Assembly: GCA_013286205.1 (NCBI GenBank)
Contig: JABDGD010000009.1
Coordinates: 3,759-67,758 of the forward strand
Length of the DNA stretch: 64,000 bases
Origin: Candidatus Firestoneibacteriota bacterium
Lineage (GTDB): Bacteria; Oederibacteriota; Muellerivitia; Muellerivitales; Muellerivitaceae
Direction: 5' to 3'
Shown: positions 1 to 64,000 of the stretch, piece by piece
How the letters are laid out: each line of letters opens with the position of its first letter
Position numbering within the stretch: position 1 is the stretch's first letter
Position numbers and translations under genes: made by a program
Notes under the pieces: generated by a model
The model's input: the letters and a program-made list of their open reading frames with translations, nothing else
Told to the model about the DNA's origin: nothing
The model's database searches: none

Positions 1-360
1 GGTGCGGGTTGCCGTAGCGGTCGAAGTGGCTGTTAAAGTCGTCGTAGGCGTAAAGGTCATGGTGCGCGTATAGGTCGGCGTCGCTGTATCGGTGGATGAA
101 GGCGTATAAGTTGAGGTCGCGGTGTTAGCCAGCGTGGGTGTGGATGTCGCCGTGAAGGTGTTAGTAAAGGTCGACGTATAAGTTTTGGTAGCCGTATTGG
201 TCACCGTACTGGTGTAAGTATTGCTGACGGTGGGTGTAAAGGTACTCGTTGAGGTTCGGGTATTCGTGGGTGTGCTCGTATAAGTGTAGGTTGGGGTGTT
301 GGTGTAGGTATTCGTTTTGGTCGGCGTGGGCGTATTCGTGTTGGTAGGCGTGGCCGTCGG
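1..360 (-). repeat. Coding low-complexity tract, (Thr-X)n
   Basis: Translation reads ...PTATPTNTNTPTPTKTNTYTNTPTYTYTSTPTNTRTSTST... down to the window edge. The listed ORF 161..550 is an off-frame reading of this tract. Confidence 0.8.
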
Positions 361-2415
361 CACGCTGCACTGAACATTCAACGCGATTGCCTGGTTCGTC
401 GTATTGCCACAAGGATTGGTAACCTGTACCCAAACCGTCACCGGACCCGAAGCGGGCATACCCGTAGTCCCTGCGGTAAGGCTGGCCGTGTAATTGGGGC
501 CCGATCCCGTAAAGTTGTTCCAGGTGTTCCAGCTGCCATCCAATGTCCATTGAGCCGTACTCACACTCACCGAATCGGTGGCGTTAATCGTCAGGTTAAA
601 AGGCGGGCAAACATTGGTCACGCCTGAGTCAATCGCCGGAGCGGTCACTGATAAATTCGGGAAAGTTGTTTCTACCGTGGATCCGCAAGCGGTCGCGTTG
701 GTGGAGTGGGCCGTCACGAACAAATTAAAGTCGGAAGAATTGGGTATGGCCAGCGGCGAATTGATGGTGGAAAGATATTCCCTCGCGACCCGCATCAAGG
801 TTAACCAGTCGTAACGATAGCTGATGGTGCTGCCGCCCCAGTGCGAAGACAGCGTGGTGAAAGCGCACTGTAAAGCGTTGTAAAGAGCCGTCTCCTGGGC
901 GCAGGTAAGGCTAAAGTGCATCAACAGCCCCCCTGTCCCCATCGTGCAGGGAGGCGCAGCGCTGTCGCCCCAGAAAAAGCTTTGAACATTGGCCCAGGTA
1001 ATTTGCGCGTCATAAATACTGACCGCGCCGGAGCAATTAGAGGCGCTTTCAATCGCGTTATAGGCGGTCAACACATCGCACACATAATTGCTGGCTTGCG
1101 GAAAACCCGCGCAAGTCAAAGTAGAATTCGTCGGTAAAGAATTTTGCCAGCCCGAATTAAGACCCTGGTTATAACCCGAAGCTAAAAACTTAGTAGCCAT
1201 CAAGGGATCACCGCTCCCTTCCAAAGAGCTCTTAAAGCAGAGGTTGGTCGATTGCGAAAGCGCGTCGTAAAGTTCCCAAAGATTTAATGCCGCCACCACT
1301 ACTGAATTGGCGGTCTCAGCGGAATTGCCGCCGATGTAGGAAGTGGTGCTGCAGCCCGTGGTCGGAGAAAGATAATAATAAAGGGGCTGTCCGCCCGAAC
1401 AACCCATATTGGGACAGTTCAAAATTGCCGTCGTGGCATCCGGTTGCGTCGAGATGCAGGAATAGTAAGGGAAGAATTGGGGGAAACCCTGAACACGGCT
1501 GACAAAGGTGTAGGATTCTTCGCTGAATAATCCCGCCACACCGGTGGTATTCGTCGATATAAAAAGCGGATTAGTCGTGCCGCAGGCAACCATTCCATCA
1601 AACTGTTCTTTGCCGCCCTGAGCCAACAACTGCATCATGTCGACGTTAAAATATTCCTGTCCCATGGCTACCGACATCATGTACATGGGGCCGCCCATGG
1701 AAGCCGTCGGATTAAATTGAACGCTGGTGCCGCTGATCGTGAAGCAGCTGCTGGGTATACCGACTTGAATTTGCGTCTCACCCGAAAAGTTATTGATAAA
1801 CCCGCCCGCGTCCGCTCCTCCGTTTTCCGCCCAGTGAGAACAAGCGGTGCTGTAATACCCCGCGGTCGCGGTCACCGCGGCTACTCCCGCGCAGCTCGCG
1901 ATCGGGGTCGGGGTGGGCGCCATCACAATCGGATTACAAGCGCCAGTTTTTAAAAGTGTTTGCATGTCATAAGGCGTGCCATCTTTTCCGGCGGGAACCG
2001 GATTGGCTCCAAAGCTGTAATCCGTGCGGCATTGATTGAGCGATAAAAGTTGTTCGTAGGGGGAAAGCATTTGCGTGTAAATGGCCGGCGCGGTTCCCGA
2101 AACACTAAATCCCGGCGAGTAACCGTAACCCGCGTATCCGTTGAAAGAAGGAGTTTTAAATCGAAAACCATAAACATTTTGAATAACAGGACTGTTGTTG
2201 CAAAGGTTGGCGACTAGGCTGACATAGCTACCGCTGGTGCAAGGGCAGCCAGTAAAAGTAACGGAAACACCGCCGGTCGTAGAAGCAAAGAGAGGTTGGG
2301 CGACTAAAAAAAACCATAGGGCTATAACTGCCATGGCTTTCCGTTTAAAACCTGCAATCGTTTTCAGACGATTCTTCAAAAACTCTCTCAATTCTTGATT
2401 AAAAAGCGCTTTCAT
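1..2415 (-). CDS. Secreted Cys-rich protein of unknown function with C-terminal Ig-like segment and (Thr-X)n tract; 3' end beyond window (partial)
   Basis: The minus frame has no stop from 2541 down to base 1 (checked codon by codon). It is absent from the ORF track because no stop is reached. ATG 2415 gives MKALFNQELRELFKNRLKTIAGFKRKAMAVIALWFFLVAQPLFA, which is signal-like (alternative ATG 2334). There are 24 Cys in the visible mature part. Bases 1-360 encode Thr at every second residue. Confidence 0.6.
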   Translation of the reverse strand, partial: MKALFNQELREFLKNRLKTIAGFKRKAMAVIALWFFLVAQPLFASTTGGVSVTFTGCPCTSGSYVSLVANLCNNSPVIQNVYGFRFKTPSFNGYAGYGYSPGFSVSGTAPAIYTQMLSPYEQLLSLNQCRTDYSFGANPVPAGKDGTPYDMQTLLKTGACNPIVMAPTPTPIASCAGVAAVTATAGYYSTACSHWAENGGADAGGFINNFSGETQIQVGIPSSCFTISGTSVQFNPTASMGGPMYMMSVAMGQEYFNVDMMQLLAQGGKEQFDGMVACGTTNPLFISTNTTGVAGLFSEESYTFVSRVQGFPQFFPYYSCISTQPDATTAILNCPNMGCSGGQPLYYYLSPTTGCSTTSYIGGNSAETANSVVVAALNLWELYDALSQSTNLCFKSSLEGSGDPLMATKFLASGYNQGLNSGWQNSLPTNSTLTCAGFPQASNYVCDVLTAYNAIESASNCSGAVSIYDAQITWANVQSFFWGDSAAPPCTMGTGGLLMHFSLTCAQETALYNALQCAFTTLSSHWGGSTISYRYDWLTLMRVAREYLSTINSPLAIPNSSDFNLFVTAHSTNATACGSTVETTFPNLSVTAPAIDSGVTNVCPPFNLTINATDSVSVSTAQWTLDGSWNTWNNFTGSGPNYTASLTAGTTGMPASGPVTVWVQVTNPCGNTTNQAIALNVQCSVPTATPTNTNTPTPTKTNTYTNTPTYTYTSTPTNTRTSTSTFTPTVSNTYTSTVTNTATKTYTSTFTNTFTATSTPTLANTATSTYTPSSTDTATPTYTRTMTFTPTTTLTATSTATATRT

Positions 2416-2631
2416 TTGGTGTGGAGGGGCATCGATTAACGAAATTTTACCCCTCAATGTCAGAAATGTAAAGGGACCTACAATCGTTTGACATAAGGCA
2501 AATAACCAATAAAAGACGCCCTTTTGCAACAGTCCGTGGTTTTAAAAGCAAAACGGAAATCAATATCCGGAAAATCGTTTTCAGTTAGCGATAAGTGCAA
2601 AATTCAAAACAAAGCTATTATCACCGGCTTC

Positions 2632-3267
2632 CTACTTCGCCTTACGAGAACGCTTTTCAACCCGCACGATGTATTGGTCTCTCAAGAAGCGCCACAAGAG
2701 CAATCCCAAAAAGGCCGCGATTAAAATCGCCAGGATCAAAATCAAATACAAAACCGCGTCGCCAATCCAAACACGAACCAGCCCCCATCGCTCGCCAAAG
2801 TAATAGCCGCCAAAAAGATAAAGACAAACATAAGCCGCGGATCCCAACAAATTATAAAAAAGAAACGGACGTAAGGGAGTCTTCCCCATTCCCGCCAAGA
2901 GGCCCGTAACCGGATGAAGCAGCGCGATGAAGCGGGCGAAAAAAACCGCTTTGGCCCCGTGCTTTTCAAAAAACTTTTCAATCCGGTTGATTTTCTCGGG
3001 CGTCATTTTGATCCAGCTGATCTTGGTTAAAAGCGGGTGGCCAAAACGCATCCCGATCCAATAACCTCCGTTAGCGCCCATAAAACACCCGAGGGTTCCG
3101 CTGCACCAGGCGATCCAAATGGAAAGATTGCCTTTAGCGGAAAAAAAGCCGGCCGCCAGCAGAATCGTGTCACCTGGAACCGGTACGCCCAAGTTGTTTA
3201 AAAAAACAACCAGACCGATCACCCAGTAGCCATACTCCGCCAATAACGACTGCATCCAATGAATCAA
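2632..3267 (-). CDS. DedA/VTT-family inner-membrane protein
   Basis: 211 aa, multi-TM. The blocks YGYWVIGLVVFLNNLGVPVPGDTILLAAGFF and AKAVFFARFIALLHPVTGLLAGMGK are typical of the DedA (SNARE-associated) family. A paralog at 50434..51081 shares both blocks. Confidence 0.8.
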   Translation of the reverse strand: MIHWMQSLLAEYGYWVIGLVVFLNNLGVPVPGDTILLAAGFFSAKGNLSIWIAWCSGTLGCFMGANGGYWIGMRFGHPLLTKISWIKMTPEKINRIEKFFEKHGAKAVFFARFIALLHPVTGLLAGMGKTPLRPFLFYNLLGSAAYVCLYLFGGYYFGERWGLVRVWIGDAVLYLILILAILIAAFLGLLLWRFLRDQYIVRVEKRSRKAK

Positions 3268-3286
3268 AGGAGCCCTCTTTTTTTAT

Positions 3287-4534
3287 TTAAAACCAAAAAC
3301 GAAACCGGTAAAAAACCCAACCCAAAAACCGAAGCCACCAGGAACGTTGAGTCACATCCGCTAAAAATATTTCTTTCGACTCAGCCATATCTCTCACACA
3401 TTGTTCTTCCAAAGCCTTCTTCGTTTTTCGATCTTGCGGAACCACATTAATTTCCAGATCTTTCCGCAGACTCCGATAATCTAAATTGCTGGATCCCACC
3501 AGCATCCCCGAATCCACAATAAGTGTTTTTGCGTGAAGCACACTCTTCTGATATTCATAAAGACGGCAGCCTGCCCGTAATAAAACGGAATAAAAAACCA
3601 TCGACACCCAACGGACCACCGGCACATCAGACAACCCCGGAATGATAATTCTCACATCACATCCGCGCCGGCCCGCATTGGCCAGAGCCATCAGCAAAGC
3701 CCGGTTCGGTACAAAATAAGGCGTGGTCACCCAAATGCGCTTTTGGGCCTCGCGAAACCACTTCAATAATTCTTTTCGGTATGCGACACGAAGACGCCGC
3801 GTAAATGTCAGCCGAACCGGACTAAGCGCCGCATCATGCACCGCCCAGAGTTTGAGCATTTTACGGTATTTCGATTGGTATAACCGGGGCCATGGATCAT
3901 TCCAGGCAATCTCAAAAGCCTCTAAAAAGACCAGTGTTTTAACACCCGACAACTTGATTCCAGTATCGCGCCAGGTTCTGTCTTTTCGATAAGCGCGAAC
4001 GTGCCAATCGGAAATATTAAAACTCCCCATCCAAATCCGAACCCCATCCACCATATAAAGTTTTCGATGGTTTCTATGCTTCCCGCGATTAAAAAGTAAA
4101 TGAACTCGGCGAATTCCGCTGAGCCAATGGCCCTTTAAAAAAGGAGGCATTGAATTCGACAGAAAAACCGGCCAGGATCGGTAAACCTTATAAGAGACCC
4201 CCGCCCTTTTCAGCTTCGGCCCATAGTGATCAGAAAAATCCTGCGAGCCAACTCCATCAGCCAACACGCGTACCTTAACACCCCGGCGGACCGCCCTGAC
4301 GAGGGCCTTGACCATTCGATCCGCTAGTTTTCCCGGTTCAAAAATGTAGGTTTCAATATCAACATGATGTTTGGCCCCTTCAATCGCTTTTAAAAGGTCA
4401 TCAAAATAGCTGCCGCCATCAAAATAAACTTTTTCTGTTTTCCAAGACGGGATCACCGAAATATTATTTCGTTTCCCAAATAACGGAATTGGATTTAAAG
4501 CTTCTTTGACACGGTTCATCGCTCTACCTTTCAC
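3287..4534 (-). CDS. Phospholipase D-superfamily phospholipid synthase (cardiolipin synthase ClsB-like)
   Basis: Two HKD motifs are present: HRKLYMVDGVRIWMGSFNISD and HAKTLIVDSGMLVGSSNLDYRS. There is no N-terminal TM. The start is GTG 4534 or ATG 4519 (MNRVKE). It lies 20 nt upstream of the DedA gene. Confidence 0.8.
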   Translation of the reverse strand: MKGRAMNRVKEALNPIPLFGKRNNISVIPSWKTEKVYFDGGSYFDDLLKAIEGAKHHVDIETYIFEPGKLADRMVKALVRAVRRGVKVRVLADGVGSQDFSDHYGPKLKRAGVSYKVYRSWPVFLSNSMPPFLKGHWLSGIRRVHLLFNRGKHRNHRKLYMVDGVRIWMGSFNISDWHVRAYRKDRTWRDTGIKLSGVKTLVFLEAFEIAWNDPWPRLYQSKYRKMLKLWAVHDAALSPVRLTFTRRLRVAYRKELLKWFREAQKRIWVTTPYFVPNRALLMALANAGRRGCDVRIIIPGLSDVPVVRWVSMVFYSVLLRAGCRLYEYQKSVLHAKTLIVDSGMLVGSSNLDYRSLRKDLEINVVPQDRKTKKALEEQCVRDMAESKEIFLADVTQRSWWLRFLGWVFYRFRFWF

Positions 4535-4572
4535 CTTATTTGGCTAGTTTAACGCCCCACGGCTAACAAAAC

Positions 4573-4609
4573 AAAAAAAGCCAAACGAAAATGAATCATT
4601 TCGTTTGGC
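4573..4609 (-). terminator. Rho-independent terminator after rhodanese-like gene
   Basis: An 11-bp stem, GCCAAACGAAA (4580-4590) pairing with TTTCGTTTGGC (4599-4609), is followed on the minus strand by a T7 run (plus-strand A-run 4573-4579). Confidence 0.75.
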
Positions 4610-4637
4610 TTCAAAGCACTTTAAAGTTTAATGAGCC

Positions 4638-5012
4638 TTATTGGAAACTTGGCGGATTCGCCGGCGGAGCGGGCTCGCGCAAGACAACAGTCGAACCTTC
4701 CGAGGGATAACCAGCGGCAAACCAATCTTGCATACCACCCGAATAGTTCTGCGCCTTCAAGCCTCCCGCGATTAAAGCTGCGGACGCTTCATAGCTATCT
4801 AATAGTCCAAAATGATGGCCATAAGTGACAAAGTCTTTATCTTTTCCGTGAGTTTTCAACACTTCCACGGTAAAAGCTTGATGATCTTCGGTCAAAGGAA
4901 TGTTCTCAGAACCTTTAATATGTAATTTTTGAAAAGCGGACTTCGGCAAAACATTAATTACAACCACACGTTCATCTCTCATTTTCGCCAACAACTCTTC
5001 TTTTTTTAGCAC
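4638..5012 (-). CDS. Rhodanese-like domain protein, probably inactive (no active-site Cys)
   Basis: 124 aa. VVVINVLPKSAFQKLHIKGSENIPL aligns with paralog 20080..20457, but the active-site loop reads VTYGHHFGLLDS instead of ITYCAGFTCNAG. Confidence 0.6.
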   Translation of the reverse strand: MLKKEELLAKMRDERVVVINVLPKSAFQKLHIKGSENIPLTEDHQAFTVEVLKTHGKDKDFVTYGHHFGLLDSYEASAALIAGGLKAQNYSGGMQDWFAAGYPSEGSTVVLREPAPPANPPSFQ

Positions 5013-5174
5013 AATTTCTCGTTTCTTTTTAAGTGAGTGATCAGACTTACACTCTAGGGGGATTGGCGCCTAATAGCTTGCGTGATTCAAAAATACATTG
5101 ATGACAGGCCCTCGTTTTTAGACTTTTCAAGCGGAATAAAGATGGTTTTTTAAGAACTCTTCTGATACTCGGCT

Positions 5175-6251
5175 TTAATTCCACTTCACCTGCATTAAAG
5201 CCCGGCCTTTTAAAGACACCCTCAATTCGATTCCCTCATCATCCGCGAAACCGTCTATCACCTTAAAGCTATCCACTTGGGTGATCAGTGTGGCGAAGGG
5301 GCCCACCGGTCTGTTTAACACCACATTAAGTCGGTCTTTAATCTGATCCACTTTAGGACCCACGGGCACCCGGGCCGCCTTACGAAGCTCATTTTTAATA
5401 TCAGAGTTGAATATCCAGTCAGCCATCTGTACTAACAAATCACTCGATTTAATTTCAAAATTTAAATCCGGTAAATCAAACATCTGTTTACCCGGCCGGT
5501 AACGCGGCGTGCCCCTCAAGTAAATCGTCAGTTTCGCGGGCTTGTCTCCCAGATTAATGATAGGCGGACTATATTCCACATTGACCCTGACGACGACCTG
5601 ACCGTCCGCGCCCGAAAGGTGAATATCTTTAATTTTTAATTTCCGTTCACCTGACCCCGGAACTAGTCTGTCCAGAATTTTCAAACGGGGGTCATGTAGA
5701 TAATTATTTACTTCCTCATAACTCATTTTCACGTTACTCACCGCCTCAAAAACGGGAGGGCCTGATTTAAAAAGAGAAAGCGGAGGTATAATTTTTTTAA
5801 ACGTCGTTGGTTTTTTTCCAAAAACCACTTCTGGATTGGCTGTCATTTCCAAAACCGTATGGGCCGTTAGTAATTTTTTAGGTTCTAAGCGCATAATCCC
5901 CATGCTAAGCGTCTCCGGCCTAATGAGGAGCCAAATACCTTTATCCAGAAAAATAGGCTCCTGCATCGTGGCCCAAAGGTCCGTCAACCGGGGTTTAATA
6001 TCCAGGCCCGACATGGTGTACATATTCGGCATTAACTGCCGGACACCCCCTTTTAAGAAGGTCGAGACATGCCGAAAAATATCCCCGCCCGTAGGAAAAA
6101 CAATTTCAATTGGCAGACGAACCACACTGGGTTCGGATGGAGGAAAACTGCGTATCGGCGCCGCCGCATGATGGGAGAAGGTGCCGCATCCGCTGAGGAT
6201 GACCGTTAAAGAAATCGATAAAAAGACGCGTTTTAGTTGGATGATATTCAT
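5175..6251 (-). CDS. Lipoprotein of unknown function
   Basis: 358 aa. The signal peptide has a lipobox, LTVILSGCGTF. No catalytic motif was recognised. Confidence 0.55.
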   Translation of the reverse strand: MNIIQLKRVFLSISLTVILSGCGTFSHHAAAPIRSFPPSEPSVVRLPIEIVFPTGGDIFRHVSTFLKGGVRQLMPNMYTMSGLDIKPRLTDLWATMQEPIFLDKGIWLLIRPETLSMGIMRLEPKKLLTAHTVLEMTANPEVVFGKKPTTFKKIIPPLSLFKSGPPVFEAVSNVKMSYEEVNNYLHDPRLKILDRLVPGSGERKLKIKDIHLSGADGQVVVRVNVEYSPPIINLGDKPAKLTIYLRGTPRYRPGKQMFDLPDLNFEIKSSDLLVQMADWIFNSDIKNELRKAARVPVGPKVDQIKDRLNVVLNRPVGPFATLITQVDSFKVIDGFADDEGIELRVSLKGRALMQVKWN

Positions 6252-6381
6252 GTTCCTATTTTAGACGATCTTGAACGTTAAACCATGTCCCCGCCCTCTT
6301 TATTTAAGCCCGGAGCGCCCCTTGTTTCTGCCTTTCCAACACTCCTACAATGTCTCCATCAATCACAATTAAAGGATCACC

Positions 6382-7806
6382 ATGTCTTCCAAACCCTTAA
6401 CTCTGGGCCAACTGAAAGCTTCCCAATATCCCGACTTTACCGTGAAGGAAGAGCTCGAGCGCAACCTAATTAAAAGAATCCGTTCCGGCGAGCCTCTTTT
6501 CTCCCAAATTCACGGCTTTGAAGAAACCGTTCTTCCTCAACTGATCAACGCCATCCTCTCTCACCACGACATTGTGCTTTTAGGAGAAAAAGGCCAGGCG
6601 AAGAGCCGCATCATGCGTTCTCTTATTCAATTTTTAGATGAAGAGATTCCCGTGGTAAAAGGCTGTGAGATTCACGACCACCCTTATCACCCTATCTGCT
6701 CCGCCTGCCGTAAAAAACTAGCGGCTCAGGGTGACCAGTTGGAAATTGAATGGATCGGCCGCGAAAGCCGTTACGGTGAACGCTTGTCGCCCGGCACCAA
6801 GATCGCCGACCTGATTGGTGACCTGGACCCCGCTAAAGTAGCCGCCGGTAATCCTCTGGCCAGCGAAGAAGCCATTCACTTTGGCCTCATCCCCCGCATG
6901 AACCGCGGCATCTTCGCCGTGAACGAACTTCCCGATTTGGAATATCTGGTGCAAGTAGCGCTCTTTAACATTTTGGAAGAACGCGACATTCAGGTTCGCG
7001 GCTACCCCATCCGGTTTGATTTGGATTTAACCCTGCTCTTCACCGCCAACCCCGAGGAATACACCCGCGCTGGAAAAATTATTACCCAGTTGAAAGACCG
7101 CATCGGCGCGGAAATCCGCACCCACTATCCCCTCACCCGGGAACTGGGCATCAAGATCATTCAGCAGGAAGCCCGTGTGCCGAAAAATGACGATGTCAAA
7201 TTAACCGTTCCGGATTTTATGACGGAGATTATTGAACAAATCACCATTGAGGCCCGCAAGAGCCCTTATGTGAATCAAAAGTCCGGCGTCTCGGCCCGCC
7301 TCTCCATCGCCAACTACGAAACCATGATCGCCAATGCCCGTCGGCGCGCTTACATCCTGGGTGAAACCGAAGCGGTGCCCCGTATGTCCGATCTCAATTA
7401 TCTCTATACTTCTTCCTCGGGAAAAATTGACCTCGACCCTTTCCGTGAAGAGACCGTGAACGAGTTTCAGGTCTTCAGCAAAATCATGGAAAAGGCCATC
7501 GGACAGGTCTTTAAGGAACACATGGAGAAAGGCCAGTTGGAAGCCATAAACGTTGATCTTACGGGTGACAAACACATCCGCGTTTCCGAATTAACGCCCT
7601 CACCTGAATACAAAGCGGTCATTTCCCAATTGCCTCAAATTTGGGAACCCGTTCATCATCTCAACGGCAAAAACTCGGAAGCTTACCAGGCTTCCTGCGT
7701 GGAATTTGTGCTCGAAGGTTTGCACCTGACAGGCAAATTATCCCGCAATAAAGTGGGCGAGATGATGGATTACCAGGCTCCTGCCCAAAAGAAAAAGAAG
7801 GAATAG
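6382..7806 (+). CDS. AAA+ ATPase, Mg-chelatase ChlI/MoxR-like, atypical Walker A
   Basis: 474 aa. The P-loop region reads HDIVLLGEKGQAKSRIMRSL. The Walker B/sensor region GIFAVNELPDLEYLVQVALFNILEERDIQVRGYPIRFDLDLTLLFTANP resembles ChlI/BchI-type AAA+. The stop is 4 nt before the VWA gene. Confidence 0.65.
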   Translation: MSSKPLTLGQLKASQYPDFTVKEELERNLIKRIRSGEPLFSQIHGFEETVLPQLINAILSHHDIVLLGEKGQAKSRIMRSLIQFLDEEIPVVKGCEIHDHPYHPICSACRKKLAAQGDQLEIEWIGRESRYGERLSPGTKIADLIGDLDPAKVAAGNPLASEEAIHFGLIPRMNRGIFAVNELPDLEYLVQVALFNILEERDIQVRGYPIRFDLDLTLLFTANPEEYTRAGKIITQLKDRIGAEIRTHYPLTRELGIKIIQQEARVPKNDDVKLTVPDFMTEIIEQITIEARKSPYVNQKSGVSARLSIANYETMIANARRRAYILGETEAVPRMSDLNYLYTSSSGKIDLDPFREETVNEFQVFSKIMEKAIGQVFKEHMEKGQLEAINVDLTGDKHIRVSELTPSPEYKAVISQLPQIWEPVHHLNGKNSEAYQASCVEFVLEGLHLTGKLSRNKVGEMMDYQAPAQKKKKE

Positions 7807-7810
7807 AACC

Positions 7811-9556
7811 GTGATAACCCACGACTATTCCGAATGGCACGAGCCGGAAAAGCCTCCCTTTACGGTGGAGGAACTCATCAACGCGGTCAAAGAATTGATG
7901 ATGCAGTATCACGTATCCTTCGATGAAGCCCTCAAGCATCTTCAGGAACGGGGTCTTCCTTATAACGAGTTCCTTAAAGTCGGCGGGCTGGATGAGCTGA
8001 TTCAAGGTTATCTGGATCAAATCGACAAACAAAAGCAGGAGATTCTGGAGAAACACCGGATTGATGACCTATTAACCAAACTGGAAGAGGACATCCGCCG
8101 TAAGTCGCTGGAGCTGGAACAAATTGTCGCCAAGCTCAAAGACAAAAACCTTTCCCAGCAATTAGAAGAGGGCCTCAAACAACGCCATCCCGCCCAGCTT
8201 TACGCCGTGGATTGGCAGTTATCCCGTTCGAAAGACAAAAGCACCTCTCAAGCGCGCCAGCAATTACAGGAGTTGGTTCAGCTCATTCAGCAAATGAAAT
8301 CCCTGACCGAATTAAATAAAGACCACCCTTTCACTGGTCAAAAAAGTGTTAATCCTACCGAGGCTCAACGGCTCAAAGAAAAACTCGATATGCTGGATGA
8401 TCTTCAACAAAAATTGGTCGACGCCATTGAGTACGGTGATCTTTTTAATATGGATGTGGAGCAGTTAAAAGAATTGCTCGGCGAGGAAGCGGCCCAGGCC
8501 TTTGAGGCCAAACGGGACGAAGTGCGCAAACAGTTTGCCGAGGCCCTGCAGGCCACCGGCGATGTGGACTACAACGAAGAAACCGACATTTACAAAATCA
8601 CCCCCGGCGCGGCCCGCAAGATCGGCGAAAAAGCTCTCAAGGAAGTTTTCTCCCGGCTATTTACGGACGGCATTGGCCGCCATCACGCCACCTTTACAGG
8701 CGACGGCAATGTGGAGATGACCACCACACAGCCCTATGAGTTCGGAGACTCGCTGACTTCACTGGATCTCCCCTCCAGCCTGCTCAATTCGGCTATTCGG
8801 CAAATCGACTCACCCGACAGTGTGAAGGGCAAAATCCGCATCGACAGCCGGGATTTCGTGGTGCACCAAACCAAAGGGGCGGCCTCCAGCGCCATCGTGA
8901 TGCTCATCGACCAAAGCGGTTCCATGTCCCGGGAAGGCCGTTTCTTTAACGCCAAAAAGCTGGCGCTGGCCCTCGACGCGCTCATCCGTACTGAATATCC
9001 CGAGGACAAACTCTACTTCATTTGTTTTTCCACCTTCGCCAAGCAAATTCCTATCGGCGCCATACCCGAGCTGGCGCCCAAGCCTGTCACCATCATGGGC
9101 GGTGCGGTCAATATGCGTATCGATTACTCCAAAGAAGTCAGCCAGCGCAGTAAAGACCTCATCCCGGAGCATTTCACCAATTTGCAAAAAGGATTGGAAC
9201 TGGCCCGGGTACTGCTGGCCAATACAGATACTAAAAACAAAAGCATACTTTTAATTACGGACGGCGCGCCCACGGCTTTTTACGAAGATTCTTTCCTATA
9301 CCTAACCTATCCACCCAACGAACGCACTTATGACCGGACTCTGCGGGAAGTAAAGGCCGTGACCGACGAAAACATCACCATCAATACCTTCGTCATGGGA
9401 AATGATTTTGAGATGAACTATTTCGGAGAAGGCGAGTTTTTGGAGAAGATGCACCGGGTCAACAAGGGAAGGCTCATCTATCCCGCCCCCGACAAGCTCA
9501 CCCAGTATGTGTTAAAAGATTATTTAGACCGCAAGAACAAGATTATTCAGATTTAA
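7811..9556 (+). CDS. Coiled-coil / von Willebrand factor A (VWA) domain protein
   Basis: 581 aa with a GTG start. The N-terminal half is E/K/Q/L-rich and coiled-coil-like. The C-terminal VWA domain carries the MIDAS motif in AIVMLIDQSGSMS, and later ILLITDGAPT. Confidence 0.75.
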   Translation: MITHDYSEWHEPEKPPFTVEELINAVKELMMQYHVSFDEALKHLQERGLPYNEFLKVGGLDELIQGYLDQIDKQKQEILEKHRIDDLLTKLEEDIRRKSLELEQIVAKLKDKNLSQQLEEGLKQRHPAQLYAVDWQLSRSKDKSTSQARQQLQELVQLIQQMKSLTELNKDHPFTGQKSVNPTEAQRLKEKLDMLDDLQQKLVDAIEYGDLFNMDVEQLKELLGEEAAQAFEAKRDEVRKQFAEALQATGDVDYNEETDIYKITPGAARKIGEKALKEVFSRLFTDGIGRHHATFTGDGNVEMTTTQPYEFGDSLTSLDLPSSLLNSAIRQIDSPDSVKGKIRIDSRDFVVHQTKGAASSAIVMLIDQSGSMSREGRFFNAKKLALALDALIRTEYPEDKLYFICFSTFAKQIPIGAIPELAPKPVTIMGGAVNMRIDYSKEVSQRSKDLIPEHFTNLQKGLELARVLLANTDTKNKSILLITDGAPTAFYEDSFLYLTYPPNERTYDRTLREVKAVTDENITINTFVMGNDFEMNYFGEGEFLEKMHRVNKGRLIYPAPDKLTQYVLKDYLDRKNKIIQI

Positions 9557-10268
9557 CGCCGGATTTTAAAAGCGCGTTCAAATTCACCTGTTTGGCTTCC
9601 AGTGCATCCAAATCCCTTTTTGCTTCCTCGTTGCCTTTGTCAGCGGCCATTTTGTACCACTTGTGGGCCTCGCCCAAATCCTTGGTCACGCCAATTCCGT
9701 TTTCATATAAATAACCCATGTTAATTTCGGCCGAATCATTGCCCAGAGCGACCGCCTTTTGATACCAGGCAATCGCCTCCCGGGTATCCGTCGCCACCCC
9801 TAAACCGTTTTGATAGCACCAGCCCACGTTAGTTTCCGCGGAAGAACTTCCCTGCGCCGCCGCCTTTTTGTACCAGTCCAAAGCCGCGCTATTGTCAGTT
9901 TTGACTCCCAATCCATTTTGGTAAAACCAGCCCATAAAATTCTCGGCCGTGGCGTCGCCCTTGAGGGCGGCTTGCCGGTAATAATTCACGGCGCTGGTAT
10001 AGTTTTTTACATTCATGGCATCAGTGCCTTTTTTGTTCAGCGCGTCCACGCTCATAGCCGCCAGGGCCGCCGCGTTTTCAGTGGGTTTGTAGTAAATCGA
10101 GAAATAAACCACCAGGGCTCCGAAAACAATGAGAACTCCGGCCACCTGGAGTTTAGAGAATCGGGGCCGGGACACGGAGGGTCTGGGCGCGGCTAAAGAA
10201 GCGCGGCACATACCGCAAAACTTGGCCCCATCCTGATTTTCAGCTCCACACTGAGTACATTTTTTCAA
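9543..10268 (-). CDS. Zinc-ribbon / TM / Sel1-repeat (SLR) protein
   Basis: An N-terminal CTQCGAENQDGAKFCGMC zinc ribbon is followed by one TM helix (VAGVLIVFGALVVYFSIYY). Four Sel1-type repeats follow (GWFYQNGLGVKTDNSAALDWYKKAAAQG and similar). Confidence 0.8.
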   Translation of the reverse strand: MKKCTQCGAENQDGAKFCGMCRASLAAPRPSVSRPRFSKLQVAGVLIVFGALVVYFSIYYKPTENAAALAAMSVDALNKKGTDAMNVKNYTSAVNYYRQAALKGDATAENFMGWFYQNGLGVKTDNSAALDWYKKAAAQGSSSAETNVGWCYQNGLGVATDTREAIAWYQKAVALGNDSAEINMGYLYENGIGVTKDLGEAHKWYKMAADKGNEEAKRDLDALEAKQVNLNALLKSGVKSE

Positions 10269-10349
10269 AACACCCTCCTGGTGATAACGCCCCTTGGGGC
10301 CGGCTAAGAGTTTGAAACCCCATCAATCTTATATGCTAAAATCACTTCC

Positions 10350-12356
10350 ATGAAAGAAAAGGTTTCACCTTCCATTTTAAAACACTCCCTTTCCTTTAAT
10401 CCTTGGGTCTTTTTTATTATTTTTCTCGCCAGCAACACGCTCCTGTCTTTTTATCCCTTTCCCCTTCAGACTCAATTTTTTATCGTTTTTTTCGGTTTGA
10501 TTCTGCCTTTCATCGCCGGTTATCAAATAGTCACTGAAAGAAAAAACCAAAACGCCTCACCACCCGTCGCGGATAGCGGGCCTGTCCCTTTTTGGCTGTG
10601 GTTCATTTTTATCGCTTTTGTTCTGTTCACCCGCTTTTACCACCTCACCAGTCTGCCCAGCTGGCTTTATATTGATGAGGGGTACGAAAGCGCGCTAGGC
10701 ATGGGACTTTTGAGTCATTGGGACTGGCGGCTTCTCTGGAGTCCTGTGCCCCACGAGCCCCTTTTAGATTGGCTTTTGGGTTTCTATTTCAAAATCTGTC
10801 CGCCCTCTCTTTTTTCTTTCCGGCTTTTTTCCACACTCATCTCATTGGCGACTATCACAGCGGGCTATTGGGCTTCCCGCGCCGTCTTCTCCCGCCGGGT
10901 TTCTTTTCTTTTTGCGGTCATTTTAGCCTTTTGCTATTGGTCCTTTACCCTGTCCCGGCTGGGCATTGTGGTAATTCTCATTCCCTTGATTCAATGTTTC
11001 GGTTTGGGCTGTCTGGGGCGCCTGCTTCGGGCCCAATCCCACTCCGTCCGCTGGTGGGCCTGGGCAGGTTTAACTGCCGCCAACATCCTGGGGTTTTATT
11101 CCTGGACTAACTGGGCCGGCCTCGGTTTGGCCATCTCGTTTATCTTGCTTATCTATTATTTTAAAAATCCAAAACTCTCCAAAGCGCCGCTTTGGTCATT
11201 TTACGGCGTATCCGCGATCGGTGTATTTCCGCTGGTGCTGGCCCGCTTAGCGCCAGGTGCGCTGTCTCACATTGGCCAAATTTATCATTTCAATCCGCTG
11301 AAGGCTTTTATCTATAACATCGTTGGTATTTTCTGGGATGGTTCCGCTACTTTTAACTTCGGCTCTCTTTGGGGCGGCTTCTTAAACCCCATCATTGACT
11401 CGCTGGCGCTCCTCGGCGCGCTTTTCTTTTTTCAGCGAAAGATAACCTTGTGGCAGTGGCTGGTTCCGGCCGTTGTGTTCATCTCGCTCTTACCCGCCTT
11501 ATCCGCCTCCAGCGACGTTGAGCTTTACCGCACGCTTCCGGTGCTGGTCTTTCTAACGTTGGCCGCGGCGGCCGGCTTAAATGGGCTACTCAAACTTTAT
11601 CCAGGCAGACTTAATACCGCTTTTGTGTTTTCTCTTTTATTCGCTTCGATCGGATTGGATATTTACAATTACACGGCCTTTTACAGCAACAACCGCTACA
11701 TTCCGGAAGAATTACAGTGGCGGTCTAACGCCTATGCCCAGGCCTATCAGACTCTTAATCAATTACAGCGGCAGTCCGGCCCGCTTTATGTTTTCTCGCA
11801 ATTCACCACCGAATATGACAATCGAACTATTGATGTCGCGCTTTACCCTTTTAACGTTCTCCAAAACCCAGTTCTGAACGATGCCCATCCCCAATGGACC
11901 GCCGTGATGACCAACGTGAATTACATTCCCTTTTTAGTGAAAGCCTACCCACACGCGCAAGTAACCCTGTTGAAAAAGGCGGGCGACCCCTCAAAATCTT
12001 CCAACTTCATCGCGCTGGTCATTTTGCCGACAAACGACATATCCGCCGCCACTTTGTCTCAATGGAAAGAAGCCGACGCCATATTCCGCAAAATCAATTT
12101 GTACCTTTTAAACAAGAACCCCATTACACCCTGGGACGATATCGCCAACAGCTTCCCCCCACTGTCCCAAAACACCAAAGCCGATCCGCTGGCCCGTGCC
12201 ATCTACTGGGAAAAGGTCGGATTATTTCATTTCCAGGGAAAGAACTTCAAAGAAGCCGCGGAAGATTACCGCCGGGCTATTCAACAGGGTTATCCCGCCG
12301 CGCACCTTCAGTACAATTTAAGCGTCGCGCTTAAATCCATTGAAAACAAAAAATAA
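10350..12356 (+). CDS. GT-C fold membrane glycosyltransferase (ArnT/PMT, GT39/GT83-like) with C-terminal TPR-like tail
   Basis: 668 aa with many TM helices. The first loop, LFTRFYHLTSLPSWLYIDEGYES, carries the D-E motif typical of ArnT/PMT-type enzymes. The C-terminus WEKVGLFHFQGKNFKEAAEDYRRAIQQGY is TPR-like. Confidence 0.55.
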   Translation: MKEKVSPSILKHSLSFNPWVFFIIFLASNTLLSFYPFPLQTQFFIVFFGLILPFIAGYQIVTERKNQNASPPVADSGPVPFWLWFIFIAFVLFTRFYHLTSLPSWLYIDEGYESALGMGLLSHWDWRLLWSPVPHEPLLDWLLGFYFKICPPSLFSFRLFSTLISLATITAGYWASRAVFSRRVSFLFAVILAFCYWSFTLSRLGIVVILIPLIQCFGLGCLGRLLRAQSHSVRWWAWAGLTAANILGFYSWTNWAGLGLAISFILLIYYFKNPKLSKAPLWSFYGVSAIGVFPLVLARLAPGALSHIGQIYHFNPLKAFIYNIVGIFWDGSATFNFGSLWGGFLNPIIDSLALLGALFFFQRKITLWQWLVPAVVFISLLPALSASSDVELYRTLPVLVFLTLAAAAGLNGLLKLYPGRLNTAFVFSLLFASIGLDIYNYTAFYSNNRYIPEELQWRSNAYAQAYQTLNQLQRQSGPLYVFSQFTTEYDNRTIDVALYPFNVLQNPVLNDAHPQWTAVMTNVNYIPFLVKAYPHAQVTLLKKAGDPSKSSNFIALVILPTNDISAATLSQWKEADAIFRKINLYLLNKNPITPWDDIANSFPPLSQNTKADPLARAIYWEKVGLFHFQGKNFKEAAEDYRRAIQQGYPAAHLQYNLSVALKSIENKK

Positions 12357-12374
12357 GGCCCACCTTCACCCGGG

Positions 12375-13292
12375 CTATTTTTCGCCTTGTTCCTTTAAAA
12401 GCCTCAGAGCCTCATCCAGTTCTTTGCGACGCGACTTATCCGCCTCCGGATATTTCATCTGGAGTTTTTCCAATGTGTCCAAAATGATCTTCGAGATAAT
12501 TAACCGGGTATCCGCCTTGTTATCCGCGGGAACAATGTACCAGGGGGCTTCTTTCGTGCTGGTGGCGTTCAGACAAGACTCGTAAGCCTTTCGGTAGTCC
12601 TTCCAGTATTCCCGCTCCTTAATATCGTCCAGGCTGAACTTCCAATTCTTCTCCGTTTTTTCCAGGCGGGATATAAACCGTTGGCGCTGTTCCTCTTTGG
12701 ACAAGTGCAGAAAAAACTTAATAATGCGGGTTCCGTTGCGGTATAGGTGATTTTCCAGTCCCAGAATCGACTTGTACCGATTCTCCCAAATATTTTTCCC
12801 ATCCAGAAGTTCCTCGGGTAATTGCTCTGCCTTTAGAATTTCTGGGTGAACCCTGGCAATCAGCACTTCCTCATAATAAGAGCGGTTAAAGATTCCTATT
12901 TTCCCCCGCTCGGGCAAATCTCTCGTGGTACGCCATAGAAAATCATGCTGAAGTTCCTGCGCGCTGGGATGCTTATAACTAAATACCTGACAGCCCTGTG
13001 GATTGATGCCGGACATCACGTGTTTGATAGCGCCATCTTTACCCGCGGCGTCCATCGCCTGAAAGATCAGCAAAATCGAATAGTGGTTATCCGCGTAGAG
13101 CAGGCTTTGAATGGCGCTGAGTTCCTCGACGTTTTTGGCCAGGGCTATTTGATACTCTTCGCGGGAACCGCACAGAGCTTTAATTTTGGTCGGCCACTCC
13201 TTTAGATCGACTGCCTTATCTTCTTTAACGCGATAGTCTTTCGGATCGATTTTCATGGCGCCCTTCCCGCTGAGATGATGGCAATTCAACAC
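12375..13292 (-). CDS. ppk2: Polyphosphate kinase 2 (PPK2) family phosphotransferase
   Basis: The PPK2 hallmark blocks are [19 protein letters not shown] (P-loop), [34 protein letters not shown] and the lid region. ATG 13256 (MKIDPKDY) is a likelier start than the listed TTG 13292. Confidence 0.85.
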
Positions 13293-13383
13293 ACGACACT
13301 TTAGTTACATCTGTTATTAAAAGACACCGCAGATCTCACATAAAGACATCCAGACTTAACTTCGCCAATCCCCCGAATCAGGC

Positions 13384-13635
13384 TTAGCGATAGTTGTCAA
13401 AATGCTCTTCACGGGAAACAACCCGGACTTGGTTGATCACCTGTCTCACACCGCCGATCATTTTAACCGCGGTGTCCATTTGCCGCTTTTCCTCAAAATC
13501 TTCGGCAATGCCAGACACAGTCACCACTCCGCCCCTTACTTTGACATGCAGGTGTTCCCCCATGCCCCGAAGGCTCGCGTGAACATGAGCCTCCATTTCA
13601 ACGTCTCTTGGATCCGAATAAGGTTCAAAGACCAT
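13384..13635 (-). CDS. Small cytoplasmic BON-domain protein (subtype A)
   Basis: 83 aa with no signal peptide. HLHVKVRGGVVTVSGIAEDFEEKRQMDTAVKMIGGVRQVINQVRV is a single BON domain. The closest paralog is 57995..58246. Confidence 0.75.
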   Translation of the reverse strand: MVFEPYSDPRDVEMEAHVHASLRGMGEHLHVKVRGGVVTVSGIAEDFEEKRQMDTAVKMIGGVRQVINQVRVVSREEHFDNYR

Positions 13636-13979
13636 TTTCGACCTCCTTGTTAGATGGCGGTTGATGCTGCCATCTCAAAGACTGCCTCTTACCCTAATGG
13701 TAAAGATAAAGACATTTGAAACAAGGCCCCGCTCCAACTTACCCGTTGAATCATGGTGCGCCTTACCCGCAAATTGATCTCTACAATTATTTTCGCCCCA
13801 GAAAATACCAGACTTGGACAATCGCACTTTTTTCGTCAATTCCCTGATAATCCAACGTTAAATCGTACCCGCAGGTTCTTGACAGCCTCTATTAAGTGGT
13901 AGGCTTTAATTAGGGCGCTTTTGAGGTGTTTTTAAATGCCTCAAAAATGCCAGTTGGAGCTTGGGTCAAGGAGGCTCAG

Positions 13980-14435
13980 ATGATTCGTTTGAAAGCAAAA
14001 GGTTTTACATTGATTGAACTGATGATCGTTGTCGCGATTATCGGTATTTTGGCGGCCATCGCTATTCCGCGTTTCGCTCAGATGTTGGAGAAATCCAAAG
14101 AGGGCGCGACTAAGGGTAATATTGGCGCGATGAAGTCCGCTGCGGAAATTTACTACGGGAACTGGCAGGGTATTTGGCCGACGACTTTGTGGTCTTCGTC
14201 CAGCTACACTTTTAGCCAGAACCTGGATAACGTTCCTCTGGTCAAGGTGACGGGCGCTTTTGTACCCAATTCACCGAACCCCTCGGGAAACAATGTTCTT
14301 TACACTGTGTATAACGGCACGCCAAGCTCCGCCGGTAACGGATGGGCGTACGATAGCACAGGGGGTTATGTGTTCGTGAACAGCACGACGCACGATTCCG
14401 CCAACATGGCGTACTCTTTCTACGGATTCCAATAA
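13980..14435 (+). CDS. Type IV pilin / T2SS pseudopilin-like protein (orphan)
   Basis: RBS AAGGAGG precedes ATG 13980. MIRLKAKGFTLIELMIVVAIIGILAAIAIPRF is a prepilin-peptidase N-methylation motif. The listed start 13926 is an upstream GTG. Confidence 0.8.
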   Translation: MIRLKAKGFTLIELMIVVAIIGILAAIAIPRFAQMLEKSKEGATKGNIGAMKSAAEIYYGNWQGIWPTTLWSSSSYTFSQNLDNVPLVKVTGAFVPNSPNPSGNNVLYTVYNGTPSSAGNGWAYDSTGGYVFVNSTTHDSANMAYSFYGFQ

Positions 14436-14458
14436 ACAAGACTTTTGCGCAACAAAAA

Positions 14459-14492
14459 GGCCCGGCTCATTTTCTAAGCCGGGCCTTTTTTT
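14459..14492 (+). terminator. Rho-independent (bidirectional) terminator after pilin gene
   Basis: GGCCCGGCT (14459-67) pairs with AGCCGGGCC (14477-85), then T7 (14486-92). An A-run on the 5' side makes it usable from the minus strand too. Confidence 0.8.
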
Positions 14493-14521
14493 ATTTTTAA
14501 CAGACGTTAATTTCGTTCCCG

Positions 14522-14806
14522 CTACCAGGACAGCTGTTTCTTGAAATGTTCGGCGATGTATTGGGGCGTCACTGTTTTAAAAAACGGATGAAGATGGCGC
14601 GGCGCCATAAAGTTAATTTGTCCCGCCGCGCTGGACCAAACCGGGATAACATTCCCTTTGTATCCCGCCGCGACAGCTCTCTTTTGGAACTCCATCAATA
14701 TCTCGCTTTGGGCCTCGAATTTTTTGTCGCCAAAAGCATGGTCCAAAATAATCAAAATCAGGTCATCACCCTCGACGTTTACGGTCGCTATATTAAATGT
14801 CGGCAT
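14522..14806 (-). CDS. Hypothetical protein
   Basis: A 94-aa ORF with no signal peptide or recognisable motif. Confidence 0.4.
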   Translation of the reverse strand: MPTFNIATVNVEGDDLILIILDHAFGDKKFEAQSEILMEFQKRAVAAGYKGNVIPVWSSAAGQINFMAPRHLHPFFKTVTPQYIAEHFKKQLSW

Positions 14807-14870
14807 ACAGTCCCCTTGGTCCCGAAACTAGATTCGCATCACTTTAACTCAGACATTAAGGGAAAAGGTC

Positions 14871-14907
14871 AAAAAAAAGCCCTGCCCGCGCTTCCGTGGA
14901 CAAGGCT
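14871..14907 (-). terminator. Possible rho-independent terminator after 14932..15195
   Basis: The minus strand reads AGCCTTG...CAGGGCT (one mismatch) followed by T8 (plus-strand A-run 14871-78). Confidence 0.35.
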
Positions 14908-14931
14908 AAACGAAGCCATTCATCTCAACTT

Positions 14932-15195
14932 TTACTCAGAATCCGGCGTCACGCTCCCCATCGGCGTTAAAGTCGCGGTGGGCTCCATTTGACCAACGGG
15001 TACACCGGGAGGCGTCAGCTCATTAGGCAGATTTTTAGAGGTAGGCATTTCCGCTCTTTCCCGCACTTCAGAGGACGCATCCCAGCTGCTGTCATCCTTT
15101 GCGTTTTGCGCCGAAGCCAACCCCGCTCCCAGAGCAAGCAAAACTGCCAGAGCGCTGAACAACATCATCTGTTTTTTTCTATTGTCGACTTTCAT
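14932..15195 (-). CDS. Small secreted protein
   Basis: 87 aa with signal peptide MMLFSALAVLLALGAGLASAQNA. It overlaps the AI-2E gene upstream by 4 nt. Confidence 0.5.
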   Translation of the reverse strand: MKVDNRKKQMMLFSALAVLLALGAGLASAQNAKDDSSWDASSEVRERAEMPTSKNLPNELTPPGVPVGQMEPTATLTPMGSVTPDSE

Positions 15196-16442
15196 AATGC
15201 CTCCACATCTTTTTTAACTAATACGTCTCCGGCTTTTTTCAGCAACTCAGTTTCCTCTTTAACCCGGTCTCCCGAAATTTCCACCGCGATCGCGGCAGAT
15301 TCTTCAGAAGAAACGCCTTCGGTGCGGCGTTCGTATTCCTTCTCTCCGCGGTCGTCCTTTTCACGCAAGATCCCATCAGCCACCTGCTCCTGAACCCCTG
15401 GCAATTGCACCCGCAACTCCTCAATCAGCATCATCATGGCCGCGGCGAAAGGGAGCGCCAACAAAGCACCCACGACGCCCATTAAAGTGCCTCCGACCAA
15501 AAGCGATATCAAAACCACTGTTGACGGCAAACGAAGGGCATGTCCATAAACTCTCGGTACCAGCACCCTGCTTTCAAACTCCATGTACAGGAGCATGCAA
15601 GCCAGAACCACTATGGTAATCACAGGACCATGAGGCGCCGCCGAAAGAACCGCCGCGGCAATGGGAAGGAAAATACCGATATAGGGCAGGACATCGGCGA
15701 TGCCTCCAAATACCGCCAGGGCCAGGGCGTTCTCCACGCCGCAGGCCACCAAAAGAACCAAAATAAAAACGCCTATGGACACACTGGTAATCACTTGACC
15801 CCGAATATAGGCGCCCACGATAGTTTCCAAATTCATCATCACTCGCGAAAGCCGAATGTGGTGTGTTCTGGGAATAACGGAAAAGAGTCCGCCCCTCAGC
15901 CGGTCGCGGTCGATCATGATATAGAGAGCCAGCGAAATCGCGCCTAAAGTGTAGGTAATAAATTCCAAAGCCTGCAGGGAAAACGCCGTCGCGTTAGTCA
16001 CTGTCACCGAACCGCTGTATTTAAAATTACGGAGCCATTTGGCCAAAGCCTCGCTAAAAGGAAAACCCGAAAGCTTATCCGCCAGTTCGGAACGCAAAAG
16101 CGGTTCCTGATCCAAAATCGAGGAAGCCTGCGCCAAAAGTGCCGGCACTGTAAAAATGGCCGTTACCACCGTCACAATCACCAACGACACAAACACCAGC
16201 GCTATGGCCGCGCCTCGGCTCACCTTCTTTTTTTCCAGCCAACCAACCGCGGGATTCAGGGTTTCCACAATAAAAAAGGCCGCGATTAAGACTAAAAAGA
16301 CCGGCAAAAGCTTAAACAGCAGCCACAAGCCCGCGATAATCAGCACAATGCTAATCATGGTGGAGGGCGCTAATTCAAAACGATGAATTCGAGTCAGGTT
16401 TTTCTTTTGGCTTTCCAATTCTAACTTTGAAGCGGGAATCAT
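15192..16442 (-). CDS. AI-2E (PerM/UPF0118) family transporter
   Basis: 416 aa with about 8 TM helices. The conserved C-terminal core GALLALPFAAAMMMLIEE is followed by an acidic cytoplasmic tail. Confidence 0.7.
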   Translation of the reverse strand: MIPASKLELESQKKNLTRIHRFELAPSTMISIVLIIAGLWLLFKLLPVFLVLIAAFFIVETLNPAVGWLEKKKVSRGAAIALVFVSLVIVTVVTAIFTVPALLAQASSILDQEPLLRSELADKLSGFPFSEALAKWLRNFKYSGSVTVTNATAFSLQALEFITYTLGAISLALYIMIDRDRLRGGLFSVIPRTHHIRLSRVMMNLETIVGAYIRGQVITSVSIGVFILVLLVACGVENALALAVFGGIADVLPYIGIFLPIAAAVLSAAPHGPVITIVVLACMLLYMEFESRVLVPRVYGHALRLPSTVVLISLLVGGTLMGVVGALLALPFAAAMMMLIEELRVQLPGVQEQVADGILREKDDRGEKEYERRTEGVSSEESAAIAVEISGDRVKEETELLKKAGDVLVKKDVEAL

Positions 16443-16470
16443 ATTTCAGGCCTTCATTGCGGTATTTTTC

Positions 16471-16505
16471 AAAAAAATAGGGCGGATGTCTTGGGACATC
16501 CGCCC
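16471..16505 (-). terminator. Rho-independent terminator after 16525..17043
   Basis: A perfect 11-bp stem, GGGCGGATGTC (16480-90) pairing with GACATCCGCCC (16495-505), has a 4-nt loop. It is followed on the minus strand by T7 (plus-strand A-run 16471-77). Confidence 0.8.
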
Positions 16506-16524
16506 CCCAGCCGTATCGCCAAAA

Positions 16525-17043
16525 CTACTTGGCTTCGGATTCCTGCTTCTTATCGTCAATCTTCTCGTTGGTTTTGTTCAACTTTTGTCCATTCGAGTCC
16601 AGCTTACTCACATCCGAATCACGTTTGTCGCGGTCAGTCTTTAAGCTGCTCAGGCTGGCTTTGCGTTCCGCGCGGTCTCGCTTGAGTTTCATCGCGTCTT
16701 TATTCATCGCGTGATGGTCGTGTTTAATATCGGCCAGCTTCGCCTTGATCGCGCTTTGGTCGCCCTTAGCCTTGGCATCCTTCAATTCTTCGCGGTCTTT
16801 CAGCAAATTTTCGTAATGACTGTTCATGCGTCTTTTGTCATTCTTGATCTTGTCATTGCCGGCATTGACGGAGGCGCTATCCTCGCCGATGTTGTTATCA
16901 GCCTTGCTGACGCCCTTTTGGTCGTTGCTAACTTTGTCATTCAAATCACGTTTATCATTTTGCAGCGAAGCCTCATCCGCCAAAGCCAAACCCATGGCGG
17001 ATAAAAAAACCAATCCCATCACCATCATTAATCGATTTTTCAT
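16525..17043 (-). CDS. Secreted K/D/N-rich coiled-coil protein (LEA-like composition)
   Basis: 172 aa with a signal peptide ending LALADEA. The mature part is dominated by K, D, N, S, A and E (for example KIKNDKRRMNSHYENLLKDREELKDAKAKGD). It is similar in style to 55591..56364. Confidence 0.55.
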   Translation of the reverse strand: MKNRLMMVMGLVFLSAMGLALADEASLQNDKRDLNDKVSNDQKGVSKADNNIGEDSASVNAGNDKIKNDKRRMNSHYENLLKDREELKDAKAKGDQSAIKAKLADIKHDHHAMNKDAMKLKRDRAERKASLSSLKTDRDKRDSDVSKLDSNGQKLNKTNEKIDDKKQESEAK

Positions 17044-17087
17044 TTCACTTATCCTTTTCGTTTTATAAAACCCAAAACTAAGACTTA

Positions 17088-17510
17088 TTAGAAATACTCC
17101 ACCGGCAGGGGTTTACGCGGATTCGCGTGCGGCACAAACTTCGGCGTGTCGCTGGCTAACTGCCTGGCATGCTTAATTTGATCTGGGGTTTGACCCTTTT
17201 GAATCAAGAGAACCTGTCCAATTTCAATCTCATCCGGGTCTTGAATCTGATCGCGATCCGTCTTGAAGATCAAAGGCCACTCAAAGGAATCCGAATAGAT
17301 TCCCGATTGTTGCGAGATCGCCCAGAGGGTGTCTCCCTTTTTTACCACGTATTTCAATGTTTCCGCCGGCATCGGGGTCGGAGCCACCACTACTTGGTTG
17401 TCTTCCGGCGACTTCGGCACATCAGTCGTATCAACTTTCTTGGTCGCACAACCGCAGGCCAGTAAACCCATCAAACTCAACCCCACCGCTGCTTGTTTAA
17501 ACTTTTTCAT
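17088..17510 (-). CDS. LysM-domain lipoprotein
   Basis: The lipobox is LLACGCA. The LysM domain is YVVKKGDTLWAISQQSGIYSDSFEWPLIFKTDRDQIQDPDEIEIGQVLLI. Confidence 0.75.
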   Translation of the reverse strand: MKKFKQAAVGLSLMGLLACGCATKKVDTTDVPKSPEDNQVVVAPTPMPAETLKYVVKKGDTLWAISQQSGIYSDSFEWPLIFKTDRDQIQDPDEIEIGQVLLIQKGQTPDQIKHARQLASDTPKFVPHANPRKPLPVEYF

Positions 17511-17703
17511 CTTTGCTTCCTTTCAAAACCTAAAAGTCAGGTTATACCCTGATCCGTTAATTGGCTGATTGACCGTGAGCTTCCGCAAACCACAGGTACT
17601 TATCCGTTCCACGGGAAATCTAAATCAAGAGATCCGCCGTGCCTGCGTCCTTCATCTCGTTCACTTGTTCCATGGAGTCTTAACCCGATTCTCCACAAGC
17701 GGC

Positions 17704-17949
17704 TTAATCCTCATCCACCAAAACAAATTGGGACTTCGAAGCCCCGCAAGCGGGACAAGAACTAAGAACCCACTCGTTTCGAGACTTGAGCTCTCCGCAT
17801 ATCAAACACTTCCAAAGAATTTCAGTTTCATCCGCCGGCGCGTCATAGGTGTATTGCACCGCCACGGCCTTTAGCAAAGCCACCATTTCATCCGTCTTCT
17901 TCTCCGGCTCCGGTCTGTCTCGATATAGCCCCAATTGCTTAAAAGTCAT
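17704..17949 (-). CDS. Rubredoxin-type zinc/iron-ribbon protein
   Basis: 81 aa. The C-terminal WKCLICGE...SCPACGASKSQF has a CxxC...CxxC knuckle pair. It starts 10 nt after the SOD stop. Confidence 0.55.
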   Translation of the reverse strand: MTFKQLGLYRDRPEPEKKTDEMVALLKAVAVQYTYDAPADETEILWKCLICGELKSRNEWVLSSCPACGASKSQFVLVDED

Positions 17950-17958
17950 CGAACCCGC

Positions 17959-18573
17959 CTATCTGAATCCTTGACTTGCGTGAGAGTCGGAGAATTTAAC
18001 CACCGACTCAAACCTTCTTTGAACTTCTCCCCAATCAATTACTTTCATAAAAACTTCGATGTAAATTTTTCGTTCGATACCGTAATCCGTCCAATAAGCG
18101 TGCTCAAACACGTCATTGACCAAAAGCGGAACCGAGTAAAAAAGATAGCCCGTGTCATGTTCATTAATCCAAACGTTGAAAAGCCGCTTCCCTTCCGGGT
18201 CCCAGGCTAAAACTGTCCAACCAACACCTCTCATACTGGAAACCGCCACAAAATCTTTCTTCCAGGACTCGATAGACCCAAAGGAAGATTCAATCTGACG
18301 CGCGAGCCCCGACTCTGTATCCAATTCTTCAAAAGACTTGGTCATGTTCCCGAAGTAGGCCTCATGAAGCTTCATACCGTTAAATTCCCAGGCAAATCTT
18401 CTTTTCACTTCGTCGTATGCCTGGGTTTCTTTGTCCGCCTCATTCAAGAATTCGATCATTTTGTTGATGTGGGCTACATAGCCCTCGTAAAGCTTGAAAT
18501 GGGTTTTCAGCATTTTGTCGCTGAACCCCTGCGTCCCGATGAGTCGGTCGTAATTTTTAGCGATATAAGTCAT
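17959..18573 (-). CDS. Fe/Mn superoxide dismutase family protein (divergent)
   Basis: The family blocks are FNGMKLHEAYF, GVGWTVLAWD and VNDVFEHAYWTDY (D-x-[WF]-E-H-A-Y). RBS GGGAGAGGA plus ATG 18573 (MTYIAKNYD) is preferred over the listed start 18621. Confidence 0.7.
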   Translation of the reverse strand: MTYIAKNYDRLIGTQGFSDKMLKTHFKLYEGYVAHINKMIEFLNEADKETQAYDEVKRRFAWEFNGMKLHEAYFGNMTKSFEELDTESGLARQIESSFGSIESWKKDFVAVSSMRGVGWTVLAWDPEGKRLFNVWINEHDTGYLFYSVPLLVNDVFEHAYWTDYGIERKIYIEVFMKVIDWGEVQRRFESVVKFSDSHASQGFR

Positions 18574-18632
18574 CTGAATTTCCTCTCCCGATTCACAAAC
18601 CGGCCCGCGGCATGTACCCAAAATTCCCTGTC

Positions 18633-18648
18633 TGCCAAGTCTGTCCCA
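18633..18648 (-). promoter_or_regulatory. Weak sigma-54-like -24/-12 element upstream of SOD
   Basis: The minus strand reads TGGGACAGACTTGGCA. GG-N10-GC spacing is kept, but both boxes are off-consensus. A single TCAAGATGA 9-mer sits at 18652. Confidence 0.3.
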
Positions 18649-18710
18649 ACATCAAGATGACGAGGCAGATATTCCGGGTAAGCAGCGGGCCGCATTCTAA
18701 CCGCGATCAG

Positions 18711-19304
18711 CTAAATGAGAGACAGTCCCACCAGGAAGGTGAAAGTCCCGTTTTGAATTTGTTGTGTTTGATTGATATTGGTTAGGCCCAGTTCATAGCG
18801 GCCGCTCACCAGGATTCTCGAAAGATTGATCTGCACACCGGCCACCAGGCCCACATCCGTGCTGGTCACATTGGACGTTCCCGAGCTCGCGACATTCGCG
18901 TCAAAAGAGGGACCCAGCAAAATGCCGATCGGCCCAATGACACTGATATCCAAAAGAATGGGAATTTCCACGTAATCCAAGCGGTAGGGGTTTCCGTTAT
19001 ATTTTCCGCCCTTTTGTTCGTACATCAACTCCGGTTGAATCGCGAAAGTAGGTCCGATCGGCAAGCTCGCATAGGCGCCCACCACCCAGCCCAAACGGGA
19101 CGCGAATACGTCATTCACGTTTTGTCCATTTAGGTTGGCTAAGTCAAAACCACCCTCAACACCTAAACGCAGCGGAAAACCGGAACTTTCGCTCGAGCTC
19201 GAGGAATTAGTCGAGCTAGTATCCTCGTCCGCTCTGGCCAACGAACCGCCCACCACCATCAAACACAAACAACCCAACGTTAAAATTAGCTTTTTCATTT
19301 CCAA
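18711..19304 (-). CDS. Outer-membrane beta-barrel protein (PorT/OMP_b-brl_2-like)
   Basis: 197 aa with a signal peptide ending SLARADE. The blocks are LGVEGGFDLANLNG, ASRLGWVVGAY, QPELMYEQKGGKY and YVEIPILLD. There is a paralog at 60761..61342. Confidence 0.7.
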   Translation of the reverse strand: MEMKKLILTLGCLCLMVVGGSLARADEDTSSTNSSSSSESSGFPLRLGVEGGFDLANLNGQNVNDVFASRLGWVVGAYASLPIGPTFAIQPELMYEQKGGKYNGNPYRLDYVEIPILLDISVIGPIGILLGPSFDANVASSGTSNVTSTDVGLVAGVQINLSRILVSGRYELGLTNINQTQQIQNGTFTFLVGLSLI

Positions 19305-19336
19305 ATCTTTCTTTCAGCTTTAATTTGAGTCATTTT

Positions 19337-19468
19337 TCAGATGTAGCGAACCACAAATAGGATCAAAGCAATCACCAGCAGTACGTGAATCGCGCCGCCA
19401 GCGGTGGTGGAAGTCACCAACCCCAACAGCCACAAAACCAACAAAACCACAGCTATCGTAAGAATCAT
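19337..19468 (-). CDS. Lmo0937-family small membrane protein (43 aa)
   Basis: It is below the ORF-track size cutoff. The sequence is MILTIAVVLLVLWLLGLVTSTTAGGAIHVLLVIALILFVVRYI. There is a paralog at 58622..58774. Confidence 0.6.
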   Translation of the reverse strand: MILTIAVVLLVLWLLGLVTSTTAGGAIHVLLVIALILFVVRYI

Positions 19469-19534
19469 CTTCGCCCACCTTTCTTTCCGTTTTTGAGGCG
19501 CGAAAGGTTATTTCACACCTCATTCGGCCGCTTC

Positions 19535-20065
19535 TTATAAGTAGAAATGTCCGCCCAATTCGGGATACCAATTCAGAGTGGCGCCGCTGTTGTAAAACCA
19601 GAGAGTCGGCACAATTTGAAAGTAGATATCAATCGGCACATTCCGCTTGTTGAAGATGTAAGAAACGCCGATCGGCAGACGAGCGGCCACGGCCACTGTA
19701 CTTTGAAGCGATAAATCACCGCCAAAGCCGATATAAAACGGCAATTCTCCGTTGCCATCTCTCATATGAGCGATGTCAAAGTTGTGCCAGAGATAATCCA
19801 ATTGCAGGATCGCCGAACCGCCGTTGTTAAACTTCACCGCGGGCTGAAAAGCGTTCACCGAATCCACCCACAACTTGCCATCCACACCCCAAGCTCCCGG
19901 ATCGCCCAATTCCAAGCCTAAACCAAAATTGCCCCCGTCATAAGTGGGGTGATAATCCTCACCAGCGCGAACAGTCATCGGCGCCAAACTGAGTCCGGCC
20001 ATCACCAAAGCAACCGCTAAACCTTTTTTAAAGCTCGAAAACATAAATCCTCTTTTCGTGATCAT
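19535..20065 (-). CDS. Small outer-membrane beta-barrel-like protein
   Basis: 176 aa with a signal peptide ending MTVRAGED. It has Gly/aromatic-rich alternating strands and the C-terminus GGHFYL. An alternative ATG is at 20044. Confidence 0.5.
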   Translation of the reverse strand: MITKRGFMFSSFKKGLAVALVMAGLSLAPMTVRAGEDYHPTYDGGNFGLGLELGDPGAWGVDGKLWVDSVNAFQPAVKFNNGGSAILQLDYLWHNFDIAHMRDGNGELPFYIGFGGDLSLQSTVAVAARLPIGVSYIFNKRNVPIDIYFQIVPTLWFYNSGATLNWYPELGGHFYL

Positions 20066-20079
20066 CTGGTTAATAACAG

Positions 20080-20457
20080 CTATTGAGACACAACCGCCGC
20101 GACCGCCGCGGCTACCGTCGGAACCTTCGCTTCAGTTCCTTCTGTGGCAAACCCCGCATCCGCCCAATCCTTTATTCCGCCCGGGTAGTAATTGGCTTTA
20201 AAACCCTTTTCCATCAGGCCCTGCGCCGCGTTAAGACCCGCGTTGCAGGTAAATCCGGCGCAATAGGTAATAAAGAACTTTGTTCTTCCGTACTTTTTTC
20301 CAACCGCCTGAACGAAAGCACTCGTGCTGAGCCCCAACGGAAAGTTTTCTGAGCCGGCGATATGAAGCTTCGCGTAATCGTTGTCTGGCAAAACATTCAG
20401 CACCACAACGTTCGGACCCTTCATCTTTTCAACCACTTCTTCTCTGGTCATCGGCAT
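20080..20457 (-). CDS. Rhodanese-domain sulfurtransferase-like protein
   Basis: The active-site loop is ITYCAGFTCNAG. The listed GTG 20490 lies at the predicted sigma-54 start site, so ATG 20457 (MPMTREEVV, RBS AAGAGG) is used. Confidence 0.65.
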   Translation of the reverse strand: MPMTREEVVEKMKGPNVVVLNVLPDNDYAKLHIAGSENFPLGLSTSAFVQAVGKKYGRTKFFITYCAGFTCNAGLNAAQGLMEKGFKANYYPGGIKDWADAGFATEGTEAKVPTVAAAVAAVVSQ

Positions 20458-20502
20458 GCTTCGCGCCTCTTTCACTTTCCCGTCTCTCACCCCACGAGTT
20501 AA

Positions 20503-20518
20503 AGCAAGGAACGTGCCG
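20503..20518 (-). promoter_or_regulatory. Sigma-54 (-24/-12) promoter
   Basis: The minus strand reads CGGCACGTTCCTTGCT. The GC doublet is 47 nt upstream of ATG 20457. Confidence 0.75.
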
Positions 20519-20521
20519 TAT

Positions 20522-20559
20522 AAAAACAGAGGGGGAAGACTCTTTCGAATCCTCCCCCT
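20522..20559 (-). terminator. Possible terminator for 20698..20973
   Basis: AGGGGGA (20530-36) pairs with TCCCCCT (20553-59), followed on the minus strand by T5. Its position between the dyad 20626..20655 and promoter 20503 is odd. Confidence 0.35.
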
Positions 20560-20625
20560 GTCTCAAAAAACATTTTTAAACTTTCAAATCATCGCTTTTC
20601 AAAATTTTTACAAGAGGCCCGGCAA

Positions 20626-20655
20626 CCAAAACGATAGGCGCTCTTCTCATTTCGA
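20626..20655. promoter_or_regulatory. Candidate EBP enhancer (UAS) dyad
   Basis: CCAAAACGA-N12-TCATTTCGA, with 9-mer starts 21 bp apart. It lies about 108 bp upstream of the -24 box of promoter 20503..20518. Confidence 0.5.
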
Positions 20656-20697
20656 TGGGGCGTCATCATGAATAGTGTCCCCGAACGACTCCCATCC

Positions 20698-20973
20698 TTA
20701 TCCGTTGCGTCTCGCGGGTTTTACAACCCGGATGATCGACAATAGAACGACCGCTCCCAGCACCGCCACTCCCAACACACCCCAAAAACCATAAACCGCG
20801 AAACCAAAGGTATTGGCCAAGAAACCGCCCACAAAAGCCCCCAGGATGCCGATGATGATATCCGCGATAACTCCCAATCCACCGCCCGTAACCAGCACGC
20901 TGGCCAGCCAACCCGCTAAGCCGCCCACTATGAGAAACCAAATTAAATCGTGCATCTGTGTCGCGTCAGTCAT
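20698..20973 (-). CDS. GlsB/YeaQ/YmgE-family stress membrane protein
   Basis: 91 aa, 3 TM, Gly-rich, with the blocks IWFLIVGGLAGWLASVLV and IIGILGAFVGGFLAN. Confidence 0.8.
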   Translation of the reverse strand: MTDATQMHDLIWFLIVGGLAGWLASVLVTGGGLGVIADIIIGILGAFVGGFLANTFGFAVYGFWGVLGVAVLGAVVLLSIIRVVKPARRNG

Positions 20974-21027
20974 AACTACCTCCTGGATTTTTTCAGCTTG
21001 CCTGTCATCACCTTCGTCCCGACATAA

Positions 21028-21043
21028 AGCAACTTCCGTACCG
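21028..21043 (-). promoter_or_regulatory. Sigma-54 (-24/-12) promoter
   Basis: The minus strand reads CGGTACGGAAGTTGCT, 56 nt upstream of ATG 20973. Confidence 0.65.
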
Positions 21044-21105
21044 CGGTTAACCCCTCTCTTAATACCGTTATCTGGCTTCTTTTACTGGAAACAGAGCTTC
21101 GACTC

Positions 21106-21135
21106 TCAATTTGATATGCCCAAATTTCATTTTGA
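21106..21135. promoter_or_regulatory. Candidate EBP enhancer (UAS) dyad shared by divergent promoters
   Basis: TCAATTTGA-N12-TCATTTTGA, with starts 21 bp apart. It lies between promoters 21028..21043 (-) and 21191..21206 (+). Confidence 0.65.
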
Positions 21136-21190
21136 TTGTTCCATTAGCCTTTCAAACTCTGTAAACAGCACGTTTAGCCTTGAAAAGCAG

Positions 21191-21206
21191 TGGCTTGCTT
21201 CTTGCT
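21191..21206 (+). promoter_or_regulatory. Sigma-54 (-24/-12) promoter
   Basis: TGGCTTGCTTCTTGCT, 41 nt upstream of ATG 21246. Confidence 0.65.
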
Positions 21207-21245
21207 CTATCTAAGTTAACGATCAAAAAATAAAAGGAATTCCAA

Positions 21246-21824
21246 ATGAAAAAAACACTCGCTTTTCTGTTCATGCTGTCCCTCGCCGTCAGTTCATCGG
21301 CGCGCGCTCAATCCTCACCTGACTACTACAACCGCTGGTTCATCCAGGTGAACGGCGACATGGGTCTGCCTACCGGTCATTTAGCCAACGCAGTTAACAC
21401 AGGCTGGGGCGGCGAAGGCTCCATCGGTGTTCAGGTGGATCGAAATTTGGATGTGTCGGTGGAAAGCGGTTACGACACTTACGCCGCGAAGAACACTACT
21501 TTTAACGCTACCTGGAACATGGTTCCCTTGATTCTAAAGGCGCAGGTCTATGGCGGTAATGGCCGCACAAGGCCTTATGTCCTTTTCGGCGCGGGCGCGG
21601 CCTTCAACTCGCAAACCGCCTCTTTCGGAAACCTCACCGCCAGCAACAGCGAAGTGGATTTTTTGGGCGAAGCAGGCGTGGGCTTATCCATCGGTTTATC
21701 GGACCAGTCCAGTTTCTTTGCTCAGGTCAAAGTAGAAATGGATAACACTTCAACCAATTACGCCGCTGATATGCCGACAGTTTTAGTGCCGATTAACGCC
21801 GGATTTAAATTCGCGTTGAATTAA
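21246..21824 (+). CDS. Small outer-membrane beta-barrel protein (paralog 1 of 3)
   Basis: 192 aa with signal peptide AVSSSARAQS. The blocks GWGGEGSIG, TWNMVPLILKAQVY, SEVDFLGEAGVGLS and DNTSTNYAADMPTVLVPINAGFKFALN are shared with 22614 and 23236. Confidence 0.65.
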   Translation: MKKTLAFLFMLSLAVSSSARAQSSPDYYNRWFIQVNGDMGLPTGHLANAVNTGWGGEGSIGVQVDRNLDVSVESGYDTYAAKNTTFNATWNMVPLILKAQVYGGNGRTRPYVLFGAGAAFNSQTASFGNLTASNSEVDFLGEAGVGLSIGLSDQSSFFAQVKVEMDNTSTNYAADMPTVLVPINAGFKFALN

Positions 21825-21837
21825 TAAGGAACTCTAA

Positions 21838-22170
21838 ATGAAAAAATCCTCTCCATCTCAAAAATCAGACCCACTCACCACTAAGCTGTGGCAGGGCCTG
21901 CTCGGCCTGCTGGGCGGGGTCAAGCCGTTCGTTCACCACTTGGAAGCGGGACTAGAAAAGCATCTTCGTCACTACGCTAAGGTAGTCGAAAAACGAATTC
22001 TTGCTTTTATTTTCCGGGGAACCACCCTGTTCCTCTCAGTTTCATTTATCACTTTTGGTTTTCTGTTTATTTTGATGGACTACGCCAGCCTCTCCAGGGC
22101 CGTAGCCTGTCTTTGCTGCGGATTGTTCGCCCTGGCCGCTTTTGCTATCTCAGTTCAGCTCACTAAATAA
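21838..22170 (+). CDS. Two-TM membrane protein, possibly YqjE/holin-X-like
   Basis: 110 aa with TM helices FRGTTLFLSVSFITFGFLFILM and AVACLCCGLFALAAFAISV. Its position next to an ElaB/YqjD-like gene recalls yqjD-yqjE; the assignment is tentative. Confidence 0.4.
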   Translation: MKKSSPSQKSDPLTTKLWQGLLGLLGGVKPFVHHLEAGLEKHLRHYAKVVEKRILAFIFRGTTLFLSVSFITFGFLFILMDYASLSRAVACLCCGLFALAAFAISVQLTK

Positions 22171-22182
22171 AAGGAGTCTCAA

Positions 22183-22593
22183 ATGAAAGCCACAAAAAGC
22201 ATCAAAAAGATGGGTCAATCCGCCGGAGAAACGGGGATAAAAATCAAAAACGAAATCCAAAAACATTTGAAGCATGGAAAAATTAAACTGAATTGGCTGG
22301 AAGCTCAAATGAACAGCGACAAAAACCGCGCCAAGATTGAGGAAAAAGTGAAAAACGCTAAAGAACAAATTAACCACCTCAAAGAAACCTTCGAGCACTT
22401 CGAGGAAAAAGCCGTTCATTACACCCAAAAGAACCCCAAAAAAGCCTTAGCGATCGCCACTACGGCCGGTATTTTAGCCGCCTCGCTTTGGCACACCTTT
22501 AAAACCAGCAAAAAAACACCTGTCGCCAAAGCCCGCAAAGTTAAAGCGCCGGTAAAAAGCAAAAAGGTTTTAGCTGTTGCCAAATCTAAATAA
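22183..22593 (+). CDS. ElaB/YqjD/YgaM (DUF883)-like membrane-anchored stress protein
   Basis: 136 aa. A coiled-coil N-part is followed by the YTQKNPKKALAIATTAGILAASLW anchor pattern and a Lys-rich tail. Confidence 0.5.
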   Translation: MKATKSIKKMGQSAGETGIKIKNEIQKHLKHGKIKLNWLEAQMNSDKNRAKIEEKVKNAKEQINHLKETFEHFEEKAVHYTQKNPKKALAIATTAGILAASLWHTFKTSKKTPVAKARKVKAPVKSKKVLAVAKSK

Positions 22594-22613
22594 CCACATT
22601 TCAAAGGGCGAAA

Positions 22614-23213
22614 ATGAAAAACATTCTGATGGTGCTGTTACTCGCTTCACTGGGCTTGGCATCTACCGCTTACGCCGATACTGAAATATCGGCCACTAGT
22701 ACGGCCACACCCACTATCGGCACCATCGTTTTTCAAATCGACGGAGAAACCAGTTTTCCCCAGGGACAGCTTGGCAACACCGCGCTTCAAGGCTGGGGCC
22801 CCGAAATATCCGGCGGCTACCGTTTCCCTCAAAACATTACCTTGTCTCTCGAAACAGGTTATGTGGGTTTGGGCTTCAAGGGAAATCAGTTCAATACCAC
22901 CTGGGATATGCTGCCGATTCTCTTGAAAGGACAATACAATTTCAGCAGCGGATATATTCAGCCCTACGTTTTTCTAGGGGCAGGTCTCGCTCTGAACTTT
23001 CAATCGTCTACTTTCGCGGGTACCGCTTACACAGCCAGCGAGGTCGACTTTTTGGAAGAGGCTGGTTTAGGCATTTCCTTCTCCCTCATTGAGCAAATCT
23101 ATCTTTTTATTCAAACCAAAATTGAAATCGATAACACTTCCAGTCATTACGCACCTGATCAACCCACCGTGTTAATTCCGGTCGACGTCGGTTTGGTTAT
23201 GTCAGTTAATTAA
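22614..23213 (+). CDS. Small outer-membrane beta-barrel protein (paralog 2 of 3)
   Basis: 199 aa with a signal peptide ending STAYADTE. It has the blocks TWDMLPILLKGQY, SEVDFLEEAGLGIS and DNTSSHYAPDQPTVLIPVDVGLVMSVN. Confidence 0.65.
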   Translation: MKNILMVLLLASLGLASTAYADTEISATSTATPTIGTIVFQIDGETSFPQGQLGNTALQGWGPEISGGYRFPQNITLSLETGYVGLGFKGNQFNTTWDMLPILLKGQYNFSSGYIQPYVFLGAGLALNFQSSTFAGTAYTASEVDFLEEAGLGISFSLIEQIYLFIQTKIEIDNTSSHYAPDQPTVLIPVDVGLVMSVN

Positions 23214-23235
23214 TTTGCGGCCGAAGGAACGCATT

Positions 23236-23868
23236 ATGAAAGTCTTTTTAATCGCATTTACCTTATTAACTTTCGGCTGGACTTCCCTCTCGCGGGCCGG
23301 CACGCCCCCAAGCCAGAACACCAGTAATTGGGTTGATCCTAACGACAGCGATAACACGGATCCACCCGAAACAGGCTCCTGGTTTATGCAGCTGAACGGC
23401 GATTTAGATTCTCCCACGGGTAATCTGGCCAACTCAGTCAATCAAGGCTGGGGCGGCGAGGCTTCGATCGGTTATCACCTTCCGGAGAATTTTGAGGCAT
23501 CCCTCGAATTAGGTTACGACTCTTACTCCGTCAAAAACTCAACTCAGAACGCCTCCTGGAACGTCATGCCCCTGGTGATCAAGATCACCTATTTAATCGG
23601 CGATGAGTTTATCCAACCCTATGCCTTTATCGCGGGAGGGCTTGCTTTCAACTCAAAATTAGCCAATTCTGAATCTTTCGGCAGCAGTAACAACGAGGCC
23701 GATCTTCTAGGCGAGGCGGGCCTGGGCTTAGCTTTCAACATGACTGAGTCTTCCAGCCTATTCCTTCAATTAAAAATGGAGTTGGATAACACCTCGTCTA
23801 ACTACGCCAACGATCAACCTACGGTCTTAATACCTCTTAATGCTGGTTTTAAATTCTCACTGGACTAA
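23236..23868 (+). CDS. Small outer-membrane beta-barrel protein (paralog 3 of 3)
   Basis: ATG 23236 (MKVFLIAFTLLTFGWTSLSRA, RBS GAAGGAA) is used; the listed TTG 23215 overlaps the previous stop. It has the blocks GWGGEASIG, SWNVMPLVIKITY and DNTSSNYANDQPTVLIPLNAGFKFSLD. Confidence 0.65.
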   Translation: MKVFLIAFTLLTFGWTSLSRAGTPPSQNTSNWVDPNDSDNTDPPETGSWFMQLNGDLDSPTGNLANSVNQGWGGEASIGYHLPENFEASLELGYDSYSVKNSTQNASWNVMPLVIKITYLIGDEFIQPYAFIAGGLAFNSKLANSESFGSSNNEADLLGEAGLGLAFNMTESSSLFLQLKMELDNTSSNYANDQPTVLIPLNAGFKFSLD

Positions 23869-23880
23869 AAGGAATTTCTC

Positions 23881-24087
23881 ATGAAATCACTAGAGATAAA
23901 TCAACGGGTAGGAAATCTAAAAACCGACAAAGTCGGGAGAATCGCCTCCAGTCTTTTTCGATCAGGCAGTGACTTTAACGGCTACGTCATCCTCACCGAT
24001 CATTACGGCTATGAGGTTTGGACCTACGATGTACTTGTGACGTTTCCGCCCGATTTCCTGGAATCCGCTTCTTCACCAACCGTTTAA
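23881..24087 (+). CDS. Hypothetical small protein
   Basis: 68 aa with RBS-like AAGGA upstream. No motif was recognised. Confidence 0.4.
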   Translation: MKSLEINQRVGNLKTDKVGRIASSLFRSGSDFNGYVILTDHYGYEVWTYDVLVTFPPDFLESASSPTV

Positions 24088-24208
24088 AAGGAGCCTGGAA
24101 GACTTTTTCTTGTATGATGAATTTGAGGTCACTCGGATCAAGGTTTCTAACACCTTCGCAGCTTCCGGATCATTTCAAATTCAATTCTAAGATCACGGAA
24201 CCGCCGCA

Positions 24209-27200
24209 ATGATTCAAACTCTATCAGACCTCATTTTCCGCCTTAATTCCCACATTACCGCCCTCACCACGCGGCCAATCGAAGATCCGATCCGTTCTGA
24301 ACTTTTTAGCAGCGAGCGCTTTGACCAGCACGCCCGTTCCCTGGCGGTAGCCCAGACTATTACTGACGATCCCAAGTCCGGCACATTTCTCACTCCCCGT
24401 CTGCGTGAAAACGAGAAAATTCTCCAGGCCTCCTTCCGCTACCTCACCCGGGAGGTTCAAAACAACAAAACCATCAATCCCGCCGGTGAATGGCTGATCG
24501 ATTCCTTTTATGTGGTTGAGGAGCAGTTAAGGGACATCAAACGTTACCTGCCCAACACCTTCTATAACGAGCTGCCCAAATTGGCCGATGGCTTTCTCAA
24601 AGGTTATCCCCGGGTTTATGGCGTGGCCTGGGCCTATGTGGCCCATACAGACAGCCGTTTTGACGCCGAATCGTTGTCAAACTTCGTCCGGTCCTATCAA
24701 CAAGTCCAACCCCTCACTATAGGAGAGCTCTGGGCACTGGCTGTCACCTTGCGGATTGTCATGATCGACAATCTGCGCCGCATCGGGGGGTATCTCGTTA
24801 CCTCTCAAGAGGCCCGTAAGGACGCGGATGCCTTCGCGGATGAGCTTTTGGGCTTGGTGGAGGAACCCTCCAAAAACACCCAACCCACGGCCGCGAAACT
24901 CAAAAAGAAATCAGTCCACCCCGCCTTTTTGGTCCAACTCATCCAGCGTTTACGCTATCAGGACCCCAAAGGCATTCCAGCGGTCAATTGGCTCAATGAA
25001 CGCCTGGCGGAGAAAAAAACCACCGCGGATGACATCGTCACTTCCGTCCACAATCGGCAATCCGCCAATAACCAGACGGTTCGGAACATCATTACCAGTT
25101 TTAGAACCATGTCCTCCTTTGACTGGCAGACTTTTTTCGAGCTGGTCAGCCCCGTTCACAAAATTCTCTGCAGCCACCCCAATTTCATGCTGATGGATTT
25201 TATGACCCGAAACAACTACCGTTCCGCGGTAGAAGAACTGGCCAAAGGCTCTAAAAAAAACGAATTGGAAATTGCCCACCTAGTCATTGAAAAGGCCATG
25301 AGCGCCGACGCCCGTTCCGAAAGGCTTCGGGACCCCGGTTATTATCTTTTAGGCGAGGGCCGCCCTGCTTTTGAAAAATCACTCGGTTTTAAAGTCCTCG
25401 TCAAAAACCGAGTTGTCCGCTTTTATACCGACCATCCAGCCACTGTCTATATCGGCCACGTGGCCCTTCTAACCGCACTCATTCTTACCGTAGCTGAACT
25501 TCTTAATCCCGGGCTTTCCAGACCCCTGATATTCACACTGTTAATTTTAGGCGTCTTTCCCGCCAGTGATCTGGCCGTTTCCAGAGTGAACCGCTTTATC
25601 ACCAAACTCATACCGCCCCGCCATTTGTCCCGCTTCGAGTTTTTAGACGGCCCTCCCGCGGGATTCCGAACCTTCGTCGTCGTCCCTACTCTGTTGGGGT
25701 CCGAAAGCGATATTCCCGACCAGGTTGAAAAACTGGAAGTACATTTCCTTTCCAATCCAGAAGGAGAAGTGCACTTCGCCCTTTTGACGGATTTTATTGA
25801 TTCCAGCACAGAACTCTCTCCTGACGATTTGCAAAAACTCACACTGGCTGAACTGCTCATCGAATCAATCAATTTAAAACACGGTCCCGCGCCTGACGGC
25901 AGCCCGCGTTTTTTTATCTTTCACCGAAAAAGACTTTGGAACCCGGTGGAAGGTAAATGGATGGGATGGGAGCGAAAAAGAGGTAAACTCCACGAATTTA
26001 ATCTGCTTTTGCGCGGGTCCGAACCGACAACTTATTTCACCCCCAAGGGCCAGCCCATTACGGTTCCACCGGGCGTCCGCTATGTGATTACGCTGGATTC
26101 GGATACTAAACTTCCCCCCGGCGTCGTCAGTCAATTAGTCGGTATCCTTGCTCATCCACTCCACCGCGCCCATCTGGATCCGGCATCGAATAAAGTGGTT
26201 GATGGTTATGGCATTCTTCAACCGCGCGTTACCGCCTTTTTGCCCAGCGTCAACGAAAAGTCCATTTTTCAAAAACTCTTTTCCGGCGAAGGCGGTATCG
26301 ATCCCTATGCCTCAGCCGTATCCGATGTTTACCAGGATTTATTCGGTGAAGGCAGTTTTACCGGCAAAGGCATTTATGATCTGGATGCCTACGAAACCTC
26401 GTTAAAAGGCCGTATCCCTGATAACAGCCTGTTGAGCCATGATCTTTTTGAAGGTTCTTTTGCCCGCTGCGGGTACGCCAGTGATCTGGAATTTTTCGAG
26501 GAGTTCCCTTCCCACGCCGAAATTTCCACCGTCCGCAATCACCGCTGGATTCGCGGCGACTGGCAGCTGCTCCCCTGGCTTTTTGGACGGGGTAAAGCCG
26601 ACCTCTCTATCCTTTCCCGCTGGAAGATGCTCGACAATTTACGCCGCAGCCTTTCACCCATCGCCGCCATCGGTATATTTCTTGTGGTTTTCGCCGTGCC
26701 CTCGGTCCGTGCTTTAGACTGGCTCACCCTCACGCTGTTCGCGCTGGCACTCCCTTCGTTGATCACCGTTGTCGAGGACCTGGCCTTTTGGCGCCAAAAT
26801 CTTCACTGGCGGGACCAGTTGGATGAGATTAAGAGAGACTTTTTTTTAGGTGTAGGCCAATTCGCTGTCAATCTGGTCCTTCTGGCCAATCACGCCTGGA
26901 TCCATCTGGACGCGGTCATCCGCACCCTTTGGCGCTTGTGGGTGAGTCACCGCAATCTTCTCGAATGGGTAACCGCCGCTCAGGCCAAAACCGCCGCCGC
27001 CCTGACCCACGCCAGTTTTTGGCGCCGCATGAAAGGCTCGGTGGCGATCGCGGCGATCTCACTGACCGCCGCGATTTTCTTCAACCCCCGGGCACTACCG
27101 GTTTGCCTGCCCTTTGCATTGTTATGGTTTAGCGCTCCCTGGATCGCCCGCTGGATCAGCCTGCCCGAATCCAGAGACAAAATCGAACCCCTCACCCCCG

Positions 27201-30200
27201 CCGACACTGAAGACTTCCGCCTTTACAGCCGCCGAATCTGGCGTTTTTTTAAAACCTTCGCCCAGTCCGAAGACAATTTTTTACCGCCTGACAATTTTCA
27301 GGAAGATCCTCAGCCCGCCGTGGCTCACCGCAGTTCGCCTACTAATTTCGGCCTTCATCTTTTATCCATCGTCACTGCCCGGGACTTTGGCTGGTGCGGT
27401 TTAGCTGACATGACCGGTTATGTAGAAAACACACTCCACAGCCTCCAAACCCTGCCCCGCTATCGCGGCCACTTTTACAATTGGTACGACACCAAAACTC
27501 TCAAACCTCTGGACCCTCAATATATTTCCTCGGTCGACAGCGGCAATTTGGCAGGCCATCTGCTCACACTGGCTCAATCCTGCCAGGATCTTGCCCACCA
27601 GCCGCTCTTTTCCACTGAGGTTTTGGCCGGTATCCAGGATTCCCTGACCCTGTTCAAAAAATCTGTCGCGGAGCTTTCCGATCACGGCCGCACCGCGGGT
27701 ACGCCTCTGAGTCAGCTTCAAAAAGAAGTGAAGCATCTGGAGGAAAAATTCAATGAAATTACCGGCGCCCCCTTCGGACAGGCCAGCGCCCATCTGGAAA
27801 GTTTAAAACTTCAAGCTGAAACCACGAAAGATACGGCCCACGCCTTCGCCTCCGATCAGCGCAGCGACGAGACCAGCGAAATGACCGCCTGGGCCGACAT
27901 GGTCGCCGAAGATATTGAAAGCCATACCAAAGACTTTAAACAGTTCTTTTCCTGGATTGACGCCTTCTCTGAAATCGGTCTTTTAACCGGAGACACCGAT
28001 AAAGAAAAAGAACTTCAACTTTCCATTCAGAGACTTCTCTCCAGTGAGCTAACTCTGGCCGAATCCCCTGTCCGTTACGCCAAAGCTATTGACCAGCTCG
28101 AATCTTTGCGCCAGTTGCGATCATCTCAGCAGGAAAGAACCGCCAACGAAATTATTTTCGACCAACTCATTGAAGCCCTCACCTTTTCCATGAAAAACAG
28201 CCTGGATATGCTCAAGCGGCTCAAGGCCATCGCCGCTACTAGCATCGATTTGTTTAACGAAATGGATTTTGGCTTTTTGCTCAATCCCAAGAAAAAACTT
28301 TTCTCTGTAGGCTACCGGGTTCCCGAAGGCCAATTGGATGAAAGCTGTTACGACCTTTTGGCTTCCGAGGCCCGTCTCACCAGCTATGTGGCAATCATTA
28401 AAGGGGACGTCCCCGTATCCCATTGGTTCCGCCTGGGCCGGGGTTTAGTAGCCGACGACGGTGACGCCATGTTGATTTCCTGGTCCGGCTCTATGTTCGA
28501 GTACTTAATGCCATCACTCATCATGAGCACTCCCGACGGGAGTCTGCTGGATCAAACCTGCCAAAGGGTTGTCGAACGCCAGATTCAATACGGCCATCTG
28601 CGTGGCGTTCCCTGGGGCATTTCTGAATCGGGCTATAACATCCGTGATCTCAATTTAGCCTATCAATATTCCAATTTCGGTGTTCCGGGACTGGGCATCA
28701 AGCGCGGACTAGCCAAAGACCTGGTTATCGCCCCCTACGCGACCGCCCTGGCCTCGATGATTGATCCCCCCAAAGCCCTGCAGAACTTAAAACGCCTCAA
28801 AAGTCTGGGCGCTACCGGCGCTTACGGTTTTTATGAGGCGCTGGATTACACCATCACCCGCGTGAGAGAACATGAAAAATTCGAGCTGGTCCGTTCTTAT
28901 ATGGCTCATCATCAGGGCATGTCGCTGTTATCTTTTTCCAATGTGGTTCATGACGGCCTGCTGCGCCGCCGTTTTCATATGGACCCCCTGGTTCAAGCGG
29001 GCGAACTGCTGCTGCAGGAAAGAACTCCCCGCAACCTTGGCGCCGTGCGCGAGCAAATGAAAGAAGTCGAAGTTCACAAAGCCCACGAACCCATGCTGAC
29101 GAACTTCCGAAAGATCCGCTCGCCTCACCATCCCATTCCCTCTTCGCATTTGCTTTCGAATGGGCGCTACGCCGTCATGATGACAGCCGCCGGGTCGGGT
29201 TATAGTTTGTGGAAAAACCGCGCGGTCACCCGCTGGCGGGAAGACGCCGCTAAAGATAACTACGGCAATTACCTATTCTTACGTGATATCAAAAACGGAA
29301 TGGTCTGGTCCGCCGCTTATCAACCCACGCTGGTGGAACCGCTGCAATACGAAACGTTCTTTTCAGAGGATCAAGTCAAGATCTCCCGCTTGGACTATTC
29401 CATCTTCACCGATATGGCCGTCATCGTTTCAGTGGAGGACGACGCTGAACTTCGCCGCATTACCCTCACGAACAACGGTTCCGAGGTAAGAGAAATAGAA
29501 ATTACGTCCTATGCCGAAGTCGTTCTGGCTCCGCCCGACACGGACATCGCCCACCCCGCTTTCTCAAATCTTTTTATTGAAACCGGTTTTTTGCCTAACC
29601 TGTCCGCCCTCACCGCTACCCGCCGTCCCCGCGCCTCCAGCGACGAAAGAGTTTTTATGGCACAGGTCATTTCTTCTGAAGGCGAAACCTTGGGCGAGGT
29701 GGAATATGAAACCGACCGGTCAAAATTTGTGGGCCGGGGCCGACACCTGCGCAAACCCATTTCGGTCATGGACGGCCGTTCGCTTTCCAATACAGTCGGT
29801 CCCGTGTTAGACCCCGTCATGAGTTTGCGGGTTAAGGTACGCCTGCAGCCCGGCGCCTCGGCCAAAGTCTGCTTTACCACCCTGGTCGCCAGTTCAGAGG
29901 CCGAAATGCTGGCCATGGCGGAAAAATACCATAACCCTTCCGCTTTCGAACGTTCTTCCAACCTGGTTTGGACCCAATCCAAAACCCGGCTCCATCATTT
30001 GGGTATCGATCTGGACGAGGCTGAAATTTTTCAAAAACTCGCCAACCGTATCATTTTTTCAGACCCCCTGATGCGCCCCACCAGCGAAGTGCTCAAAATG
30101 AACCGTATGAATGTCACGGGTCTTTGGTCCCGCGGCATTTCAGGCGACCTGCCCATTGTGCTGGCGCGTATTGACGACTTAGAGGATCAAAGTCTTATCC

Positions 30201-33073
30201 GCCAGCTGCTGCGGGCCCATGAATATTGGCGCATGAAACGCCTATCCGTGGATATTGTGATCCTCAATGAGAAGGCCGCCTCTTATGTACAGGATTTGCA
30301 GACCACGCTTGAGGGTTTAGCGCGCGGCAGTGAAGCCACCTCCGCCGGCAATCCCGATCTGCCTCCGGGCAAAATTTTCGTGCTGCGCAATGACCTCTTG
30401 GATAGCAGGGAAAAAGAACTGCTGCTGACCGTGGCGCGGGCCGTAGTGCACAACCGTCAGGGAACCCTGGCTGAGCAGGTCATGCGGATGCGCAAAACCG
30501 ACCACCACCGTTCCATTCCGGCTAAACGCCATCACGAACTGGAAGCCTTCCGCCTTCAAAACCGCCTCGAAGAGCCTTTGTCCATACCGCCTCTGGAATT
30601 TTTCAACGGTATCGGCGGCTTTGCTCAGGACGGCAAAGAATATGTCATCGTTTTGGATAAGGGCCAAAGAACCCCCGCCCCCTGGGTAAATGTCATTGCC
30701 AACCCGGACTTTGGCTTTCTCGTGTCCGAATCGGGCGCGGGCTATACCTGGTCTCTCAATAGCCGCGAAAACCAAATCACATCCTGGTTTAACGACCCCG
30801 TGGTAGACCCTGTCAGCGAGGCTTTCTTTATCAGCGATCTGGATTCGGAACAGGTTTGGTCGCCCACCGCGTCCCCCATTCGGTTAGAAAATGCTATCTA
30901 TATGGCCCGGCATGGAGCCGGTTACAGTGTTTTCGAGAACAACTCCAATCAGATTCACAGTCAGCTCACCCAATTCGTGGATAAAACCGATCCCATCAAA
31001 ATTTCCAGACTGGTTTTGGAGAACAAATCGGACAAGGACCGCCGCTTGTCCGTCACCGGCTACGTGGAATGGGTTTTGGGCTTTACCCGCAGCAAAACCG
31101 CGCCCTTCATCATCACTGAGAGGGACGAGGAAACCGGCTCGATTTTCGCCACTAATCCCCTGAATATCGAGTTCGGCAGCCGGGTTTCTTTTCTGGGTAT
31201 CAACGCCAACCAAACCAACTGGACCGCTGACCGTTCGGAATTTATCGGCCGAAACGGCTCACTGGAAAGACCCGCCGGCCTCCTGCGCAAAGAAAAACTC
31301 AGCGGTTCCACCGGGGCCGGGCTGGATCCCTGCGGTGCATTGCAGCTGACCATTGAGCTGGCCCCGGGCGAAAAGAAAGAAATTTCCTTTTTCCTTGGAC
31401 AAACCGATAGTCAGGATAGCGCCCGCCGTTTGGTTCAAAAATACCGCCGCGGCGACTTGGAAGCGACTCTTCAAACCGTCACCCAAGCATGGGACAAACT
31501 TTTGGGTAAAACCCAGGTTCAAACCCCCGACCGTTCGATGGATATTTTGCTCAACCGCTGGCTCATGTACCAAACCCTTTCCTGCCGCTTTTGGGCTAGA
31601 ACCGCTTTTTATCAGGCCGGCGGAGCTATTGGCTTCCGCGATCAATTACAAGACTCAATGGCCATCATGACCGTCGACCCCGCTTTGGCCCGTTCCCATA
31701 TTTTAAAAACCGCCGCCCGGCAGTTTTTAGAAGGCGATGCCCAGCATTGGTGGCACCCGCCCACAGGACGGGGCGTGCGCACCCGTATTTCGGATGACCG
31801 GCTTTGGCTTCCCTATGTGGTTATGCATTATTTAAAAACCACGGAAGATCAAACCATTCTGGATGAACTGGTTCCCTTTATTGAAGGCGCGCCTCTGAAA
31901 GATGGTCAGGACGACTCTTATTTTGAACCAGCTGTTTCCCGCGAACCTGCCCTTACCCTTTACGAACATTGCGTCCGCGCCATCAATGTCAGCCTCAAAA
32001 TGGGAATACATGGATTGCCTCTCATGGGCAGCGGCGACTGGAATGACGGCATGAACCGCGTCGGCCACGAAGGCAAAGGTGAAAGTATCTGGCTGGGCTG
32101 GTTCCTCATCGACGTATTAACCCAAATGGCTCCTCTGGCGGGCCAACGCGGCGACACCTCAGCGAAAAACGCCTGGAACGAACAAGCCGCCCGCTTAAAG
32201 ACCGCTTTGGAGACTGATGGCTGGGATGGCGCTTGGTACAAACGCGCTTACTTTGATGACGGCTTTCCTCTGGGATCAAAAGAAAATACGGAGTGCCAGA
32301 TCGACTCTATCGCCCAAACCTGGGCCGTTTTGTCCGGCGCGGGAGATCCCAAAAGGTCGCTTGAAGCTATGCGATCCATGTCGGATCACCTCATCCGCGC
32401 AAAAGACAAACTCATCCTGTTATTTACCCCGCCCTTCAACACCACCCCGAAAGACCCCGGCTACATTAAGGGTTACCTGCCCGGCGTCCGTGAAAACGGC
32501 GGTCAATATACCCACGCGGCCGCCTGGTGTGTTTGCGCCTACGCCAAGATGGGTATGGGCGACAAAGCGGCCGAGTTATTCTCCATGCTTAATCCCATCA
32601 ATCACGCCCTTACCCGAACCAATGTGGGCCTCTATAAATCCGAACCTTATGTGATGGCCGCGGATATTTACGGCCATGCCCCTCATGTGGGCCGCGGCGG
32701 CTGGACCTGGTATACGGGCTCCGCGGGCTGGATGTATCGGTCCGGCGTGGAATTTATTCTGGGAATTGAGCAGCGCGGCAACAAACTGCACTTCAATCCC
32801 TGCATCCCCAAACAATGGTCAGGTTTCAAGGTGATTTATCAACACGGGGCCGAACCCGGCGTGATTCCCCTGGCCGAGCGGAAAGATTTAACCGCGACCA
32901 TTAAAATTCATAAAATTATTAGCACGACTTATGAAATACAATTTGAAAATCCAAACCATGTTTCACAAGGAATTAAACAAATTGAGTTAGATGGCCTTTT
33001 AGTTGGTAACGAAATGTTTGAATTGAAAGACGATCACAAAAATCACGTGGTCAAAGTCACTTTAGGCGCCTGA
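24209..33073 (+). CDS. ndvB: Cyclic beta-1,2-glucan synthase (Cgs/ChvB/NdvB type: membrane GT84 + GH94 phosphorylase-like domains)
   Basis: A single 2954-aa ORF. The GT region has VITLDSDTKLPPG (DxD) and HRWIRGDWQLLPWL, with multiple TM helices. The C-terminal GH94-like blocks are FRDQLQDSMA, GSGDWNDGMNRVG and GGQYTHAAAW. Size and domain order match known Cgs/NdvB proteins. Confidence 0.85.
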   Translation: MIQTLSDLIFRLNSHITALTTRPIEDPIRSELFSSERFDQHARSLAVAQTITDDPKSGTFLTPRLRENEKILQASFRYLTREVQNNKTINPAGEWLIDSFYVVEEQLRDIKRYLPNTFYNELPKLADGFLKGYPRVYGVAWAYVAHTDSRFDAESLSNFVRSYQQVQPLTIGELWALAVTLRIVMIDNLRRIGGYLVTSQEARKDADAFADELLGLVEEPSKNTQPTAAKLKKKSVHPAFLVQLIQRLRYQDPKGIPAVNWLNERLAEKKTTADDIVTSVHNRQSANNQTVRNIITSFRTMSSFDWQTFFELVSPVHKILCSHPNFMLMDFMTRNNYRSAVEELAKGSKKNELEIAHLVIEKAMSADARSERLRDPGYYLLGEGRPAFEKSLGFKVLVKNRVVRFYTDHPATVYIGHVALLTALILTVAELLNPGLSRPLIFTLLILGVFPASDLAVSRVNRFITKLIPPRHLSRFEFLDGPPAGFRTFVVVPTLLGSESDIPDQVEKLEVHFLSNPEGEVHFALLTDFIDSSTELSPDDLQKLTLAELLIESINLKHGPAPDGSPRFFIFHRKRLWNPVEGKWMGWERKRGKLHEFNLLLRGSEPTTYFTPKGQPITVPPGVRYVITLDSDTKLPPGVVSQLVGILAHPLHRAHLDPASNKVVDGYGILQPRVTAFLPSVNEKSIFQKLFSGEGGIDPYASAVSDVYQDLFGEGSFTGKGIYDLDAYETSLKGRIPDNSLLSHDLFEGSFARCGYASDLEFFEEFPSHAEISTVRNHRWIRGDWQLLPWLFGRGKADLSILSRWKMLDNLRRSLSPIAAIGIFLVVFAVPSVRALDWLTLTLFALALPSLITVVEDLAFWRQNLHWRDQLDEIKRDFFLGVGQFAVNLVLLANHAWIHLDAVIRTLWRLWVSHRNLLEWVTAAQAKTAAALTHASFWRRMKGSVAIAAISLTAAIFFNPRALPVCLPFALLWFSAPWIARWISLPESRDKIEPLTPADTEDFRLYSRRIWRFFKTFAQSEDNFLPPDNFQEDPQPAVAHRSSPTNFGLHLLSIVTARDFGWCGLADMTGYVENTLHSLQTLPRYRGHFYNWYDTKTLKPLDPQYISSVDSGNLAGHLLTLAQSCQDLAHQPLFSTEVLAGIQDSLTLFKKSVAELSDHGRTAGTPLSQLQKEVKHLEEKFNEITGAPFGQASAHLESLKLQAETTKDTAHAFASDQRSDETSEMTAWADMVAEDIESHTKDFKQFFSWIDAFSEIGLLTGDTDKEKELQLSIQRLLSSELTLAESPVRYAKAIDQLESLRQLRSSQQERTANEIIFDQLIEALTFSMKNSLDMLKRLKAIAATSIDLFNEMDFGFLLNPKKKLFSVGYRVPEGQLDESCYDLLASEARLTSYVAIIKGDVPVSHWFRLGRGLVADDGDAMLISWSGSMFEYLMPSLIMSTPDGSLLDQTCQRVVERQIQYGHLRGVPWGISESGYNIRDLNLAYQYSNFGVPGLGIKRGLAKDLVIAPYATALASMIDPPKALQNLKRLKSLGATGAYGFYEALDYTITRVREHEKFELVRSYMAHHQGMSLLSFSNVVHDGLLRRRFHMDPLVQAGELLLQERTPRNLGAVREQMKEVEVHKAHEPMLTNFRKIRSPHHPIPSSHLLSNGRYAVMMTAAGSGYSLWKNRAVTRWREDAAKDNYGNYLFLRDIKNGMVWSAAYQPTLVEPLQYETFFSEDQVKISRLDYSIFTDMAVIVSVEDDAELRRITLTNNGSEVREIEITSYAEVVLAPPDTDIAHPAFSNLFIETGFLPNLSALTATRRPRASSDERVFMAQVISSEGETLGEVEYETDRSKFVGRGRHLRKPISVMDGRSLSNTVGPVLDPVMSLRVKVRLQPGASAKVCFTTLVASSEAEMLAMAEKYHNPSAFERSSNLVWTQSKTRLHHLGIDLDEAEIFQKLANRIIFSDPLMRPTSEVLKMNRMNVTGLWSRGISGDLPIVLARIDDLEDQSLIRQLLRAHEYWRMKRLSVDIVILNEKAASYVQDLQTTLEGLARGSEATSAGNPDLPPGKIFVLRNDLLDSREKELLLTVARAVVHNRQGTLAEQVMRMRKTDHHRSIPAKRHHELEAFRLQNRLEEPLSIPPLEFFNGIGGFAQDGKEYVIVLDKGQRTPAPWVNVIANPDFGFLVSESGAGYTWSLNSRENQITSWFNDPVVDPVSEAFFISDLDSEQVWSPTASPIRLENAIYMARHGAGYSVFENNSNQIHSQLTQFVDKTDPIKISRLVLENKSDKDRRLSVTGYVEWVLGFTRSKTAPFIITERDEETGSIFATNPLNIEFGSRVSFLGINANQTNWTADRSEFIGRNGSLERPAGLLRKEKLSGSTGAGLDPCGALQLTIELAPGEKKEISFFLGQTDSQDSARRLVQKYRRGDLEATLQTVTQAWDKLLGKTQVQTPDRSMDILLNRWLMYQTLSCRFWARTAFYQAGGAIGFRDQLQDSMAIMTVDPALARSHILKTAARQFLEGDAQHWWHPPTGRGVRTRISDDRLWLPYVVMHYLKTTEDQTILDELVPFIEGAPLKDGQDDSYFEPAVSREPALTLYEHCVRAINVSLKMGIHGLPLMGSGDWNDGMNRVGHEGKGESIWLGWFLIDVLTQMAPLAGQRGDTSAKNAWNEQAARLKTALETDGWDGAWYKRAYFDDGFPLGSKENTECQIDSIAQTWAVLSGAGDPKRSLEAMRSMSDHLIRAKDKLILLFTPPFNTTPKDPGYIKGYLPGVRENGGQYTHAAAWCVCAYAKMGMGDKAAELFSMLNPINHALTRTNVGLYKSEPYVMAADIYGHAPHVGRGGWTWYTGSAGWMYRSGVEFILGIEQRGNKLHFNPCIPKQWSGFKVIYQHGAEPGVIPLAERKDLTATIKIHKIISTTYEIQFENPNHVSQGIKQIELDGLLVGNEMFELKDDHKNHVVKVTLGA

Positions 33074-33084
33074 GCGAACGGCTC

Positions 33085-33114
33085 TCATTTTGAGAACCCG
33101 GCCTAGCGAAGTGA
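33085..33114. promoter_or_regulatory. Candidate EBP enhancer (UAS), half-degenerate
   Basis: TCATTTTGA-N12-GCGAAGTGA, with starts 21 bp apart. Additional TCAAAAATA and TCAAAACCC 9-mers sit at 33126 and 33138. All lie upstream of promoter 33179. Confidence 0.4.
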
Positions 33115-33178
33115 TAGTCGCCCTCTCAAAAATACCCTCAAAACCCAGCAATAAACGTTTAAACCAAAATCAACAGAC

Positions 33179-33194
33179 TGGTACGCACCTTGCT
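33179..33194 (+). promoter_or_regulatory. Sigma-54 (-24/-12) promoter
   Basis: TGGTACGCACCTTGCT, 50 nt upstream of GTG 33243 (RBS GGGAGG). Confidence 0.7.
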
Positions 33195-33242
33195 CTAGGT
33201 AAGGTGTAGACTTTAATTAAACCCAGTTATCGGGAGGTTTTT

Positions 33243-34019
33243 GTGAAACACCGTATACCCGTTCTCACCATGGCTCTTTTCCTAATCGTGGGCGCCTTGG
33301 GATTCATATCCTGCGCCAGCCACCCCGTCAAAACTAGCGAACAACCGTCTGTCAGCGTTCTCAAATCCGAGCAAGAATCCAACCCATACCCCTCCAACAC
33401 TACCTCAGGCGCATCTGCCCCTGTTGTTACCAGAAACTCTACAGCTTCTAACGCTTCACCCCTGCCCCACTATGCTTCTCAAGTCGTCGCGGCCACGACC
33501 GCCGTCAGCTCCACCGGAGAAAACATTCTGGCCCTGTTGCTCTTGCTGCTCGCGTTGCTCGTGTTATGGGCTACTGTTCGCCAGATTCGCAAAAACAAAA
33601 AGCCAGCTTCAAGGCCGGCGCTCATAGCTCCTCAACATAAAGTGATCACCCCAACGGGCAGCTCCATTCGCAACGGCGTTCTCTTCACCAGCGCTGGCCC
33701 CACTCATTTGTTACACGCCAAACACAATTATCATCCCAACATCGTCCCCGTTAATCACAAAGACGACATTATGATCGCCGCCTTCTACTACGATCAAATT
33801 CATAAAATGCATTTCGCTCCCAACACCACCATCAAAAAGGTGGCTGGTTGGGCCGCCTATCAATGTCAAATTTCAGAAGAGTATTTAGAGGAAGTCTACT
33901 TAACCATCCGCGACTATTTCGCGCCGCTGCGAGAAACTGCCCACGTCGCGCGTTTTGTGCCGCGCCATAGAAAACACTTGGAGTTAGATGTGAAGGTTTT
34001 GGCCCGGATGCGCGTATAA
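33243..34019 (+). CDS. Membrane-anchored protein of unknown function
   Basis: 258 aa. The signal/lipobox-like LGFISCAS is followed by an S/T/P-rich spacer, the TM helix ILALLLLLLALLVLWATV, and a 130-aa C-terminal domain with no recognised motif. Confidence 0.5.
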   Translation: MKHRIPVLTMALFLIVGALGFISCASHPVKTSEQPSVSVLKSEQESNPYPSNTTSGASAPVVTRNSTASNASPLPHYASQVVAATTAVSSTGENILALLLLLLALLVLWATVRQIRKNKKPASRPALIAPQHKVITPTGSSIRNGVLFTSAGPTHLLHAKHNYHPNIVPVNHKDDIMIAAFYYDQIHKMHFAPNTTIKKVAGWAAYQCQISEEYLEEVYLTIRDYFAPLRETAHVARFVPRHRKHLELDVKVLARMRV

Positions 34020-34051
34020 ACCAATGTTGTTCAAATCGATCAAACCGCAAT

Positions 34052-34096
34052 AAAAAAGCCCGATCTTTTATTAATAAAAGATCGGGCTCGCTTTTT
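34052..34096. terminator. Bidirectional rho-independent terminator
   Basis: A perfect 14-bp stem, AGCCCGATCTTTTA (34057-70) pairing with TAAAAGATCGGGCT (34075-88), has loop TTAA and A/T runs on both sides. It lies between convergent genes. Confidence 0.85.
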
Positions 34097-34116
34097 AACC
34101 CAGCTAGACAGCCTTA

Positions 34117-34452
34117 TTAAACGCCCACAACCCGTAAAATGATGATGCAAAGAGCAATGACCAACACCCAGGTCAAAACTTCACTCGGCCCATCACCCGC
34201 CTTTAAAGCACCCAAATCAGGCGATCCAGCTTGTAAGCTTTTCAACGTCGACTCCTCGGTAGCTTCTAAGGGCCTCGGCGCGTTCGGAAAAGAACCGCCC
34301 GCCTTAAGCGTCAAAAGAGCGCTGTTACTCGCCAGTTCGTTCAATTGCGCGCCTTCTTGCGCCGAAATCGGCACAGGGCCCGCCATGACTTTGTCTGAAA
34401 AGCCAACCAACGCGAAACAAATAGCCGCGACCAGAACTATAATTTTTTTCAT
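34117..34452 (-). CDS. Secreted protein with C-terminal TM anchor
   Basis: ATG 34452 has a strong RBS (AAAGGAGA): MKKIIVLVAAICFALVGFSDKVMA. The C-terminal helix is VLTWVLVIALCIIILRVVGV. Confidence 0.5.
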   Translation of the reverse strand: MKKIIVLVAAICFALVGFSDKVMAGPVPISAQEGAQLNELASNSALLTLKAGGSFPNAPRPLEATEESTLKSLQAGSPDLGALKAGDGPSEVLTWVLVIALCIIILRVVGV

Positions 34453-34678
34453 CACGTCTCCTTTCACGAAATTATTTTCGAAGTACTTCACAACTTCCTG
34501 ACATCTCTATTTTAATAAATTTCACGATAAATACTTAGGGGTACATCGCTTTTATTATTCTCGCTATCAATTTGATAGTTTCTCTTTTGAGAAAAAATTG
34601 GCCATGCTGTTCATTTCCGCGATGACAACTTAAAATACAATTACTTCTCGATCATTTCGTCACACGAAAGCAACCGCT

Positions 34679-35266
34679 ATGAAATTTAAAAAAAATTCTC
34701 ACACTCAATATGTCGGAGCAGTTCTTATATCACTCTCGTTACTTTCACTCAGCTGTGCCACCAGCAACGGACTGAAGACTCTCTCAGACCAGGCGGTTCT
34801 GTTGGATCTTCCCGTGGTGCGCCAAACCGCGCCCAATCTTTGCGGCGAAGTAGCGCTGGAAATGCTGACCCGTTATTACAACGTTCTCTTAACTCCCGAA
34901 CAGGAAGACCGGTTGACAAAAGAAGCGAATCAAAAAGAAGGTATTACGGGCGCGACGTTGAAGGAGGTATTGGAAGAACAGGGCTATTTCGCCGCGGTCT
35001 TTTCGGGCACTTTGACCCGTCAAGTCTCCGGGCTTTACCACCACCTGGACTTAAGACGGCCTTTGATCGTGATGATTGAGGGCGCCGGACCCGACAAGAA
35101 CCATTATGTTTTAGCAGTGGGCTATGACGAAAACACCAATAACATTGTGCTGTTAGACCCGGTTCGGGGTGAGGTAGCGATGTCGGTGATTAACTTCAAG
35201 AAGGCCTGGGGTAAGGTGAACAACTTTACGCTGTTGGCCATGCCCAAGAAACTGAAGAACGAATAG
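34679..35266 (+). CDS. Peptidase C39-like (papain-fold Cys peptidase) lipoprotein
   Basis: The lipobox is LSLLSLSCAT. The putative catalytic triad context is QTAPNLCGEVALEM (Cys), KNHYVLAVGYD (His) and VLLDP (Asp). Confidence 0.55.
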   Translation: MKFKKNSHTQYVGAVLISLSLLSLSCATSNGLKTLSDQAVLLDLPVVRQTAPNLCGEVALEMLTRYYNVLLTPEQEDRLTKEANQKEGITGATLKEVLEEQGYFAAVFSGTLTRQVSGLYHHLDLRRPLIVMIEGAGPDKNHYVLAVGYDENTNNIVLLDPVRGEVAMSVINFKKAWGKVNNFTLLAMPKKLKNE

Positions 35267-35269
35267 CGA

Positions 35270-35500
35270 TTAGGCCGTTCCCCACTTCACCCGAAGCCAT
35301 AGTCTTTCATGAATGAAGTAGGCCACCGTCGTGTAAATGTTGCTGACGATAACGAATCCGCCCGCCACATTGGTGCTTCCGGTGAATAGTTTGATGGCAG
35401 TAAAGTCGAGAACCATGATGAAAGCCCGATAAGTAATGGCTTTCACCACCGATCTTTTCAACCGTTCCGATTCTTTCTTGGTTCGTTTGGTTTTTTTCAT
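35270..35500 (-). CDS. DUF2061-family membrane protein
   Basis: 76 aa. ESERLKRSVVKAITYRAFIMVLDFTAIKLFTG...YFIHERLWLRVKWG matches the DUF2061 pattern. Confidence 0.65.
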   Translation of the reverse strand: MKKTKRTKKESERLKRSVVKAITYRAFIMVLDFTAIKLFTGSTNVAGGFVIVSNIYTTVAYFIHERLWLRVKWGTA

Positions 35501-35525
35501 GAAGTCCCCTCGACCCCTGATCGGG

Positions 35526-36185
35526 TTATTTCACAACCGCGATAACGCCTTCTTTTTCCAACTCATCCACAAGAGCGCTGGCGTATGAGTCTACGACTGC
35601 TTCTAAAGAGACACTTCCATCCGCGTCCATCGGCACCTGACTGCCTGAGTCGGCCTTCCAAATGGGCGCGTAGTCCGTTGTATCCACCAGGGTGGTTTGC
35701 ATCTTGTAATGGGCCGTATCAAAGGTATTAACGGTCTCCACGTAATCATAGTGGCGGGTAGAAGCGACTACCGTGCTATTAGGGTCGTTCAATAAATTAA
35801 CCTGAGGGTCCGCCTCATCGCGCGAAATTTTTGAAACCATGGTCACCGCGCTCTGCACAACCTTGGAATCCACAATCTTGATGAAAAGAGCCGCGTCAAA
35901 GCCGTCAGCCTTCACGGTGATCTTCTTTTCATCCTTAGGAACGTTGGTTCCCTGCGGGAAAACATCATAGCTGGCAATAGCGTCAACATTCGCCGCCCGA
36001 AGTTTCTGAACTACAACATCCTCAATGGTTTGCCGAGAATCCATATCCTTCAAATTGGTATGAACGATGATCTTCTTGTAATGCACACCCGATTCAACCC
36101 GGGTGGTGATGTTTCTAAACTGCGTTGAGGCGCAGCCTTCTAAGACCGCCGCCACCAACAGTAAACTCAAAAAGATGTTTTTCAT
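35526..36185 (-). CDS. Lipoprotein of unknown function
   Basis: ATG 36185 gives MKNIFLSLLLVAAVLEGCAST (lipobox). The listed start 36221 is only about 26 nt from the -12 box of promoter 36246. Confidence 0.55.
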   Translation of the reverse strand: MKNIFLSLLLVAAVLEGCASTQFRNITTRVESGVHYKKIIVHTNLKDMDSRQTIEDVVVQKLRAANVDAIASYDVFPQGTNVPKDEKKITVKADGFDAALFIKIVDSKVVQSAVTMVSKISRDEADPQVNLLNDPNSTVVASTRHYDYVETVNTFDTAHYKMQTTLVDTTDYAPIWKADSGSQVPMDADGSVSLEAVVDSYASALVDELEKEGVIAVVK

Positions 36186-36245
36186 TGGAATACCTTTAAA
36201 TTTGAATAGTGAACCCGCCAATTCTACTCCGCGCTTTTATTCAAA

Positions 36246-36261
36246 GGCAAACGAAGTACCA
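36246..36261 (-). promoter_or_regulatory. Sigma-54 (-24/-12) promoter
   Basis: The minus strand reads TGGTACTTCGTTTGCC, 62 nt upstream of ATG 36185. No clear TCAnnnTGA dyad was found upstream. Confidence 0.6.
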
Positions 36262-36499
36262 AAAATGCCTAAAAACCGTCTTACCAAAAGCGGTTTTATT
36301 AAAAATATCGATTTCCAAGCCTTGTCGTCCGCCACTGCAGGGTTCGAGACCCAGACCGAATGACTTAAGGAACTCTTTTAGCGGATCGCGCATAAGTAGA
36401 CAGAAATACCCCACAGCAAGGTTTTACCCGCTTCATGGCTTAAAGACTTTGTTGATGATCCCAGCTTAAAGAATCATCAAAGACTAACCTGCCAAAGTC

Positions 36500-36820
36500 T
36501 TATTTTCGTTTTTTGAGCTTTGTGCTGCGTGAAGAGGGTGCTGAAACAGCGGAGGTACGGCTATCCCAGATAGGCCCGCGCTCGATATGGGACTCTTTTC
36601 GGTCCGGGGATTTCTCTTCATCAGGATAATATCGCGGCACCAGCCGGACACTGCCTCTTGAACTTTTTCTGATCGATCGGACGCGGAGGTTTCCAAAATC
36701 CTCTTCCGCTTTCAGGATTTCCGCTTCCGTATGCGCCTTGGCCATCTCAGGGCTTTTACGAAGAGGTTCACTAATCGGCTCGGTGAACCATTTGATAATT
36801 TTGCTAGTGAGATCAAACAT
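36500..36820 (-). CDS. Conserved hypothetical protein with basic tail (paralog of 39549..39872)
   Basis: 106 aa. The blocks shared with the paralog are KxFxEPxxEPLRKSxEM, RGSVxLxPRYYPxEE, GPxWDxRT and the C-terminal KxKKRK. Confidence 0.55.
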   Translation of the reverse strand: MFDLTSKIIKWFTEPISEPLRKSPEMAKAHTEAEILKAEEDFGNLRVRSIRKSSRGSVRLVPRYYPDEEKSPDRKESHIERGPIWDSRTSAVSAPSSRSTKLKKRK

Positions 36821-36870
36821 AGTTTTCCTTTATCTGCATTTTTAAAACCATTTCATTCAAAAGATCGAAA

Positions 36871-37173
36871 TTACTTCGAGGCAGGTTCCATCACGTTGGT
36901 AGCCGAAGGGGTCAAGTTGATTCCCCGCGCCGCGGGCATCATCGGCGTCGGTCCCGCAATCACACGAGATGCGTTGATGTTTTGAGGAAAATTCGGTGTC
37001 GGGCTGACCGTCGCTTCCTCAATGGTCGGCGTATATTTGAGCGTCATATCAATATTCCCGTTAGCGTTTTGGGCTTTCGAACAGCCTGTCACCACCAGCG
37101 CCGACAAGATGGCCGCAGACGCCAAACCCACCCGGCGATTTTTAAAAGTCACGAAAGTCTCCATGCTTCTCAA
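36871..37173 (-). CDS. Small lipoprotein
   Basis: 100 aa with lipobox LVVTGCSKAQ. It overlaps the upstream BON gene by 4 nt. Confidence 0.5.
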   Translation of the reverse strand: MRSMETFVTFKNRRVGLASAAILSALVVTGCSKAQNANGNIDMTLKYTPTIEEATVSPTPNFPQNINASRVIAGPTPMMPAARGINLTPSATNVMEPASK

Positions 37174-37412
37174 TGCCGATTGTTATCAAAGGATGAATCA
37201 ATAGGAATGACCCGAACTTGATTGACAATCTTGCGATGGCCAGCAAACTCCCGCACCGCGGTTTCAATGCTTCGCTTTTCTTGAAAATTGTCCGCAATAC
37301 CGTAAATAGTCACTTTATTCTCTTGCACCTTTGCGTGTAGATGCTCTCCCATGTTTCGCAATAGATGAGTGAGAAGAACTTCCAACTCGACTTCCTTGAG
37401 TAAATGCGCCAT
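37170..37412 (-). CDS. Small cytoplasmic BON-domain protein (subtype B)
   Basis: 80 aa with no signal peptide. It reads LEVLLTHLLRNMGEHLHAKVQENKVTIYGIADNFQEKRSIETAVREFAGHRKIVNQVRV. The closest paralog is 40410..40655. Confidence 0.75.
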   Translation of the reverse strand: MAHLLKEVELEVLLTHLLRNMGEHLHAKVQENKVTIYGIADNFQEKRSIETAVREFAGHRKIVNQVRVIPIDSSFDNNRH

Positions 37413-37477
37413 ATCAGATTCCTTTCAAACGAGTTCGGTTGCCGCCCTCGCAGTGAAGCGTTCCAGACATAAGTAAA

Positions 37478-37493
37478 AGCAAGAAAAGTGCCA
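37478..37493 (-). promoter_or_regulatory. Sigma-54 (-24/-12) promoter
   Basis: The minus strand reads TGGCACTTTTCTTGCT, a perfect TGGCAC-N5-TTGC. It is 67 nt upstream of ATG 37412. Confidence 0.85.
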
Positions 37494-37565
37494 TGGAGAT
37501 AAAAGAATAAGGCAGGAAATACCCAACAAATCAGGGCATAAATTAGAGCGAATTCTCACATCCCA

Positions 37566-37595
37566 TCAAAATGAGCCTGTCATTTTTCATTTTGA
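37566..37595. promoter_or_regulatory. Candidate EBP enhancer (UAS) dyad
   Basis: TCAAAATGA-N12-TCATTTTGA is an exact inverted repeat with starts 21 bp apart. It lies 73 bp upstream of the -24 box of promoter 37478. Confidence 0.7.
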
Positions 37596-37936
37596 TATGA
37601 CCTCTACCCCAACCGCCTGATCTAACTTATAAATTTTGAGTTTTTGCCAGAGTGCTACTGCCCTGACCGTGTGATCTGACGCGGCTTATCGTTTCAATCT
37701 TTCAAATCGGCCACAGGTCTCACAAAAAACCTTGAAGGTTATCACTTTTTTCTACCGGCCCAAAAGCCGCCGTTTCTTTTAATTTAAATGGAGTGAAATC
37801 AATTCCACCCTTCGAGCCAGGAGGCGTACCTATTAGATCTGACTATTTACTAACACTCAAATCAGCATTTTCCGCTGACCAGGCCGGGAACCCCGTTTCC
37901 CAGGGCTGCTATGCTAAAAGCTCTTTGGGCTCTAAC

Positions 37937-37966
37937 AAAAAAAGGGCCAGGCATTAGCCCGACCCT
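37937..37966 (-). terminator. Rho-independent terminator after 37993..39075
   Basis: The minus-strand RNA AGGGUCGGGC-UAAU-GCCUGGCCCU forms a 10-bp stem with two G-U pairs, followed by U7. Confidence 0.65.
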
Positions 37967-37992
37967 TGATTCACTGCAAGTAAACGAATTGA

Positions 37993-39075
37993 TTACGGAG
38001 TTGGGTTTGTGATCGTATTAGACTGCATGGTAACTTGACCTGTCTCCGACAAAGCGCGTCCGCTTAAAGTAGCGCCCGTGTTAAACGCAATCGTCGTGTG
38101 AGCCATAATGGTTCCCACAAAGGAAGATGTGGTGCCTAAAGCGCAGCTGCTGCCCACCTGCCAAAAGATATTAGCGGCGGTAGCGCCGTTAGCCAAAATG
38201 ACATTTCCGCCCGAAGCGGTCGTCAAGGTAGTGCCGATCTGGAAAATAAAGATAGCGTTAGTATTGCCCTGTGCATCCAGAGTCAAATCACCCGTTATTC
38301 CTATTCCACCGGCGGTGTTATAGAGGCCGGGATAAAGCGTTAACCCCCCCAAATCACCTGAAATCGAAGCGGGGTTAAGTCTGCCCGCGGCGTTGTTATA
38401 GGCTGTGGTTAAATCTAACTGCGCATTATCTGCGTTGGTTCCTGTCACAAAACCACCCGTGCATAAAAACACAGGCGCTCCCGAGGCTGACGTGCTGGGC
38501 GACAAACCAATATTGCCGCAAATGGTAGTGGAACCGGTGCTCGTAATACCCGAGTAAGCCAAAACCGCGTAGTGTGCCGCCGAGTTCAAATTCACCGCCG
38601 CCTGGGCTGTCTGTGCGGTGGCCGTAATCGTGGGCGTATAGCTAGCCGTATTAGTCATGGTCTTGGTCGCTGTATTGGTAGTCGTATTGGTCGCCGTGTT
38701 CGTCGCGGTCATTGTCGGCGTAGACGTGTCGGTACTCGTCGCCGTAGACGTCGTGGTATTTGTGGCCGTTAAAGGCGTCACTGTACCCGTGTTCGTCGCC
38801 GTATTGGTGGCCGAGTTGGTAGCCGTATTAGTCGCCGTATTGGTAGTGGTGCGAGTGGCCGTATTAGTGGCCGTTGCAGGTGTAATCGTGCCTGTATTCG
38901 TCGCAGTGTTGGTCATGGTCGCCGTAAAAGTACCTGCTGGCCCAATCACAATAGGAGTCGGGGTGTTATTGGAAGAATCTCCAGGACCCGACGGGTTGGA
39001 TTTACTACCGCAACCGGTGATCAAAACCGCCGGCAACAACGCTGATAAAACTAAAACGCCAATAATTTTTTTCAC
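37993..39075 (-). CDS. DUF3494 (ice-binding-protein fold) lipoprotein with N-terminal (Thr-X)n stalk
   Basis: The lipobox is VLITGCGSK, followed by about 100 aa of T-rich stalk. The DUF3494 blocks are AAHYAVLAYSGITSTGSTTICGNIG, LDLTTAYNNAAGR, GGLTLYPGLY, LDAQGNTNAIFIFQ, NGATAANIFWQVGSS and GRALSETGQVTMQSN. Confidence 0.75.
   Translation of the reverse strand: MKKIIGVLVLSALLPAVLITGCGSKSNPSGPGDSSNNTPTPIVIGPAGTFTATMTNTATNTGTITPATATNTATRTTTNTATNTATNSATNTATNTGTVTPLTATNTTTSTATSTDTSTPTMTATNTATNTTTNTATKTMTNTASYTPTITATAQTAQAAVNLNSAAHYAVLAYSGITSTGSTTICGNIGLSPSTSASGAPVFLCTGGFVTGTNADNAQLDLTTAYNNAAGRLNPASISGDLGGLTLYPGLYNTAGGIGITGDLTLDAQGNTNAIFIFQIGTTLTTASGGNVILANGATAANIFWQVGSSCALGTTSSFVGTIMAHTTIAFNTGATLSGRALSETGQVTMQSNTITNPTP
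38634..38928 (-). repeat. Coding low-complexity tract, (Thr-X)n
   Basis: It encodes TFTATMTNTATNTGTITPATATNTATRTTTNTATNTATNSATNTATNTGTVTPLTATNTTTSTATSTDTSTPTMTATNTATNTTTNTATKTMTNTASYTPTITATA. Confidence 0.8.
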
Positions 39076-39135
39076 GTTTACTTCTCCTTTAATCTTTTTG
39101 GAACACCAGTGAATGGAATTCTGGAGACTGTTTAA

Positions 39136-39151
39136 AGCAAGTAACGTGCCT
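39136..39151 (-). promoter_or_regulatory. Sigma-54 (-24/-12) promoter
   Basis: The minus strand reads AGGCACGTTACTTGCT, 62 nt upstream of ATG 39075. Confidence 0.8.
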
Positions 39152-39354
39152 TGAAATTTTTAAATCAGGATTTCTAGATTTCTGTGACCCGTAAAGGAAA
39201 AATGATTCTTCGGCGCGATGCGGTTTGAGAATTCATTTAAAACCGTAAATTTCTTTATCAAAACGACATTTAAAAAAACCGTCGCCGAATCATTTTTTTA
39301 GGAGCTCCATTACCTAGCAAGTAAAAACGATTTTAAAAACCGATGTCATTTGAA

Positions 39355-39383
39355 TCAAAATGATCCCGGTATTCCCCGTTTGA
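39355..39383. promoter_or_regulatory. Candidate EBP enhancer (UAS) dyad
   Basis: TCAAAATGA-N11-CCCGTTTGA. An additional single TCAAAACGA sits at 39258..39266, 107 bp upstream of the -24 box of promoter 39136. Confidence 0.45.
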
Positions 39384-39548
39384 TCTGGGGATTATCAACA
39401 TATGAACCATTTCATACAAAAAAGCGAACACCTCCGAAAAGGCATTCGCTCTGTTGAAATAATTTCATTCTCTAAAACCGCATCGGCTCCCGCATCGCCG
39501 CAACAGAAAGTCACCTGCCGTTTAAGTGGCATCACGCCACAAAAGCCT

Positions 39549-39872
39549 TTATTTGCGTTTCTTAGGTTTAGATTTTCTAACAGTGTGGGCAGGAAAATTC
39601 ACCGTTCGGGTATCCCATACAGGCCCGTGCCCAATATGCGAATGGCCATGGGCCAAAAAATTTTCTTCATTGGGATAATAGCGCGGCGCAAGCTTTACAC
39701 TGCCTCTATCATTTTTCACGGAGGATCGTTTACGGAGACTTTCGAAATCCCCTTCCTCCTTCATCATTTGGGTCTCAGTTTTGACCCTTACCATCTCCCT
39801 GCTTTTTCTCAGAGGCTCATTGAGCGGTTCATTAAAATATTTATTAATTTTATTCATCAGTTCAATAAACAT
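39549..39872 (-). CDS. Conserved hypothetical protein with basic tail (paralog of 36500..36820)
   Basis: 107 aa: MFIELMNKINKYFNEPLNEPLRKSREM...RGSVKLAPRYYPNEE...GPVWDTRT...KPKKRK. Confidence 0.55.
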   Translation of the reverse strand: MFIELMNKINKYFNEPLNEPLRKSREMVRVKTETQMMKEEGDFESLRKRSSVKNDRGSVKLAPRYYPNEENFLAHGHSHIGHGPVWDTRTVNFPAHTVRKSKPKKRK

Positions 39873-40063
39873 AGCGTTTCCTTGGTCATGGCGTGAACTT
39901 CCGTACGTGTCATTGAATTGTCCGTTTTCACCGCAGAGTCATCCGCCAATGCCCTACCCGTTCCCGTCAAAAACAAAAAACCTAAAATTCAAGCAAGTGA
40001 ATTTTTCACATCACAACTTTCTTTCGGCTTAATTAAAACAACATTTAATTTGGGCCTTAACAA

Positions 40064-40079
40064 AGCAAGAAACCTGCCG
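40064..40079 (-). promoter_or_regulatory. Possible sigma-54 promoter (weaker -24 box, long leader)
   Basis: The minus strand reads CGGCAGGTTTCTTGCT, about 190 nt upstream of ATG 39872. UAS-like TCATTTGA (40113) and TCAACTTGA (40142) lie just upstream. Confidence 0.4.
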
Positions 40080-40181
40080 CATAAAACATTAGGAAATTGT
40101 GTTACCTTCTCCTCATTTGATCGTGCTGGTTAAGAAAACTATCAACTTGATTGATTGGACCAGCCACCCATAACCCAACCC

Positions 40182-40397
40182 TCAGACCCATCCCGGCCAT
40201 TTCCCTTCGCGATCCCGGCGTGCTTCGTCGCGCTTCTTATCTTTCGCCGTTATCCGCTCTAACTTTCCAAAAACACCGCTTTCTTCGTTTAAATACGGGG
40301 TTTTATTTTTCTCCCCTTCGCCGCCCGCCCATCGGTTTCCCTTGGTGGTTAAAGGCTGTTTTCCAGTCATCCTCTTTCCCTGATTTACTTTGTTCAT
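40182..40397 (-). CDS. Small hydrophilic K/R/E/G-rich protein
   Basis: 71 aa with RBS GGAG 8 nt upstream. It starts 13 nt after the BON gene stop. No motif was recognised. Confidence 0.45.
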   Translation of the reverse strand: MNKVNQGKRMTGKQPLTTKGNRWAGGEGEKNKTPYLNEESGVFGKLERITAKDKKRDEARRDREGKWPGWV

Positions 40398-40409
40398 ACC
40401 GCACTCCGA

Positions 40410-40655
40410 TTATTTTCGATGGTTAATAAAAGCCAGATCAACGGGCACTACCCGGATATGATTGCTGACCTTGCGATGCCCTGCGAACTCTTTGACCAGA
40501 GTTTCAATGTCCCGTTTTTCAGTGAAATTAACAGCGGAGCCTGAAAGGGTCACCGTATCGTTTTTGATTGCTACATGCAGATGCTCACCTAAGCCCCGCA
40601 ATTGATGCGCCAACAGGACTTCCAAAGCCAACTCCTTCAACTCTAAACGCGCCAT
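40410..40655 (-). CDS. Small cytoplasmic BON-domain protein (subtype B)
   Basis: 81 aa: LEVLLAHQLRGLGEHLHVAIKNDTVTLSGSAVNFTEKRDIETLVKEFAGHRKVSNHIRV. Confidence 0.75.
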   Translation of the reverse strand: MARLELKELALEVLLAHQLRGLGEHLHVAIKNDTVTLSGSAVNFTEKRDIETLVKEFAGHRKVSNHIRVVPVDLAFINHRK

Positions 40656-40689
40656 AAAATTCCTCTCAAAATCTCAATCACAGTCACCG

Positions 40690-42336
40690 CTATTTTTGAA
40701 ACAACAGCAACTCCACCCGGCGGTTTTGTGCCCGGCCTTCTGGAGTGTCATTGGAAGCCATGGGTTCCGTATCGCCGAAACCTTTCGCTTCTAAATGAGC
40801 TGGATCAACACCCTTTTTAACCAGGTAATCCTTCACAGCTCCCGCTCTCTCATCGGATAACGTTTGGTTGGAAATGCCTCTGAGACTCAAAACGGAGTCC
40901 GTATGGCCCTCGATATAAATTAAGTAGGTCGGATGCAGTTTCAAAATATCCTGAACTGCGGTCAATACCGCCTGTCCTTCCGCTTCCGTAAAGTCATCTT
41001 TGCCCGACTTAAAATCAACATTTTGGGCGATGTAAGTGTTTTTCCAGCCAGGCAGAATCACCTCGGGAAACCGCGCCTCCACCACAATCAGCGTCAGCTT
41101 TTCCACTTCCCCATCCTGATCCACCAAAATCGCTTTGACTGTATAAGAACCTTCCGGCACGGCGTGGCCGCTTTGGTCTTTACCATCCCAGCTCAAGTCA
41201 GTAGGCGGTGTACCAAGGCCCTCCCGGCCCCAAACTTGAACGCCAGTAGCCGTATCCACCTCTACCGACCATTTGCTGACGGGTTTGGAACTTTCCAGCA
41301 TCAGGGGAATGGGAACGACATCTTGATGAAGCTTCATCGCCATCTGTCTGGCTTTTTTGACGGCTCTTTTTTTCGCGTCGTCACCAAAATGTAAACTTAA
41401 AGCGATTTGATTACTCGTGCCAAAGTCGCCAATAGTGGTCATGGCGTAATCCAATTGCCAGTTCATGTACCGGACACCCGCGCCCAGGGACAACCCTTTG
41501 ACGCCGGTTAAGTTGGTCGAGTTTTCAAACCGATATCCTGCCCGAATAGCGACCAAGTTCTGATACCAATACTCCGCGCCCAGCCCGTAAATGGTGGAGT
41601 TGATATTGATGAGCGACCAATCGCCCTCCGCCGCCAGCGTCAATAAGCTGGTGGAAATGAGGCCGCTTGATCTCTGCCCGCTCAGATCAAGCTCATAAGC
41701 CGCCGCGGTTTTCAATTGAAGCGGCAGGATGGCGTTATCAATACTAAAGCCCAGGTCGCTCACCACCGTTGAGATGGAAAGCGGCAGGCCCACGAAGCGG
41801 TAAAAAAGACCCGCGTCAATCGCCCCGGTTTTATCCGCGAAGTTTTGCTGAATATTGTCATAAATAAAATGAGCCGTTAAACCAGCGCGCCATCCCCCGC
41901 CTAAATTCAAACCATAGCCGCCATAAACATCCAAACCAATCGGCGAATAACTGCCCGTGCTGGTAACCAACCCGCCCGTCGCTGAATAGTTGGTGATTGT
42001 TCCGAAATTGAGATAATCCGCGCCCACAGAAAAGCCATCGCCGTTCGCCAGGCCCTGACTATAAACCAAATGCTGCATGGAGAGACCCTGCGCCCAAAAG
42101 TTTTGAGAAATAGATATCTCTGATCCCGGGTACCATCCCAACGTCGCGGGATTAATGTCCACCGAATCCATGTTGTCCGGCACCGCGCCTAAAGCGCCCC
42201 CCACCGCCGCGTTGCGGGTGCTGGGAGGAACCCTCAGCCAGCTGGTCCCTTCATCCGCGGTTACGGTTTGAGCCGTTGAAATTCTCGTTATCGCCATCAA
42301 CAGAAACGCTAAGCCAAGAGTTAATTTTTTTCTCAT
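40690..42336 (-). CDS. PorV/PorQ-like beta-barrel + FlgD-Ig-like + OmpA C-terminal domain protein
   Basis: ATG 42336 (MRKKLTLGLAFLLMAITRISTAQT) overlaps the upstream stop as ATGA. The N-terminal barrel has RNAAVGGALGAVPDNMDSVDINPATLG. The middle has a VPEGSYTVKAILVDQDGE Ig-like segment. The C-terminus is IEGHTDS...SDERAGAVKDYLVKKGV...NRRVELLLF (OmpA-like). Confidence 0.6.
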   Translation of the reverse strand: MRKKLTLGLAFLLMAITRISTAQTVTADEGTSWLRVPPSTRNAAVGGALGAVPDNMDSVDINPATLGWYPGSEISISQNFWAQGLSMQHLVYSQGLANGDGFSVGADYLNFGTITNYSATGGLVTSTGSYSPIGLDVYGGYGLNLGGGWRAGLTAHFIYDNIQQNFADKTGAIDAGLFYRFVGLPLSISTVVSDLGFSIDNAILPLQLKTAAAYELDLSGQRSSGLISTSLLTLAAEGDWSLININSTIYGLGAEYWYQNLVAIRAGYRFENSTNLTGVKGLSLGAGVRYMNWQLDYAMTTIGDFGTSNQIALSLHFGDDAKKRAVKKARQMAMKLHQDVVPIPLMLESSKPVSKWSVEVDTATGVQVWGREGLGTPPTDLSWDGKDQSGHAVPEGSYTVKAILVDQDGEVEKLTLIVVEARFPEVILPGWKNTYIAQNVDFKSGKDDFTEAEGQAVLTAVQDILKLHPTYLIYIEGHTDSVLSLRGISNQTLSDERAGAVKDYLVKKGVDPAHLEAKGFGDTEPMASNDTPEGRAQNRRVELLLFQK

Positions 42337-45300
42337 CGGGACACCACTACTTTCTGCCAATTCGTTTGACCGCTTCCATCAGGGTAAATGACCTTAATCC
42401 GCACGATGTAGATACCCGGCGGCAAATTCCCCACGTTCCAGCAGCCTTGATTGCTGCCAAAATTCAAACTGGCTATCGAAACCCCAATCCAGTCATAAAC
42501 ATCCCAATGACTGGAAAGAATCGGTTTATCAGGGAACAAACACAAATTTCCATTTCTGGAAACCGGCACAGGACACAAAACCGGATTACCCGTAGTGGAC
42601 AGCGGTACGGTGGCCGTAGGCGTGAAAGTCATCGTGATGGTCGGCGAAATCGTTTTAGTGCTGGTGGCCGTATTGGTACGTGTATTGGTGACGGACAGAT
42701 TCACCGTATTAGTCGCCGTATTCGTCGCCGTGATGGTAGCCGTATTGGTAGACGTATTAGTGGCGGTAGCCGTGGCCGAGTTGGTGGCCGTGTTCGTTAC
42801 CGTTAAAGTGTTTACCGTACCCGTATTGGTGGTCGTATTGGTCGCCGTGTTAGTCGCGGTATTGGTAGACGTATTCGTGGACGTGGTCGTTGCTGAGTTC
42901 GTCGCGGTATTCGTGGATGTGTTCGTGGCCGTATTCGTCACCGTCGAGGTATTTACTGTACCCGTATTGGTGGTCGTGTTGGTCGCCGAGTTAGTCGCGG
43001 TATTCGTGGCCGTATTCGTGACTGTTGAAGTGCTGACCGTACCCGTATTAGTGGTCGTATTCGTCGCCGAGTAAGTCGCGGTACTCGTAGCCGAATTCGT
43101 GGCCGTATTCGTAGCCGTTAACGTATTCACTGTACCCGTATTGGTGGTCGTATTCGTCGCTGAGTTAGTGGCGCTATTCGTGGCCGTATTCGTGACCGTT
43201 GAAGTGTTGACCGTACCTGTATTAGTGGTCGTATTCGTCGCCGAGTAAGTCGCGGTATTCGTCACCGTATTCGTGGCCGTATTCGTGACTGTTGAAGTGT
43301 TGACCGTACCCGTATTAGTGATCGTATTCGTCGCTGAGTTAGTGGCGCTATTCGTGGCGGTATTCGTGGAAGTATTCGTAGCTGTTTTGGTGGCGGTATT
43401 CGTGGTAGTCGCGGTGGGCTGAGGAAAATTGGAAACGTCAAACTTAGCCACAAAACCGGAGCCGCTGGAATCGCCTAAGGTTTTCTGATAAGCGGAGGTA
43501 GTGGTCGGAAAATTAGTCGATCCTGCCCGGCCCGTGATATAAGCGTTGCCGGTTGAGTCTAAAGCGATGGCATTGGCCACATCGCCCGTAGTGCCGCCCA
43601 AATAGCTGGAGTAGACCAAACCTACCGTGCCATTAGCGCCCGGATTGAACATACTCAGAAAAGCGTTTTGTACACCCGTCGCGCCGATTGCTGTTTGATA
43701 AGCTCCGCTGGTGGTGGGAAAATTACTCGATTGGGTGTAACCCGTCACGTAAATGTTGGCGTTGCTGTCCAGCGCAATGCCGTTGCCCTGGTCATGATTA
43801 CTGCCGCCTAAATAAGAAGAATAAATCAGGTCCGCGGACCCATGACCGCCCGGATTAATTTCAGTCACAAAAGCCTCAGTGGCGCCGGCCAGAGCCAAAG
43901 TCTTTTGATAGGCCCCGCTGGTGGTAGGAAAATTACTGGAGGAGGTGTTGCCCGTCAGATAAACATTCCGGTTGGCATCCAAAGCGATCGCGCTCACTTG
44001 AATACCATTCGTCGCGTCAAAAAAGGTGGAATAGACCAGGTCCGCGGTTCCTGCGCCCAGGGGGCTGATCTTGGACATAAAAGAGGATGAGCTGCCGCTG
44101 ATCGTGGTCTGATAAGCCCCGCTGGTCGTCGAGAAATTACTATCCCCTGTGGTGCCCGCCACATAAGCGTTGCCGCTGCTATCCACCGCGATACCCGCGC
44201 CGCTGTCGTTATTACTCCCGCCCAAAAAGGTGGAGTAGAGCAAGTCGGATTTGCCGCCGCCGACCGGATTAAACTTGGACACAAACGCGTTATCCCCCGA
44301 ACTCGTGAAAGCGTTATTGGTGACCTGAAAAGCCCCGCTGGTCGTGGGAAAATCCGTGGAGTTGGTAAAGCCCGTTAAATAGGGATGACCGCCGGTGTCC
44401 ATGGTGATGCCGTTGCCCTGATCACCGCTTGAGCCGCCCAGGTAGGTGGAATAAAGAAGACTGGATCCGCTGGCGCTGATTTTACTGAGAAAAGCCTCGG
44501 CGACGCCGGACTTTGCCTGGGCCGGTTGATAGGCCCCGCTGGTGGTTGGAAAATTAGTAGAGGCGGCGGCCCCGGTAAGGTAAGCGTTGTTACTGCTATC
44601 CAGCACGATCGCTGTTCCGTAATCCCGTCCCGACCCGCCCAGGTAGGTGGAATAAACCAAACTCGATCCATCGGCGCTCATCTTGGTGATGAAAACGTTG
44701 GACATATTGCCGTTCACCGTTTGATAAGCCCCGGCGGTCGTGGGAAAATTACTGGAACTGGCCTGGCCCGTCACATAAGCGCTGCCCAGACTATCCACTA
44801 CAATGCCTGAACCAAAGTCGCCGGTGGCGCCGTTGGTACCGCTTAAATAGGTGGAATAGTCCAAAGCGGGATCAATAACGAGAGTCTTGGTTTTGTCGTA
44901 ATCCCCCACCTTAAACCCGATCTCATTGGTTCCCGTCACCACATATTCGCCCGTTACAGTTGTTTTCACGCCATCCACTTCCTGATACATCACGGGAGCC
45001 TTAAAACGCATACCTCGGTCGCCGAGAGTCAGCTGCAAATTACCCTGTCCATCTACGGCGCTGCTATCGGCGCCCGTATGCTGAATTCGAATCACTCCGG
45101 GGTCCGATCCCGGGGCCACCCGGAAATCATATTCCAACTGTCCCTGGGTGCCGTAATAGACCATATCGATTCCGGGATAAACGTCATGAGCGGTCAACTG
45201 GGCGTATTGCTTCAGCCCGTTTTTCCACTGCGTACTGTCTTTGCCCACAAAATAATTGCTAATACCCGCCAATTGATTTTGCGCGTCAAAAATCACCCCG

Positions 45301-45704
45301 CGGTTCACGCCGGTCAGACTGAGCCGCAAAACATCCGATCCTAAAAGCCTGGGAACTTTCCCCAATCCTCTCGCCAGTTCCTTCTTAGTCAGCGGGCTGT
45401 TGTCATAACGGTCCAGCGACATAACCGTTTCTAAATCAGTCACAAAAAGCGTATAGCCTGTACCCCGGACGATATAACGAACCCGCGAGTCGGTTTGTCC
45501 CTCATTGGCCTCAAAAGCCAGCGGTAATCGGCCATAACCCGCGTGAAAGGCGACATTTCTCAAATTGGCAAAAGGATGGCCGGGTTCTGAACGAACAGGT
45601 GTCGGGGTCGCGGCCAAAACAATGGCGCCGGAAGCGGGTGCGAGAATGGCTAAAAATATGACCGAGGTTAAAAAAAGATTGATTTGTCTCAAGGATAAAA
45701 TCAC
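42333..45704 (-). CDS. Giant secreted SBBP beta-propeller-repeat protein with (Thr-X)n tract and T9SS/FlgD-type C-terminal beta-sandwich
   Basis: 1123 aa with a signal peptide. There are at least 7 repeats of the type YSTYLGGSxxDxGxGIAxDSxGNAYxTGxTxSSNFPTTSGAYQ (SBBP). About 270 aa of T-rich tandem repeats follow. The last 91 aa (LCLFPDKPI...GNLPPGIYIVRIKVIYPDG...) resemble a por-secretion/FlgD-like sorting domain. Confidence 0.7.
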   Translation of the reverse strand: MILSLRQINLFLTSVIFLAILAPASGAIVLAATPTPVRSEPGHPFANLRNVAFHAGYGRLPLAFEANEGQTDSRVRYIVRGTGYTLFVTDLETVMSLDRYDNSPLTKKELARGLGKVPRLLGSDVLRLSLTGVNRGVIFDAQNQLAGISNYFVGKDSTQWKNGLKQYAQLTAHDVYPGIDMVYYGTQGQLEYDFRVAPGSDPGVIRIQHTGADSSAVDGQGNLQLTLGDRGMRFKAPVMYQEVDGVKTTVTGEYVVTGTNEIGFKVGDYDKTKTLVIDPALDYSTYLSGTNGATGDFGSGIVVDSLGSAYVTGQASSSNFPTTAGAYQTVNGNMSNVFITKMSADGSSLVYSTYLGGSGRDYGTAIVLDSSNNAYLTGAAASTNFPTTSGAYQPAQAKSGVAEAFLSKISASGSSLLYSTYLGGSSGDQGNGITMDTGGHPYLTGFTNSTDFPTTSGAFQVTNNAFTSSGDNAFVSKFNPVGGGKSDLLYSTFLGGSNNDSGAGIAVDSSGNAYVAGTTGDSNFSTTSGAYQTTISGSSSSFMSKISPLGAGTADLVYSTFFDATNGIQVSAIALDANRNVYLTGNTSSSNFPTTSGAYQKTLALAGATEAFVTEINPGGHGSADLIYSSYLGGSNHDQGNGIALDSNANIYVTGYTQSSNFPTTSGAYQTAIGATGVQNAFLSMFNPGANGTVGLVYSSYLGGTTGDVANAIALDSTGNAYITGRAGSTNFPTTTSAYQKTLGDSSGSGFVAKFDVSNFPQPTATTTNTATKTATNTSTNTATNSATNSATNTITNTGTVNTSTVTNTATNTVTNTATYSATNTTTNTGTVNTSTVTNTATNSATNSATNTTTNTGTVNTLTATNTATNSATSTATYSATNTTTNTGTVSTSTVTNTATNTATNSATNTTTNTGTVNTSTVTNTATNTSTNTATNSATTTSTNTSTNTATNTATNTTTNTGTVNTLTVTNTATNSATATATNTSTNTATITATNTATNTVNLSVTNTRTNTATSTKTISPTITMTFTPTATVPLSTTGNPVLCPVPVSRNGNLCLFPDKPILSSHWDVYDWIGVSIASLNFGSNQGCWNVGNLPPGIYIVRIKVIYPDGSGQTNWQKVVVSR
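42609..43420 (-). repeat. Coding imperfect tandem repeats, (Thr-X)n
   Basis: Six units begin TNTGTV(N/S)T(S/L)T(V/A)TNTATN. Unit length is 27-47 aa (81-141 nt). The antisense reading produces the spurious Val-rich ORF 42595..43074. Confidence 0.85.
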
Positions 45705-45765
45705 TTTCTCAAAATCAAAAAATTTTGATGCTAAATTAAAAAATATTAGACACTGCGGGAGTTAG

Positions 45766-45781
45766 AGCAAGAACGGTGCCA
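45766..45781 (-). promoter_or_regulatory. Sigma-54 (-24/-12) promoter
   Basis: The minus strand reads TGGCACCGTTCTTGCT, a perfect match, 63 nt upstream of ATG 45704. Confidence 0.85.
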
Positions 45782-45851
45782 CGAAAAGAAATGTCGAAAG
45801 GCCCTGTTTATGGCAAACGGGAACTCAAAAGAAGATATTTGTTTTTTCCAA

Positions 45852-45884
45852 TCAAAATGATGCGGTCCATTTTTTTCATTTTGA
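45852..45884. promoter_or_regulatory. Candidate EBP enhancer (UAS) dyad shared by divergent promoters
   Basis: TCAAAATGA-N15-TCATTTTGA is an exact inverted 9-mer pair with starts 24 bp apart. It lies between promoters 45766 (-) and 45994 (+). Confidence 0.65.
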
Positions 45885-54505: not shown

Positions 54506-55078
54506 CTAAACCGGCAGCTTAGAATTAAACAAACGCCTGCCAGACACCGCGATTTGAACCTGTGTGAAACCGTGAAAGATTAAATAGACGCCCAGAAAGG
54601 TTCCCGGCACCCATGTGCCCGACACAGGCCACTCCGCGTATATAACACAGGCGCAAAAAATTGAGACAATGCCTCCCAAAGCCACCCACCCCTGATAAGG
54701 GTGCGGACCAAAAAAACAGGACACCAGCGAAACCAAACCGCTGGTGAAAATAAAGATCGCGATGAGCATGGTTAAGATAACCGCGTTTTCCATTGGGTGA
54801 ATCAGCAGAAAGAAACCACAAACAAAGGCCAAGACGCCAAAAACCACAAATGACCAATGGCCTCCTGTTTCTCTAATACGGTAGGCAAAATAAATCATCA
54901 CCAAACCGCTGAGCATAAAAAGCCATCCCAGATAAACCACCGCAGCGAAAGTCGCCAGACTGGTGAAGGTCACTGCCAGAAAACCCAGCACGATATTGAA
55001 AATGCCCAAAGACAAAAGCCAGCCATATTCAGCATGAGCCTTATCGCCTTTGCGATGAAGCGCTTGAATATAATCCAT
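54506..55078 (-). CDS. HdeD/DUF308-family acid-resistance-type membrane protein
   Basis: 190 aa, 6 TM, with the repeated LGI(F)NIVLGFLAV / GVLAFVCGFFLLIHP pattern typical of HdeD. Confidence 0.7.
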   Translation of the reverse strand: MDYIQALHRKGDKAHAEYGWLLSLGIFNIVLGFLAVTFTSLATFAAVVYLGWLFMLSGLVMIYFAYRIRETGGHWSFVVFGVLAFVCGFFLLIHPMENAVILTMLIAIFIFTSGLVSLVSCFFGPHPYQGWVALGGIVSIFCACVIYAEWPVSGTWVPGTFLGVYLIFHGFTQVQIAVSGRRLFNSKLPV

Positions 55079-55111
55079 GACAACTCCCTCTTCTTATTTA
55101 ATTCTCAGCTT

Positions 55112-55516
55112 TTAGTAGCCATGCTCGTCATAAGCGGAATCGTAATAGTAGTAAGTATCCTTTTGTTCATGAATGAAAGCCGAATTCACGTCTAAACTGG
55201 CGTTGTATGCCTCGTATTTTTCATGGCGCATGGTCTTTCTCGTGCCATTGGCTTTGGCCTCCTCATTAATTTGCTTCTCAACCATATTCAAAACATCGCG
55301 GCAGCTCTGTGCCTGCTCTTCTGTCAGGCTGTGATCCTGTAAACCCAAAGTAATGCGCTCTCTTTGGCTTTTGATGCGGTCTTTCAACTCGAAAATTCTA
55401 GCACGAGCCACTTTGTGGGCCGCCACCGGCACGGTTTGAGCTGATACCAAACTCGTCATTCCCGCCATAAAAATTGAGACTATTAGCATAAATTTACTCG
55501 TCACGAAAACCTCCAT
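55112..55516 (-). CDS. Secreted protein of unknown function
   Basis: 134 aa with a signal peptide ending TSLVSAQT, a helical middle part, and a Tyr-rich C-terminus (KDTYYYYDSAYDEHGY). Confidence 0.5.
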   Translation of the reverse strand: MEVFVTSKFMLIVSIFMAGMTSLVSAQTVPVAAHKVARARIFELKDRIKSQRERITLGLQDHSLTEEQAQSCRDVLNMVEKQINEEAKANGTRKTMRHEKYEAYNASLDVNSAFIHEQKDTYYYYDSAYDEHGY

Positions 55517-55531
55517 CAGAATTTATATTCT

Positions 55532-55568
55532 AAAAAAATGGGGCTGGTGTTTCGCGAACACCGGCCCC
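55532..55568 (-). terminator. Rho-independent terminator after 55591..56364
   Basis: A 12-bp stem, GGGGCTGGTGTT (55540-51) pairing with AACACCGGCCCC (55557-68) with one mismatch, is followed on the minus strand by T7. Confidence 0.7.
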
Positions 55569-55590
55569 AGGAAAAGCAACGAAACGAGAA

Positions 55591-56364
55591 TTACTTAGAG
55601 ACTGAAGCCTGATCTTCGGCGGCCGTACTGCTGGTAACCGAGGCTTGTTCGTCATCGTTCAAATGCTTGACCGCCGCTTCTAAATGACGGCGATCACGCT
55701 TTAACTCAGCCACAGCTTCGGCTTTTTCAGCGATGCGTTTGTTCAACTTATTAGTGTCTTCATCGACGACATTTTTATCATTTTCAACATCGGCCTTCAG
55801 CTTTTCAATTTCATCCGAGGCATTTCTTTTCTGAGCGTCAGCCAATTTGTCCGCGTGTTCAGCGGCCTTTTTGCTGTCGCGGGCGATGTCATTGCGCGTA
55901 TTACGAATTTTTTCATCGTATTTACGGATAACAACCTTCTCATTCTCGATTTTATTCGCCAAATGCTTTTTCAAGCGTTCATTATCCTTAGCGACTAAGT
56001 CCTCATCGTTTTTGACATCTTTCTTCAGATCGTCAGCCATCTTCTCATCCTTATTCTCCACAGCATCCTTCAGCTTATCCTTGTCATCGGCCAATTTCTG
56101 GGTATCACGGGCGATATCGGTACGCACGTTATGAATATCGACCTCATTTTCGTGAATGGAGGCTTTATTCACTTCGATCTTATCCGTTTCATTCACATCA
56201 GCTCTGCCATTGACCATTTTCGTATTTGCGCTGACGTTCGCGTCAGCGTTGACTTCAGTTTTTACCAAAGGCTTGTTCGTTTGCAGAATAGCTTCTTCCG
56301 CCGCGACCATTCCAGCTCCCGACAAAATCAAAACTCCCACAGCTGCTGCTAATAAACGCTTCAT
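55591..56364 (-). CDS. Secreted K/D/N/E-rich coiled-coil protein (LEA-like composition)
   Basis: 257 aa with a signal peptide ending GMVAAEEA. It has long runs such as DIARDTQKLADDKDKLKDAVENKDEKMADDLKKDVKNDEDLVAKDNERLKKHL. Confidence 0.55.
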   Translation of the reverse strand: MKRLLAAAVGVLILSGAGMVAAEEAILQTNKPLVKTEVNADANVSANTKMVNGRADVNETDKIEVNKASIHENEVDIHNVRTDIARDTQKLADDKDKLKDAVENKDEKMADDLKKDVKNDEDLVAKDNERLKKHLANKIENEKVVIRKYDEKIRNTRNDIARDSKKAAEHADKLADAQKRNASDEIEKLKADVENDKNVVDEDTNKLNKRIAEKAEAVAELKRDRRHLEAAVKHLNDDEQASVTSSTAAEDQASVSK

Positions 56365-56420
56365 GTTGTTTCTCCGTTTTTTTAAGTTAAAACCCGCATA
56401 AGGTTCAAGCTTCTAGGTAA

Positions 56421-56436
56421 AGCAAGTAACGTGCCG
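56421..56436 (-). promoter_or_regulatory. Sigma-54 (-24/-12) promoter
   Basis: The minus strand reads CGGCACGTTACTTGCT, 58 nt upstream of ATG 56364. Confidence 0.8.
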
Positions 56437-56539
56437 TCTCGATTTTAGAAAAACTTCTTTTTGCAACCGCCGCGAATCACGAAAGTGTTGATTTTCATTC
56501 ATAGCGGAATTAGTTTTGAAGCCGTTTTAAAAAGAACTA

Positions 56540-56569
56540 TCAAAACGATCTGGCCGATAATCATTTTGA
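56540..56569. promoter_or_regulatory. Candidate EBP enhancer (UAS) dyad
   Basis: TCAAAACGA-N12-TCATTTTGA, with starts 21 bp apart. It lies 104 bp upstream of the -24 box of promoter 56421. Confidence 0.7.
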
Positions 56570-56590
56570 TTCTGGTGTGAAAAGCACCAA

Positions 56591-57613
56591 TCAAAAGGCT
56601 AACTGTAAATTAAGCCCTGTGTCCAATTGGAGAACATCTTGTCCCGCCACCGATGAAAACTGCTGGGTATAGCCCCCCAACGCCTGGATTTTAAGATTCC
56701 ACGCTGGAACGATTGTCCATCCCAGGGAAAGCGGCAGACTGAAAGCTTCGTCTACGCGATTTTCATTTGATGGAACCTGATTGACGTTGTAATAACGGGT
56801 GTAAGCGGTGAAATCAAAAATTAGATTGAGCCGTGAGGTAAACCGGTAGATGAAAGGAATCTCAATCGCTAACGCGCTCGAACCCGTCGTCGAGGCATTT
56901 CCCGAACCATCGTCAATTTGAATCCATCGCTGGCTGACACCAGGGTTGAAATCAATTTCCAGCGGATCAGTTGAATCTCCCTCTTTTCCACCCGTACCCA
57001 AAATTCGGTTGAAGTTGTAACCCAGCTCAACATCATTAACCCAGGCGTGACCTGAGAAATTCGCGGGCACGGTAAAACCAACCTTATAGGCCACAAAGGG
57101 AGCGGCGTCAAAATGGACACCTTCATTGGTGAAATTAACCTGAAATTGCCCTGAAACCGTATTGAGGTTATATCCCGAATCGTCCAGGTAGAGCGCCGTA
57201 TCCGCCTCCAGGATCTCTGTCAAAAGTAAGTTCTCGGACATGGGGGCTGAATGAAGAAACGCGACTTGAGGGTCAAAATTCCAGGCAGGCGTACCTGAGC
57301 CGTTCGCTAACCCTGGATTGGTGTTATAAGTCAGCGGCGCCGTAATCGCGAAAATAGATTCCGACGAGCCAGGTCCCTGAATTCCCGTATTCCCCCCGGA
57401 CAAAAGGTTTAAAAGTTGACTGCTGAGGGACGGCGAGAGTCTTGAATCCACATTAAGGTTTTGTTGAGGCTGGTTCGCCGGATTAGTCAGTGGATTGGAA
57501 ACAATTGGAGCCGTGGGAACCGGCAGCGCAGGAAGAGCAAAAACCTTTTCGATGACCCCTTGAAAAAACAAAAGAAACACTAAAACCATTCCTAATAATT
57601 TTAAAAATGACAT
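56591..57613 (-). CDS. Outer-membrane beta-barrel-like protein
   Basis: 340 aa with a signal peptide. It has alternating amphipathic strands and the C-terminus LDTGLNLQLAF ending in Phe, an OMP beta-signal. Confidence 0.5.
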   Translation of the reverse strand: MSFLKLLGMVLVFLLFFQGVIEKVFALPALPVPTAPIVSNPLTNPANQPQQNLNVDSRLSPSLSSQLLNLLSGGNTGIQGPGSSESIFAITAPLTYNTNPGLANGSGTPAWNFDPQVAFLHSAPMSENLLLTEILEADTALYLDDSGYNLNTVSGQFQVNFTNEGVHFDAAPFVAYKVGFTVPANFSGHAWVNDVELGYNFNRILGTGGKEGDSTDPLEIDFNPGVSQRWIQIDDGSGNASTTGSSALAIEIPFIYRFTSRLNLIFDFTAYTRYYNVNQVPSNENRVDEAFSLPLSLGWTIVPAWNLKIQALGGYTQQFSSVAGQDVLQLDTGLNLQLAF

Positions 57614-57664
57614 TACTTATTTTCCTTGTATCTTTGGATTTAAATCGGCGATTTCTTCACGACC

Positions 57665-57709
57665 AAAAAAATCCCCATGCGATTCATTTGTTGAAAACAC
57701 ATGGGGGAT
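57665..57709 (-). terminator. Rho-independent terminator ending the 58774-57752 operon
   Basis: ATCCCCATG (57671-79) pairs with CATGGGGGAT (57700-09), followed on the minus strand by T7. Confidence 0.7.
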
Positions 57710-57751
57710 CATCACTATTCGAATTTTATTACGATTCAACTGATAACTAAC

Positions 57752-57955
57752 TTAACGATCCCAGTCGTGACGGTCTTCATGCCAAGCATGGTGAGCGCGC
57801 CATTCATCGTCGTAATCGTGATCGTAATGCCATCTTTGATCATGGACGACTTCAACACCTACTCCCGAGCCGTTGACATGCGCGTAGCATCCGGCGTTAA
57901 ACATCGACAAGCCGGTTAGCAAAACAAAGCAAAAACCAAAAGTAAATTTTTTCAT
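57752..57955 (-). CDS. Small His/Asp/Trp-rich lipoprotein
   Basis: RBS GGGAGG precedes ATG 57955: MKKFTFGFCFVLLTGLSMFNAGCYA (lipobox). The mature part reads ...VVHDQRWHYDHDYDDEWRAHHAWHEDRHDWDR. Confidence 0.55.
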   Translation of the reverse strand: MKKFTFGFCFVLLTGLSMFNAGCYAHVNGSGVGVEVVHDQRWHYDHDYDDEWRAHHAWHEDRHDWDR

Positions 57956-57994
57956 CTGAACCTCCCATTTTTTTAACAGCCCCCAACTCAAAAA

Positions 57995-58246
57995 TTACCG
58001 GTTGTTATCAAAAGACGACTCGGTTGAAATTACTCGAATTTGGTTCACCACGCGTCGAACTCCACCGACCCTTTTAACTACCGTATCAATCTGGCGTTTC
58101 TCCTCGAAGTCCTCAGCGCTGCCGGACAACGTCGCCGTACCATCCTTGACCTTCACGTGAAAGTGAGTGCCCATTCCACGCACTTGCTGGTAAATATGGG
58201 TTTCCATTTCCAAATCCCTGGGATCAAAATCAAGTTCATTTGGCAT
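57995..58246 (-). CDS. Small cytoplasmic BON-domain protein (subtype A)
   Basis: 83 aa: HFHVKVKDGTATLSGSAEDFEEKRQIDTVVKRVGGVRRVVNQIRV. Confidence 0.75.
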   Translation of the reverse strand: MPNELDFDPRDLEMETHIYQQVRGMGTHFHVKVKDGTATLSGSAEDFEEKRQIDTVVKRVGGVRRVVNQIRVISTESSFDNNR

Positions 58247-58274
58247 TTCGCGACTCCTTTAAACCAACGGTCAG

Positions 58275-58625
58275 CTAAGCGCTCTTCTGGTTGAAACGCC
58301 ACTGCCGCTCCGCCTCACACCAATCAGGCTCCGGATCATTGAAAGGACATCCGCGGGACTGCCAAAGGTAATAAGCGGCAATTTCTAACTGAGTCACTAT
58401 GTCGCTTGAAGCTGAATGATTTTCAATGAAGCCCGTGTTTTGTGCCGGCCTCATCAGGGGCTTTCGTTTCTCAATGCCCGTATAAGGTTTCTCGGCATTG
58501 TTGAAAGGAGCCAATTTCTGTTTTCCCACCAGAACTTCCAGCAGAGTCGGTTGGCCCAGCGGTAAAAAGTGGTCAGATTCGGACTTTTCCATGCTTTCCA
58601 TCATGCCTTCGCTGTAATCGATCAT
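58275..58625 (-). CDS. DUF2934-domain protein
   Basis: 116 aa. The C-terminal LEIAAYYLWQSRGCPFNDPEPDWCEAERQW fits DUF2934. Its ATG overlaps the upstream stop (ATGA). Confidence 0.55.
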   Translation of the reverse strand: MIDYSEGMMESMEKSESDHFLPLGQPTLLEVLVGKQKLAPFNNAEKPYTGIEKRKPLMRPAQNTGFIENHSASSDIVTQLEIAAYYLWQSRGCPFNDPEPDWCEAERQWRFNQKSA

Positions 58626-58774
58626 GATCCCCGCTTACGGCCTTGTAAAAAGCCAATCAGCACAAAGATCAAAGCCACTACCAGAACCACATGGATTAGG
58701 CCGCCCATCGTGTAAGAGGTCACAAAACCAAGAAGCCAAAGAAACAACAGAACCATCGCGATCGTATAAAGCAT
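58622..58774 (-). CDS. Lmo0937-family small membrane protein (50 aa)
   Basis: It is below the ORF-track cutoff. The sequence is MLYTIAMVLLFLWLLGFVTSYTMGGLIHVVLVVALIFVLIGFLQGRKRGS. RBS GAGAAAGGA is present. Confidence 0.6.
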   Translation of the reverse strand: MLYTIAMVLLFLWLLGFVTSYTMGGLIHVVLVVALIFVLIGFLQGRKRGS

Positions 58775-58809
58775 TTTGAAATCCTTTCTCATCTTCTAAC
58801 TCTGGTTAA

Positions 58810-58825
58810 AGCAAGTACCATGCCC
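58810..58825 (-). promoter_or_regulatory. Sigma-54 (-24/-12) promoter
   Basis: The minus strand reads GGGCATGGTACTTGCT, 37 nt upstream of ATG 58774. Confidence 0.7.
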
Positions 58826-58877
58826 CGTTCCGCAGATCAAATCACGCCCTTTTCGACCAATTCGAATTCACAACCTA

Positions 58878-58906
58878 TCAAACTGATCGCCGCCTTTTCG
58901 TTTTGA
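58878..58906. promoter_or_regulatory. Candidate EBP enhancer (UAS) dyad shared by divergent promoters
   Basis: TCAAACTGA-N11-TCGTTTTGA, lying between promoters 58810 (-) and 59004 (+). Confidence 0.55.
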
Positions 58907-59003
58907 GAGCTAAAGTCGATTTCTTATTCCTCCCCCCCCTCTTAATCCGAGTCTCAAATCATCCGTTATTAAGTCAGGCAAACGATTTAAAGCCCATACC
59001 TTT

Positions 59004-59019
59004 CGGTATGTAACTTGCT
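59004..59019 (+). promoter_or_regulatory. Sigma-54 (-24/-12) promoter
   Basis: CGGTATGTAACTTGCT, 46 nt upstream of TTG 59064. Confidence 0.6.
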
Positions 59020-59063
59020 TTATCTCAGGGGGTCTTCAGGAAATAAAATAAAAGGAAATAAAC

Positions 59064-59333
59064 TTGGAAAACTTAAAAGAAGAAGCTGACAAAAAATCAG
59101 AAAGCGGATGCGCTTGCCAATGCCACAACCAATGCGGCGCGTGTAAGAGCGGCTGCGGTCATTGCGGTTTTTGGAAGGGTTTAATTATCGGCGTAGCACT
59201 TTGCGCCCTAATCATGTTCATTTGCGATCGGGTTTGTGAAAACCACATGGGCATGGTTCGCGGTTATTACAACAGCCCTTCTATGACACAAAACGCCGAA
59301 CCAGACAATCACATGAACATGAAAAACAAATAA
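59064..59333 (+). CDS. Small Cys-rich membrane protein
   Basis: 89 aa with a TTG start. SGCACQCHNQCGACKSGCGHCGFWKG has 7 Cys in 22 aa. It is followed by the TM helix LIIGVALCALIMFIC. Confidence 0.5.
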   Translation: MENLKEEADKKSESGCACQCHNQCGACKSGCGHCGFWKGLIIGVALCALIMFICDRVCENHMGMVRGYYNSPSMTQNAEPDNHMNMKNK

Positions 59334-59398
59334 GCTTGTTTCACCGCTTTGGGCGGCCATGGCTGCCCAAACCTTTTTTCACCTTAAAGGAAAAGACA

Positions 59399-59623
59399 AT
59401 GAATTCAAACATGGAACAAAATAACGAAAAAATTCGAGCCAACATCAATACCACCACCGGAATTTTAAAAGAGGGCATCGGCCGGGCCTCGGGTGACAAA
59501 GACATGGAAACTGAAGGCACTATTCAAAAAACCAAAGGTCAGGCTCAAAAATTGAGCATCTCAATTCAAGACGCGATTAAAAAGGGCAAAACCTTATTTG
59601 GATTCAAGTCTAAAAATGGATGA
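59399..59623 (+). CDS. CsbD-family general stress protein
   Basis: ATG 59399 (RBS AAAGGAAAAG) is used. NNEKIRANINTTTGILKEGIGRASGDKDMETEGTIQKTKGQAQKL fits the CsbD pattern. Confidence 0.7.
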   Translation: MNSNMEQNNEKIRANINTTTGILKEGIGRASGDKDMETEGTIQKTKGQAQKLSISIQDAIKKGKTLFGFKSKNG

Positions 59624-59843
59624 TCCTTCATTGCCGGATCTTTTTTTCTTTTTGATTTGCGTGGCTTTGTCCTTTTTCTTATGGGACGTGGCTCTGCCTC
59701 ACGCTAAAAAGCAACTCAAACCCGAGCATCAAAAAAACGTAAAGTATTTTATAGCGCTCGTTTCTTTGCTGCTTTTTGGCCTGGCCGTGCACTGTGGCTA
59801 TGATGTGGCCAGCAGTGTCTTTAATTTCAACGATCCTCTATAA
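59616..59843 (+). CDS. Small two-TM membrane protein
   Basis: ATG 59616 overlaps the CsbD stop. The TM helices are LFFFLICVALSFFLWDV and YFIALVSLLLFGLAV. Confidence 0.45.
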   Translation: MDDPSLPDLFFFLICVALSFFLWDVALPHAKKQLKPEHQKNVKYFIALVSLLLFGLAVHCGYDVASSVFNFNDPL

Positions 59844-59875
59844 AAAAAGCCGGGGGCTTGTTAGCCCCCAGCTTT
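59842..59875. terminator. Bidirectional hairpin terminator
   Basis: GCCGGGGGC (59849-57) pairs with GCCCCCAGC (59864-72). The A7 run on the 5' side gives U7 for the minus-strand DUF3494 operon transcript. Confidence 0.7.
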
Positions 59876-59903
59876 CAAATATCATCAATAACCCCTTAAA
59901 CCT

Positions 59904-60677
59904 TTAGGGGAAAGTGATGTTGTTCGCCAAGAAAGTCACGTTAGCTGTCTGCGCTAACGCGCGTCCTTCTAACGAGGCGCCCGTATTGAAGGTTACTGCC
60001 GTATGAGCCATAACATTTCCCGCGAAGGAAGCTGTGGTATCTAACGAACAATAGCCGGTCACCTGCCAGAAAATGTTGGCAGCTTTGGCCCCGTTGATCA
60101 GATTAACTTTTCGAGCCGAAGCGACTATCAGATTACCCGTCACCTGAATAATGAACACAGCGTTCGAGTTGCCTTGGGCGTCAAAAGTCATATCCGATGT
60201 CGCTAAATGAAGGTCGCCCAAATCCGTATAAAGACCGGCATAAAGCGTTTGACCACCGATATCCCCGCCAGCGGGAATAACAGCTCCACCCGTGCGATGC
60301 GAAGCGTCTGTGTAGGCAGCACCTAAAGCCAGTTCGGCGTTAGTCGCGGCCGTATTGTTAACATCTGTCGCGCCGCCACAGATCACAATAATGCTTCCAG
60401 GAACAGACGGATTGGTACATGCAAGGCCCCCGCAAACCGTTGTGGCTCCCGTGTTGGTAATGCCCGTAGCGGACAACACCCCATAATTAGCCGCCGTACC
60501 TAAAACCACCATAGCCTGAACGGATTGAGCCGTAGCGATAGGCGTTGCGGTAAAAGTAGGCGTGCCAAATCCCCCGCCGGGATGTGAAGGATCTGAAGGA
60601 TTAGAACTGCTGCAACCCACCATCAAAGCCATTGGAAGCAGGGCCATAACTACTAAACTACCGATTAACTTTTTCAT
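59904..60677 (-). CDS. DUF3494 (ice-binding-protein fold) lipoprotein
   Basis: The lipobox is LMVGCSSS. The blocks are AANYGVLSATGITNTGATTVCG, LALGAAYTDA, IGGQTLYAGLY, FDAQGNSNAVFIIQ, NGAKAANIFWQV and GRALAQTANVTF. Confidence 0.75.
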   Translation of the reverse strand: MKKLIGSLVVMALLPMALMVGCSSSNPSDPSHPGGGFGTPTFTATPIATAQSVQAMVVLGTAANYGVLSATGITNTGATTVCGGLACTNPSVPGSIIVICGGATDVNNTAATNAELALGAAYTDASHRTGGAVIPAGGDIGGQTLYAGLYTDLGDLHLATSDMTFDAQGNSNAVFIIQVTGNLIVASARKVNLINGAKAANIFWQVTGYCSLDTTASFAGNVMAHTAVTFNTGASLEGRALAQTANVTFLANNITFP

Positions 60678-60760
60678 TTTATCTCTTTTCTTTATCTATT
60701 CCCGAACCCGAGGGTTCAGGAAGCCAGCACAAACCGGCTCACATCCGGTTAAATCAAAAA

Positions 60761-61342
60761 CTAAATAAACGACAACCCTACTAAGAGCGTAAAAGTGCCG
60801 TTTTGAACGTTTTGAGTGGAATTCACATTGGTCAACCCAATTTCATAACGCCCGCTCACCAAGAACTTGGAGAAGGTCGCTTGAGCTCCAATAATCAACC
60901 CAATATCGGTTTGATTGATATTGGCCACACCCGCCACATTGGTGTCAAAAGCCGGACCCAATAAAATACCGGGATTGAAAACGGGTATGCCAAAGGTGAC
61001 ATCCAAAAGAACCGGAACTTCGATGTAGTTCAGTTGGTAAGCGTTGCCGTTATATTTGCCGCCCTTTTGCTCATAAAGAATTTCCGGCTGAAGCGCTAAA
61101 GACGGGGTGAGAGGCAGGTCGGCAAAAGCGCCGGCCACAAATCCCAGGCGTGAAGCGAAAACATCTTTGGCGTCAGACCCGTTAAATCCCGCCAAATCAA
61201 TACCGCCTTCCACACCCAACCTGGGCCCCGAACCTTCCTCGATCCCGCCTTCAGCTCTCGCCAAAGAACTTCCCGTCGCGAAAAGACACAAACAACTTAT
61301 AGTTAATAAAAACTTTTTCATTTCTTTACCTTTCATCGTCAT
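60761..61342 (-). CDS. Outer-membrane beta-barrel protein (PorT/OMP_b-brl_2-like), paralog of 18711..19304
   Basis: The blocks are LGVEGGIDLAGFNG, ASRLGFVAGAF, QPEILYEQKGGKY and YIEVPVLLD. ATG 61321 (MKKFLLT) is an alternative start. Confidence 0.7.
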   Translation of the reverse strand: MTMKGKEMKKFLLTISCLCLFATGSSLARAEGGIEEGSGPRLGVEGGIDLAGFNGSDAKDVFASRLGFVAGAFADLPLTPSLALQPEILYEQKGGKYNGNAYQLNYIEVPVLLDVTFGIPVFNPGILLGPAFDTNVAGVANINQTDIGLIIGAQATFSKFLVSGRYEIGLTNVNSTQNVQNGTFTLLVGLSFI

Positions 61343-61344
61343 AG

Positions 61345-62139
61345 TTAGGGGTGGGTAATTTTATTGGTTAACAGCGTTACGTTTCCGTTTTCAGCCAATG
61401 CCCGGCCCGTCAAGACCGCTCCCGTATTCAGCGTCACTGAGGTATAGGCCATGATATTTCCCACCATGGAAACCGTGGTATCCATGGAACAATAGCCCGC
61501 TGCCGTCCAAAAAACGTTGGCCGCTTGCGCGCCGTTAGTCAAAATGATTTTGCGGCCCGGACCAATAACCAGATTATTGGTCGACTGGAAAATAAAGATT
61601 GAATTAATATTTCCATTGCCGTTCAAGGTTAAGTCAGACATAGCCACATTGAGATTGCCTCCGCAATTGTATAAACCGGGATAAAGAGTCTGGCCTCCGA
61701 TATCGGCGCCCGCGGGAATAGAAGCTCCACCCGACCGTCCCGAAGCGTCCGTATAAGCCGTTCCCAGGTTTAGTTTGGCGATATTCGCCGCGCCGTCACC
61801 CACGTCAATCGCGCCGCCGCAGGATTCCACAATCGCTGGCGAACCGGTCACCGAGGTCGAACCATTCGGATAACAGCCGTAACCACCGCAGGTCGTCGTC
61901 GGACCGCTATTGGTAATCCCCGTATAAGAGAGAACCACATAATTGGCCGCATTTCCCAAATTAACCGTGGTTTGCAAGGTGGTTTGAGGTGTTGAATAAG
62001 GGGCCTGTGTGGCGGTTGAGGTGGGACCCGGAGTAGACGACCCTCCTACTGGACCCGAACCGCCGCTATTAGCGCAGCCAATCACAAACAACACAGGAAG
62101 CGATACCAATACAAACAAACCGCCAATAAGCTTTCTCAT
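61345..62139 (-). CDS. DUF3494 (ice-binding-protein fold) lipoprotein
   Basis: The lipobox is FVIGCANS. The blocks are AANYVVLSYTGITNSGPTTTCG, LNLGTAYTDA, IGGQTLYPGLY, NGAQAANVFWTA and GRALAENGNVTL. Confidence 0.75.
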   Translation of the reverse strand: MRKLIGGLFVLVSLPVLFVIGCANSGGSGPVGGSSTPGPTSTATQAPYSTPQTTLQTTVNLGNAANYVVLSYTGITNSGPTTTCGGYGCYPNGSTSVTGSPAIVESCGGAIDVGDGAANIAKLNLGTAYTDASGRSGGASIPAGADIGGQTLYPGLYNCGGNLNVAMSDLTLNGNGNINSIFIFQSTNNLVIGPGRKIILTNGAQAANVFWTAAGYCSMDTTVSMVGNIMAYTSVTLNTGAVLTGRALAENGNVTLLTNKITHP

Positions 62140-62200
62140 TTAAATTTCCTTAACTATTCTTGGACAATTACAAACGCTCATGAATCCAGGCCTTAGTTAA

Positions 62201-64000: not shown

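Follow-up and report, generated by a model that had tools for sequence, protein, structure and literature searches.

A candidate sigma-54 regulon of stress and cell-envelope genes organized around one activator and a shared palindrome

Several of the gene families described here belong to RpoS or SigB regulons in other bacteria, and RpoS, SigB and EcfG are, to our knowledge, each confined to other phyla. The 64,000-nt stretch analysed here (the window), from an uncultivated soil or peat bacterium, carries a gene set that can be likened to a general stress regulon, but one that is built on sigma-54, and it encodes an activator of the XylR/DmpR type, which combines a sensor (XylR_N and V4R), an AAA+ ATPase and a Fis-type HTH. 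The sequence points to a regulatory architecture of one activator, one enhancer and many sigma-54 promoters that forms a clade-conserved regulon, and we assign this reading a probability of about 0.8. For its function, we give roughly even odds to a multi-stress programme that protects the cell envelope.

Sigma-54 promoters were defined by GG-N10-GC, in the extended form GGCAC-N5-CTTGCTTTA, and scored with a 24-nt position weight matrix (PWM) built from the sites themselves, with matches taken at 14 bits or more. The window contains 16 such promoters versus 0.7 expected, the largest number in a shuffle being 3. They span 20503 to 62216, with none in the left part of the window (1-18700), and all 16 are intergenic and correctly oriented toward genes, the distance to the start codon being 35-70 nt in 14 of them. 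Leave-one-out scores are 11-30 bits, and the flanking sequences are unrelated to one another. The generic consensus TGGCAC-N5-TTGC with at most one mismatch gives 12 matches versus 4.7 expected, a number reached in none of 100 shuffles. A 17th candidate at 36246 on the minus strand was dropped (leave-one-out score -1 bit). Thus, the sigma-54-wired stress island proposed by the initial annotation is recovered at 20.5-62.2 kb. Neither the window nor 927 kb of related loci yielded an rpoN gene, and those 927 kb contain no RpoN box; we infer that the host carries rpoN.

The promoters share an upstream palindrome (UAS), ATCAAAAYGA-N11-15-TCRTTTTGAT, at a distance of 57-220 bp. It is present with at most 4 of 20 mismatches at 13 of the 16 promoters, strict pairs number 5 in the window versus 0.07 expected, and divergent promoter pairs have a palindrome in common (about 4-5 copies). 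Palindrome-promoter spacing is periodic at 10-10.7 bp (R about 0.5), a statistic inflated by the phylogenetic non-independence of the metagenome loci. The one enhancer-binding protein that had been noted in the island (48602-50221, minus strand, 539 aa; Pfam XylR_N, V4R, Sigma54_activat and HTH_8) is the sole Sigma54_activat match in the set of window ORFs that was searched. GAFTGA and the Walker A motif GESGSGKE are readable in its sequence, and no NCBIfam model reached its equivalog cutoff. The sensor domain matches MopR/PoxR/CapR (E=2e-15) with a conserved C-E-C-C zinc site, but the phenol-contacting His106 of MopR is Leu here. Orthologs fall into more than 120 clusters at 63-85% identity, and the sensor domain is conserved among 115 orthologs. 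We propose this protein as the master activator of the regulon, and its HTH dimers are the likely ligand of the palindrome.

By analogy with XylR, DmpR and MopR, the zinc-containing XylR_N/V4R sensor would hold the ATPase off until a small molecule binds, and a sensor of this ligand-binding type favours a single defined chemical cue over a multitude of inputs. Dimers bound 57-220 bp upstream of most of the promoters would, once released, assemble into oligomers at the palindrome, loop the DNA to meet the closed sigma-54 holoenzyme, contact it through the GAFTGA loop of the AAA+ domain and spend ATP on promoter opening. The activator's own promoter, P10 (50292-50307, minus, 21.5 bits; weak UAS 50358-50391, 4 mismatches, 68 bp), is of the same type, so that the circuit would be positively autoregulated and is probably switch-like. 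The ortholog in locus L003 is likewise preceded by a sigma-54 promoter (28 bits).

The predicted output comprises about 45 genes in 16 units, with boundaries slightly wider than 18711-62139, the stretch being extended to 17704 by a small gene beyond SOD and to 62339 by the P16 palindrome. P1 (20503-20518, minus; CGGCACGTTCCTTGCT, 31.1 bits; UAS 20625-20656, 2/20 mismatches, centre 123 bp from the -24 GG) lies 45 nt before the ATG of a rhodanese (20080-20457), followed in a six-gene minus-strand unit (17704-20457; Pfam/NCBIfam) by a 176-aa protein of no assigned family (19535-20065), an lmo0937-family peptide (19340-19489), an outer-membrane (OM) beta-barrel (18711-19304), Fe/Mn SOD (17959-18621) and a small CxxC protein labelled from sequence only (17704-17949). 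The divergent P2 (21028-21043, minus, 23.1 bits) and P3 (21191-21206, plus, 25.3 bits) have a common UAS (21105-21136, 3 mismatches; 78 and 71 bp). P2 is 54 nt from the ATG of a Transgly_assoc (GlsB/YeaQ/YmgE family) membrane protein (20698-20973, minus; PF04226, 37.6 bits), and P3 is 39 nt from the ATG at 21246, where a unit begins (21246-33073, plus) that holds three OM barrel-like paralogs (21246-21824, 22614-23213, 23215-23868), a 2-TM protein (21838-22170), a coiled-coil C-tail-anchored protein (22183-22593), a 68-aa ORF and a cyclic beta-1,2-glucan synthase (Cgs/NdvB; 24209-33073; 2430 bits to PDB 8RF0 NdvB). P4 (33179-33194, plus, 19.0 bits) has no recognisable palindrome (best 6/20 mismatches) and precedes a 258-aa membrane protein that matches no known family (33243-34019, plus).

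P5 (37478-37493, minus; TGGCACTTTTCTTGCT, 28.4 bits) matches the consensus exactly and has a perfect UAS (37565-37596, ATCAAAATGA-N12-TCATTTTGAT, 0 mismatches, 88 bp); behind it (36500-37412, minus) lie genes for a BON protein (37170-37412), a lipoprotein (36871-37173) and a 106-aa protein of no assigned family (36500-36820). This unit may continue into a lipoprotein (35526-36221) and DUF2061 (35270-35500), for which the leave-one-out PWM gives no credible separate promoter at 36246. P6 (39136-39151, minus, 28.1 bits; distal UAS 39354-39384, 3 mismatches, 218 bp; single half-site 39257-39265) is 60 nt from the start of a 360-aa ice-binding-like lipoprotein (37993-39075, minus; PF11999, 195.6 bits). 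P7 (40064-40079, minus, 23.4 bits), without palindrome and with a 191-nt leader, serves a 107-aa paralog of 36500-36820 (39549-39872, minus), near a terminator-like hairpin at 39452-39421. P8 (45766-45781, minus; TGGCACCGTTCTTGCT, 27.0 bits, exact consensus) and the divergent P9 (45994-46009, plus, 28.5 bits) share a UAS with perfect half-sites (45851-45885, N15, 0 mismatches) and an extra half-site (45912-45920). The P8 unit (40410-45704, minus) encodes a DUF7948 and SBBP beta-propeller protein (42333-45704), a FlgD_ig-OmpA protein (40690-42360) and BON (40410-40655); that of P9 (46131-48473, plus; start as in the L001 gene call) encodes a pirin-like cupin (46131-46916) and a receiver-GGDEF-HEAT protein (46956-48473), and L003, L006 and L009 likewise have a promoter where P9 lies.

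To the right of the activator gene, P11 (53402-53417, minus, 17.4 bits) and the divergent P12 (53571-53586, plus, 24.8 bits) have the UAS 53480-53510 (3 mismatches) in common and precede, respectively, a unit (50434-53365, minus) of Zn-ribbon (52691-53365), CHASE3-PAS-GGDEF (51101-52627) and DedA/VTT (50434-51081) proteins, and a DUF2934 protein (53647-53856, plus). P13 (56421-56436, minus, 28.8 bits), with a perfect UAS (56539-56570, 0 mismatches, 119 bp), precedes four genes (53953-56364, minus) for a secreted K/D/E-rich coiled-coil protein (55591-56364), a 'YYYY' family protein (55112-55504), HdeD/DUF308 (54506-55078) and DoxX (53953-54369). The UAS 58877-58907 (2 mismatches) is common to P14 (58810-58825, minus, 28.2 bits) and the divergent P15 (59004-59019, plus, 26.5 bits); five genes lie behind P14 (56591-58774, minus), encoding an lmo0937-family peptide (58622-58774), DUF2934 (58275-58625), BON (57995-58246), a 67-aa lipoprotein (57752-57955) and a 340-aa protein of no assigned family (56591-57613), and behind P15 (59064-59843, plus) lie a Cys-rich membrane protein (59064-59333), CsbD (59399-59623) and an 81-aa ORF. 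P16 (62201-62216, minus, 32.0 bits), with a borderline UAS (62308-62339, 5 mismatches, 108 bp), precedes two ice-binding-like lipoproteins (61345-62139, 59904-60677) flanking an OM beta-barrel (60761-61342) in a three-gene unit (59904-62139, minus).

The family assignments of the initial annotation, made by eye, largely stand. Profile HMMs confirm three of four small BON proteins behind promoters, the fourth (13387-13650) having no sigma-54 promoter in front, the two lmo0937/DUF5670 peptides (53 and 50 bits, cutoff 30), both DUF2934 proteins, CsbD, Transgly_assoc, HdeD, rhodanese, DUF2061, DoxX, Fe/Mn SOD and the OM barrels, and the glucan synthase was likewise correctly named. For the anchor likened to ElaB/YqjD, the partner likened to YqjE and the coiled-coil proteins likened to LEA, neither Pfam nor NCBIfam gave support with E-values allowed up to 5, and three PF11999 ice-binding genes, predicted direct targets in the window, had been overlooked. 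About one third of the regulon genes match no family in Pfam or NCBIfam. The output falls into small membrane or 'general stress' proteins (BON, CsbD, Transgly_assoc, lmo0937-family, DUF2934, HdeD), redox defence (Fe/Mn SOD, rhodanese, DoxX, pirin-like), envelope remodelling (small OM barrels, OmpA-type protein, DedA, glucan synthase), three ice-binding-like lipoproteins and two diguanylate cyclases.

The system is not confined to the window, and its wiring is predicted in many related metagenome contigs. Seven activator-ortholog loci (L003, L006-L011; 65-76% identity), among them one FCPU426 genome and one genome of 64% GC labelled Planctomycetes, carry this half-site motif together with promoter matches of the sigma-54 type, which in L007 and L008 score no more than 12-15 bits; all but L008, which has two half-sites only, contain the full palindrome. 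Their neighbouring genes encode pirin-like, rhodanese-OMP-SOD, YceI, Sod_Cu and DUF2934 proteins, and the rhodanese cluster includes a ferritin gene. The order rhodanese-OMP-SOD(-DUF7130) behind a promoter recurs in L006 and L009, and L010 has rhodanese-DUF5670-OMP-DUF7130 without an annotated SOD. A scan by the palindrome alone gave at least 120 metagenome loci. Among the matches listed, 55 of 121 palindrome sites have a sigma-54 promoter facing outward no more than 250 bp away, and 80 of 111 promoter matches in 681 kb are palindrome-linked. At 40 of 72 palindrome-linked promoters in the listed loci the first gene is homologous to a window regulon gene (DUF2934 at 7, ice-binding at 10; rhodanese, CsbD and BON also occur), while others begin with DnaK, SPFH or ferritin-like genes. 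In relatives the circuit appears to drive Cu/Zn SOD, YceI, ferritin-like, DnaK and SPFH genes as well.

Could the motifs have arisen by chance, or belong to an intergenic repeat with no regulatory role? The PWM does score the very sites from which it was built, but the generic consensus is already enriched, leave-one-out scores and shuffles agree, the flanks are unrelated, and the palindrome, found independently and with strict pairs in excess, predicts promoters in unrelated contigs; this explanation is effectively refuted. It is improbable, though less remotely so, that several activators encoded elsewhere serve the promoters, with the palindrome bound by a different protein and the island activator controlling its immediate neighbours only. 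Our view covers a 64-kb window of the genome, co-occurrence is the sole link between activator and palindrome, and no good palindrome stands before P4, P7 or, arguably, P16, so that other activators may contribute. However, 13 promoters share the palindrome, the activator's own promoter bears a copy, the spacing has the helical phasing expected of an enhancer, and activator orthologs occur with this palindrome and promoter type in genomes of 48-64% GC.

Two further explanations accept the circuit and narrow its purpose. The more serious, possible but clearly behind a multi-stress programme, is a chemical-stress response in which the sensor detects a phenolic, quinone, solvent-like or alcohol compound, for example plant or peat phenolics, with detoxification and redox defence as the core and the small stress, envelope and ice-binding proteins as lineage-specific additions. 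All relatives of the sensor domain that have been characterised bind aromatic effectors (MopR, PoxR, CapR/DmpR; MobR model), the activator's most constant neighbour (window, L003, L006, L008, L009, L010) is the pirin-like gene with its quercetinase-type C-terminal cupin, and relatives add Zn-ADH, YceI, SRPBCC/polyketide-cyclase-like, Fe/Mn and Cu/Zn SOD and ferritin genes. Yet the phenol-binding His is replaced, none of the 16 promoters precedes a catabolic operon, the commonest targets among the metagenome loci listed are DUF2934, 'YYYY' family and ice-binding proteins rather than detoxification enzymes, and DnaK as first gene in L020, with Usp-GroES-GroEL after a weaker promoter match in L008, suggests a broader proteostasis role. 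Somewhat less probable is a programme against cold, freezing or desiccation, which would jointly induce ice-binding proteins, cyclic glucans of the periplasm, hydrophilic coiled-coil proteins and membrane stabilisers for survival of freeze-thaw or drying. The three ice-binding-like targets, their homologs elsewhere, the glucan synthase and the secreted K/D/E-rich proteins fit this idea, but PF11999 membership is insufficient to establish ice activity, and a unit 16 protein scores 108 bits against NCBIfam IBP_CFB, under the cutoff of 400. HMMs do not assign the hydrophilic proteins to LEA, cold-shock proteins and desaturases are absent from the set, and the 10 kb on either side of the orthologs in L006-L011 hold SODs, ferritin and YceI without an ice-binding gene.

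We therefore return to the multi-stress, envelope-protective regulon, whose induction by stress is presumed and whose label 'general' would derive from gene families, many without a defined biochemical function. The initial annotation is partly supported: families of RpoS and SigB regulons do appear to be placed under sigma-54, with promoters that share one palindrome and one co-located activator, and the co-occurrence of this wiring and the UAS, which it had proposed as a check, is found in related contigs. It had read the island as suggesting a replacement of the general stress sigma factor. Since RpoS, SigB and EcfG are, as far as is known, confined to other phyla and the nearest named relative is candidate division FCPU426, an independent solution would describe the system better than a replacement of RpoS, SigB or EcfG.

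The stress and envelope genes of the window lie behind a dense set of predicted sigma-54 promoters. The textbook consensus TGGCAC-N5-TTGC, allowing at most one mismatch, has 12 matches in the window against 4.7 expected, and inspection of all GG-N10-GC sites revealed a longer motif common to the promoter sites, GGCAC-N5-CTTGCTTTA. A 24-nt weight matrix built from the window's own sites scores 16 positions (P1-P16) at 17-32 bits, against a chance level of 0.7 matches at 14 bits or more in first-order Markov shuffles; leave-one-out scores are 11-30 bits. At all 16 sites GG and GC are exactly 10 nt apart in a TGGCAC-N5-TTGCW-like context, and all are intergenic and directed towards a gene, which places them in the sigma-54 class. 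They lie without exception within 20503-62216, and 14 of them are found 35-70 nt 5' of a start codon that has a ribosome-binding site. For promoters of this class, transcription would depend on RpoN, with transcripts beginning some 12 nt downstream from the GC. The matrix scan gave no promoter site in the left 18.7 kb of the window. The initial annotation had placed a set of general stress genes under sigma-54, and these numbers bear it out. Three further candidates were dropped: 36246(-), considered as a 17th promoter, has a leave-one-out score of -1 bit, and both 17624(-), a GG-N10-GA site, and 18633(-) fall below the matrix threshold. The latter is the candidate for the superoxide dismutase (SOD) gene and had rightly been called weak.

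K-mer counts over the 300 bp preceding the promoters made ATCAAAATG and the complementary CATTTTGAT stand out. ATCAAAATG is half of an inverted repeat, ATCAAAAYGA-N11-15-TCRTTTTGAT, and the window contains five strict pairs of this palindrome where 0.07 would be expected. A copy with no more than 4 mismatches in 20 positions precedes 13 of the 16 promoters, with 57-220 bp between its centre and the downstream -24 GG, and five copies are flanked by divergent promoter pairs. The copy at P16 is borderline, and scanning upstream of the 16 promoters by mismatch count over the 20 positions found none at P4 or P7. P7 (40064) is followed by a 191-nt leader and may involve an RNA element or another regulator. 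A weak copy also precedes P10, the promoter of the activator gene itself, and implies that the activator regulates itself positively.

This activator, encoded at 48602-50221(-), is the one sigma-54 activator among the Pfam-scanned ORFs of the window, in agreement with the single co-located enhancer-binding protein annotated before. Pfam gives the domain order XylR_N, V4R, AAA+ and HTH_8. The match to PF00158 (Sigma54_activat) at 235 bits, combined with the C-terminal HTH_8, identifies it as an enhancer-binding protein, and a Walker A motif, GESGSGKE, is visible in the sequence. The XylR_N and V4R domains with their Zn site assign the sensor to the XylR/DmpR subfamily (Pfam and alignment to MopR), and in sequence this sensor domain aligns with MopR, PoxR and CapR/DmpR, which sense phenol, at E=2e-15. 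No NCBIfam equivalog was reached, the sole full-length match being a MobR-type model at 327 bits against a cutoff of 999. If the activator works as XylR and DmpR do, binding of a ligand would relieve repression of the ATPase, the activator would oligomerise on the palindrome, DNA looping would bring it to the closed complex, and ATP-driven opening of the promoter would follow. Having a V4R sensor speaks for a single chemical signal rather than many inputs.

Orthologs of the activator form more than 120 clusters with 63-85% identity over the full length, and 115 of these clusters show good conservation of the sensor domain. Among species-representative genomes the sole true ortholog belongs to candidate division FCPU426 (73% identity); a 65% ortholog is found in a genome of 64% GC labelled Planctomycetes. 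We read seven ortholog loci (L003 and L006-L011). The half-site motif and sigma-54-type promoter matches are present in all of them, the latter reaching only 12-15 bits in L007 and L008, and full palindromes occur in each except L008, which has two half-sites only. The co-occurrence in relatives that had been proposed as a check is hence observed. Recurrent targets in these loci are a pirin-like gene beside the activator, YceI, Cu/Zn SOD and DUF2934, and in relatives a ferritin gene lies within the rhodanese cluster. L008, labelled Planctomycetes, has Usp-GroES-GroEL just downstream of the activator ortholog, behind a 15-bit promoter match. The operon order rhodanese, outer-membrane (OM) barrel, Fe/Mn SOD (with DUF7130) recurs in L006 and L009, and L010 keeps the rhodanese cluster without an annotated SOD. 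Because this gene order is conserved in relatives, we count the window's SOD gene as part of unit 1, the gene set that starts with rhodanese.

As an independent test, public metagenome contigs were scanned with the palindrome alone, which returned at least 120 loci. Among the loci listed, an outward-facing promoter lies within 250 bp of the palindrome at 55 of 121 sites (on both sides at 25), and 80 of the 111 promoter matches in 681 kb are palindrome-linked. The distances from palindrome to promoter cluster near 58, 68, 79, 102, 110 and 120 bp, with a periodicity of 10-10.7 bp (R about 0.5; shared phylogeny among the loci makes the nominal p-value too optimistic). Such helical phasing is what one expects of an enhancer that works through looping and must lie on a given face of the helix. 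Enhancer-binding proteins bind upstream activating sequences about 80-200 bp from their promoters; the palindrome, shared at 57-220 bp, conserved beside activator orthologs and helically phased, is the putative site of the activator. Homologs of regulon genes of the window account for 40 of the 72 first genes behind palindrome-linked promoters in the loci listed. Ice-binding homologs are the commonest (10), DUF2934 and a secreted 'YYYY'-motif family contribute 7 each and rhodanese 3, with BON, CsbD, Transgly_assoc, LysM, pirin and OM barrel as further homologs of window genes. Other first genes in the same loci encode DnaK (in L020), SPFH/band-7, a ferritin-like protein, response regulators, CheW and a protein with HAMP repeats that is probably a sensor kinase. 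Behind enhancer-promoter pairs we also observed a STAS-domain (anti-sigma-antagonist-like) protein in L009 (12778-13158(-)), divergent response regulator/HAMP-repeat pairs in L014, L031 and L117, and CheW in L131; additional regulatory cascades may thus be fed by the regulon.

The protein families of the window had been assigned by eye. HMM searches recovered BON, CsbD, Transgly_assoc (GlsB/YeaQ/YmgE), lmo0937/DUF5670, DUF2934, DUF308/HdeD, DoxX, DUF2061, rhodanese and Fe/Mn SOD above Pfam gathering scores, as well as several small OM barrels. Three BON proteins are encoded behind promoters and a fourth, 13387-13650, without one. There are two DUF2934 proteins and two lmo0937-family peptides, which score 53 and 50 bits against the cutoff of 30 of the NCBIfam model lmo0937_fam_TM; the second peptide, 19340-19489, was located by tblastn. 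In the Fe/Mn SOD the C-terminal domain reaches 89.9 bits and the N-terminal domain stays below its cutoff. The cyclic beta-1,2-glucan synthase matches 8RF0 and 8RF9, the solved NdvB structure, with 2430 bits and contains the GH94 domains, in keeping with the Cgs/NdvB/ChvB family, which is defined by a length of about 2800-2950 aa and full-length similarity including the GH94 C-terminal domain. Three of the earlier labels did not hold. Neither PF05957 (ElaB/YqjD, DUF883) nor PF07332 (YqjE) gave a match even at E<=5, nor did NCBIfam, and the proteins so labelled resemble these families in architecture only, that is a coiled coil with a C-terminal transmembrane (TM) helix and a small 2-TM partner. 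Likewise, 55591-56364 has no LEA-family match at E<=5, and its likeness to LEA proteins is compositional only. For the hypothetical proteins, Pfam at E<=5 and NCBIfam gave no useful matches.

Absent from the earlier list were three paralogous lipoproteins of the PF11999 (DUF3494) family, encoded at 37993-39075(-), 59904-60677(-) and 61345-62139(-), all within sigma-54 units and predicted to be direct targets. They have Thr/Asn-rich linkers and score 155-196 bits to PF11999 and 108 bits to the NCBIfam model IBP_CFB (cutoff 400); we call them ice-binding-like. An ORF open at the left window end, 1-~2540(-), is Thr/Ser/Pro-rich, exceeds 847 aa and is probably a surface protein with linkers similar in composition to those of the ice-binding lipoproteins. 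The secreted protein 55112-55504(-) represents the 'YYYY' family, which has no match in Pfam or NCBIfam, has homologs in L015, L022, L024, L079, L120 and L124 and is often duplicated to about 250 aa. In the palindrome loci listed, 14 of 14 homologs are found behind a palindrome-linked promoter, making it the most faithful member of the regulon.

Several further observations concern the gene content. A pair of small paralogs with a basic C-terminus, 36500-36820(-) and 39549-39872(-), is distributed over sigma-54 units, one copy in each. Rhodanese (20080-20457(-)) and Fe/Mn SOD (17959-18621(-)) share one operon, and DoxX (53953-54369(-)) belongs to another unit of the regulon, a combination that recalls the mycobacterial DoxX-SseA-SodA membrane oxidoreductase complex. 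Two diguanylate cyclases lie inside the regulon, a receiver-GGDEF-HEAT protein (46956-48473(+)) and a CHASE3-PAS-GGDEF protein (51101-52627(-)), which suggests a c-di-GMP output layer. The promoter-free left 18.7 kb encodes DedA, rhodanese, BON and secreted coiled-coil paralogs of regulon genes together with a LysM protein (2632-3267(-), 4638-5012(-), 13387-13650(-), 16525-17043(-) and 17088-17510(-)); since these paralogs have no sigma-54 promoter, regulated and unregulated copies coexist. The small secreted protein 34117-34491(-) has no promoter match in the window either, but in L053 a palindrome-linked promoter is directly followed by a gene for a close homolog. Thus, membership in the regulon varies between relatives. 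Rfam and tRNA scans of the window returned nothing, and with neither an integrase nor a tRNA boundary in the window, nothing marks the region as a mobile island.

Among known systems, XylR, DmpR, MopR and PoxR share with the activator the domain order, the C-E-C-C Zn site, the Trp equivalent to MopR W134 and the GAFTGA loop, and in both a palindrome, here a putative enhancer, precedes a -24/-12 promoter by about 100 bp. However, the sensor is about 28% identical to that class and has Leu at the position of the phenol-contacting MopR His106. XylR/DmpR-type regulators control aromatic catabolic operons from one or two promoters such as Pu and Po, whereas the window has 16 promoters and about 45 stress and envelope genes, with no aromatic catabolic operon among the targets. 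A response to phenolic, quinone or solvent stress, built around the conserved pair of activator and pirin, is a live reading to be weighed against this replaced His and these targets. Also live is a freeze or desiccation programme, with ice-binding homologs leading the first genes in the metagenome loci listed, next to targets as different as SOD, rhodanese and DnaK. In content, the genes span small membrane and 'general stress' proteins, functions in redox defence and in remodelling of the envelope (periplasmic cyclic glucan among them), ice-binding-like lipoproteins, the two diguanylate cyclases and, in relatives, chaperones and iron-storage proteins. As judged from these predicted functions, it fits a multi-stress, envelope-protection programme. 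In the functional sense, a general stress response means induction by several unrelated stresses and cross-protection; for the window it is the gene content that points this way.

The PspF phage-shock system of Enterobacteria is similar in being a sigma-54-dependent envelope protection with a dedicated activator at an upstream enhancer. PspF, however, lacks a sensor domain, is held off by PspA and serves two promoters only, while the activator of the window has a sensor and 16 promoters; the Pfam scan of the ORFs found no psp genes in the window. In Borrelia, the Rrp2-RpoN-RpoS cascade likewise puts sigma-54 and one activator atop a global adaptive response, but there sigma-54 drives essentially one promoter, that of rpoS, and RpoS does the rest, whereas in the window sigma-54 promoters sit directly on each unit. 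The regulons of RpoS (E. coli), SigB (Bacillus, Listeria) and EcfG (Alphaproteobacteria) overlap with the window in BON/OsmY, CsbD/YjbJ, YeaQ/YmgE, HdeD, lmo0937 and SOD, and with the circuits of relatives in Dps-type ferritin and Usp. That these stress families are linked to RpoS and SigB is well established; for lmo0937, down-regulation by a SigB inhibitor is an indirect SigB link only. These regulons use a sigma-70-family factor, proteolysis or partner switching and -35/-10 promoters, in contrast to the -24/-12 promoters and ATP-driven activator of the window; the system here is a possible functional analogue and not a member. No sigma-70-family gene was found among the window ORFs scanned, and neither an RpoN box nor an alternative sigma gene turned up in the window or across the 927 kb of related loci. 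The initial annotation had proposed a lineage-specific replacement of the general stress sigma factor. Since RpoS, SigB and EcfG systems are, to our knowledge, each confined to other phyla, 'independent solution' is the safer term.

The searched literature yielded no paper linking sigma-54 to CsbD, BON or other families of the window, or to ice-binding proteins, and in the retrieved titles and abstracts FCPU426 appears in surveys only. Closest is a 2025 comparative study (PMC12316311), the consulted sections of which report, for Planctomycetia and Bacteroidota, predicted sigma-54 promoters that precede chaperone, protease, Usp and MscS genes. Predicted sigma-54 promoters at stress and proteostasis genes outside Proteobacteria are also seen here, in L008 (Usp-GroES-GroEL) and L020 (DnaK). 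Those sections give promoter enrichment per COG, name no activator, enhancer or clustered regulon, and do not mention small stress-protein or ice-binding targets. The circuit described here may supply the missing activator in part of these lineages.

Statistics and comparative genomics support well a predicted architecture of one activator, one enhancer and many sigma-54 promoters, to which we assign a probability of roughly 0.8. The kind of system, a sigma-54 regulon with an enhancer-binding protein, is already known. New are the activator subfamily, the enhancer and the unusually large clustered target set (16 promoters in 42 kb), and the targets belong to a class of functions that is usually attributed to sigma-70-family stress sigmas. 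More tentatively, and at rather less than even odds, FCPU426 and allied uncultivated lineages may rely for their main multi-stress or dormancy programme on sigma-54 and a single XylR-type activator that is ligand-gated and autoregulated, instead of an alternative sigma-70-family factor. Its direct outputs would be ice-binding proteins, cyclic glucans, chaperones and c-di-GMP synthesis, and its single trigger an endogenous or environmental small molecule.

As far as we know, the organization of general stress responses outside Proteobacteria, Firmicutes and Actinobacteria is largely unknown, and for uncultivated soil and peat phyla we know of essentially no regulatory knowledge. The predicted circuit is complete and testable, with a defined activator, a 32-bp enhancer, a promoter type and a target list that can be read from metagenomes. 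It ties dozens of DUF-type proteins (DUF2934, the lmo0937 and 'YYYY' families and others) to one regulon and thereby gives them a shared physiological context. The palindrome could be a marker for activation of the programme in freeze-thaw or drought metatranscriptomes, and the V4R sensor could become a biosensor scaffold once its ligand is found. Sigma-54 is silent without an activator and is usually linked to nitrogen, motility and single catabolic operons; here it would be shown to serve a broad protective programme. If true, a main stress or dormancy programme run in this way in FCPU426 and allied lineages would be a fourth design of the bacterial general stress response, after RpoS, SigB and EcfG.

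What the first reader, a model, noticed from the sequence alone, without database searches (positions are those of the whole stretch)
37566..37595. Recurrent upstream dyad TCAnnnTGA-N11-15-TCAnnnTGA: candidate enhancer for one dedicated EBP
Upstream of most of the sigma-54 promoters I find two 9-mers of the form TCA-N3-TGA (consensus aTCAAAATGAt / tTCATTTTGAta). Their starts are 20-24 bp apart, and 6 of 11 pairs are exactly 21 bp apart, about two helical turns. The pairs are 20626 CCAAAACGA/TCATTTCGA; 21106 TCAATTTGA/TCATTTTGA; 33085 TCATTTTGA/GCGAAGTGA; 37566 TCAAAATGA/TCATTTTGA; 39355 TCAAAATGA/CCCGTTTGA; 45852 TCAAAATGA/TCATTTTGA; 50359 TCATTGTGA/TCGTATTGA; 53481 TCAATATGA/CCATTTTGA; 56540 TCAAAACGA/TCATTTTGA; 58878 TCAAACTGA/TCGTTTTGA; 62309 TCAAAACAG/TCAAACTGA. 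They lie about 50-210 bp upstream of the -24 boxes, the classic position of bEBP upstream activating sequences. I do not recognise this motif as the site of a characterised activator such as NtrC, NifA, XylR or DctD.
Basis: seen in the sequence. Interest (0 to 1): 0.8.

Follow-up and report, generated by a model that had tools for sequence, protein, structure and literature searches.

The report
Shared enhancer site of sigma-54 regulon
A 32-bp inverted repeat (ATCAAAATGA…TCATTTTGAT) sits at a fixed, helix-phased distance upstream of 16 sigma-54 promoters in this window and of the same genes in related uncultured bacteria. It is very probably the docking site of the one activator protein encoded here, an ordinary kind of element for a regulator nobody has studied.

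Summary
All 11 listed pairs are at the stated coordinates. An unbiased spaced-triplet count puts ATC-N4-TGA and TCA-N3-TGA first among about 12,900 patterns upstream of the sigma-54 promoters.

The unit is better described as ATCA-N3-TGAT. Read from outside to centre, each half is ATCAAAAYGAK, so the site is a ~32-bp inverted repeat with halves usually 21 bp apart.

- Sixteen of 17 intergenic sigma-54 promoters have one, centred 57-125 bp (one 218 bp) upstream.
- 12 of 13 promoter-bearing intergenic regions carry it, against 1 of 27 equally AT-rich others.
- Four divergent promoter pairs share a single dyad.
- Distances are helically phased, and no IHF consensus lies between dyad and promoter.

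The window encodes one activator (XylR_N-V4R-AAA+-HTH_8). All 8 loci fetched around its 64-77% identical orthologues (FCPU426 and Planctomycetota MAGs, up to 64% GC) carry the dyad. In rhodanese-gene upstream regions from six contigs, nearly all invariant positions fall in the two half-sites and the -24/-12 boxes.

Best reading: an upstream activating sequence for this activator, controlling a stress- or envelope-like regulon. Binding is untested. The same core was already predicted for clostridial BldR, so this is a new member of a known kind.

The parts
37565..37596 (.). Dyad given in the finding: ATCAAAATGAG-N10-TTCATTTTGAT, halves 21 bp apart. Its centre is 88 bp upstream of promoter 37493(-).
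37478..37493 (-). Sigma-54 promoter TGGCACTTTTCTTGCT. Drives the BON-domain gene 37170-37412 and the genes after it.
20625..20656 (.). Dyad (spacing 21), 123 bp upstream of promoter 20518(-) (box 20503-20518), which drives the rhodanese gene 20080-20490.
21105..21136 (.). Dyad (spacing 21) shared by divergent promoters 21043(-) (box 21028-21043) and 21191(+) (box 21191-21206).
33084..33115 (.). Dyad (spacing 21, weak right half), 79 bp upstream of promoter 33179(+) (box 33179-33194).
34545..34576 (.). Orphan dyad (2 mismatches, spacing 21) in an intergenic region with no canonical -24/-12 box nearby.
39354..39384 (.). Dyad (spacing 20), 218 bp upstream of promoter 39151(-) (box 39136-39151), which drives the ice-binding-like gene 37993-39075.
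40120..40151 (.).
45851..45885 (.). Dyad (spacing 24) shared by divergent promoters 45781(-) (box 45766-45781; SBBP/OmpA operon) and 45994(+) (box 45994-46009; pirin and GGDEF genes). A third unit lies at 45912-45922.
50358..50391 (.). Dyad (spacing 23), 68 bp upstream of the activator's own promoter 50307(-) (box 50292-50307).
48602..50221 (-). The only sigma-54 activator gene in the window: XylR_N + V4R + Sigma54_activat (GAFTGA) + HTH_8. Recognition helix GVATLYRKLK.
53480..53510 (.). Dyad (spacing 20) shared by divergent promoters 53417(-) (box 53402-53417) and 53571(+) (box 53571-53586).
56539..56570 (.). Dyad (spacing 21, 1 mismatch), 119 bp upstream of promoter 56436(-) (box 56421-56436).
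58877..58907 (.). Dyad (spacing 20) shared by divergent promoters 58825(-) (box 58810-58825; DUF2934 gene) and 59004(+) (box 59004-59019; small ORF then CsbD gene).
62308..62339 (.). Dyad (spacing 21; left half degenerate), 108 bp upstream of promoter 62216(-) (box 62201-62216), which drives an operon of ice-binding-like and outer-membrane barrel genes.

Best explanation
The dyad is the upstream activating sequence (enhancer) of a sigma-54 regulon, recognised by the HTH_8 domain of the XylR_N-V4R activator encoded at 48602-50221.

Proposed mechanism, inferred by analogy with NtrC, XylR and RedR:
1. Each 11-bp half (ATCA-N3-TGAT core, A-rich strand pointing to the centre) binds one dimer of the DNA-binding domain.
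2. The two dimers sit on the same DNA face, two helical turns apart.
3. A signal sensed by the N-terminal XylR_N/V4R domain releases the AAA+ domain.
4. The bound dimers nucleate a hexamer.
5. The hexamer reaches sigma-54 RNA polymerase at the -24/-12 box over a short, helix-phased loop (centre about 60-125 bp upstream, no IHF consensus) and uses ATP to open the promoter.
6. One dyad can serve two divergent promoters.

The regulon includes ice-binding-like secreted proteins, rhodanese, pirin, DUF2934, CsbD and BON proteins, outer-membrane proteins, two diguanylate cyclases and the activator itself.

Shown here: motif, enrichment, geometry, conservation and synteny. Inferred: who binds, stoichiometry, signal and physiology.
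For: - Unbiased enrichment and shuffle controls support the motif.
- 16 of 17 intergenic sigma-54 promoters have a dyad at enhancer distance.
- 12 of 13 promoter-bearing intergenic regions have it, against 1 of 27 others.
- Dyad-to-promoter distances cluster at 57-59, 67-70, 77-81, 87-90, 108-111 and 119-123 bp. Rayleigh p is about 2e-5 at a 10.5-bp period for n=53, and 0.006-0.03 for the window alone.
- No IHF consensus lies in the spacers.
- There is a single activator in the window, with GAFTGA and HTH_8.
- All 8 orthologous loci carry the dyad: 1-5 pairs each, against 0.07-0.9 expected from shuffles. This includes two 64% GC Planctomycetota loci. It often lies directly upstream of the activator or pirin gene. 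Two loci with unrelated activators do not exceed their shuffles (0 and 1 pairs against 0.6 and 0.8 expected).
- Rhodanese-gene upstream regions from six contigs align so that 28 of 31 invariant columns fall in the two half-sites or the -24/-12 boxes.
- In metagenomes, 27 of 82 perfect dyads have an outward sigma-54 promoter 30-300 bp away, against about 6 expected.
- Target families recur across contigs: Ice_binding, rhodanese, pirin, DUF2934.
- The same core is a predicted activator site in Clostridia.
- Activators usually sit on their sites as two dimers (PMC10084136).
Against: - No binding data exist.
- Only 64 kb of the genome is visible, so other activators may be encoded elsewhere.
- Perfect dyads also occur next to response-regulator-type and AcoR-like activators, so the motif alone does not identify this protein.
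- In three orthologous loci (L004, L005, L008) the site upstream of the activator gene is a single unit or a weak pair, and no canonical sigma-54 box follows it. Positive autoregulation is therefore not universal.
- One dyad (34545) has no promoter, and one promoter-like box (36261) has no dyad.
- The phasing statistic pools promoters that may be orthologous and so not independent.
Confidence: 0.75

Rival explanations
1. The dyad is a genuine sigma-54 enhancer, but it is bound by a different activator encoded outside the window. The 48602-50221 protein would then be merely one member of the regulon.
For: - Only part of the genome is visible.
- Perfect dyads lie beside other activator architectures that have a similar 'ATLYRKIK' helix.
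- Clostridial BldR is predicted to use the same core.
Against: - The activator gene and the dyad are adjacent in all 8 orthologous loci across two phyla, including divergent activator-pirin intergenic regions.
- The recognition helix is nearly invariant across these orthologues.
- No second activator is in the window.
Confidence: 0.15
2. The repeat is a site for an architectural or non-activator protein (IHF/HU-like, Fis-like, or a CRP/FNR-type regulator) that modulates these promoters.
For: - ATCAA resembles the IHF core WATCAA and one FNR half-site (own knowledge).
- Crp-family genes lie near the activator in L007 and L008.
Against: - The units do not fit WATCAANNNNTTR, and no such site lies between dyad and promoter.
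- The site is a symmetric pair at two helical turns, placed where the enhancer should be, and no other conserved upstream element exists.
- FNR needs TTGAT-N4-ATCAA, which is the opposite arrangement and a different spacing.
Confidence: 0.06
3. Chance clustering of an AT-rich word in AT-rich intergenic DNA.
For: The motif is A/T-rich, and some listed halves are degenerate (for example GCGAAGTGA and TCAAAACAG).
Against: - Equally AT-rich intergenic regions without sigma-54 promoters lack it.
- The shuffle controls argue against chance.
- It is conserved in 64% GC genomes.
- The cross-contig alignment shows a phylogenetic footprint.
Confidence: 0.01

Closest known systems
Predicted BldR upstream activating sequence of Clostridium (Nie et al. 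2019, PMC6615313, supplementary Table S3)
   Same: - Same core: BldR sites read TGTATCAAAATGATACA, TGTATCATTTTGATACA and TGTATCAAAATGAGAAA.
- Two or three copies 23-28 bp apart.
- Located about 120-250 bp upstream of a sigma-54 promoter.
   Different: - The BldR site is a 17-bp TGT-N11-ACA palindrome. The TGT/ACA flanks are absent here: the outer flank is nC(T/A) in the window and G/A in orthologous loci.
- BldR is reported with one target operon (butA, 2,3-butanediol dehydrogenase). Here there are at least 16 promoters in 44 kb.
- The organisms and, probably, the sensor domain differ.
- The BldR motif is itself only a computational prediction.
XylR/DmpR/MopR/CapR family of aromatic-responsive sigma-54 activators and their sites
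   Same: - Same domain order: XylR_N, V4R, AAA+ with GAFTGA, HTH_8.
- The best full-length solved relative is CapR (6iy8). MopR and PoxR sensor domains also match.
- Cys/His positions in the V4R region are invariant among the 11 orthologues aligned (C135, C161, C169, H170). Whether they match the MopR/PoxR zinc site was not checked.
- The site is a pair of repeats upstream of a sigma-54 promoter.
- The regulator gene lies next to its sites.
   Different: - Only about 35% identity to XylR of pWW0.
- Below every NCBIfam cut-off: MobR 327 bits against 999.
- The recognition helix is VATLYRKLK here and RPAMAYRLKK in XylR.
- The pWW0 xylS-xylR region has no ATCA-N3-TGAT pair.
- The targets are not aromatic catabolism genes.
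NtrC/NifA-type enhancers (TGCACC-N5-GGTGCA; TGT-N10-ACA)
   Same: The logic is the same: dyad sites in tandem on one DNA face, activation at a distance, and hexamer assembly from DNA-bound dimers (own knowledge; PMC10084136).
   Different: - The sequence differs.
- The conserved palindromic core is shorter (11 bp).
- The distances are short and strictly phased, with no IHF consensus.

Membership tests
Bacterial enhancer (upstream activating sequence) of a sigma-54 promoter | Lies roughly 70-250 bp upstream of a -24/-12 (GG-N10-GC) promoter, on the side away from the gene | tested here: met
   16 promoters have a dyad centre 57-125 bp (one 218 bp) upstream of the 5' edge of the box.
Bacterial enhancer (upstream activating sequence) of a sigma-54 promoter | Two or more dyad-symmetric sites spaced by whole helical turns | tested here: met
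   The spacing mode is 21 bp (range 20-24). The two halves are mirror images.
Bacterial enhancer (upstream activating sequence) of a sigma-54 promoter | Specific to sigma-54 promoter regions, not a general feature of intergenic DNA | tested here: met
   Present in 12 of 13 sigma-54 intergenic regions and 1 of 27 others, Fisher p 3e-8, at equal AT content.
Bacterial enhancer (upstream activating sequence) of a sigma-54 promoter | Conserved together with the promoter in orthologous upstream regions | tested here: met
   In the six-contig alignment of rhodanese upstream regions, 28 of 31 invariant columns fall in the two halves or the -24/-12 boxes. All 8 orthologous loci carry the dyad.
Bacterial enhancer (upstream activating sequence) of a sigma-54 promoter | Bound by a cognate activator whose ATPase opens the promoter | not testable with these tools
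   A candidate activator with GAFTGA and HTH_8 is present. Binding needs EMSA, footprinting or DAP-seq.
XylR/DmpR subfamily (protein at 48602-50221) | XylR_N + V4R sensor, AAA+ domain with GAFTGA, C-terminal HTH_8 | tested here: met
   Pfam E-values: XylR_N 6e-24, V4R 8e-9, Sigma54_activat 5e-70, HTH_8 5e-14.
XylR/DmpR subfamily (protein at 48602-50221) | Equivalence to a named regulator (MobR, XylR, DmpR) by curated cut-off | tested here: not met
   NCBIfam MobR scores 327 bits against a cut-off of 999, and no model reaches its cut-off. Identity to XylR is 35%.
XylR/DmpR subfamily (DNA site) | The site resembles the XylR sites of the TOL plasmid | tested here: not met
   No ATCA-N3-TGAT pair in the pWW0 xylS-xylR intergenic region. 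The recognition helices differ.
BldR-type site (TGTATCA-N3-TGATACA) | ATCA-N3-TGAT core with an A/T centre, in tandem copies about 21-28 bp apart | tested here: met
BldR-type site (TGTATCA-N3-TGATACA) | TGT...ACA outer triplets (the NifA/FhlA-like class) | tested here: not met
   Flank frequencies show no TGT/ACA.
IHF site | A single asymmetric WATCAANNNNTTR between enhancer and promoter | tested here: not met
   No match in any of the 16 spacers, and the units are paired and symmetric.

The most novel reading that the evidence does not exclude
This activator family (XylR_N/V4R sensor, 64-77% identical across FCPU426 and Planctomycetota) is a master regulator of a sigma-54-dependent general-stress or envelope-remodelling regulon. 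The regulon would include CsbD, BON, DUF2934, pirin, rhodanese, SOD, Usp and GroESL in some loci, ice-binding-like surface proteins and diguanylate cyclases. Dozens of promoters would be wired through one helix-phased, IHF-independent enhancer. In these uncultured phyla it would fill the role that sigma-S, sigma-B or EcfG play elsewhere, with a sensor domain so far known only from aromatic-compound sensing.
Probability: 0.35. Interest if true: 0.7.

Novelty: new member of a known kind. Interest (0 to 1): 0.5.

Why it matters
The finding gives a concrete, testable regulatory code for lineages with no cultured representatives: a 32-bp site, its cognate activator and a conserved target set.

- A survey of Clostridiales found that 65% of sigma-54 activators control a single operon (PMC6615313). 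One site type in front of at least 16 promoters in 44 kb suggests a global regulon.
- The conserved target set points to a stress or cell-surface programme.
- The tight helical phasing, and the sharing of one site by divergent promoters, make this a clean natural system for studying short-loop, IHF-independent activation.
- With the motif and the promoter model, the whole regulon can be read from any MAG of these phyla.

Tried and rejected
- Rfam at gathering threshold on the window and three loci: nothing.
- The genome-collection scan with the activator returned only one true relative, an FCPU426 MAG.
- Exact-protein look-up of the window's own activator failed, so the organism is inferred only from relatives.
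- A second homologue search seeded with a Planctomycetota orthologue listed its best 120 hits. The only organism names among them were MAGs.
- Literature searches for FCPU426, sigma-54 in Planctomycetes, V4R/XylR_N, sigma-54 general stress, and the motif strings found no description of this regulator or site. The exception is the BldR prediction.
- IHF, FNR, NifA-type and XylR-type sites were considered and rejected on sequence and geometry.
- A repeat or mobile-element origin was rejected because spacers and flanks are not conserved.
- The dyad at 2981-3012 lies inside a VTT-domain gene and has no promoter. I treat it as one of the ~2 chance hits expected.
- The box at 40612(-) lies inside a coding sequence and was dropped.

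Full report
**1. The observation**

The window (64 kb, 49% GC) carries many close matches to the sigma-54 consensus TGGCAC-N5-TTGCW in intergenic DNA from about 20.5 kb onward. Spacings are 21 bp in six cases and 20, 20, 20, 23 and 24 bp in the rest.

- ATC-N4-TGA came first: 24 seen, 2.8 expected, p 7e-15.
- TCA-N3-TGA came second: 15 seen, 1.4 expected.
- 12,894 patterns were tested.

The exact 11-mer ATCA-N3-TGAT occurs nine times in the window, eight of them in intergenic DNA. Pairs of such units with at most three mismatches in total, 19-25 bp apart, number 20. Shuffles that keep local composition give 1.9 on average and never more than 7 in 300 trials. The spacing profile peaks sharply at 20-21 bp.

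**2.

It is not.
- Those regions have the same AT content (0.56 against 0.57) but three- to five-fold fewer units.
- The dyad is in 12 of 13 promoter-bearing intergenic regions and in 1 of 27 others, Fisher p 3e-8.

**3. Refined anatomy**

When each unit is read from the outside of the pair toward its centre, nearly all units read ATCAAAAYGA(T/G). This holds for the window's 24 units and for 24 units from other contigs. The element is therefore a ~32-bp inverted repeat, ATCAAAATGAt-N10-aTCATTTTGAT, not two randomly oriented palindromes. Spacers and flanks are not conserved, so it is not a repeat family or a mobile element.

With a slightly relaxed promoter pattern I count 17 intergenic sigma-54 boxes, and 16 of them have a dyad. 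Its centre lies 57-125 bp upstream of the 5' edge of the box; one lies at 218 bp.

Four dyads sit between divergent promoters and are shared by them:
- 21043(-) and 21191(+)
- 45781(-) and 45994(+)
- 53417(-) and 53571(+)
- 58825(-) and 59004(+)

The box at 36261(-) has no dyad.

**4. Geometry**

The dyad-to-promoter distances are not spread evenly. Pooling the window, the orthologous loci and the metagenome hits, they cluster at 57-59, 67-70, 77-81, 87-90, 108-111 and 119-123 bp.
- Rayleigh p is about 2e-5 at periods of 10.0-10.7 bp for n=53.
- There is no signal at periods of 7, 8, 9, 12 or 13 bp.
- The window alone gives p 0.006-0.03.

Some of these promoters are probably orthologous, so the pooled p-value is optimistic. 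None of the 16 spacers contains the IHF consensus WATCAANNNNTTR. Short spacers with helical phasing are what one expects if the activator must lie on a particular face of the DNA to reach the polymerase without a bending protein.

**5. The activator**

tblastn of the protein at 48602-50221 against the window finds only itself.
- Its domains are XylR_N, V4R, Sigma54_activat and HTH_8.
- It has an intact GAFTGA loop.
- No NCBIfam model reaches its cut-off; the V4R regulator MobR scores 327 bits against 999.
- The best full-length solved relative is the phenol regulator CapR. MopR and PoxR match the sensor domain.
- XylR of the TOL plasmid is 35% identical.

Hundreds of environmental proteins are 63-85% identical to it over their full length. 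The only organism names attached are a candidate division FCPU426 MAG and Planctomycetes/Planctomycetota MAGs. The source organism is therefore probably FCPU426 or a relative, but this is not established.

**6. Comparative evidence**

I fetched DNA around eight orthologues that are 64-77% identical: L001, L004, L005 and L007-L011. Every locus carries the dyad.
- Counts are 1-5 pairs per locus of 8-22 kb, against 0.07-0.9 in shuffles.
- This includes two loci with 64% GC, where an AT-rich 2 x 11-mer is very unlikely by chance.
- Two loci with unrelated activators do not exceed their shuffles: one has a single pair against 0.8 expected and the other has none.

The dyads lie directly upstream of the activator gene, in the divergent activator-pirin spacer, or between divergent sigma-54 promoters for rhodanese, DUF2934 and ice-binding-like genes.

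I aligned the rhodanese-gene upstream regions from the window and five other contigs. Of the 31 invariant columns, 28 fall in the two half-sites or the -24/-12 boxes. The DNA between them has diverged. This is a clear phylogenetic footprint.

A scan of public metagenomes for the perfect dyad returned 82 instances in 80 contigs. Of these, 27 have an outward-facing sigma-54 box 30-300 bp away, against about 6 expected from the box density in the same contigs. Such boxes occur in 4 of 12, 12 of 26, 5 of 14 and 6 of 13 dyads whose halves are 20, 21, 22 and 23 bp apart. None of the 17 dyads at 24 bp has one; 13 of those 17 lie in contigs below 45% GC.

**7. Regulon content**

Downstream of the window's promoters lie:
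- three ice-binding-like (DUF3494) secreted proteins
- a rhodanese
- a pirin-like protein followed by a response-regulator diguanylate cyclase
- a CHASE3-PAS-GGDEF protein
- BON, CsbD and DUF2934 proteins
- OmpA and beta-barrel outer-membrane proteins
- a large SBBP beta-propeller protein
- a DedA/VTT protein
- the activator itself

Clustering the first genes behind 86 dyad-associated promoters in all the DNA held shows families that recur across contigs: ice-binding-like (8 sources), rhodanese (6), pirin (5) and DUF2934 (5). Orthologous loci also hold SOD, YceI, ferritin, Usp, GroES/EL and hemerythrin near the dyads.

This looks like a stress or cell-surface programme. That reading rests on gene names only.

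**8. Comparison with what is known**

The general mechanism is standard. Activators sit on their sites as two dimers and assemble a hexamer on activation (PMC10084136).

XylR: the sequence is not the XylR site. The xylS-xylR region of pWW0 has no such pair, and the recognition helices differ (VATLYRKLK against RPAMAYRLKK).

Other site classes: it is not NifA-like TGT-N10-ACA, not NtrC-like, not FNR-like and not IHF-like.

BldR: the closest precedent is computational. Nie et al. (PMC6615313) predicted TGTATCAAAATGATACA-type sites, two or three copies 23-28 bp apart, for the clostridial activator BldR upstream of butA. The present site has the same core but lacks the TGT/ACA flanks.

Other activators: some perfect dyads in metagenomes lie immediately next to response-regulator-type or AcoR-like activators whose recognition helix is also (A/T)TLYRKI(K/E). 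This DNA specificity therefore appears to be shared by a set of related HTH_8 domains and is not unique to the V4R family.

**9. Verdict**

The interpretation as an enhancer for the window's single activator is well supported by position, symmetry, phasing, specificity, conservation and synteny, but binding has not been shown. I put 0.75 on that reading, 0.15 on another activator using the site, and little on the alternatives.

It is a new member of a known kind. What lifts it above routine is the number of promoters using one site, the conservation across uncultured phyla, and the possibility that it defines a sigma-54-dependent general stress regulon.

Noticed in passing
L004 9800-9880; L005 9870-9945; L007 12525-12600 (not in the window): A conserved ~80-nt non-coding element lies just upstream of the activator orthologue in related genomes. 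It reads CCCGGCCCCGG[AC]GAATGTCC...GAATCCGAACCAAG...TTTGGTTCAACC[AC]ACTCGGCCTTTT. It matches no Rfam family and is absent from the window. It may be a small RNA or a leader.
   Followed up: partly
window 34545-34576: An orphan dyad (2 mismatches, spacing 21) lies between genes 34117-34491(-) and 34679-35266(+), with no canonical GG-N10-GC box nearby. It may be a repressive or decoy site, or serve a non-canonical promoter.
   Followed up: partly
window 36246-36261 (-): A sigma-54-like box, TGGTACTTCGTTTGCC, lies upstream of lipoprotein gene 35526-36221 with no dyad within 260 bp. It may not be a real promoter.
   Followed up: partly
L013, L052, L062, L120 (metagenome contigs): Perfect copies of the same dyad lie directly beside other activator types: response-regulator-type, and AcoR-like in a 29% GC contig. 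Three of the four have the recognition helix (A/T)TLYRKI(K/E); L013 has ATIYRMLK. This suggests a DNA specificity shared by a clade of HTH_8 domains.
   Followed up: partly
window 36500-36820(-) and 39549-39872(-); 37170-37412(-) and 40410-40655(-): Two pairs of paralogous small genes lie inside different sigma-54 operons. One pair encodes 106/107-aa proteins ending in KKRK with a PRYYP-EE motif and no Pfam match. The other pair encodes ~80-aa proteins; the 37170-37412 copy matches Pfam BON, and its paralogue 40410-40655 was not scanned.
   Followed up: no
window 38300-38900 and 42500-43300: Long Thr/Asn/Ala-rich low-complexity linkers (TNTATNTATNS...) occur in the ice-binding-like protein 37993-39075 and in the 1123-aa SBBP protein. 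They create long spurious ORFs on the opposite strand.
   Followed up: no
window 24209-33073 (+): A single 2954-aa ORF lies immediately upstream of the 33084 dyad. From memory it resembles cyclic beta-1,2-glucan synthase or glycoside phosphorylase giants. I did not test this with any tool.
   Followed up: no
window 46956-48473(+) and 51101-52627(-): Two diguanylate cyclases (receiver-GGDEF-HEAT and CHASE3-PAS-GGDEF) flank the activator gene and lie in dyad-controlled operons. This hints at a link between the regulon and c-di-GMP signalling.
   Followed up: no
window 50434-51081(-); L004 8972-9688; L008 9062-9661: A DedA/VTT-domain gene lies directly upstream of the activator gene in the window and in two orthologous loci. 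Pirin lies next to the activator in the window and in five distinct orthologous loci (L004, L005, L008, L010, L011). This is conserved synteny beyond the dyad.
   Followed up: partly
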